Part shown: positions 1 to 32,607 of the stretch, piece by piece
How the letters are laid out: each line of letters begins with the position of its first letter
Numbering within the stretch: position 1 is the first letter of the stretch
Assembly (NCBI GenBank): GCA_965365555.1
Contig: CBDUCC010000003.1
Location: forward strand, 1 to 32,607
From: an uncultured Myxococcales bacterium
GTDB lineage: Bacteria > Myxococcota_A > Polyangia > Polyangiales > Houyiibacteriaceae
Length of the DNA stretch: 32,607 nucleotides
Direction: 5' to 3'
Program-made: the position numbers and the translations under genes
Notes under the pieces: model-generated
Told to the model about the DNA's origin: nothing
Database searches by the model: none
Seen by the model: the letters and a program-made list of their open reading frames with translations, nothing else

Positions 1-1
1 C

Positions 2-952
2 GCCCAGGGCGAGGCCGGACGTACGCTCGTCTCCTGCGACGACGGGCGCTCTTGGGTCGCTGACCAATCGGATCACGACGGCAACTACTGCAATAGTCCC
101 GATTGCGATCACCATCCGGGCGCAGGCCGCGGCCTCGCCTGGGCTGAGGGTTGGTTCTTCGCGGCCTTCGGCTGGGGCGCTCCGGGTGCAATCCTGAGAA
201 GCCGAGACGGCGTGGTCTGGGAACCGGCGCTCGAGGGCGAGGTCTTCGGCGGAATCGCGTACGGGAACGATCGAATTCTCGCAGCGCACAGGTACAGCCG
301 CTACTCGGACGATCTCGGAGAGACATGGCCCAAAGCGGGTGAAGCCTCGATCTCAGGACGCAACGTGAGAGCGACCGCGTTCGTACCTCACGACGGTGGT
401 CTTTTCATCATCTCCGCGAGCAGCTCGACGACATCGGAGCTCGTCTACAGCCGCGATGGTCTGAGCTGGCAAGCACCGGAGACGCTGCCCGAGAGTTGTG
501 CGAGCTCGGTGAGGCTGCCGGGACGAATCCTCTACGGGAACGGCACGATCGTGACCACCGGTGAGGACGGAACGATATGCCGTTCAACCGATGGCGGTCG
601 AAACTGGACCGCGAAATCGATCTCGAGTCGACTGAGGGGCGGCGGAATTTGGAACGGCTCCGAGTTCATGACCTGGGATCGCGGATCCCTCTTCCGAAGC
701 CCGGATGGCGCCGAATGGACCGAAACGAGCACGATTCCGAGTGACGTCGACGTGGGCGTCGTCGCGATCAGCGATCGGGGTACGCTCGCGTCGATCACGG
801 CAGGCTCCAAGCAAGAGTACGAGGGCCAGCTCGCGTACCGAAGCGAGGATGGCATCCATTGGGAGGTTCTCTCGGGCAATGCCTTTTCGCAGGGACACCC
901 GATGCGCGCCATGATCTTTGGCTACGGGAAACCGAGCCAGTACTGCCCCTGA
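2..952 (+). CDS. Asp-box/BNR-repeat beta-propeller protein, 5'-partial (frame open from the window edge)
   Basis: The frame of ORF 212..952 stays open back to position 2 (AQGEAGRTLVSCDDGRSW...). It has seven S-x-D-x(0-1)-G-x-x-W boxes: SCDDGRSW, SRDGVVW, SDDLGETW, SRDGLSW, STDGGRNW, SPDGAEW, SEDGIHW. Confidence 0.75.
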   Translation, partial: AQGEAGRTLVSCDDGRSWVADQSDHDGNYCNSPDCDHHPGAGRGLAWAEGWFFAAFGWGAPGAILRSRDGVVWEPALEGEVFGGIAYGNDRILAAHRYSRYSDDLGETWPKAGEASISGRNVRATAFVPHDGGLFIISASSSTTSELVYSRDGLSWQAPETLPESCASSVRLPGRILYGNGTIVTTGEDGTICRSTDGGRNWTAKSISSRLRGGGIWNGSEFMTWDRGSLFRSPDGAEWTETSTIPSDVDVGVVAISDRGTLASITAGSKQEYEGQLAYRSEDGIHWEVLSGNAFSQGHPMRAMIFGYGKPSQYCP

Positions 953-958
953 AGGCAG

Positions 959-1765
959 TTAGCTACGACCGATCAGCTTCTTCACCGCGCGCTTGGCGGA
1001 TGGGTAGAGATCAGTTCGGGCTCGTTCGATGGGCATCAGCAGATACGCGCGAAGTCTCTCGTTTGGGCGAGCCTTGAAGATGGTCGTGTGCTTCGTCCCA
1101 TCCCAATGCTCGGGCGCCTCTTTGGTGAAGTAATACGCCGCGTAAGAAATTCGTTGATGGCCTTCGGGGCACTTGACGGGCTCTACGCCGTGGAAGCTGA
1201 TCTCGCTGGTGGCGAAGACGACGCATCGGTTCAGCAGCGGCTTGACAGTGCAGGCCTTCTTTCGGACCTTCTCGTCCCAGAGCTCGACGCCTCCACCCCA
1301 CTCGTCTTTCCAGCCTTCGTTGAGGTAGACCAGAATGTTGAGCCTTCGGTGGAGGTCTCGCGACTTTACATAGTTGAAGTCCACATGCACATCGAGCCGG
1401 CCGCTCGGTCCGGTCAGATGCATTCCGCCGCCCCGTAGCTCTTCGTCGTAGAGCAGGTGGTCGATGCCGGTAATGTACTCGAGGTCCTCGATGAAGCTGC
1501 GGGACGAGAGTGCCTCGTTGAGTCGCTTGACCGGCTCCGGAAACTTCTCCGCATCGGTGATCTGCACTTTGCGAGTCTCGTTGACCGCGCGAAACTCGCG
1601 GCCGGCATCCCTCGCCTCGTTGTAACTTGGATAGGATGCCGCCACTTCTCGTGCGAAGTCGGGATCGAGAAAGTTCTCGAGAACCATGTGCGGAAACGGA
1701 GTGGCCGATTGAAACTGAGCCCGAAGGGTCTCCCGATCGAGGGGTCGGATGGGGGAGCTAGCCAT
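959..1765 (-). CDS. 2OG-Fe(II) oxygenase superfamily protein
   Basis: HxD (LDVHVDFN), distal His (SFHG) and downstream Arg (QRIS), plus PFPHMVLENFL and RRLNILVYLN...WGGGVELWD segments. A purine-rich stretch lies upstream of the ATG. Confidence 0.85.
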   Translation of the reverse strand: MASSPIRPLDRETLRAQFQSATPFPHMVLENFLDPDFAREVAASYPSYNEARDAGREFRAVNETRKVQITDAEKFPEPVKRLNEALSSRSFIEDLEYITGIDHLLYDEELRGGGMHLTGPSGRLDVHVDFNYVKSRDLHRRLNILVYLNEGWKDEWGGGVELWDEKVRKKACTVKPLLNRCVVFATSEISFHGVEPVKCPEGHQRISYAAYYFTKEAPEHWDGTKHTTIFKARPNERLRAYLLMPIERARTDLYPSAKRAVKKLIGRS

Positions 1766-1834
1766 GAGGGAGATCGTAGCCTACGGTTTGGAGTGCTGCC
1801 CACGGTTCCTACTCGGATGTGGTACCGTGTAGGT

Positions 1835-1892
1835 ATCAAAAAAGTGATGACACTGTTTGACAAATCACGGTGGTAGACGACACTTTTTGACA
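1835..1892. promoter_or_regulatory. Divergent intergenic region with a repeated 14-bp motif, candidate operator
   Basis: GACACTGTTTGACA (1849-1862) and GACACTTTTTGACA (1879-1892) are 30 bp apart, each ending in TTGACA. A looser inverted copy lies at ~1835-1847 in an AT-rich stretch. Confidence 0.4.
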
Positions 1893-1939
1893 TTCGCGTG
1901 TTAAGAATAAGTTCCCTCTTTTCCTCCATGAGGCGCTGC

Positions 1940-4900
1940 ATGTTTCGTTCCCTTCTCCGCCCGCCGCCGGCTGGGCTGGCCGCGGCCGGCTTTCTCCTGA
2001 TCTTTGCTCTGCTCACCCCAGGATGTGGTGACTCGGGCGACTTCGATACCAGCCCTGGGGACGCCCTTCCGACTGCGGAGCTTGCCAAGAAGGGAGGGCT
2101 CGACAATCCGCCGGTGCCCGTCGGCCCCTTCTTGAACGGCGCGTTCCCAACGCAGACCCCGAGCGATCTCTCGAGCTCGAGCTGGACGATCGTGGAGGCG
2201 TTCCCGAACGTCCAGTTCAATCAGACCCTGGTCATCTCGACGAACCCGCAGGCGGGGGACAATCGACTCTATGTCGGATCGCGCGACGGGAACATCTATT
2301 CGATGGAGAATGATCCGAGCGTCACGACCGCCGAGCCTTTCATGGACATCCGCGATCGGGTCGCCGTGGTCTGGGACGGCGGCTTCCTCGGCCTCGCATT
2401 CCATCCGGAGTTCGGAACGCCGGGATCCCCGTACGAGACGACGTTCTACACGTACTACTCGTCGTACTGTCCCACGACCTGGGACGGGCAGAAGTACGTC
2501 AACGACTTCGGGAACTGCAACCCTGGATACCCGCAGAGCTCTACCGGCGGTTTCTTCGGAACCTGGTTGAGAGGGTCGGAGTTCCAGGCGTACTTCGATT
2601 CAACGGCAGGGGTCTGGCGTGGTGATCCAGCTTCCGAGAAGCCGTTGTTCAACATCAGGCTCTACAACGGCTCACACCGCGGTGGCGGACCGATCTTCGG
2701 TGACGATGGCTACATGTACATCATCATTGGCGATCAGTTTCGTTACGACACCGCGCAGGACATTTCAGGCAACTTCGAAGGCGGGTCGATTCGAGTGTCG
2801 GTGGACGTCGTCGACAACGGTGACGGTACCTGGACTTGCCCCTCCGGGACTCACCACCCCAACCGGAACATGCGCGATGTAACCGGAAATTCCGATGAAA
2901 TGACCGGCCAGTACTATTGCATTCCGGACGACAATCCCTGGCCGAGTCCGGCAGGCGATCGATTCGAGGAGTTCTATTCGATCGGCCACCGGAATCCACA
3001 CCGGATATCGGTAGACCCGGTGACGGGGCGCATCTGGTCCGGTGAGGTGGGCCAGAGCACGCGCGAAGAGATCAACGTGATCCTCTGGGGCCGGAACTAC
3101 CAGTGGCCTTACAGGGAGGGACTCACGACTGGTGTTCGTCAAAAACCGAGCACGATCCTCGGTACGGAACAACCGCCGGTCATCGACTTCGACCGCACGG
3201 AGGCGCGCACGATCATCGGTGGATACGTCTATCGTGGAACGAAGTTCCCCGAGCTCTACGGGAAATACATCGCAGGAGACTATTCGACCAACAACGTTTG
3301 GGCGTTCACGCTCAACGAGACCACGCTCACGGCAACGAAGGATCTGCTGACGGTGTTCACACCAGGGGCGCTTTCTACCTTCGGTCAGGACAAGGCCGGT
3401 GAGATCTTTCTTGGCGACGTGTTCGGCGACGATGCGCTCTACGCCCTCGAGAGGGTTGGAGCCCCGAGCGCGGATCCACCCAGCATGCTATCCGAACTGG
3501 GCGTCTTCACGGACACGGCAAGCTTCGAGCTCAGCCCCTACTGGATCCCCTACGGGCTGAATCAGCCATTCTGGTCCGACGGCGCGGAGAAGTCTCGATG
3601 GATCGCGCTTCCCAACGATGGAACGCGCGACACGATCGACGAGAAGATCATCTACTCGGAAAACGGAGTCTGGGCGTACCCGGTCGGAACCGTGCTGATG
3701 AAGCACTTCGAGCTCGTGCTGGACGAGAACGATCCAAGCAACCGCACCCGGCTCGAGACGCGGTTCATGGTGCTCGGCGAGGACGACCGCTGGTACGGGG
3801 TGACGTACCGGTGGCGCGAAGACCAATCCGATGCGGACCTCCTGACGAGCTTCGACACAGCGGACTACACGATCGCCCTCGCGGAAGGGGGAACGCGCGA
3901 TCAGACTTGGTACTTCCCGTCGCGACAGGAGTGCCTGAACTGCCACCTCGAGGCATCCGGCGGCGCTCTCGGGCTGAACGCCCGGCAGCAGAACGGTGAC
4001 TTCTTCTACCCGTCGACGGGCAGGACCGACAACCAGCTCGCCACGTGGAACGAGCTCGGAATGTTCTCTCCGCCTCTCGATGAGTCGACCCTTTCGACCA
4101 TGATCCGTTCGGTCGACTTTAACGACGTCACGGCGTCACTCGGAACGCGCGCACGCTCATGGTTGGACTCGAACTGTGGCTATTGCCATAGGCCGGGAGC
4201 TGTGAACGCAGGGTTCGATGCCCGGCTGACCACACCTTTCGAGAATCAGGGAATGGCCTTTGGAGGAGTCCGGAACGATCTCGGCATTCCGGGGTTGACG
4301 ATCCTGACTCCCGGCGACCCGATCCTCTCAGCGATCTATCAGCGCTCAGGAATCGTCGGACCTGTGGCGATGCCGCCCTTGGCGAAGGCACTGGTGCAGA
4401 CTCCTGCCGTCGAGATCCTCGGTGAGTGGATCACGCGGGTGGAGGGCGATCTCGGACTGAATGGAATCAACTACGAATACTACGAACCCGGCCCCATGGA
4501 CTTCTTGCCGGACTTCGACGCACTCACGCCGGTTGCGACCGGGACCGTGAGCTCGTTCGACATCGGCGTGCGCCTGCGTGAGGAGGAGTTCGCCTTTCGG
4601 TTCACGAGCCTTCTCTACGTTGCAATCGCTGGAGAGTACACCTTCTACACCAGCTCGGACGACGGTAGCCAGCTCTTCATCGACGGAAGCCTAGTCGTCG
4701 ACAACGACGGCCTGCACGGTGTGCAAGAAGCCTCGAACGCCATCGCCTTGAGCAACGGTTACCATACGATCGAGGTCACGATGTTCGAGAATCGAGGCGG
4801 GCAAGCGCTCTCGGTCAACTGGGAAGGCCCGGATACCTCCGGCCAGAAGGAGCCGATCGGCCCAGGCAAGCTATTCCTGCAGGAGCCGACCATCGACAAT

Positions 4901-7900
4901 GCTCCTCCGACCCTCAGCGATCCGGGTTCACAGCAAACCGGCATCGGAACGACCGCCTCACTGAGTCTCCTCGCAACCGATCCCGACAACGATTTCTTGT
5001 ACTTCGACGCAGCAGGCCTTCCGCCTGGCCTCACGATCGATCACACCACCGGGGACATCTCTGGCGTTCCCGACTCGAGCGCTGTCGGTACCTACTCCGT
5101 CACCGCAAGCGCATCGGATGCGGTCGACGTGTCCGTGGTCTCCTTCGCATGGGCGATCACGGGAACCGGCAGCTCGTTCTGCGGCGACGGCACGGTGGAC
5201 ACGGGCGAGGAGTGCGACGATGGAAACAATGCGAACGGTGACGGTTGCTCGTCGGCTTGTGCACTCGAGTTCTGTGGTGACGGCGTGGTCAACAACAATG
5301 GCACCGAGCAGTGCGACGATGGCAACAACCTCGACGGCGACGGCTGTGCCTTCAACTGCACGATAGAGATCGCCCCTGCTTGTGGAGATGGAAACGTCGA
5401 TGCCGGCGAGGAGTGTGACGATGGAAACACGGTCAGTGGGGACGGCTGCACGGCCATCTGCATTCTGGAGTTCTGCGGTGACGCCATCGTCAACAACGGC
5501 GGCATCGAACAGTGCGACGACGGAAACACCGTAGATGGTGACGGCTGCGCCTTCGACTGCAGCTTGGAGGGAGGCGCCGACCTCACCTACACCGGTTCCA
5601 TCATCGCCCGGATCACGGAGCCGAGAGGAAGCGGAAGCAAAGACCTCGAGGTCATTCGCGACGGGGACAAGCCCCCGGTCGGAGATCGCTCTCGGACGCG
5701 CCAGTACGACACCTACTCCGGCGGCGCCTTCGCAGCCGAAGATTGGATCGGCTACGAGTACGCGACCGAGCGGCTCTTCGGTCAGGTCGTCTTCCAGGAG
5801 GGCCGTGAGTTCGGCGACGGCGGCTATTTCCTCGACCTCACGGTGCAGGTCCGCCAGGGCGGAACCTGGTTCGAAGCGCCAGGTGTGACGATCACTCCTT
5901 CGTACGCGGGCGCTGACGGTGTGAGCTACAATACGTACGTGATCGACTTCGCCCCCGTCTTCGGCGACGCTATCCGAATCTACGGCGCGCCTGGCGGCAC
6001 GAAGTACTTCATCTCCGTCGGCGAGCTCGAGGTCTTCGGCCCGGACAACATCCTCTGCGGAAACGGCTCCCTCGACGGAAGCGAGTCCTGCGACGACGGC
6101 AACACGCTGAGCGGCGACGGATGCTCGGCGATTTGTGAGATCGAAACTTGCGGCGATGGCGAGCTCAACAACAATGGGACGGAAGCCTGCGAGCCTCCGG
6201 GAACCGATCTGTGCGATGACAGCTGCCAGCTTCGCGCTCCGCTCTGTGGCGATGGATTCCTGACACCGCCCGAAGAGTGCGATGACGGGAACCTCGACGA
6301 TGGCGACGGATGCTCATCGACCTGCACCGAGGAGCTCCCCCCGCCTTGCGGTGACGGCATCGTCGACCCAGGCGAGGAATGCGATGACGGCAATGAGTTG
6401 AGCGGCGACGGATGCTCGGCTCTCTGTGTCTTCGAGTTCTGCGGAGATGGCATCGTCAACAACGGCGGCATCGAACAGTGCGACGACGGAAACACGTTGG
6501 ACGGCGACGGCTGCGCCTTCGACTGTACGCTCGAAGGTAGCGCCGATCTCACCCAGGTCGGCACGATCATCGCGCGCATCACGGCGCCGAGAGGAAGCGG
6601 CAGCAAGGACCTCGAGGTCATCCGAGATGGGGACAAGCCACCGGTCGGAGACCGGTCACGCGACCGTCAGTACGATACCTACTCCGGCGGTGCCTTTTCG
6701 GCGGAAGACTGGTTCGGCTATGCATACAGCTCGGAGCAGCTTTTCGGACAGGTCGTGTTCCAAGAGGGCCGCGAATTCTCGGATGGTGGCTTCTTCGAAA
6801 CGATCACGGTGCAGGTGCGACAAGGTGGAACCTGGATCGAGGCGCCGGGCGTGACGATCACGCCTTCGTACGCGGGCGCTGACGGCGTCAGCTACAACAG
6901 CTATGTCTTCGACTTCGCGCCGGTCTTCGGCGACGCGATTCGCGTGTACGGCGCACCCGGCGGACTCAAGTACTTCACGTCCGTCGCGGAGTTGGAGGTG
7001 TTCGGACCCGACAACATCCTGTGTGGGAACGGTACACTCGACGGAGGCGAGTCCTGCGACGACGGGAACACGGCCGGCGGCGACGGATGCTCGGCGCTCT
7101 GCCAGGTCGAGTTCTGTGGCGACGACGAGCTCAACAACAATGGGACGGAAGCCTGCGAGCCTCCGGGAACCGACCTGTGCGACGACAGCTGCCAGCTTCG
7201 CACCCCGCTCTGTGGCGATGGATTCCTGACACCGCCCGAAGAGTGCGATGACGGGAACCTCGACGATGGCGACGGATGCTCATCGACCTGCACCGAGGAG
7301 CTCCCCCCGCCTTGCGGTGACGGCATCGTCGACCCAGGCGAGGAATGCGATGACGGCAATGAGTTGAGCGGCGACGGATGCTCGGCTCTCTGTGTCTTCG
7401 AGTTCTGCGGAGATGGCATCGTCAACAACGGCGGCATCGAACAGTGCGACGACGGAAACACGTTGGACGGCGACGGCTGCGCCTTCGACTGTACGCTCGA
7501 AGGTAGCGCCGATCTCACCCAGGTCGGCACGATCATCGCGCGCATCACGGCGCCGAGAGGAAGCGGCAGCAAGGACCTCGAGGTCATCCGAGATGGGGAC
7601 AAGCCACCGGTCGGAGATCGCTCTCGGACGCGCCAGTACGATACCTACTCCGGCGGTGCCTTCTCGGCGGAAGACTGGATCGGGTACGAGTACGCGTCCG
7701 AGCAGTGGTTCGGCCAGGTCGTCTTCCAGGAAGGCCGTGAGTTCTCGGACGGTGGATACTTCCTCGACCTCACCGTGCAGGTGCGGCAAGGCGGCACCTG
7801 GTTCGAAGCACCGGGTGTGACGATCACGCCTGCGTATGCGGGGGCCGATGGAATCAATTACAACACCTACACGATCGACTTTGATGCGACCCTAGGCGAT

Positions 7901-7981
7901 GCGATTCGGATCTACGGCGCACCGGGCGGGGTCAAGTATTTCATCTCCGTTGGCGAGCTCGAGGTGTTTGCCGCGGAATAG
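1940..7981 (+). CDS. Giant multidomain lipoprotein: GSDH-like (PQQ-dependent sugar dehydrogenase family) propeller + diheme c-type cytochrome domain + PA14 + Ig-like (He_PIG) + Cys-rich repeats + three discoidin/galactose-binding-like domains
   Basis: Start at ATG 1940 (or 1928) gives a signal peptide with lipobox LLTPG-C. GSDH motifs HRGGGPIFGDDGYMYIIIGD, GHRNPHR, EEIN and NYQWP (~2190-3450). CLNCH (3932-3946), CGYCH (4175-4189) and MPPL. PA14 motif YTFYTSSDDGSQLFIDG...DNDGLHG (~4460-4860). GLPPGLTID...GDISGVP Ig domain (~4900-5160). 14 CGDG/CGNG-type four-Cys repeats from 5180. Confidence 0.85.
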   Translation: MFRSLLRPPPAGLAAAGFLLIFALLTPGCGDSGDFDTSPGDALPTAELAKKGGLDNPPVPVGPFLNGAFPTQTPSDLSSSSWTIVEAFPNVQFNQTLVISTNPQAGDNRLYVGSRDGNIYSMENDPSVTTAEPFMDIRDRVAVVWDGGFLGLAFHPEFGTPGSPYETTFYTYYSSYCPTTWDGQKYVNDFGNCNPGYPQSSTGGFFGTWLRGSEFQAYFDSTAGVWRGDPASEKPLFNIRLYNGSHRGGGPIFGDDGYMYIIIGDQFRYDTAQDISGNFEGGSIRVSVDVVDNGDGTWTCPSGTHHPNRNMRDVTGNSDEMTGQYYCIPDDNPWPSPAGDRFEEFYSIGHRNPHRISVDPVTGRIWSGEVGQSTREEINVILWGRNYQWPYREGLTTGVRQKPSTILGTEQPPVIDFDRTEARTIIGGYVYRGTKFPELYGKYIAGDYSTNNVWAFTLNETTLTATKDLLTVFTPGALSTFGQDKAGEIFLGDVFGDDALYALERVGAPSADPPSMLSELGVFTDTASFELSPYWIPYGLNQPFWSDGAEKSRWIALPNDGTRDTIDEKIIYSENGVWAYPVGTVLMKHFELVLDENDPSNRTRLETRFMVLGEDDRWYGVTYRWREDQSDADLLTSFDTADYTIALAEGGTRDQTWYFPSRQECLNCHLEASGGALGLNARQQNGDFFYPSTGRTDNQLATWNELGMFSPPLDESTLSTMIRSVDFNDVTASLGTRARSWLDSNCGYCHRPGAVNAGFDARLTTPFENQGMAFGGVRNDLGIPGLTILTPGDPILSAIYQRSGIVGPVAMPPLAKALVQTPAVEILGEWITRVEGDLGLNGINYEYYEPGPMDFLPDFDALTPVATGTVSSFDIGVRLREEEFAFRFTSLLYVAIAGEYTFYTSSDDGSQLFIDGSLVVDNDGLHGVQEASNAIALSNGYHTIEVTMFENRGGQALSVNWEGPDTSGQKEPIGPGKLFLQEPTIDNAPPTLSDPGSQQTGIGTTASLSLLATDPDNDFLYFDAAGLPPGLTIDHTTGDISGVPDSSAVGTYSVTASASDAVDVSVVSFAWAITGTGSSFCGDGTVDTGEECDDGNNANGDGCSSACALEFCGDGVVNNNGTEQCDDGNNLDGDGCAFNCTIEIAPACGDGNVDAGEECDDGNTVSGDGCTAICILEFCGDAIVNNGGIEQCDDGNTVDGDGCAFDCSLEGGADLTYTGSIIARITEPRGSGSKDLEVIRDGDKPPVGDRSRTRQYDTYSGGAFAAEDWIGYEYATERLFGQVVFQEGREFGDGGYFLDLTVQVRQGGTWFEAPGVTITPSYAGADGVSYNTYVIDFAPVFGDAIRIYGAPGGTKYFISVGELEVFGPDNILCGNGSLDGSESCDDGNTLSGDGCSAICEIETCGDGELNNNGTEACEPPGTDLCDDSCQLRAPLCGDGFLTPPEECDDGNLDDGDGCSSTCTEELPPPCGDGIVDPGEECDDGNELSGDGCSALCVFEFCGDGIVNNGGIEQCDDGNTLDGDGCAFDCTLEGSADLTQVGTIIARITAPRGSGSKDLEVIRDGDKPPVGDRSRDRQYDTYSGGAFSAEDWFGYAYSSEQLFGQVVFQEGREFSDGGFFETITVQVRQGGTWIEAPGVTITPSYAGADGVSYNSYVFDFAPVFGDAIRVYGAPGGLKYFTSVAELEVFGPDNILCGNGTLDGGESCDDGNTAGGDGCSALCQVEFCGDDELNNNGTEACEPPGTDLCDDSCQLRTPLCGDGFLTPPEECDDGNLDDGDGCSSTCTEELPPPCGDGIVDPGEECDDGNELSGDGCSALCVFEFCGDGIVNNGGIEQCDDGNTLDGDGCAFDCTLEGSADLTQVGTIIARITAPRGSGSKDLEVIRDGDKPPVGDRSRTRQYDTYSGGAFSAEDWIGYEYASEQWFGQVVFQEGREFSDGGYFLDLTVQVRQGGTWFEAPGVTITPAYAGADGINYNTYTIDFDATLGDAIRIYGAPGGVKYFISVGELEVFAAE
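5381..7978 (+). repeat. Intragenic tandem repeat with a 966-nt (322-aa) period, about 2.7 copies
   Basis: Landmarks recur at exactly +966 (GACCTCGAG at 5642, 6608, 7574; GAGCTCAACAAC at 6161, 7127). About 6239-6651 is identical by eye to 7205-7617. Confidence 0.9.
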
Positions 7982-8972
7982 CCTGACCCGACGGGTGCGT
8001 GTACGGACCCAGTGGATCCCAGAAATGAATCCAAATATCGCGCCACTGCGCCTCGCAGGCCGGTGACTGATACCTCGATTGAAGCGCGGCTCGAATCGAG
8101 GAAACCGACCAACCCAGCGTCCAGAACAAATTCGCGGCGAGCAGTCCTCCCCGGCCGTACCGCTCGTAGAAATAGCGAGTACGTGACTCGTAATAGTATC
8201 GCGGTAGGCGCTTCTTCGCGCGAGTCTGAGACTTCACCGGGGAGCTGCCGCCTCGAAGGTGGACGACTCTGGCCTCCGGATGATGGAGAACGCGCCATCC
8301 GGCATCTCGCGCCCTGGCGCAAAACTCCGAGTCCTCGAAGTACATGAAGAAGCCTTCATCGAGAAGGCCCACGTCCACGAACACCTCTGCACGAATCAGG
8401 ACGCAGGCGAAGCTCGTCCATTCCGGAAACGAGTCGGCATCCTTGACGGGGATGGGCACGTCGTAGCGGGCGAGCAAATTGGTGATTGGGCCCGTGGCCG
8501 CCCCGTCGATGAGCTCGCTGACGGGCCGATGAAAGCGAAAGCAGCTTTCTTGCGGCGTCCCATCGGGCCATTGGAGTCGGGGGCTGATCAGTCCCGAGTC
8601 AGGATCCGCCGTCGCCCTCGCCAACAATTTGGCGATCGCACCGTCCTCGAGCAGCGTGTCGCTGTTGAGCAGCAGGTAGTAGTCTGCGTCGCAACTGCGT
8701 ATCCCAAGATTGTTCCCGGCTGCGAAGCCTCCGTTGGTTTCCGAGGCAATGACCTGAACGACGTCGGCTGCGTCGTTCTCGCATACCCATCTAGAGAGGC
8801 TCTCGACGGAATCGTCGGGGGACGCGTTGTCGACCAGCGCGACCCGACCTCCGGACTCACGAACTTGCGGAACCAACGTCCGCAAGCAATCGATGACCAT
8901 CGAAGGGGTACGGTAGTTCACCACCACGACGCAAATCGGAATCTTGCACTCGTCGGCGCTCTCGATAGTCAT
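7941..8972 (-). CDS. Glycosyltransferase family 2
   Basis: VVVVNYRT, VDNASPD, NGGFAAGNN, LLLNSD, LLDEGFFMYFEDSEFC. The probable start is ATG 8972, an ATGA overlap with the upstream sulfotransferase stop, not 9203. Confidence 0.9.
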   Translation of the reverse strand: MTIESADECKIPICVVVVNYRTPSMVIDCLRTLVPQVRESGGRVALVDNASPDDSVESLSRWVCENDAADVVQVIASETNGGFAAGNNLGIRSCDADYYLLLNSDTLLEDGAIAKLLARATADPDSGLISPRLQWPDGTPQESCFRFHRPVSELIDGAATGPITNLLARYDVPIPVKDADSFPEWTSFACVLIRAEVFVDVGLLDEGFFMYFEDSEFCARARDAGWRVLHHPEARVVHLRGGSSPVKSQTRAKKRLPRYYYESRTRYFYERYGRGGLLAANLFWTLGWSVSSIRAALQSRYQSPACEAQWRDIWIHFWDPLGPYTHPSGQAIPRQTPRARQRR

Positions 8973-10015
8973 GTGGTTGCGTTGTCGGCTCCGCGCGGCG
9001 GCTGCTTGCTGAGCAGGGACTTGACGAAGAAGGAGACGGACTGCCGAGCCGAAGGATTCCGAACCAGACGCGCCGCCTGGGCAGCAGTGAATCGCGCGCT
9101 GGTCCAAACGAAGTCGGGAACATCCTGGACGCGAAGTCGGCCTTCGGCAGCCGGATAACCGAGTGCGCGCATCGAATCGCCTGCGATGCGCTCGCAAATC
9201 CACGACTCCGTCGGCGTGATGGAGCGGCGCTTGCCACCTTTGAACGACGTGTTGCCTTTCGAAGGCTGGAGCTCGCCCTCCAATCGGCTGCCAAGGAAGT
9301 CGGCAATTTTGGTCGCCTCTCCGGTGGGATCGGCAACCAGCTTCTCGAATTGCGCGAAGTGGACCAACCCCTCTCGGTCCGCATTGACCATGGCCTCCGC
9401 CGCCATGCGCCAGTACCGGGCGTAAACCAGCGGATGGTACTCGCCCGGCTTGCCGTCTTGCCCATCCACATACTTCTTGGAGGCCATCACCCGGCGGGGG
9501 TCACGGTAGATGAAGATGAAGCGGACATCGGGCCAGAGCTCCCGGAGCATGCCGAGGTGCATGAAATCCTGCGGCGCCTTGTAACCCCAGTGACTGCAGC
9601 CGTGGTGGCGGGCAAGGCGAGTCATCCACTCCTCGAGAAGCTCATGCCAAAGCACCTCTTTGCCCCGAAACGTGGCCAGCAGAGCCTCGTCCATACGGTC
9701 GACATCTTCCCAGGTGCAGTTCGGCGCATCGAACACGGCCCACTTGATCCTCGCCCTGACCTGCCATCCGAGAAAATCGACCAACTTCTCGAGCTGGGCC
9801 TCGCTGAGCGGTCCATCGACGCCGAGTGCCTTGGCCGTTCTGAATAGATACAGATCGTCGAAGACGTACCAGTCGTCGATCTGGGAAATGACGTGTGAAA
9901 GATAGGAGCTTCCGCTTCGTGGCAAGCCAACCACGATCACGGGCGCGTAGCGCGGCTCCCCGACGATCGGCTGGGTAGCGAAGAGCGGACTATCTGTGGG
10001 TGCGACGGAGGTCAT
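8969..10015 (-). CDS. PAPS-dependent sulfotransferase family protein
   Basis: 5'-PSB loop VGLPRSGSSYL, WGYKAP, 3'-PB motif YRDPRRVMAS, FEKLVADP. Confidence 0.85.
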   Translation of the reverse strand: MTSVAPTDSPLFATQPIVGEPRYAPVIVVGLPRSGSSYLSHVISQIDDWYVFDDLYLFRTAKALGVDGPLSEAQLEKLVDFLGWQVRARIKWAVFDAPNCTWEDVDRMDEALLATFRGKEVLWHELLEEWMTRLARHHGCSHWGYKAPQDFMHLGMLRELWPDVRFIFIYRDPRRVMASKKYVDGQDGKPGEYHPLVYARYWRMAAEAMVNADREGLVHFAQFEKLVADPTGEATKIADFLGSRLEGELQPSKGNTSFKGGKRRSITPTESWICERIAGDSMRALGYPAAEGRLRVQDVPDFVWTSARFTAAQAARLVRNPSARQSVSFFVKSLLSKQPPRGADNATT

Positions 10016-10087
10016 TCTCAACCGAAATTAAGATAGCCCATGGTTCATGGTGCGGAAAGGCGGAGGAGGCCTTGGAGCTCGATGCTG

Positions 10088-11512
10088 TCATGCCGGCTGA
10101 AGCCTACGCTCCATACTCGTCCGCTCCGCGGCAACCCGCCTTCGTCGCGCTTGTTGCGCGAGAATGCCCGTACAGGTGCCCAATAGCGCTCCACCGAACA
10201 CGAGCGGCAGATAGTGCGCACTCGAGTTAGGAATGTGATCGAAGACCGAGAACGCAAGAATGACCGCGAGCCCTGCCAGCAGCGTCTGATCGGTCTTGTT
10301 CTGAATGAAACGAAATCGGCGGGAAACGATGAAGATTGGGAGCAGCATCAACAGGTATTTCCCCACGAAGCCGACGAAGCCGAACATCCCGATGGTGTTG
10401 ACCCACTCCCCATCCGGGATGCTGAGCTGCTTTCCACTCTTCAAACTGTACTTGAACGATCGCCCGTACGTTCCCCAACCAAAGTACGGTCGTTCGAGCG
10501 CTCGCTCGAGAATCTCTTCCTCGTTCACCAGGCGGGTGGTCAGTGATTGTGCTCTCTCGTCGCCGAACTGTTCGGCGAGCGCATCGCGAATCTCGTAAAC
10601 GGGGATGAGATTGGTTTGGCGCAATGTCGGGTAGGCGAGGACGATGATGGAAATGGCGACGACAATCCGAAACTGGAGCTTCGGGCTCGTAAACAGAATG
10701 AGCGGCACCGCTGTGAACGCATAGAGCATCGCAGCGACGCTCTTGTTGAGAACGGCCACGACGGTCAGATACGGGATTGCCCACTTCGGCTTCAGACGGC
10801 CCATCTGGAGGCCGGCCTTCGATAGCGTCGCGGCGGCCATGAGGCCCACGGCGGTGAACATCGCGACGGTCAGCCCGTGCGCCATGTAGACGATGGGGCG
10901 AAATCCTCCCTGCCTCCTCATCTGCAGGAAATCGTGCTGAAAGAAACCATAGGTCCAGTTGTTGAACTGCGGACTGAGTCGGACTTCGATCATCTGAAAG
11001 ATGCCGTAGACCATGGTCGCTCCCAGCAGGGTTTGGAGTAGCACGCGAAGGTCGCGCGAATCCCGAAACATGGCCGCGCCCAAGACGAAGGGAGCAACGT
11101 ACCGAAGCAAGCTGGCGATTACCAGCTTGAGCGCATCGTCCAGCTCATGACCGATCAGGAACTTGGCGCCCATCATGACGCCATCGGTGTTGAGCAACAC
11201 CGTCACCACCTGGCCCACCAGCAAGAGCGCGACCGCGAAGCGAATCCAGTTGTTGCGAGGACGAGCTGCGAGTCGTTTGCGGTGATAGAGCCACGCGCCC
11301 ACGAGCAGCCAGAAGACTGCGATCTCGACCTTTGTGAAAGCCGGAAGCCCCGGAAGCTTGAACTCGACTCGCTCGGGCAGAAACATCACTGGAAGCAACA
11401 GCAGCAGAGCCGTGGCCTTCGCAGGCGGCCATCGTCGAGCGCCCCAAAGCGCGAAAGGCACCCAAAGGAAGAACACGAGAACGCTGAGCGCATTGCCTTC
11501 GGTTTGGATCAT
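10088..11512 (-). CDS. Wzy polymerase / O-antigen-ligase-like polytopic membrane protein
   Basis: About 11-12 hydrophobic segments, a periplasmic-loop motif SLTTR...ALERPYFGWG...DGEWV...FGFVGF, and glycan-operon context. Confidence 0.7.
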   Translation of the reverse strand: MIQTEGNALSVLVFFLWVPFALWGARRWPPAKATALLLLLPVMFLPERVEFKLPGLPAFTKVEIAVFWLLVGAWLYHRKRLAARPRNNWIRFAVALLLVGQVVTVLLNTDGVMMGAKFLIGHELDDALKLVIASLLRYVAPFVLGAAMFRDSRDLRVLLQTLLGATMVYGIFQMIEVRLSPQFNNWTYGFFQHDFLQMRRQGGFRPIVYMAHGLTVAMFTAVGLMAAATLSKAGLQMGRLKPKWAIPYLTVVAVLNKSVAAMLYAFTAVPLILFTSPKLQFRIVVAISIIVLAYPTLRQTNLIPVYEIRDALAEQFGDERAQSLTTRLVNEEEILERALERPYFGWGTYGRSFKYSLKSGKQLSIPDGEWVNTIGMFGFVGFVGKYLLMLLPIFIVSRRFRFIQNKTDQTLLAGLAVILAFSVFDHIPNSSAHYLPLVFGGALLGTCTGILAQQARRRRVAAERTSMERRLQPA

Positions 11513-11518
11513 GCCGAA

Positions 11519-13069
11519 TCACGACCCACGCCGACTCAGAACGGCGAGGTTGTTCTCCTCATCCAGCAACACCAACTCGAAATGCTTCGCGAAGTTCGGA
11601 TCCTCGAGCCACATCGCAATGCCGAGCCAGTCGACGAGGTACCGAATCGGCTTCGAAATGACGTACTCCCGCGTTCTGCCCTCGAGCTTCGCGCGAAGCG
11701 CCGGCGGACTCACCTTTCCATCGAGATTGTAGGTTCGATCATGAAAGAAACCGAGTGTGCCGGTTTGAATTGCGGCAACCCAGAGATCATCGGAAACGTT
11801 CTGCTCTACCCAATCCACTACCTGAAAGTGTCCGTTGTCTAGGCCCTGCCGATACGCGCGGACGTCCAGCCCGACGATGAGCGCGATGGCACGAGCGAGC
11901 GGCACCCGCGTGGAGGCGGCGGGATTCGGACGCCCTGCGCGGCTCCAGATGCGATACCCGAGCCACACCGTGAGAAGGGAGACCCATGTGCTCAGCGGAA
12001 AAAGGTAGCGACCCATGAAGTAGCCGGCTCCGTAGATCACGCCGTAGAAACTGGCGTGTAAGGCGGCCCAGAGGCCAAGCACGACGAGCAGCTGACGCCG
12101 ATCGGAATTTGCATGGGCCGTCTCCCGGTACACGAGAACCAGCCAAACCAAAACGATGGCGGAGGTCGCTACGACCACCAAGGGGGCAGTCTCCCAGGAT
12201 ACCGGGATGAGACCGACGATCGAAATCTGCTCGGCGAGAATCGCAGGAACTCGCCCGAGATTCTCAGCGAAAGTATCCGCGCCTTGGGAGATGCCACTGA
12301 CCGGCACGATGTTGCCGAAGAGCGAGTAGTTGTACGCAAGCCAAGGCATCACGACTAGCAATGCCGAAGTTCCTATGGCGCCGGCTTCCCCAATGCGTCG
12401 TGCGAGCGACGTGGTACCCCGAAGCGCGCCGGCAACGACGAGCGCAAAGCAGATCGCGACCGATAAGAGGACGGCATCGTTTCGGACCCAGAACGCCAAG
12501 CCCAGCATCCCTCCCAGCGTCAAGCACGAGCGGATGGGCCAGGGCTCGTCGAACGTCAATCGACGCCGGAGCAGGAGAAGGCCGACCGCCATCGGCATCA
12601 GAGTCGCTGCACCGGTCTCCAAACAATTCTGCGTGAAGCGCGTGGAGAACGGAGACGCGTACCAGGCAGCGGCAACGATGGCGGCAAGCAGCTCGCCGTG
12701 ATCAGTTCGGGAAAACGCCTCGAGGGCAACCCGCCGGAGAAGCATCGCTGCCCCGATGGCGATGGCGATTCCCAGCAACTGGACCAACCAAACACCGGAA
12801 GCCCGGTCCCCATCGACGAGCCAGAAGAAGCCGGCATAGACGAAGGTCATCAAGGGCTGGGTGCCATTCGTCAGAGTGTTGCCCGCCTCGATGGACAGCC
12901 CATGGCCGAGCGCTAGGTTCCGCGAGATGGTGAGCATTAGGTAGCCATCCTCGCTCGGAAACTGCGTGAGTGCTCTGCCCGTGCGATCGAGCAAAGGCAG
13001 TGCGCGGGCGAGAGTGCCTACCGCAGCACATATCCAGACGAATCCTCTACCAACCGTTCGGGCGCTCAT
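11519..13069 (-). CDS. Polytopic membrane protein, probable GT-C fold (ArnT/PMT-like) glycosyltransferase
   Basis: Acidic pair after TM1 (PSEDGYLMLTISRNLALGHG...TNGTQPL), LET motif, RND, PWLAYN..LFG, GRYLFP, and a soluble C-terminal domain. Confidence 0.6.
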   Translation of the reverse strand: MSARTVGRGFVWICAAVGTLARALPLLDRTGRALTQFPSEDGYLMLTISRNLALGHGLSIEAGNTLTNGTQPLMTFVYAGFFWLVDGDRASGVWLVQLLGIAIAIGAAMLLRRVALEAFSRTDHGELLAAIVAAAWYASPFSTRFTQNCLETGAATLMPMAVGLLLLRRRLTFDEPWPIRSCLTLGGMLGLAFWVRNDAVLLSVAICFALVVAGALRGTTSLARRIGEAGAIGTSALLVVMPWLAYNYSLFGNIVPVSGISQGADTFAENLGRVPAILAEQISIVGLIPVSWETAPLVVVATSAIVLVWLVLVYRETAHANSDRRQLLVVLGLWAALHASFYGVIYGAGYFMGRYLFPLSTWVSLLTVWLGYRIWSRAGRPNPAASTRVPLARAIALIVGLDVRAYRQGLDNGHFQVVDWVEQNVSDDLWVAAIQTGTLGFFHDRTYNLDGKVSPPALRAKLEGRTREYVISKPIRYLVDWLGIAMWLEDPNFAKHFELVLLDEENNLAVLSRRGS

Positions 13070-13524
13070 GTCGTTCTACGTAGATGTGCGAATGGGTTAC
13101 GGCAGGGAACGAGGCGAGGCTCGTAGAACGAAAGGTACTCGACCCGTCGAGACTCATCCGCTCCGCGTAGGAAGAAGTCGGTAGAGAGCAGGAACTTGGT
13201 GACGACGTTGTCTTCCAGCCGACGCAGCGGATGGCCCATGGGAAGCCACCTGTAGAGCGTGACGTAGGTCAATGGGAAAGAGACGACGGCGAGCTTCGCG
13301 AGTTGCTTCGCCTGCGCTCGCTTGTACTCGACGTACTCGCCGGCGAAACGCTCGAAGTCACCGGGCGCTACATCGAGGTAGCCTAAGCGCCGGCGAAGAA
13401 TCGCGATGACGACTTTCGTTGCCTTGCCGTACCTCAACTGATACGCGGCAAACGGCGCAGCAACGAAAACGATGACACCGGCGGTCAGACGCGTGATGAA
13501 AGCGCGCCGAGAGAGCTTCGCCAT
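13066..13524 (-). CDS. Small Tat-signal protein, probable partner subunit of the GMC oxidoreductase
   Basis: N-terminus MAKLSRRAFI followed by a hydrophobic stretch. C-terminal FLLSTDFF...Y.P...C.NPF. Translationally coupled to both neighbours. Confidence 0.65.
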   Translation of the reverse strand: MAKLSRRAFITRLTAGVIVFVAAPFAAYQLRYGKATKVVIAILRRRLGYLDVAPGDFERFAGEYVEYKRAQAKQLAKLAVVSFPLTYVTLYRWLPMGHPLRRLEDNVVTKFLLSTDFFLRGADESRRVEYLSFYEPRLVPCRNPFAHLRRTT

Positions 13525-14954
13525 CAGCCTACCAGCTTCCTCGCTGCACGAACGGACAGCGCGGACAGGATCAGGGTCGGGTTGGCCGCCGGACAGCTCG
13601 GGAAGGCTCCACTTCCGAGCGCGAGCAGATTCCGCACACGGTGGTGTACGAGGCCATCATCCACCACGCTCGAGCTGGGGTCGGCACCCATCCGCGTGGT
13701 GCCTTGAATGTGGGCACCGCTACCGAGGTCCTCCTCCGGAATCACCACGTAGTCCTCGACCGGGAGCCCTTCGACGAGCTCCTCCACCAACTGGGGGACC
13801 GAATCGATGGCAGCCTGCGTATAAGCCGGCCGGGCCGGGTAGTAGAGCTCCGGCTTCGTCTCATCCTCGGACGAAACGCTCACGTAGTTATCGTAGCTGG
13901 GAAGGTCCTCGAAGACGAATTTGATGACTGCACGCTGCCGCCAGCGACCACGCTCGGCACGCAACCAGGGGACGTTCCAGCTTTCCACGTTGCATGCAGC
14001 GCGCTTCGAGCGGTCGGTGCTGTCGTGGAACATGATCCCTAGGCCGGTGACCTGTTGGCCCCCATCGAGACTGTCCAAGCCGTCCAGATTGAGCTGAACG
14101 GAAGTTGCAAATTGCTCGTGCAAGTATCGACCGAGCGCGGCGTCCTCGAGCCCCGAGCGAAGCAGGATGAAAGGCGAACAAATCGCGTGAGCCCCAACCA
14201 GAGCCAGGTCGCACTTGACCACCTGAGGCGTTCCAGTTGCGTCGGTGTAATGCACCTCGCGCACCTGATTCGCTTCGATACCCAACCGATCTACGCGCGA
14301 TTCGAGTCGAAGCTCGACACGAGGGTCCTGGTAGACGTCAGTCATGTGGAGGTCGACTTGGAACTTGGCGCCGATTGGACAGGTGGAGCAGACCCCGTTG
14401 GCACAGCACTGCGGGCGTCCCGACTTGGCTGACGAGGCTCGGGCGCTCGGCATCGGGAAGTACTGTCCCGGATACTTCCGCGCGATCGCCTCGTCGAAAC
14501 TGTTCATCGCATGTGGCGGTGCCGGGTACGGCTTGGACCTCGGAAAGGGGCCTCCATCCGCGCCTCCAACCGTCATGGCATACTCGACCTCGGTGAGATA
14601 CGGCTCGAGATCGTCGTAGCTGATCGGCCAGTCCTCGCCCACTCCGTACCGGGTCTTCATCTCGAAGTCGCTGGGGTGAGGTCGCGGAGAGGTTCCGGTC
14701 CAGCAGCTTCCCCCGCCAAACGCGATGTTCTGCACCCAAGGCTTCTGCGGAGTCCTGTTGACTACGGTCTCGCCGAAGGGAAAGTCCGAGTTCTTTCCGT
14801 TCTGGACCTTCCAGCTGTACGGAAGCTTGCGGCCTCGCTCGAGCACGAGGATGCGAGTGTTCGCCGGCGCGTGCCGCAAGTACTCACGCAAGAAGAAAGA
14901 CGACGCGAAGCCAGTGCCTACGACGACGGTATCGAACTCTCGATTCAACGCCAC
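13524..14954 (-). CDS. GMC family FAD oxidoreductase with a Cys cluster (sugar-dehydrogenase large-subunit type)
   Basis: VVVGTGFAS...LVLERG FAD fold, FGGGS, WPISYDDLEPY, CCANGVCSTCPIGAK, catalytic HIQGTTRMG and ANPTL. GTG start. Confidence 0.9.
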   Translation of the reverse strand: MALNREFDTVVVGTGFASSFFLREYLRHAPANTRILVLERGRKLPYSWKVQNGKNSDFPFGETVVNRTPQKPWVQNIAFGGGSCWTGTSPRPHPSDFEMKTRYGVGEDWPISYDDLEPYLTEVEYAMTVGGADGGPFPRSKPYPAPPHAMNSFDEAIARKYPGQYFPMPSARASSAKSGRPQCCANGVCSTCPIGAKFQVDLHMTDVYQDPRVELRLESRVDRLGIEANQVREVHYTDATGTPQVVKCDLALVGAHAICSPFILLRSGLEDAALGRYLHEQFATSVQLNLDGLDSLDGGQQVTGLGIMFHDSTDRSKRAACNVESWNVPWLRAERGRWRQRAVIKFVFEDLPSYDNYVSVSSEDETKPELYYPARPAYTQAAIDSVPQLVEELVEGLPVEDYVVIPEEDLGSGAHIQGTTRMGADPSSSVVDDGLVHHRVRNLLALGSGAFPSCPAANPTLILSALSVRAARKLVG

Positions 14955-15029
14955 GATCTTCCAGAGAGATGAGCACGGACCATGGTCAATTATGCGTCTC
15001 CGGAGGCTGCGCTCGCAACCGGAATTGCT

Positions 15030-15050
15030 CGGAAAAGCGGCGCTTTTCCG
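15030..15050. promoter_or_regulatory. Perfect 10-bp inverted repeat (operator or RNA hairpin)
   Basis: CGGAAAAGCG-G-CGCTTTTCCG lies in the intergenic region ~75 nt upstream of the GMC start. There is no clear U-tract beyond the stem. Confidence 0.35.
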
Positions 15051-15139
15051 GACCCCAGGCGATCGATGGAGGCGTAGGCCGCATCGCAGCGGCGGTCAAC
15101 GATCAGATTCGGGCTCGCTCGAGCCGATGAGCTCTGCGC

Positions 15140-16072
15140 TCACTTGAGCCGGCTCGTATCGACGTCCTGAACGCGGCGAAGGATCCTCTCCTGAATGGGG
15201 TTCCGTGGCATTCGTTTCCCGAGTTGCCAGGAAACGTAGAGCGGGAAGCCATAGACATCGATGTTGCGCTGAATTCGGGAGCGCCGGTTCTGAATGGCGA
15301 GCTTGGCCGCGGTCAAGCCGGCGGGTCGCTGCGGTTTCGAGTGCTCGGATGCATAGCCGACCTCATCCATGAGCGGCGAGCACACCGACTCGACCCACAT
15401 GATCTCGTCGTCGCTGAGCTTCCGGCGCCACTGCTCCACGAGGCCGACATCTGGAGAAGCGTACGTACTATCGCCTGGGTAGCTCAGCATCGCCTCGTCA
15501 AAGTCAATCCCCAAGAACTCGCATATTTGGGTGAGCTCTCTCACTGGATCTCGGATCAGGTCTTCGTATTTCAGCTCATGCTTCTGCGAGGGCGGGAGGG
15601 AGGGCTCGAGCGCTCTCCAACGCAACACCGGCTCCATCCAATATCTCGTGCCGTAATAGGGGTTTCCGACCCAACCCATCCCGATGCAGCTTCTGGAGAC
15701 ATCTCTTGGGTCGCGAAGAAGGTGAATGAGCTTCGCATCGGGAAAAAGACGGGGAAGCTCGTGGAAGTTCGAGTGGATCGTCGCACCTCGGATGGGCTTG
15801 CCGCTCGACTCGGTGGCCTGTTGCAGAAAGCTGCTCACGAGGCCCTGGTAGTCGAGCGATGGGTCGATCTCGAGCCCGTGCGCGCGAAACACGCGATCTG
15901 CTCGAAGCTGACGATGATACTCGTGCAGAGGCGGAGGGTTCCCGTCCTCGATCCACCGGACCGCGTACTCGAACTCGCCGAAGATGCAGACGTCCGGGTG
16001 ATGGTCGACCATCAGCCGCAGAAGCGTGGTGCCCGAGCGCAATGCGCCTACAATGAAAACAGGGGGCTGCAT
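15140..16072 (-). CDS. PAPS-dependent sulfotransferase family protein
   Basis: VFIVGALRSGTTLLRLMVDHHP, LLRDPRDVSRS, KYEDLIRDP...ICEFLGI, WRRKLS. Confidence 0.9.
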   Translation of the reverse strand: MQPPVFIVGALRSGTTLLRLMVDHHPDVCIFGEFEYAVRWIEDGNPPPLHEYHRQLRADRVFRAHGLEIDPSLDYQGLVSSFLQQATESSGKPIRGATIHSNFHELPRLFPDAKLIHLLRDPRDVSRSCIGMGWVGNPYYGTRYWMEPVLRWRALEPSLPPSQKHELKYEDLIRDPVRELTQICEFLGIDFDEAMLSYPGDSTYASPDVGLVEQWRRKLSDDEIMWVESVCSPLMDEVGYASEHSKPQRPAGLTAAKLAIQNRRSRIQRNIDVYGFPLYVSWQLGKRMPRNPIQERILRRVQDVDTSRLK

Positions 16073-16134
16073 ATAATTTTCAGCTCACGAAGAGCTCAAC
16101 AACGAAAAGTATAATCGGTGCGTTTGTCGAAGCA

Positions 16135-17016
16135 ATGCCATCTCAAGTGAACCGAAAGCCCGACTTCATCATCATCGGGGCCATGAAGTGCGCGACCAGT
16201 ACCTTGCACACTCAGCTAGCCTCGCACTCAGGAATCTACGGATCCGACCCCAAGGAACCGAACTACTTCAGCGACGATGATCAGTACGCGCGCGGGTTCG
16301 ATTGGTACTCCGGTCTGTTCTCGGAGGCGAGCACCTCGGATCTGCTCATGGAAAGCAGCACGCACTACACGAAGCTTCCGGACTATCCCGAGACGGTGGC
16401 ACGTATGCGATCCTGCGTTCCGGACGTGAAGCTGATCTACGTGATGCGGCATCCCGTCGATCGCTTGGTGTCTCACTACATTCACCAATGGACGCAGAAC
16501 ATCTTTCGCTGTGACATCGGGGAAGCGATCGACTCCTATCCGGAGCTGATCAACTACGGCCGCTACGCGTATCAGCTGAAGCCCTACCTCGAGGCGTTCG
16601 GGAAAGACCGGATCCTTCCGGTGTTCTTCCGCCCGCTGAGAGAGAACCCCGACCGAGAGCTTCAGCGCGTCGCCCGCCACATTGGTTACGAGGGCGCGCT
16701 GCGATGGAACCAAAGCTTGGGGGCTCAGAATGTCTCCGCGGAGCGGATCCGACGATTCCCCGGCTACGAGCTACTGGTGGACTCGAAGCCCATGGAGTTC
16801 CTGCGTCGTCGATTGGTGCCGCAGACCCTCAGAGATGCCGTGAAGTCGAGGCTCAGGATGAACGAGCGTCCGGAGCTGACTGATGCAGACCGAAAACGCG
16901 TCGAGGAAGTGTTCAACGCCGACCTAGCGATCCTGTCCGATTGGATGGGTGTCCAGCTGCGTTGCGCCAGCTTCGATGAGGTGACGCGCAGTGGCTCCCT
17001 CGACTGGGCGGGCTGA
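16135..17016 (+). CDS. Sulfotransferase (heparan-sulfate sulfotransferase-like motif type)
   Basis: PDFIIIGAMKCATSTL, KEPNYF, ESSTHY, KLIYVMRHPVDRLVSHY. Confidence 0.9.
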   Translation: MPSQVNRKPDFIIIGAMKCATSTLHTQLASHSGIYGSDPKEPNYFSDDDQYARGFDWYSGLFSEASTSDLLMESSTHYTKLPDYPETVARMRSCVPDVKLIYVMRHPVDRLVSHYIHQWTQNIFRCDIGEAIDSYPELINYGRYAYQLKPYLEAFGKDRILPVFFRPLRENPDRELQRVARHIGYEGALRWNQSLGAQNVSAERIRRFPGYELLVDSKPMEFLRRRLVPQTLRDAVKSRLRMNERPELTDADRKRVEEVFNADLAILSDWMGVQLRCASFDEVTRSGSLDWAG

Positions 17017-17022
17017 GCGGGC

Positions 17023-18399
17023 TCAACCGCACGCTGCGGTGGCGCTGCCTACGACCTCAGGCAGCAGCCCGTTGACGGGCCCGGCCACGTTGGCGCCAGT
17101 CGCAAACCCACTAGGACAGACGCCGGCAACCTGAGCGAGGCTCTTGCAGAGCTCGGCGAAGCTGCGTTCCCTGCCCGGGTATCGCAGAAAGCGACCGCCA
17201 AAGTCGACGTTGGGCGACTTGGCATAGAGCAGCGCCGGCCATCGCTCGAGTTGTGCATGGTGGCTGCTGTTCACGCTCGTGCCGCGCGTGCTTACGTAGA
17301 GAATGTACGTCTCGTCATCGGGAGCGTCCGACTGGTCGAGCGTGTCCAAGGTGCGACGGAGCAAACTCCAATGGAACTGATGTAGCTCGTCCATGAGCTG
17401 GCCGTACCGGGTTCCGCCGTAGTCGTGAACGGGGATCTCGCCGATTCCGTTGTATCGCGGCAGGTGCTCATCGTGGTTGTCAGCCGTTCCGACGGCGACT
17501 CCAACGACGTTCGTGAGGCCACATTCGAGCGAAAGTGTGGCCATATCCATCATGGACTCGATCCGAGAGTTCGGGGTGTCGTTCTGGGCAGATGGCGGGC
17601 TGCCACAGGATACGGACTCTCGGAGCTCGAAGCGGCGATCGAACTCGACGATCGCCGACTCGTACACGTCCAGTCGTTCACGCTCGGGCCCGGCGAGGCG
17701 CGCTCGGAGCCGCCCGAAGTCTGCGTTGAGAGCATCGCGAAGAGCCTCCCGCCGACCGGTTTCCAGGTCGGGGCCTGCGTCCGGTGCTGCCAGCCCGGCG
17801 ATCTCGTTGCGGAGGACGCTCGCCTTCGTGGCGTGTCCGAGGGACTGACCCGTACCGGCCGAGAAGAGCGATGCTTCCCGGTCCCATCCCTTCGCGAAGG
17901 CGCGGTGGGAGATCCCGAACAGGAGCGATGATTTGGGTGCATTCGCACTCAGGGTCTGAGCCATGTACTGGTCGATCGACGAACCGCGAGGCGGAGCGAG
18001 CGAAGCCGCGTCACCCTGTGGGTGCTGACAGGTAAGAGCGCCGAAGCCGCAGCCGTGGAGGGTTGAGCCGCCGGTGATGGGATTGGTGAGCCCATCGATG
18101 ATCATGGCGTTCTGCCTCAAGTCTTCGATCGGAGCGAAGTTCGAGGGCCAGGTGAAGTCGGTCATCGGGCTCACGGAGGACGGCAAGTTGTCTTTTCCTT
18201 GCGTACGACCGCTCGACACCTCGACCGGTGTGTAGCCGCCAGGATCAAAGCCGCTCACTGCGAAAACGATGAGTCGCTTTCGTGGAGCGGCCGCCTGCCC
18301 GGCGGCATAGGACAGGGTTCGTTCGGCCCAGGGCGCCAAGAAGGACGCGCCAGCGCCAAGACCAAGCATTCGAATCATGTCTCGCCGGTTGATGGCCAT
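17023..18399 (-). CDS. DUF1552-like Tat-exported protein
   Basis: The probable start is ATG 18399 (TAATG overlap), giving MAINRRDMIRMLGLGAGASFL. Also KRLIVF, SIDQYMAQ, L..RLAGPERERLD.Y, LECGLTNV. It lies directly downstream of a DUF1592-type gene, the usual pairing. Confidence 0.7.
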   Translation of the reverse strand: MAINRRDMIRMLGLGAGASFLAPWAERTLSYAAGQAAAPRKRLIVFAVSGFDPGGYTPVEVSSGRTQGKDNLPSSVSPMTDFTWPSNFAPIEDLRQNAMIIDGLTNPITGGSTLHGCGFGALTCQHPQGDAASLAPPRGSSIDQYMAQTLSANAPKSSLLFGISHRAFAKGWDREASLFSAGTGQSLGHATKASVLRNEIAGLAAPDAGPDLETGRREALRDALNADFGRLRARLAGPERERLDVYESAIVEFDRRFELRESVSCGSPPSAQNDTPNSRIESMMDMATLSLECGLTNVVGVAVGTADNHDEHLPRYNGIGEIPVHDYGGTRYGQLMDELHQFHWSLLRRTLDTLDQSDAPDDETYILYVSTRGTSVNSSHHAQLERWPALLYAKSPNVDFGGRFLRYPGRERSFAELCKSLAQVAGVCPSGFATGANVAGPVNGLLPEVVGSATAACG

Positions 18400-20117
18400 T
18401 AGATCGTCTCCGCCGGTACTCGAACGAGGAACTCGTCCGAAGAAAAGAAAGCAGCGATCGCCTCGACGATGTCGCCGTCTGCATTGTTGAGAGCCTCGTG
18501 CGCCTCGTTCAGTGCGCAGCCGTCTGCCTCGAGTCGAGGCTGGCCACGGAAATACTCGTACACATGTGCGACGAAGCACTGACGCACCGTGTCCGAAGCA
18601 CTGAGACGTTCCATGAGCTCCCTGACGCCGTCGTACGGGCCGTCTTGGTCGCCGGTCCCGGTGATTTCACCGGTCGCATCGACGGGGCGACCGGCCTCGA
18701 TCTCGCGCTCTCGCCCAAGGTGGTCGAAACCGGCAAATCCGTAGCCGAGTGGATCCATCAGCTTGTGGCATCCCTGACAGCTCTCGTTGCTCACGTGCTC
18801 GCTCAACGACTCGCGCATGGTCTTGTCCTCGCTGAGGTTCAGCGGTGGGACCGCGCTAATGTCGATCGGCGGAATCACGCCACAGAGCAGGCTCTCTCGG
18901 ATGAACTTCCCGCGGCGGATCACGTCGTTGTGGTCCAGCTGAGAGAAAGCGACCAGCCAGCTCGGCTGGGTCATGATGCCCACCCGCTTTTCCGAGTCGA
19001 ACCAGACAAGCTCGGGCGAGGCTGCAACCGGGCCGGCATAGTCGTTGGACTGCGCCGTGGCGTCCTGCACGAAGCCCCAGTCGGCCAGAAGTAGCGTGTC
19101 GAGCAGATCTCCACCCTCCGACCGTCGGAGCGCCTCGCGGACGAACTCGGCCGTATCTTCGGCGAGCGCATCGGGATTGTGGAACGGAAAGTCCATGACC
19201 TCCTTGGCTACCGCGTTAACATCGTCGTAGCGGAAGAACTCGCGGACGAAGCGTTCGATGACGGTGCTCTGGTCGAGATCCATGAGCAGACGCGTGACCT
19301 CGGAACGGATGACTTCCGGATCTGAAAGACTACCGTCGCGCGCGGCATCCCAGAGTTGTTGGTCGGGCGGACCATCGGTGAGCGTATACGAGAGAGCCGA
19401 CGCGATCTCGTATGGGGTCAATCGATAGCTGCCATCGCCCACTGGCTCACCGAGCTCGGAGCGAAATAGGAAGCTCGGCGAGCTGAGGAGGGCCTCGATG
19501 GCCGTGGCGAGTGCCGCCTCATCCCCGAGGTCCAGAATGCGGTCGTCCATCGCGAGTGCGACGAAGGTGTCGAGGTCCGCGGAGTCGAGCTCACGACCGA
19601 AGAGCAGAGCGCCCTTCTCCGAGATCAGCTCGCGCGCACAATCCGCATCGAGACCGTTCGCCGCGCATGAATTGCCCTGGACGAGGTCCTGGGCGACGCT
19701 CTCAGCAACCGACGATGCGGATTGCAGCACCGACTCGACCTCCGCCTCCCCGACGAAGTACGAGCTTGCTTTCGTCGTGAAGCGGTCAGCCGTGTTCGGG
19801 CTCTGAAACGGACTCGCGACGCTCGTCGCGCTGCGGTCTCGGTTGCGGTCGTTCGAACGTCCCCGGCCGAGCACGTCGATGGCCCGCGCGTATTGCGCCC
19901 CATTCAGTCGGACCAGTCGGGCTTCAGAAGGCTGAGGCGCGGCCGTCTCGCAGGTGAACAGGCTTTCCACGGTGCTCACCGCGGGCACGCCATCTGAACC
20001 AGTTCGAGCGGAGCCGGAGGCATCGGCGTCGGAGCCGAGGTCCCCGATCACCCCTGAACATCCGGTGAGAACCAATGCCGCTCCCGCGATCCCGAAGGCG
20101 CCGCGAACCCCATTCAT
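18399..20117 (-). CDS. DUF1592/DUF1588-family lipoprotein with a single CxxCH
   Basis: Lipobox LVLTG-C, RLNGAQY, LLSSPSFLFRSE, LTPYEIASALSY...GPPD, RGKFIRESLLC, CQGCHKLMDPLGYGF..FD..GR. The start is ATG 20117 or GTG 20135. Confidence 0.85.
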   Translation of the reverse strand: MNGVRGAFGIAGAALVLTGCSGVIGDLGSDADASGSARTGSDGVPAVSTVESLFTCETAAPQPSEARLVRLNGAQYARAIDVLGRGRSNDRNRDRSATSVASPFQSPNTADRFTTKASSYFVGEAEVESVLQSASSVAESVAQDLVQGNSCAANGLDADCARELISEKGALLFGRELDSADLDTFVALAMDDRILDLGDEAALATAIEALLSSPSFLFRSELGEPVGDGSYRLTPYEIASALSYTLTDGPPDQQLWDAARDGSLSDPEVIRSEVTRLLMDLDQSTVIERFVREFFRYDDVNAVAKEVMDFPFHNPDALAEDTAEFVREALRRSEGGDLLDTLLLADWGFVQDATAQSNDYAGPVAASPELVWFDSEKRVGIMTQPSWLVAFSQLDHNDVIRRGKFIRESLLCGVIPPIDISAVPPLNLSEDKTMRESLSEHVSNESCQGCHKLMDPLGYGFAGFDHLGREREIEAGRPVDATGEITGTGDQDGPYDGVRELMERLSASDTVRQCFVAHVYEYFRGQPRLEADGCALNEAHEALNNADGDIVEAIAAFFSSDEFLVRVPAETI

Positions 20118-20209
20118 GATGTTTCCCCAAGTCACGATGCCTTAATCTTTTGGGATGAATCCCCGCCGATCAATTCCTCCATCAGCTGTTTTACGGATCT
20201 ATACACGGG

Positions 20210-20255
20210 CTTACAAATGACCCCATAGGATGTAAGATGTAGGTTATTATCTTAC
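20210..20255 (+). promoter_or_regulatory. Candidate sigma70-like promoter overlapped by a palindrome, upstream of the flippase
   Basis: CTTACA-N17-TAAGAT (20210-20238) and inverted repeat GTAAGAT-N10-ATCTTAC (20232-20255), in an AT-rich divergent spacer. Confidence 0.35.
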
Positions 20256-20415
20256 CTTATTGAGATCCCGGGCCTCAGGTGGCTGGACTCCTAGGAAATT
20301 GGCCCGCAAGGAGCGAATCAGCCCACCATGGTTTCGTCACGGCGCATCCGCGGACCACGCGGCCGCCCTCCCACGTCGCGGACCGCGACTCCGCAGCCAC
20401 GGACCCCGCAGGACT

Positions 20416-21765
20416 ATGAGCGCCGACCCCACCACACAAGAACAGCCGCGCTCGGGTTCCCTCAAGCAGATGGCGCTGCGCGCGGCTTCCTGGAGCGTGG
20501 GCGGACGTTTTCTGGGTCAGGCTCTGCGCCTGCTGAGCAACATCGTTCTCGCACGCCTGCTGTTTCCGGAGGCGTTCGGTCTGATGGCGATCGTGGCCGT
20601 CTTCCTCTACGGACTCAAGATGTTCTCGGACCTAGGGGTCGGTCCGAGTATCGTTTACGACAGCCGCGGCGAAGACGACGCCTTTCTGGATACCGCGTGG
20701 ACGATTCAGATCGTTCGCGGTGCGGTCATCACCGCGGGCGCTGTCCTCATCGCATGGCCGGTCGCCCAGATCTACGAGGAGCCGCAGCTCACTTCGCTAC
20801 TCGTCGCCGCTGGGCTCACGGGAACCATCCAGGGCTTCGAGTCGACAGCCGTCTACACGCAGCAGCGGAAATTGATGCTGGCACGAGTCGTCCAACTCGA
20901 GCTCTTCTCACAGCTCGTGAGGTTCGTCGTCATGGTCGGATGGGCCCTCCTCAGCCCGACGGTTTGGGCGCTGGTCGGCGGAAGCCTCGTCGGGACGATG
21001 TCCAAAACGATCCTCAGCCACTACTACCTCCCGCGCCGGAAGCACCGACTCCATTGGGAGCCCGACGCCGTGCGTTCCGTCTTCCGCTTTGGATCGTGGA
21101 TCTTCCTGAGCTCGATCTTCACGTTCGCCGGCGTCCAGGGCGACCGGCTGCTCCTCGGATACTATCTCGGTGTTGCACTGCTCGGCGTCTATCACGTCGC
21201 CACGCGCTTCACGGAGTCCCTCGGAACGCTCCAGGGTCGCCTGATGCGCTCTGTATTCTTCCCAGTGTTCAGCGAGACGTTTCGATCGGAACCTCAGTAC
21301 CTGGTCAAGCGCTACTACAAGACTCGGCTTTACATGGACCTGCTCTTCCTCCCGGGTGCGGGACTCCTTGGCGGCGCCGGCCACCTCATCATCGGGTTGC
21401 TTTACGACGCGCGCTACGAAGAGGCGGGGTGGATCTTGCAAGCGCTGAGTATCCAAGTCGGGATGAGCATCATCGTGACACCGGCGGAGACGTTGTTGTT
21501 CTCGACCGGGAAGACCTTCTACGCCTTCGCACGTAGCTTCTCGAAGGCAGTGTGGATCCTCATTGGAATTCCACTGGGTTGGCACTTGGCTGGCCTTCCA
21601 GGTGTGGTATGGATTGTTGCCTTGTCGGAGCTTCCCGTTCTCCTCGTGACCTGGTCGGGCCTGATTAAGGAACGACTGTTCAGGCCAATCTTCGAGTTGC
21701 GTTCGTTCGCCATCTGGGGCGCGGCCGCAGCGCTCGCGTGGCTGGTGGGGGCCGCGATCCAGTGA
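20416..21765 (+). CDS. wzx: Wzx-type oligosaccharide flippase
   Basis: LARLLFPEAFGLMAI, DLGVG, TAWTIQIVRG, GDRLLLG...LGVYHVA, and about 12 TM segments. AGGA precedes ATG 20416. Confidence 0.88.
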   Translation: MSADPTTQEQPRSGSLKQMALRAASWSVGGRFLGQALRLLSNIVLARLLFPEAFGLMAIVAVFLYGLKMFSDLGVGPSIVYDSRGEDDAFLDTAWTIQIVRGAVITAGAVLIAWPVAQIYEEPQLTSLLVAAGLTGTIQGFESTAVYTQQRKLMLARVVQLELFSQLVRFVVMVGWALLSPTVWALVGGSLVGTMSKTILSHYYLPRRKHRLHWEPDAVRSVFRFGSWIFLSSIFTFAGVQGDRLLLGYYLGVALLGVYHVATRFTESLGTLQGRLMRSVFFPVFSETFRSEPQYLVKRYYKTRLYMDLLFLPGAGLLGGAGHLIIGLLYDARYEEAGWILQALSIQVGMSIIVTPAETLLFSTGKTFYAFARSFSKAVWILIGIPLGWHLAGLPGVVWIVALSELPVLLVTWSGLIKERLFRPIFELRSFAIWGAAAALAWLVGAAIQ

Positions 21766-22973
21766 AGGTTCTGCTCGCGTCGCCGGCCTGGCCGCCCGAT
21801 CGGTTCGCCAACGGGATCGTGACGTACGTCGACGCCATGCGAGCGGGTCTCGAGGGTCTGGGTGTCGATGTCCGCGTGGTCACCGGGCGCGTCGAGGGTC
21901 CAGCGATCGACGATGGTGTCGTCCTCCTTTCCGACCCTCGCTCAGTTCCGCTGATTCCACAGAAGCGACTGAAGCGCCTCTCGATGCGCGCCCTTGGCGA
22001 TGACTTCAGCTCAATCGACATCGCGCGCCGAATGGTGCGGACGATCCATCGGCTCCAACCGCGCTTCCAGCCTGACGTCCTCGAGATGGAGGAATCGTTC
22101 GGCGCGGCGCATCGAATCGCCAAGAAAATCGACGCGCCCGTCGTGGTGCGGCTTCACGGCCCGTGGTTCCTGAACGGCGACGCACTCGGTGTCCCCAAGG
22201 ACAGCACCTACCAACGAAGGATCGAGCTGGAGGGCGTTGCGATCGAACAGGCCAAGGCCATCACATCACCGTCTGAGGACCTGCTGAACAGGGTGCGGAG
22301 ATTCTACGGATTTGCACTGCCCGACGCGGAGGTCATCCCGAACCCAGCTCCCGAAGTCGACCGAAGCGACCATTGGAAGCTCTCCGAGTGCGATCCGAAT
22401 CTCATCGTCTACGTGGGTCGCTTCGATCGGCACAAGGGTGGTGACCTCGTCATCGACGCTTTCGCTTCGCTCGCCAGCCAACGAACGGAGCTCCGACTCG
22501 CCTTCATCGGCCCCGACCGGGGTCTACAGATTCCGGGTTCAGGAGCCCTCTCGCTCCCGGAGTATGTCTCGATGCGGGTTCCGGACGAGGGGGTGCGGGC
22601 CCGGATCGAACACCTCGGGCAGCTTTCGCCGGACGCGGTAACGAGTTGGCGACGCCGCGCCCGCGCTGTCGTGGTGGCGTCGCGCTTCGAGGTGTTCGGC
22701 ATGGTGCTGGTGGAGGCGCTCGCACTGGGCTGCCCTGTCGTCGGTGCGGACGTGGGAGGGATCTCCGAGATCCTGGAGCACCAAGAGAATGGACTGCTTT
22801 TCCAGAGCTCGAACGCGGCGGATTTAGCTGAGAAACTCGAGACATTGCTGGACGACGAGAACCTCTCGGCAAAGCTCGGCGAACGAGGGCGGCTCGACAT
22901 GGAGCGCCATTTCTCCCGTCGCGTGGTGGCGGAACAGACCAAGGCCCTTTACGAGCGCACCCTAGCGGGCTGA
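21762..22973 (+). CDS. Glycosyltransferase family 4 (GT-B)
   Basis: YVGRFDRHKG and SRFEVFGMVLVEALALGCPVV (E-x7-E). The GTG start overlaps the flippase TGA (GTGA at 21762-21765). Confidence 0.92.
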   Translation: MKVLLASPAWPPDRFANGIVTYVDAMRAGLEGLGVDVRVVTGRVEGPAIDDGVVLLSDPRSVPLIPQKRLKRLSMRALGDDFSSIDIARRMVRTIHRLQPRFQPDVLEMEESFGAAHRIAKKIDAPVVVRLHGPWFLNGDALGVPKDSTYQRRIELEGVAIEQAKAITSPSEDLLNRVRRFYGFALPDAEVIPNPAPEVDRSDHWKLSECDPNLIVYVGRFDRHKGGDLVIDAFASLASQRTELRLAFIGPDRGLQIPGSGALSLPEYVSMRVPDEGVRARIEHLGQLSPDAVTSWRRRARAVVVASRFEVFGMVLVEALALGCPVVGADVGGISEILEHQENGLLFQSSNAADLAEKLETLLDDENLSAKLGERGRLDMERHFSRRVVAEQTKALYERTLAG

Positions 22974-23006
22974 CGGGCGTTCGGATCGTCTAGGGAAGGC
23001 CGCTGG

Positions 23007-23807
23007 CTAGCCGAAGGCTCGGCGGCGAGCGGCGGTAATCAGGTCGAGCGCTGCCGGATGCAGATGCCCATTCGTGGCGACCAGCTCGCCCACCCGTGGA
23101 TCAGTCGCCGAGCCGTCATACCTCGTCAGCGTACCCCCGGACTCGGCGACGACGACCATACCGCCACCGATGTCCCAGGGCTTCAGCGCGCGTTCCCAAT
23201 AGATGTCATAGGTGCCATCGCCAACCATGGCCAAGTCGAGCGCCGCAGAGCCGCAACGTCGAATGCCCCGGGTTTCACGTGCGAAGGCTCCGATCTCGGC
23301 CTCGTTGGTGTCGGAGGTTGCCGCTATGTTCCCGGGAAAGCCGGTGGTGCAGAGCGCCTCGTCGAGGCTCGATCGCGACGACACACGGCAGGGCTCGTCG
23401 TTTCGGAAGGCACCGATGCCTCTTGCCGCCTTCCAGGTAATCCCGAGAGCGGGCGCGTGGACGATGCCGACAAGTCCTTCTGCCTCGCGAAAGAGCGCCA
23501 CCGACACACAGAAATAGGGATGACCGTGTGCGAAATTCACGGTTCCGTCGATCGGATCGACGTACCAGACGAATGCGCCTTCCCCGCTCGCCTCTCCCTC
23601 TTCTCCGACGATGCGGTGGCCTGGAAATGCCGTCCCGATGCGGTCCCGGATGAGCTCCTCGCTGGCGAAGTCGAACTCGGTGACGAGGTCGAACTTACCT
23701 TTTCGGGAGACACTGCCGCTGGCACGGTGGCCTTCCATGATCAGGCGGCCCGCTTCGACAGCGGCACGCTCCGCGACTTCGAACGCTTGCTCCCAGTCGT
23801 CCCTCAT
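23007..23807 (-). CDS. suhB: Inositol monophosphatase family protein (SuhB-like)
   Basis: DLVTEFD, GEE, WYVDPIDGTVNF, RRCGSAALDL, WDIGGG. The family call is firm but orthology to suhB is not proven. Confidence 0.8.
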   Translation of the reverse strand: MRDDWEQAFEVAERAAVEAGRLIMEGHRASGSVSRKGKFDLVTEFDFASEELIRDRIGTAFPGHRIVGEEGEASGEGAFVWYVDPIDGTVNFAHGHPYFCVSVALFREAEGLVGIVHAPALGITWKAARGIGAFRNDEPCRVSSRSSLDEALCTTGFPGNIAATSDTNEAEIGAFARETRGIRRCGSAALDLAMVGDGTYDIYWERALKPWDIGGGMVVVAESGGTLTRYDGSATDPRVGELVATNGHLHPAALDLITAARRRAFG

Positions 23808-23822
23808 CGAGGCGCCCCGCTT

Positions 23823-24851
23823 TCAGTGCACCCAGCGGAGCGAGTCGTTGAGCCGACCGCCATCGAGTAACCCCTGCACGGTCTTGAGCCTGTAGTATCG
23901 CGGACCGAGGAACTCTTCCTCGGTGAGCCCGGCTCGCGTATAGGCATCGTAGAGTTCCTCGATTCCTGCGCGAAGAGTCCATTTCGCTGTGAACCCGGGA
24001 AGCTTCGTTTCGATCTTCGTGAAGTCCACACGATAGTCGCGAATATCAGCGGACGCACCCTCCGCAAAGGCCACCTCGCAGTTGGGGACGACCTCGGCCA
24101 CCATGTTGGCGACGTCTCGAATCCGATAGTTCTCGCCGTTCTTCCCGACGTTGAATGCCTGGTCGTGAATGGCTTCCTGAGGAGCAGAGAGCGCCGCGAC
24201 GAACGCGCCGATGATGTCCCCGATATGAACCAGGGGACGCCAGGGGGTCCCGTCGCTCTTGAGCAGCACTTTGCCGGTGGTCATCGCGTAGCCAACGAGA
24301 TTGTTGACCACGATGTCGGCCCGTAGGCGCCGCGACACGCCGTAAGCGGTCGCATTCCGGAAATAGGTCGGAGAGAACCTCTCGTCGGCGAGCCTCGCGA
24401 GCTCCTGCTCGACGCGAATCTTGGATTCGCCGTATGGGGTCACCGGATTGAAGGCTGCGTTCTCGTCGAGGAAACCGTCTGAGCCGGCGCCATAGAGGCT
24501 GCACGAGGACGAGAACAGGAAGCGCGAAACCTCAGCCTCTTTGGCGGCGCGGGCCAGCGCGATCGACCCCTCGAGGTTGATGTCGTACGTCAGCCCTGGG
24601 TTCAGGTCGCCCAGAGGATCGTTGGAGAGCGCTGCGAGGTGCAAGACCGCGTCGAAGCCCTGGAGATGATCTGCCGTAACGTCTCGGAAATCCTTGATCT
24701 GGAGGGCCTCCACGTCGTCGGGCGGGGCCGCAAAATCACACTCGTCGTAGAGCCCCGTATCGAGGCCGATCACTTCGTGCCCGGCGGCGCGGAGAGCCGG
24801 CACCGCTTCCACCCCGATGTAGCCCAAATGACCCGTCAAAAGTACTTTCAT
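23823..24851 (-). CDS. NAD-dependent epimerase/dehydratase (extended SDR) acting on an NDP-sugar
   Basis: [28 protein letters not shown] (YxxxK), WRPLVHI. Confidence 0.9.
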
Positions 24852-25040
24852 GGTTGCCTTCCGTTTTCGAAGCTAGCGGACCGGTTCAGGCCACGCAAAC
24901 GAGCCGGATCTCTGTTAGGCAACTCACCGTCGGGGAAGGCCTGCCTTCTTCGAATGGGGCACGTCGGACGTTGGTCGTCCAGGTTGCTGACTGTTAGGCT
25001 TTATACGACCTCAAGTTTTCCATCCAGCAAGGACGAACAG

Positions 25041-25817
25041 ATGAAAGCGGTAATCCTGGCGGGCGGCCAAGGGACGCGGATCAGCGAGGAATCCGGCTTG
25101 CGTCCCAAGCCCATGATCGAAATCGGCGGCAAGCCGATCCTCTGGCACATCATGAAGCTCTATTCGGCAGCTGGCGTCAACGACTTCGTCGTATGCCTCG
25201 GGTACAAGGGCTACATGATCAAGGAGTACTTCGCGAACTACTTTCTTCACACTTCCGATGTGACCATCGACGTCAAAGAGAATCGTATGGAGGTCCACTC
25301 GAAGTACGCAGAGCCCTGGAGGGTGACCCTGGTCGATACCGGAGCAGCGACTATGACGGGAGGTCGTATCAAACGGATTGCACCGTACGTGCGAAACGAA
25401 GATTTCTGCCTCACATACGGCGACGGGGTCAGCGATCTGAACATCCGCAGACTACTGGAATTTCATAAGAGTCATGGACGGACAGCCACCGTCACCGCGG
25501 TCCAGCCACAAGGCCGTTTTGGTTCCGTCCAAGTGGAAGGCGAAGACGGTCGTGTGACGGAGTTCGTCGAGAAGCCCCTCGGAGACGGCCAGTGGATCAA
25601 CGCTGGATTTTTCGTGGTATCCCCCAAGGTCTTCTCGTACATCGACGCGGATGACACGATTTGGGAGCGAGCCCCGATGGAGCGCTTGACCCGGAACGGA
25701 GAGCTCTCAGCCTTCCGGCACGAGGGGTTCTGGCACGCCATGGATACGATGCGCGACAAGGCACATCTCGAGGAACTGTGGGCTTCTGGCAAGGCTCCAT
25801 GGAAGACCTGGGACTGA
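25041..25817 (+). CDS. rfbF: Glucose-1-phosphate cytidylyltransferase
   Basis: [17 protein letters not shown]...[69 protein letters not shown] before ATG 25041. Confidence 0.95.
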
Positions 25818-25837
25818 GAGAAAGGATTCGGTGAAGC

Positions 25838-27070
25838 GTGGCACCTACTTGCAGACACTGCGGCAGCCCACTCGAGGTTTCGTTCTGCGACCTCGGGATG
25901 TCACCCCTTGCGAACTCATACCTCGCACCTGAGCAGCTCGACCAAATGGAGCCGTTCTATCCACTGCATGCCTATGTCTGTGGAGAGTGCTTTCTGGTTC
26001 AATTGCAGGAGTTCGAGACTCCTCAGCAGATCTTCACCGAATACGCGTACTTCTCCTCGTACTCGGATAGCTGGGTTGCACATGCGAAGCGCTACGTGGA
26101 TCAGATGATCGAACGCTTCGGCTTCGACAGCTCCAGCCAAGTCATTGAGATCGCGAGCAACGACGGCTATCTACTCCAATTCTTCAAAGAGAGGGACGTA
26201 AGGGTGCTCGGAATCGAGCCGGCGGCGAACGTCGCCCGCGCGGCCGAGGAGAAGGGGATCGACACGCTCGTACAGTTCTTCAATCCTGAGACTGCCAGCG
26301 AACTCGGGGACCGCGGCGTCCAAGCCGATCTTCTGCTCGGCAACAACGTGCTCGCACACGTGCCCGGACTGAATGAATTCGTCCGTGGAATGAAGATCGC
26401 CTTGAAACCTAAGGGCATCATTACGATGGAGTTCCCACACCTGCTTCGCCTGATGCAGGAGAACCAGTTCGACACGATCTACCACGAGCACTTCTCATAT
26501 CTGTCGCTCGGTACCGTAGAGCGCGTGTTCGCGAAGTTCGGCTTGAGGGTGTTCGATGTCGACCAGCTCCCGACCCACGGGGGCTCGCTGCGCATCTACG
26601 CCACCCACACCGATAACGATGCTCGGCCGACGACCGAGAACGTCCACGCGCTCAAACGAGAAGAGCTCGAAGCAGACCTCGGCTCTCTCGACGCCTATCG
26701 GAAGTTCGCAGATGGTGTCAAAGAGACGAAGCGGAAGCTCCTGAACTTTCTCATCGAGGCACGCGAGCAGGGCAAGAGTGTCGTCGGCTACGGTGCTCCC
26801 GCCAAAGGGAACACGCTTCTCAACTACTGCGGCGTTCGCACCGACTTCATCGACTATACGGTCGACCGGAGCCCGCACAAACAGGGCCGTTTTCTGCCCG
26901 GGGTGCACCTGCCAATCTACGACCCCGACCGGATTCGTGAAACGAAACCCGACTACGTTTTGATCCTACCCTGGAACATCAAGGACGAGATCGTGAAGCA
27001 GATGTCCTACGTGCGCGATTGGGGAGGCCGGTTCGTGGTGCCGATTCCCGAAGCGCGAGTCCTGCCGTGA
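25838..27070 (+). CDS. SAM-dependent NDP-hexose C-methyltransferase (zinc-binding N-terminus)
   Basis: CRHC...CGEC zinc site, EIASNDGYLL, NNVLAHVP, FDTIYHEHFSY, THGGSLR, YGAPAKGNTLLN, ILPWN. Confidence 0.9.
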   Translation: MAPTCRHCGSPLEVSFCDLGMSPLANSYLAPEQLDQMEPFYPLHAYVCGECFLVQLQEFETPQQIFTEYAYFSSYSDSWVAHAKRYVDQMIERFGFDSSSQVIEIASNDGYLLQFFKERDVRVLGIEPAANVARAAEEKGIDTLVQFFNPETASELGDRGVQADLLLGNNVLAHVPGLNEFVRGMKIALKPKGIITMEFPHLLRLMQENQFDTIYHEHFSYLSLGTVERVFAKFGLRVFDVDQLPTHGGSLRIYATHTDNDARPTTENVHALKREELEADLGSLDAYRKFADGVKETKRKLLNFLIEAREQGKSVVGYGAPAKGNTLLNYCGVRTDFIDYTVDRSPHKQGRFLPGVHLPIYDPDRIRETKPDYVLILPWNIKDEIVKQMSYVRDWGGRFVVPIPEARVLP

Positions 27071-27365
27071 GCGAGCGGATCCCGATCGGGGGCCCATAGA
27101 TCAACATAGAAGAAGTCGCGTACGCAGCAGAGTCCGCGGCTGTGGGCTGGTACGAGAAGGCCAAGCTCTACGCGCAGTGCTTCCAAGAGGCCTTCGAGCG
27201 ATGCCTCGGCGCAAGGGACCCGATGGCGGTGCCTCATTGGACCTCCGCGATCCATGTGCCGTTGGAGGGCCTCGGAATAGGTCCGGGGACGAGGGGATCG
27301 TTCCCGAGATCACGTGGATCGCGAGCGCAACGAAGTCGCACACGAGCGGAGCCCACAGGGCTTGA
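27067..27365 (+). pseudogene. Truncated, degraded DegT/DnrJ/EryC1/StrS aminotransferase remnant
   Basis: GTG 27067 overlaps the methyltransferase TGA. It reads MSERIPIGGP*INIEEVAYAAESAAVGWYEK...FQEAFERCLGA..MAVPHWTSAIHVPLEGLGIGPG, with in-frame TAG at 27097-27099. After a frameshift in GGGG (27285-27288) it continues DEGIVPEITWIASA. The rest of the gene is absent. Confidence 0.8.
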
Positions 27366-27421
27366 ACCTGCCCTCGGCCATGCGGTTCACGAAAGGACAG
27401 GTCGATCGGATCTGCGCCGTT

Positions 27422-28573
27422 CTACGAGATCTTGTCGCGAAGCGTTGAACGGGGCGGGGTGGATGCTTCCACTTCGCGCGCTCGGTGCTCCAGCGCCGCA
27501 GCACGTTGCATAGCGTTGGACGCCGGACGCATATCGAGGGTCTCGAGGACTTCGTTCCATCGGTACAACCAGTCGTGACGACGCAACATCTGGGTCATGT
27601 TGGCCAATCTTGCTGCGCGCATCCGATCGGGCTCGGCGTCGAGGGACTCGAGTAGCTTGACGATCCCAGCCGAACCGAATGGGAACGGAATCACGGCGTC
27701 AGGCCAATCGAAGTCCGAGCGGAACACGTCGCAGTCGGGAGGCTCGCCCACCAAGATTGCGCCCGCCGCAGCGCCCTCGAAGTACCTTGGGCCGAATACC
27801 TGCCCACCTTGGGTTTGTTCGGGAACGTTGGCTTTCGACCGATCTGCCATGAAATATCGGGCGCGCTTGATGAGGCTTGCCGTGAGCGACCGGTGTTGCG
27901 CGTGATCCTCAACGAAAGTCGTCCAGCGTGCGGAATCGTAGAAATAGTTGAAGCCAGGTGCGCCGTTCGCGCGCTCATAGAGTTCACGGTGAGCGACGGG
28001 CGAGCGTCGCCCAAGCGCATAGAAGTCGATCGTGCGAGGCGGAGGGCTCGGATACGGGCAGAACCGGAGGGCGTCGACGCCAAACGACTGGTAGCTGCAA
28101 GGGGGCCGTATGAGAGTCGAGAGCGGCCCCACGATGGCTGCATGGCTGACGAACACGTGGTCGAACTGGTCGAGAAGACTCAATGTCTTCGTGTCGCGCA
28201 GCCGCTCCATCCAGAACTCGTCGATCCAGCAGACCTTCACGGCACAGCGCTCTCGCCAGCCCTCGACAGCGTCGAGAATGCGAACGTCCTGTGGGTTCAT
28301 CACCCGAACGAAAAGGAGGTCGTATCGACCGCTCAGTCTCGTCTTCTCTGTCGTCGGACGGCGGTTAACGTCGATACCCCAACGTCGACGAAGCTGCCGA
28401 ACGGCGAGGGTTTCCCCGGGCAAGAGCCTCGGCTCAGAGAGCTGCGGAGCCACCATTTGGACATCGTCCACCGCGCAGACGACGTCTTCGAATTCGAACA
28501 TACTGGCCCAGCTCACATGGGGAGTGCGAAACCGATGGCTGACCATCAGGACCCTCGGACGTGCCTCGCTCAT
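27422..28573 (-). CDS. Glycosyltransferase, CgeB/Glyco_trans_1_2-like
   Basis: FGVDALRFCP, IDFYALGRR, FGPRYFEGAAAGAILVG, HDWLYRW. GAGGTGG RBS before ATG 28573. Confidence 0.72.
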   Translation of the reverse strand: MSEARPRVLMVSHRFRTPHVSWASMFEFEDVVCAVDDVQMVAPQLSEPRLLPGETLAVRQLRRRWGIDVNRRPTTEKTRLSGRYDLLFVRVMNPQDVRILDAVEGWRERCAVKVCWIDEFWMERLRDTKTLSLLDQFDHVFVSHAAIVGPLSTLIRPPCSYQSFGVDALRFCPYPSPPPRTIDFYALGRRSPVAHRELYERANGAPGFNYFYDSARWTTFVEDHAQHRSLTASLIKRARYFMADRSKANVPEQTQGGQVFGPRYFEGAAAGAILVGEPPDCDVFRSDFDWPDAVIPFPFGSAGIVKLLESLDAEPDRMRAARLANMTQMLRRHDWLYRWNEVLETLDMRPASNAMQRAAALEHRAREVEASTPPRSTLRDKIS

Positions 28574-28751
28574 CACCACCTCTTTTCAAGGTAGCCGCCG
28601 TATTTCGGGGTGCAACAAGAGAAGTCCTGCTGAGCGCTCTTTCATGAAGGCATGAGAAGGGGTCTGCGGAAGCGCTCCGCATCGCGCCGTCGAGCGACTT
28701 CGGTGAAGCCCGAGAGGGTTAATCGCAGCGACTCGGGCTGATCGGGCAGGA

Positions 28752-28886
28752 TCAACGCGAGGATCGCGCCAGACCGGAGGTACGCCGCCGGCGCGTGCGA
28801 CGTCGACGGGCGACCGCGAGGCCGAGGAGGCCTAGGCAAACCATTGGGTCCATCGGAGCCCCTTCGCCGCCTACGCTGCACCCACC
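28752..28886 (-). other. MYXO-CTERM-like C-terminal sorting signal
   Basis: GGC motif, short linker, hydrophobic segment, Arg-rich tail. Confidence 0.8.
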
Positions 28887-31800
28887 CGAGACGCTCTCCG
28901 CCCTGATGGGCGGGTCGGTCGGCCCGCCGAGGCCGCCATCGAACATCGGAACGCCCCCGTCGAGGTCGAGGTCCTCGATGCGGCAAAGCTGGGAGCAGCC
29001 GTCACCCACCTCGAGGTTGCCGTCGTCGCATTCCTCCTCGTCGTCCAGCATTCCATCCCCACAGAAGGGCGCCGACTCTGACCTGCAATCCGAGGAGCAG
29101 CCATCGCCGTCAACCAGGTTGCCGTCGTCACAGCTCTCGGCGCCGGTCACGAAGCCATCTCCGCATTCGGTCACGCGCAAGGAGCAATCGCTGGTGCACG
29201 AACCGTTCCCAGGTGGCTCGCACTCTTCCTCGCCGGTGCCGTTTACCTGACCGTCGCCGCAGAACTCCAAGATACAAGTAGCGGAGCAGCCGTCGCCGTC
29301 CTGGGTGTTTCCGTCTTCGCACTGCTCAGGAGGTGTCTGGAAGCCGTCACCGCATACGGGAGCTCGGGCCTTGCAATCGTCGCCGCAGAGCGCTGTGCCC
29401 GGAGGGTCGCACTGCTCGTCTGCGTCGTTGGCGACCCCATCGCCACAGTACTCGACCAAACAGGCCGCAGAGCAGCCATCGCCGCTGATACGGTTTCCGT
29501 CCTCACACTCCTCGGGCGACGTCAGATACCCGTCGCCACAGGTGGATCCTCGGAAGGTGCAGAACTCGGAGCACTCCGAGGTGCCAGGTGGTTCACAGGC
29601 CTCGCTCCCAGCATTGTTGACGATGCCGTCGCCACAGTACTCCAGCAGGCAGTTGGATGCGCATCCGTCGCCGTTCGCAGCGTTGGTATCGTCGCACTCC
29701 TCGGGCGGAGTCAGCAAGCCGTCCCCACAACTCGGATTGCGCTGGCGGCAGTTGTCTGTGCAGACAGTGGTACCCGGCGGCTCGCACTCCTCAGCGCCGC
29801 TGTCGTTGACGACTCCGTCGCCGCAGGTCTCGAACACACAGTCGACCGCGCAACCGTCACCACCGGTTCGGTTTCCATCGTCGCACTGCTCGGGTGGGGT
29901 GAGCAGGCCATCGCCGCACTGAGGCGTTCGAATCGCGCACAACGCGGTGCAAAGCGGTGTACCGGGCGGCTCGCAGCCCTCGCTTCCGCGGTTATTGACG
30001 ATTCCGTCCCCGCAGACCTCGACCCGGCAGCTCGAGCTGCAGCCGTCGCCATCGACGCGGTTGCCATCGTCGCATTGCTCTCTCGAGTCTCGCTCCCCAT
30101 CGCCGCACGCAGGTGGAATTTCGACGGCACAGCTTGCCGAGCACCCGTCTCCACCGGAGCGATTTCCATCATCACAGGCTTCGGGTGGCGTGAGGAAACC
30201 ATCCCCGCATACAGGCGTCCGGAAGGTACAGTCTTCCTCGCAACTGCTCGTGCCGGGTGGCTCGCAGTCTTCCGTCCCCGCACCGTTCACCACCCCGTCA
30301 CCGCAGAGCTCGAAGACGCAGGAAGACGTGCAGCCGTCGCCGTTCGCTGTGTTCCCGTCGTCGCACTGCTCCGGCGCTGTCTTAAATCCGTCTCCACAAA
30401 GCGGCGCGCGGTCCTTGCAGCCGGAAGTGCAGGTCGCGGTGCCGGGCGGATCGCAGTCTTCGGCACCTGCATCGTTGACGACGCCGTCGCCGCAAAACTC
30501 CGCTGTGCAGCTCGAGCTGCAACCGTCGCCGTTCGCGGTGTTTCCGTCATCGCACTGCTCGGGAGAGGTCCGGAAGCCATCACCACATGCCGGAGCTCTG
30601 AATTGGCAGTTCGCCGTACAGGTGGTCGTGCCCGGGGGCTCGCAGTCTTCGGCGCCTCCGTCGTTGACCACTCCGTCACCACAAGACTCTGCGATGCAGG
30701 CGGACGTGCAACCGTCGCCGGTCCTGGTGTTTCCGTCATCGCAGGCTTCGGGTGGGGTCAGGAAGCCATCGCCGCACACCGCTGGGCGAAACCTGCAGTC
30801 AGCACCGCACGCCGCCGTGCCTGGGGGCTCGCACTGCTCTCGCCCGGCGTTGTTGACCACGCCATCTCCGCAAAGCTCCGCGACGCAGGTCGAGGTGCAG
30901 CCGTCGCCGTTGGCCGCGTTCCCGTCCTCACACTGCTCGGGAGGCGTCTGAAATCCATCGCCGCACGTGGCCGTTCGCTCGCGGCAGTCGCTCGTGCACA
31001 GCGGGGTATTGGGGGGTTCACAGCTCTCCGAGCCACCACCGTTCACCACACCGTCGCCGCACACCTCCTCGGTGCAACTCGAGGTACAGCCGTCACCGCT
31101 CGTGAGGTTTCCATCGTCACACTGCTCCGGGGGCGTGACGAAGTCATCCCCGCATGTCGGCAAACGAACGCTGCAGCCATTGGTGCATGTAGCCGTCCCC
31201 GGCGGCTCGCAGGTTTCGGAGCCTCCGTCGTTGACCAGGCCATCACCGCAGAACTCGATGACGCATGCGGAGGTGCAACCATCGCCGTTTACCGAGTTTC
31301 CGTCATCGCACTGCTCGCCGCTGGCAACGTCTCCATCTCCGCAGACTGCCGAAGCGATCGTCCAGACGAAGCTGACCACGGATACCGAGGGTCCGTCCGA
31401 CGCACTCGCCGTGACCACTGCGGCACCGGCTTCCGACGGACGTCCCGAGATGACGCCGCTATCGTGGTCCACAGTCAACCCGGCCGGTAAACCCTCCGCG
31501 TCGAAGTAGAGCACGCCCCCGTCGGGATCGGTCGCGGCGAGCGCCAGTGATACGTTTTCGCCCGGCGCACCACTCTGCGAGCCTGGATTGCTGAGCACGG
31601 GCGACCTGTTGGGGTCTGCGGCGGGAAGGCGCTCGATCCAGGCGCCGAGCAGGTCGACCGCCGGCTGCTCAGGCAACGACTTGGCTAAGGGAGGCATCGC
31701 AATGGCGCCCACGGCCGCACTTCGCTGCCAGAGCGCGGACAGAACTGGATCGCCCGGATAGAGGACGACCGTGCCCGGCCTACCGAGATCCTCGCGGACC

Positions 31801-32606
31801 GGTGTCCAAAGGAAGTCTTGCTGGTCGAAGGGCGTGGTGAAGCGGGCGTCGAAGCCCGCATCGACTCCATCCGGCCGATGGCAGTAGCCGCAGTTCGAGT
31901 CGAGCCAGGACCTCGCCCTGTCTTGAAGGGGCGCCGAAACATCGGCGTAGGCAGGTGCCCTCGGCAGTGAAGACGTCGACGATGCCGAAACGCTTTGAGA
32001 GAGCATCCCGAGGTCGCTCCAGGTGACGAGTTGGTTATCGGTGCGACCGGAGCTCGGATAGCTGAAGTCACCATTGAGATGGTGCGTCTTCACGCCGAGC
32101 GCTCCTCCCGAGCTGTCCCGATGGCAGCTCAGGCAGTCGAGGCGGGATGGGAAGTACCAGGTCTGCGTCCGAGAGCCTCCGCCCTGCAGGTCGATGGAGA
32201 AGTTGGCTGTCGCGCTCGTGGTGAGAAGGTCGGCCTCTTGCTGATTGGAGCGCCAACGGTACGTGAGGCCATACCACTCGCCGTCGTCGCCAAGCACCAT
32301 GAAACGGGTCTCTAGCCGGGTGGTGACGCTCGGGTTCGACTCGTCGCGGGGAAGCTCGAAGTGCTTCATCAGAACGGTGCCCGTCGGAAACGTCCAGTCA
32401 CCGGTCGTCGAGAAGCCAACTCGCTCGGAGGCGCTGTTGCGATTCCCGTCGTTGGGCAGCGCGATGTAACGGAACTTGCGCGCACCGTCCGACCAGAACG
32501 GCTGGTTCAAGCCATAGGGCACCCAGTACGAGCTCGGGGTGGCAGCGTTCATGCTGGAGAACGCACCCGTTTGTGAGAGCAGTGATGGTGCATCGGCCTG
32601 TGGTTC
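28752..32606 (-). CDS. Giant surface protein, 5'-partial: diheme c domain + Ig-like (He_PIG) + 25 Cys-rich repeats + MYXO-CTERM; paralog of 1940..7981
   Basis: The frame is open to the window edge (EPQADAPSLLSQTGAFSS-MNAAT...). CLSCH (32121-32135), CGYCH (31878-31892) and MPPL. It shares segments with the left gene (PYGLNQPFWSDGA, TRLETRFMVLG, SWLDSNCGYCHRP). C-terminus GGCSVG...MVCLGLLGLAVARRRR. Confidence 0.88.
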   Translation of the reverse strand, partial: EPQADAPSLLSQTGAFSSMNAATPSSYWVPYGLNQPFWSDGARKFRYIALPNDGNRNSASERVGFSTTGDWTFPTGTVLMKHFELPRDESNPSVTTRLETRFMVLGDDGEWYGLTYRWRSNQQEADLLTTSATANFSIDLQGGGSRTQTWYFPSRLDCLSCHRDSSGGALGVKTHHLNGDFSYPSSGRTDNQLVTWSDLGMLSQSVSASSTSSLPRAPAYADVSAPLQDRARSWLDSNCGYCHRPDGVDAGFDARFTTPFDQQDFLWTPVREDLGRPGTVVLYPGDPVLSALWQRSAAVGAIAMPPLAKSLPEQPAVDLLGAWIERLPAADPNRSPVLSNPGSQSGAPGENVSLALAATDPDGGVLYFDAEGLPAGLTVDHDSGVISGRPSEAGAAVVTASASDGPSVSVVSFVWTIASAVCGDGDVASGEQCDDGNSVNGDGCTSACVIEFCGDGLVNDGGSETCEPPGTATCTNGCSVRLPTCGDDFVTPPEQCDDGNLTSGDGCTSSCTEEVCGDGVVNGGGSESCEPPNTPLCTSDCRERTATCGDGFQTPPEQCEDGNAANGDGCTSTCVAELCGDGVVNNAGREQCEPPGTAACGADCRFRPAVCGDGFLTPPEACDDGNTRTGDGCTSACIAESCGDGVVNDGGAEDCEPPGTTTCTANCQFRAPACGDGFRTSPEQCDDGNTANGDGCSSSCTAEFCGDGVVNDAGAEDCDPPGTATCTSGCKDRAPLCGDGFKTAPEQCDDGNTANGDGCTSSCVFELCGDGVVNGAGTEDCEPPGTSSCEEDCTFRTPVCGDGFLTPPEACDDGNRSGGDGCSASCAVEIPPACGDGERDSREQCDDGNRVDGDGCSSSCRVEVCGDGIVNNRGSEGCEPPGTPLCTALCAIRTPQCGDGLLTPPEQCDDGNRTGGDGCAVDCVFETCGDGVVNDSGAEECEPPGTTVCTDNCRQRNPSCGDGLLTPPEECDDTNAANGDGCASNCLLEYCGDGIVNNAGSEACEPPGTSECSEFCTFRGSTCGDGYLTSPEECEDGNRISGDGCSAACLVEYCGDGVANDADEQCDPPGTALCGDDCKARAPVCGDGFQTPPEQCEDGNTQDGDGCSATCILEFCGDGQVNGTGEEECEPPGNGSCTSDCSLRVTECGDGFVTGAESCDDGNLVDGDGCSSDCRSESAPFCGDGMLDDEEECDDGNLEVGDGCSQLCRIEDLDLDGGVPMFDGGLGGPTDPPIRAESVSGGCSVGGEGAPMDPMVCLGLLGLAVARRRRTRRRRTSGLARSSR
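28974..31343 (-). repeat. 25 tandem four-Cys Myxococcus-type (DUF4215-like) repeats, mostly alternating A and B types
   Basis: Type A is CGDG..E.CDDGN...GDGC...C (14 copies). Type B is CGDG.VN..G.E.CEPPGT..C...C..R (11 copies). The A+B unit is 63 aa (189 nt). Confidence 0.9.
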
Positions 32607-32607
32607 G

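Follow-up and report, generated by a model that had tools for sequence, protein, structure and literature searches.

Two paralogous giant genes in a contig from an uncultured marine-sediment myxobacterium probably encode exported, envelope- or surface-anchored fusions of a sugar or glycan dehydrogenase with a cytochrome, members of one widespread family (we put this reading at about 0.6). The best reading by analogy makes them a bacterial counterpart of the fungal AA12 pyranose dehydrogenase. The catalytic head would be a six-bladed propeller of the sGDH/HHIP type that keeps a general-base His and an Arg(-Asn); it would oxidize an aldose or glycan end, with electrons passing through two hemes to an outside acceptor. 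The head would act alone, with no conserved partner gene.

Giant paralogues around a sulfated-glycan locus

The window is one whole contig (C3, 32,607 nucleotides) of a metagenome-assembled genome (MAG) with 2.6% contamination. The two giant genes, at 1898/1940 to 7981 (+) and 28752 to >32606 (-), converge on about 20.8 kb with 17 called open reading frames (ORFs), including Wzx/Wzy-type glycan, sulfotransferase, and oxidoreductase genes:

1898 to 7981, +, left giant gene, 2027 aa from the GTG at 1898, with ATG at 1928 and 1940 (ORF and translation)
1940 to 2026, +, signal-like N-terminus ending at Cys43 (LLTPGC), a non-canonical lipobox read from the translation
2045 to 3457, +, six-bladed GSDH/sGDH-HHIP-type propeller (PF07995, 94.9 bits)
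3479 to 4438, +, TIGR03806 two-heme domain, residues 528 to 847 (195 bits, below the model cut-off of 313.3); CLNCH at 3932 to 3946, CGYCH at 4175 to 4189
4580 to 4846, +, PA14 domain (PF07691, 49.2 bits)
4904 to 5158, +, He_PIG Ig-like domain (PF05345, 42.8 bits)
5159 to 7978, +, DUF4215/TIGR02232 Cys-rich repeats interleaved, with a 966-nt period, with three 155-aa F5/8-type-C-like modules (5561 to 6025, 6539 to 7003, 7517 to 7978, all +)
7941 to 9203, -, GT2 glycosyltransferase (PF00535, 52.9 bits)
8969 to 10021, -, sulfotransferase 1 (PF13469, 82 bits)
10088 to 11512, -, Wzy/O-antigen-ligase-like polytopic membrane protein (PF04932, 30.9 bits versus a cut-off of 31.7; 10 hydrophobic segments)
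11519 to 13069, -, 516-aa membrane protein, weak LA_3751/3752 glycosyltransferase-family match
13066 to 14954, -, 152-aa Tat-signal small protein and GMC-family oxidoreductase
15140 to 16072, -, sulfotransferase 2, and 16135 to 17016, +, sulfotransferase 3 (PF13469, 118.7 bits; PF00685, 57.8 bits)
17023 to 20135, -, DUF1552 protein (Tat-like start) and DUF1588/1592/1585/1595 lipoprotein with one CQGCH
20260 to 22973, +, Wzx-type MOP flippase and GT4 glycosyltransferase (PF13440, 175.9 bits; PF00534, 125.3 bits; NF007773)
23007 to 28579, IMPase/CysQ-family phosphatase, NAD epimerase, nucleotidyltransferase, sugar C-methyltransferase, and GT1-like protein
28752 to 32606, -, right giant gene, C-terminal 1284 aa, 5' end open at the contig edge
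28788 to 28886, -, MYXO-CTERM sorting signal (GGCSV..., hydrophobic helix, Arg-rich tail; TIGR03901, 20.0 to 20.8 bits versus a cut-off of 20)
28962 to 31349, -, Cys-rich DUF4215/TIGR02232 repeat stalk of about 800 aa, 14 stretches (269 and 438 bits)
31356 to 31601, -, He_PIG Ig-like domain (PF05345, 43 bits)
31626 to 32588, -, TIGR03806 two-heme domain, residues 7 to 327 (218.8 bits, also below 313.3); CLSCH at 32121 to 32135, CGYCH at 31878 to 31892

Both proteins carry the TIGR03806 domain, with two CxxCH motifs per protein, the He_PIG Ig domain, and DUF4215/TIGR02232 Cys repeats (12 stretches in the left protein). The diheme domains align without gaps over 326 aa at 60% identity (E 5e-127), and the Ig and Cys-repeat portions are about 41% identical. 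These identities and the Pfam-typed ORFs confirm the initial annotation, which had described convergent giants sharing these domain types around about 21 kb of glycan, sulfation, and oxidation genes. It had also called the left protein an N-terminal lipoprotein with C-terminal binding modules. Here the export-like start holds, but LLTPGC departs from the usual lipobox pattern, L-x-[AG]-C being present at the matching position in many homologues, and the three C-terminal 155-aa modules, which had no Pfam match and no PDB sequence match, are typed as F5/8-type-C/galactose-binding-like by language-model features only (score 0.97).

The right protein has 106 Cys in the 1284 aa seen, and its earlier description as a long stalk with a MYXO-CTERM anchor agrees with the repeat stalk and the TIGR03901 match; the tail type recurs in many homologues, and the same genome encodes a myxosortase on contig C123. 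MYXO-CTERM proteins have a C-terminal Cys motif, a helix, and an Arg tail, are cleaved by myxosortase, and reach the surface with type II secretion (PMC11980579).

A probable head for the right protein

The missing head of the right gene very probably lies on contig C135, although the join of these two MAG contigs is unproven. C135 terminates in a 456-aa ORF with a signal, a lipobox (LLVAAC), and a GSDH propeller that is 51% identical to residues 53 to 485 of the left protein. About 35 codons would be missing between C135 and the window, and contigs from three public runs included none bridging the two. The C135 piece and the right diheme domain share the same two best relatives, each a single gene in another genome: L045 (74% to the C135 piece, 74/68% to the right diheme domain) and L040 (71% and 76%). 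Upstream of the propeller piece are further glycan genes and an exosortase, and with C135 joined, the glycan locus would reach GT2, WecG, exosortase E, and rmlBACD. The search beyond position 32607 for a GSDH propeller and signal peptide was thus positive by way of C135 and, together with the diheme paralogy, supports the earlier claim that the redox head is common to both. The accompanying picture of one membrane-proximal head and one at a stalk tip is weakened: the right protein apparently has a lipid anchor at the N-terminus, adjoining its head.

Distribution and gene neighborhoods

The propeller-diheme head has at least 609 relatives in species-representative genomes across many phyla. At E<=1e-20 there are at least 710 proteins, with tails of PA14, F5_F8_type_C, GLEYA, or Por_Secre_tail, and the NCBI name for head-bearing proteins is "PQQ-dependent sugar dehydrogenase." Among 76 loci, the most recurrent neighbor family appeared at no more than 7. 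Glycan-synthesis look-alikes lay within 10 kb of the head at 11 loci and were lacking at the other 65, which is about the background rate (this genome's own glycan-gene density predicts about 0.11). Conserved linkage of GSDH-diheme genes to glycan clusters is therefore lacking across the family, which largely undoes the conserved redox/glycan system that had been proposed.

Within the genus, a Pfam glycosyltransferase or sulfotransferase is found near 4/8 loci versus the background of about 0.11, these loci being kin and not independent. Genome G012 has the same order as here (epimerase, C-methyltransferase, head gene, exosortase), and G013 has a 2OG-oxygenase/GT2/sulfotransferase flank in common with this locus. 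The closest orthologues of the two giants (L035 and L045) occupy non-glycan contexts, and in the complete genome G008 both heads are without glycan-synthesis neighbors in called ORFs. What stands of a dedicated system is linkage within the genus but not across the family; the flanking of a sulfated-polysaccharide cluster is a local trait of this genus and no fixed system.

The two giants might still form one unit with the roughly 21 kb that they enclose: positioned at two different heights over the membrane, the heads would oxidize or cross-link the sulfated polysaccharide that the locus makes, or take electrons from it. The placement of both giants within one glycan locus, extended by C135, the arrangements in G012 and G013, the genus-level enrichment, and tails with sugar-binding-type modules all favor this idea. 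We consider it unlikely given the unrelated contexts of the closest orthologues, the G008 heads, the 65 loci without glycan-synthesis genes, and the shared descent of the genus loci. The right head is also apparently lipid-anchored at its own N-terminus, and a stalk-tip position is therefore not required.

The propeller head

Foldseek ranks 1 to 32 for the AF2 model of the head (pLDDT 90.8, pTM 0.83) were HHIP and PQQ sugar dehydrogenases (3a9g, 7cdy, 2g8s, 3das, 1c9u); AA12 appeared at rank 43, with structures 6h7t and 6i1t among the fold matches. The six-bladed Acinetobacter calcoaceticus sGDH (1c9u/1cq1) and Escherichia coli Asd/YliI (2g8s) align with the head at GxHxGG and G-H-R-N-P. However, identity to soluble PQQ glucose/aldose dehydrogenases is only 14 to 23%, blades 5 and 6 are nearer HHIP, and the head, unlike those enzymes, is fused to heme and binding modules. 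TIGR03606 scored 38.5 on the head versus a cut-off of 434.55. By phmmer, His211 corresponds to sGDH His144, the general base, and Arg316-Asn317 to Arg228-Asn229, which flank the PQQ quinone (PMC6881810). His211 and Arg316 are each conserved in 60/60 family members from several phyla, and Asn317 is conserved in 46/60.

PQQ is the candidate cofactor. This genome has pqqBCDE directly after a different GSDH gene, and in G008 the distance between pqqBCDE and a head gene is about 5 kb. A full head is present in 10/25 genus genomes and pqqC in 2/25 (G000 and G008); because pqqC was found in only 2/10 head-bearing genus genomes, PQQ use by the head is not assured. Genomes G012, G015, and G003, in which pqqC was not found, are 97 to 99% complete. 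In the experiments described in PMC10916295, a different "PQQ-like" propeller, likewise bacterial and joined to cytochromes, showed no PQQ binding in vitro.

Such observations could also fit non-catalytic adhesins, in which an HHIP-like propeller and the PA14, Ig, and discoidin-like modules bind (sulfated) glycans and the hemes are structural or redox sensing. The top fold matches are HHIP, including heparin and glycosaminoglycan-mimic complexes (7pgm, 7pgn); blades 5 and 6 align in sequence to HHIP only, which is not known to bind PQQ; pqq genes are absent from most head-bearing relatives; and adhesin-type modules are numerous. A lectin is hard to square with His211 and Arg316 invariant across phyla and with heme sites kept in 82/82 proteins, and E. 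coli keeps PQQ apo-enzymes without pqq genes, which also counts against this reading. We regard this alternative as quite unlikely.

The two-heme module

NCBIfam TIGR03806 (SO2930 family diheme c-type cytochrome) matches end to end (positions 2 to 313/314, both CxxCH included). A stand-alone member is encoded on contig C201, whereas in the giants the domain lies within a fusion. Our literature search on this family found no paper, and the diheme domain had no sequence match among PDB chains. Met304 and the two CxxCH motifs occur in all 82 family members, Lys44 and Lys81 in 81/82, and His82 in 73/82, leaving Met304 as the sole invariant extra axial ligand for two hemes. The genome has cytochrome c assembly genes, and both motifs would attach heme.

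In the AF2 model of the right diheme domain (pLDDT 93.5), the N-terminal half resembles cytochrome c'-beta/P460 (8brk, 7s5o, 6hiu), a beta-sheet heme-c domain, at 12 to 16% identity over 117 to 123 aligned residues; VIA Z scores of 7.1/6.4/6.3 (Foldseek E 6.6e-3) make this a middling match, best Z values of 7 to 8 being typical of models without a clear match. The aligned range (model residues 3 to 180) ends at the first CxxCH (158 to 162), and here a second, FoxE-like cytochrome follows (C-terminal half, Z 6.0). These middling scores point to a new possibility, that the first heme sits in a c'-beta/P460-like fold, with a small His/Met cytochrome c presumably following it. Catalysis by the heme module itself, with a five-coordinate c'-beta/P460-type heme acting on NO, hydroxylamine, or peroxide and a propeller that only binds or delivers, would suit this fold, the single invariant extra ligand with its conserved Lys and His neighbors, and the stand-alone TIGR03806 proteins, one of which adjoins a MauG/MbnH-like peroxidase in this genome, but is very unlikely given Z values of 6 to 7 that fall within the tool's range for models without a clear match and a conserved catalytic dyad that argues for an active propeller.

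Relation to known systems and role in the genus

Coprinopsis cinerea CcPDH (AA12 PQQ propeller, AA8 cytochrome, and CBM1) combines an extracellular sGDH-type propeller, its own heme domain, and a carbohydrate-binding module, as here (described in PMC5960967 and PMC6881810). CcPDH is fungal, has one b-type heme, and is without lipid anchors; unlike it, the giants have two predicted c-type heme sites in TIGR03806, bacterial sorting signals, and PA14/Ig/Cys-repeat tails. Like Myxococcus xanthus TraA and other MYXO-CTERM surface proteins, the right protein would have an export signal at the N-terminus and, at the other end, the Cys motif, helix, and Arg tail. TraA carries its PA14-like domain distally, on a stalk rich in Cys; unlike TraA, the right protein would bear a distal redox head, and its lipobox suggests a second, N-terminal anchor. 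The large secreted proteins TERTU_3803 and TERTU_2913 of Teredinibacter turnerae also join a propeller, a c-type cytochrome, and carbohydrate-binding modules and have a proposed extracellular redox role (PMC10916295, PMC12055684), but they belong to different families (PF08450-X173 propeller; X183/X132 cytochromes), and the TERTU propeller bound no PQQ in the account given in PMC10916295.

As dehydrogenase-cytochrome fusions, the two giants would be held on or near cell-surface polysaccharide by different means, the left head by its PA14, Ig, and F5/8-type-C-like modules and the right head by its long Cys-repeat stalk and MYXO-CTERM lipid anchor. The copies in this genus appear to have come to lie within a sulfated exopolysaccharide locus linked to an exosortase, a position which suggests that the bacterium's own coat may serve as substrate or scaffold.

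Domain architecture of the two giant proteins

The window spans the whole of contig C3, part of a MAG of 4.13 Mb in 623 contigs (G000; 92% complete, 2.6% contamination). The two giant genes of the window are as follows.

1898..7981 (+): left ORF, ATG at 1940, 2027 aa
28752..32606 (-): right ORF, 1284 aa, 5' open, beginning in the linker ahead of its TIGR03806 domain

The left protein has a signal-like N terminus ending in LLTPGC, a six-bladed GSDH propeller (PF07995, 94.9 bits against a cut-off of 25) and, at residues 528-847, a TIGR03806 domain ("SO2930 family diheme c-type cytochrome"); we refer to propeller and dihaem domain together as the head. The dihaem domain is followed by PA14, He_PIG and Cys-rich DUF4215/TIGR02232 repeats, and the protein also contains three 155-aa modules with a period of 322 aa (966 nt). 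These modules had no match in a PDB sequence search and gave only noise against Pfam at E <= 10; language-model features liken them to F5/8-type-C/galactose-binding domains (0.97), which we treat as a lead. Tandem Repeats Finder reported nothing in the tail of the left gene, and a second repeat search gave the 966-nt period. The three units (window positions 5180-7968) are only 74 to 82% alike in DNA and encode near-identical protein modules, a pattern that points to selection at the protein level and speaks against an artefact of assembly. In the right protein, TIGR03806 (residues 7-327) precedes He_PIG, a Cys-repeat region of about 800 aa and a MYXO-CTERM tail; the protein contains 106 Cys. 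The two dihaem domains, each with two CxxCH motifs, align gap-free over 326 aa at 60% identity; this identity, the ORFs and the domains bear out the initial annotation's pair of giant dihaem proteins around glycan genes.

A candidate head for the right protein

A tblastn search of the genome with the N-terminal 525 aa of the left protein located contig C135, which ends in a 3'-open ORF (456 aa, occupying the final 1.37 kb) with 51% identity to residues 53-485 of the left protein. It starts with MRTDLSQRPRPPLLVLLLLVAAC, carries GSDH at 92.1 bits (cut-off 25) and ends about 35 residues short of the point where the right ORF begins. Its best relatives, the genes at loci L045 (74%) and L040 (71%), are also the two top matches to the right dihaem domain (L040 76%, L045 74/68%), and in each the propeller and dihaem parts are contiguous within one gene; the best relatives of the left protein are other genes (L035, L036/L007 and L037). 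Because the same two genes match both pieces best, we infer that the C135 ORF and the end of C3 are a single right gene. With this join, the propeller and signal that the initial annotation proposed to seek beyond position 32607 would be those of the C135 ORF, whose putative lipobox reads LLVAAC. Read-derived contigs from three public runs over window positions 30600-32607 were short and of low depth, and none extended as far as the contig end or across it. The right-protein orthologue in L045 (9917-13713) is broken into overlapping frames (644 + 460 + 242 aa), which is a frameshift or sequencing error.

An alternative join of the C135 3' end to a 5'-open TIGR03806 ORF on contig C201 was rejected because the C201 domain is only 30% identical to that of the left protein and matches a stand-alone class (open frames of about 330-500 aa in relatives), and because C135 and the C3 end share their best-matching genes. 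The C201 gene (L005, 2-2302) encodes a TIGR03806 protein of the stand-alone type (247.5 bits, 5' open) with a Gly-rich linker, and a gene for a MauG/MbnH-like dihaem peroxidase follows directly downstream.

The giant genes within a larger glycan locus

Seventeen called ORFs fill the 20.8 kb separating the left and right genes. Their contents, and those of the upstream contig, are as follows.

Intergenic 20.8 kb, glycan assembly: GT2, GT4, GT1-like protein, three sulfotransferases, Wzx flippase, Wzy-like membrane protein
Intergenic 20.8 kb, other: epimerase, nucleotidyltransferase, sugar C-methyltransferase, IMPase/CysQ-family phosphatase
Intergenic 20.8 kb, further pairs: GMC oxidoreductase with small Tat-signal partner; DUF1552/DUF1588 pair
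C135 (L004), 607-7448: VPEID-CTERM-type exosortase E/CPBP protease fusion (TIGR04162, 209.8 bits against a cut-off of 150) together with GT2, WecG/TagA and rmlD/C/A/B

Parts of a Wzx/Wzy-type locus are present in the window, namely Wzx (PF13440, 175.9 bits) and the GT2, GT4 and GT1-like proteins; the Wzy-like protein falls slightly below its cut-off (30.9 against 31.7 bits). The scanned ORFs of the window and of C135 include no priming phosphoglycosyltransferase or Wza/Wzc. The C135 genes listed above all lie upstream of the candidate head of the right gene, and with the join proposed above the giant genes therefore lie inside a larger exopolysaccharide locus and do not bracket it.

Two gene pairs within the window were also noted. 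At 17023-20135 (-), a DUF1552/HXXSHH protein with the Tat-like start MAINRRDMIR adjoins a DUF1588/1592/1585/1595 lipoprotein (LTGC) with one CQGCH, a third predicted haem-c protein within the glycan locus. At 13066-14954 (-), a 152-aa protein with the Tat-like start SRRAFITRL lies directly upstream of the GMC-family oxidoreductase, an arrangement that we take to resemble the small-subunit/flavoprotein pairs of periplasmic sugar dehydrogenases; no cytochrome subunit adjoins this pair.

The propeller and its relation to PQQ

The head was modeled with AlphaFold (811 aa, alignment of 60 homologues; pLDDT 90.8, pTM 0.83). Foldseek matches to the whole head had HHIP and PQQ-dependent sugar dehydrogenases at ranks 1-32 and fungal AA12 at rank 43. 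Aligned by phmmer to the soluble glucose dehydrogenase (sGDH) of A. calcoaceticus (1c9u numbering), His211 of the head corresponds to His144, and Arg316-Asn317 to Arg228-Asn229. According to PMC6881810, His144 is the general base of sGDH, and Arg228 and Asn229 surround the PQQ ketones. His211 and Arg316 are conserved in 60/60 members of the alignment and Asn317 in 46/60 (Ala in 12).

The genome is predicted from its gene content to make PQQ, as pqqBCDE lie on contig C84, directly after another GSDH-family gene. The order there (L115, 2-5000) is GSDH ORF (at least 663 aa, 5' open), pqqB, pqqC, pqqD, pqqE and ABC transporter; the GSDH ORF ends at the pqqB start, and this GSDH gene therefore appears to be co-operonic with PQQ synthesis in G000. 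In a second genome of the genus, G008, about 5 kb separate pqqBCDE from one of the head genes. A simple label of "PQQ enzyme" would nevertheless seem premature, and three features argue against it. The last blades (5-6, where sGDH residues hold PQQ) align in sequence to HHIP only; the TIGR03606 glucose/sorbosone family scores 38.5 and 34.8 bits, far below its cut-off of 434.55; and pqqC was found in only 2 of 25 genus genomes (G000 and G008), whereas a full head occurs in 10 of 25, so that pqqC was found in just 2 of the 10 head-bearing genomes. PQQ apo-enzymes can exist without pqq genes, as in Escherichia coli.

The two-haem module

Because whole-head Foldseek matches were all to the propeller, the dihaem domain was modeled on its own (pLDDT 93.5). 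The TIGR03806 profile is covered end to end (positions 2-313/314 and 2-314/314), and the three copies in G000 score 195, 218.8 and 247.5 bits, all below the curated cut-off of 313.3. Against PDB sequences the domain had no match, and Pfam at E <= 10 returned noise only. An alignment of 82 domains shows no change at either CxxCH motif or at Met304 (in AMPP). No further axial-ligand candidate is invariant in this set, the nearest being Lys44 and Lys81 (81/82) and His82 (73/82). A five-coordinate haem and, in P460, a Lys cross-link characterize the P460/c'-beta class, and the conservation of Lys44 and Lys81 is the observation here that bears on them. CxxCH motifs, an export signal and cytochrome c assembly genes in the genome are all present, and haem attachment is predicted.

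Foldseek gave no match to the dihaem model at E <= 0.001; its top rows were cytochromes P460 and c'-beta (E 6.6e-3 to 0.1, probability 0.75-0.87). An independent VIA fold search of 48,161 chains returned four at Z >= 5: Thermus cytochrome c'-beta 8brk (Z 7.1, rmsd 3.0, 117/135 residues aligned), Methylococcus capsulatus P460 6hiu (Z 6.4), Nitrosomonas europaea c'-beta 7s5o (Z 6.3) and FoxE 5mab (Z 6.0, model residues 226-328). The c'-beta/P460 matches, whose fold is a beta-sheet haem domain with CxxCH toward its C-terminal end, span model residues 3-180/199, ending about the first CxxCH (158-162). As Z values of 6-7 are middling by the tool's own warning, we rate a c'-beta/P460-like first haem and a His/Met second haem as likely from the model.

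Anchoring and sorting signals

The MYXO-CTERM tail of the right protein is borderline by score (TIGR03901, 20.0-20.8 bits against a cut-off of 20) and has the Cys motif, helix and Arg-rich end. The genome has at least six MYXO-CTERM ORFs and a myxosortase-family protease on contig C123 (Mrt_core, 126.1 bits against a cut-off of 100). A lipobox follows a hydrophobic stretch and reads [LVI][ASTVI][GAS]C; the C135 piece fits this rule, whereas LLTPGC of the left protein, with Pro at -2, does not. In many homologues from myxobacteria, an L-x-[AG]-C lipobox at the N terminus occurs together with a GGCSV.../helix/RRRR tail at the C terminus, and others have a plain signal peptide. In the working model of PMC11980579, the MYXO-CTERM route runs through Sec export, Cys lipidation, MrtX cleavage and type II secretion to the surface, the last step being likened to delivery of the lipoprotein pullulanase. 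Taken with this model, the combination of lipobox and tail makes a protein tethered at both ends possible. The initial annotation's picture of the right head at the tip of a stalk does not fit such a double tether, except where signal cleavage at the N terminus takes place with no lipid added. Among the homologues P0029-P0063, many end in CGLGFELA...RRRR, a Cys-containing tag unlike the GGCSV type, which may be a different sorting signal.

Distribution of the head

At least 710 relatives of the head were found at E <= 1e-20 in a protein collection, in which the best 7999 word-sharing candidates were scored, and at least 609 stretches encode one when a single genome per species is counted. Sources among the matches listed include Polyangiales/Myxococcota, Planctomycetota, Bacteroidota, Calditrichia and Thiocapsa; among public records, the close relatives carry Polyangiales or Myxococcota MAG labels. 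Tails among the matches listed carry PA14, He_PIG, F5_F8_type_C, GLEYA, DUF4215 or Por_Secre_tail. Hundreds of environmental bacteria in at least eight phyla encode the head, with predicted surface attachment through each phylum's own sorting signal. The left and right proteins belong to a large annotated family of propeller-dihaem fusions, in which they are unremarkable except for the unusual length of their tails. Databases name its members "PQQ-dependent sugar dehydrogenase" (NCBI) or "uncharacterized repeat protein (TIGR03806 family)" (JGI). Literature searches returned no paper on the TIGR03806 family or the propeller-TIGR03806 fusion. The closest relative of the left head (72-74%), a 2372-aa protein at L035 (9911-17029), has lysyl-oxidase and cadherin-like/Big_9 domains fused to the head in place of the Cys repeats.

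Genomic neighborhoods

We surveyed the neighbors of the head at the best 80 of at least 609 loci, calling ORFs and clustering neighbors (772 ORFs in 76 loci). The commonest neighbor family, a short-chain dehydrogenase, occurs at 7 of 76 loci, followed by GT4 at 5, RND, ABC and sulfatase at 4 each and another GSDH-cytochrome c at 3. Scored by BLAST against 24 labeled seeds, at least one glycan-synthesis gene lies at 11 of the 76 loci (5 of the 32 with full 10-kb flanks), and only one locus has three or more. The same seeds find 33 genes in G000; minus 9 on C3 and C135, this density gives 0.116 expected per 20 kb and a background probability of at least one of about 0.11 per 20 kb. BLAST seeds miss distant glycosyltransferases, so the counts are lower bounds on both sides of this comparison.

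Eight head loci in six genomes of the same genus were annotated with Pfam, and four of them have glycan genes nearby.

G012 locus: exosortase, two C-methyltransferases, nucleotidyltransferase, PIG-L, UDP-glucose dehydrogenase, sulfotransferase, beta-helix proteins
G013 locus: orthologue of the window's 2OG oxygenase (73%), two GT2, one sulfotransferase
G003_C15 locus: two GT4
G015 locus: sulfotransferase, WecG, deacetylase

No glycan genes were found among the called ORFs at the other four loci, G008_C2 (with the pqq operon), G008_C1, G003_C54 and G022_C120. The neighbors at G008_C1 are two GMC oxidoreductases, an aldehyde dehydrogenase, a second GSDH and a TonB receptor, with a WecG-like tblastn match about 10 kb away. 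Other Myxococcota genomes have stray glycosyltransferases only, and of the nearest orthologues, L035 lies beside lipoate and fatty-acid genes and L045 beside respiratory oxidases. Glycan genes thus occur near some genus loci and as strays in other Myxococcota, and the linkage is a feature of a few related genomes and not of the family. The G012 locus also encodes (L025, G012:C13, 927-7409) a 2160-aa protein with FG-GAP, fn3, three Laminin_G_3 and RGI-lyase-type domains, whose gene converges on the head gene, with the exosortase on the opposite side.

These frequencies do not bear out a dedicated, conserved redox/glycan surface system, and the paired arrangement around the sulfated-glycan locus is not to be read as one. 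Public runs sharing sequence were sediment DNA runs only (at most 0.48 of words), with no RNA among them.

Implications

The most useful new points are that no partner gene is conserved, that the head and the pqq genes differ in their distribution, the invariant catalytic dyad and haem sites, and the c'-beta/P460-like fold predicted for the first haem domain. A local functional tie of the giant proteins to the sulfated polysaccharide is possible but doubtful. The most far-reaching reading, to which we assign a probability of only about 0.15, is that the head is a phylum-spanning, self-contained extracellular quinohaemoprotein with an open-site c'-beta/P460-type first haem, which this myxobacterial genus would have recruited twice, with different tethers, into an exosortase-linked sulfated-exopolysaccharide locus, where it would oxidize the cell's own matrix or wire it to outside electron acceptors. 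As a quinohaemoprotein, the head would be a bacterial counterpart of the fungal cellobiose and pyranose dehydrogenases. If it does oxidize sugars and pass the electrons to outside acceptors, it would correspond in bacteria to the fungal dehydrogenases behind the oxidative breakdown of polysaccharides, and may provide a route by which matrix or detrital glycans feed extracellular electron transfer in sediments.
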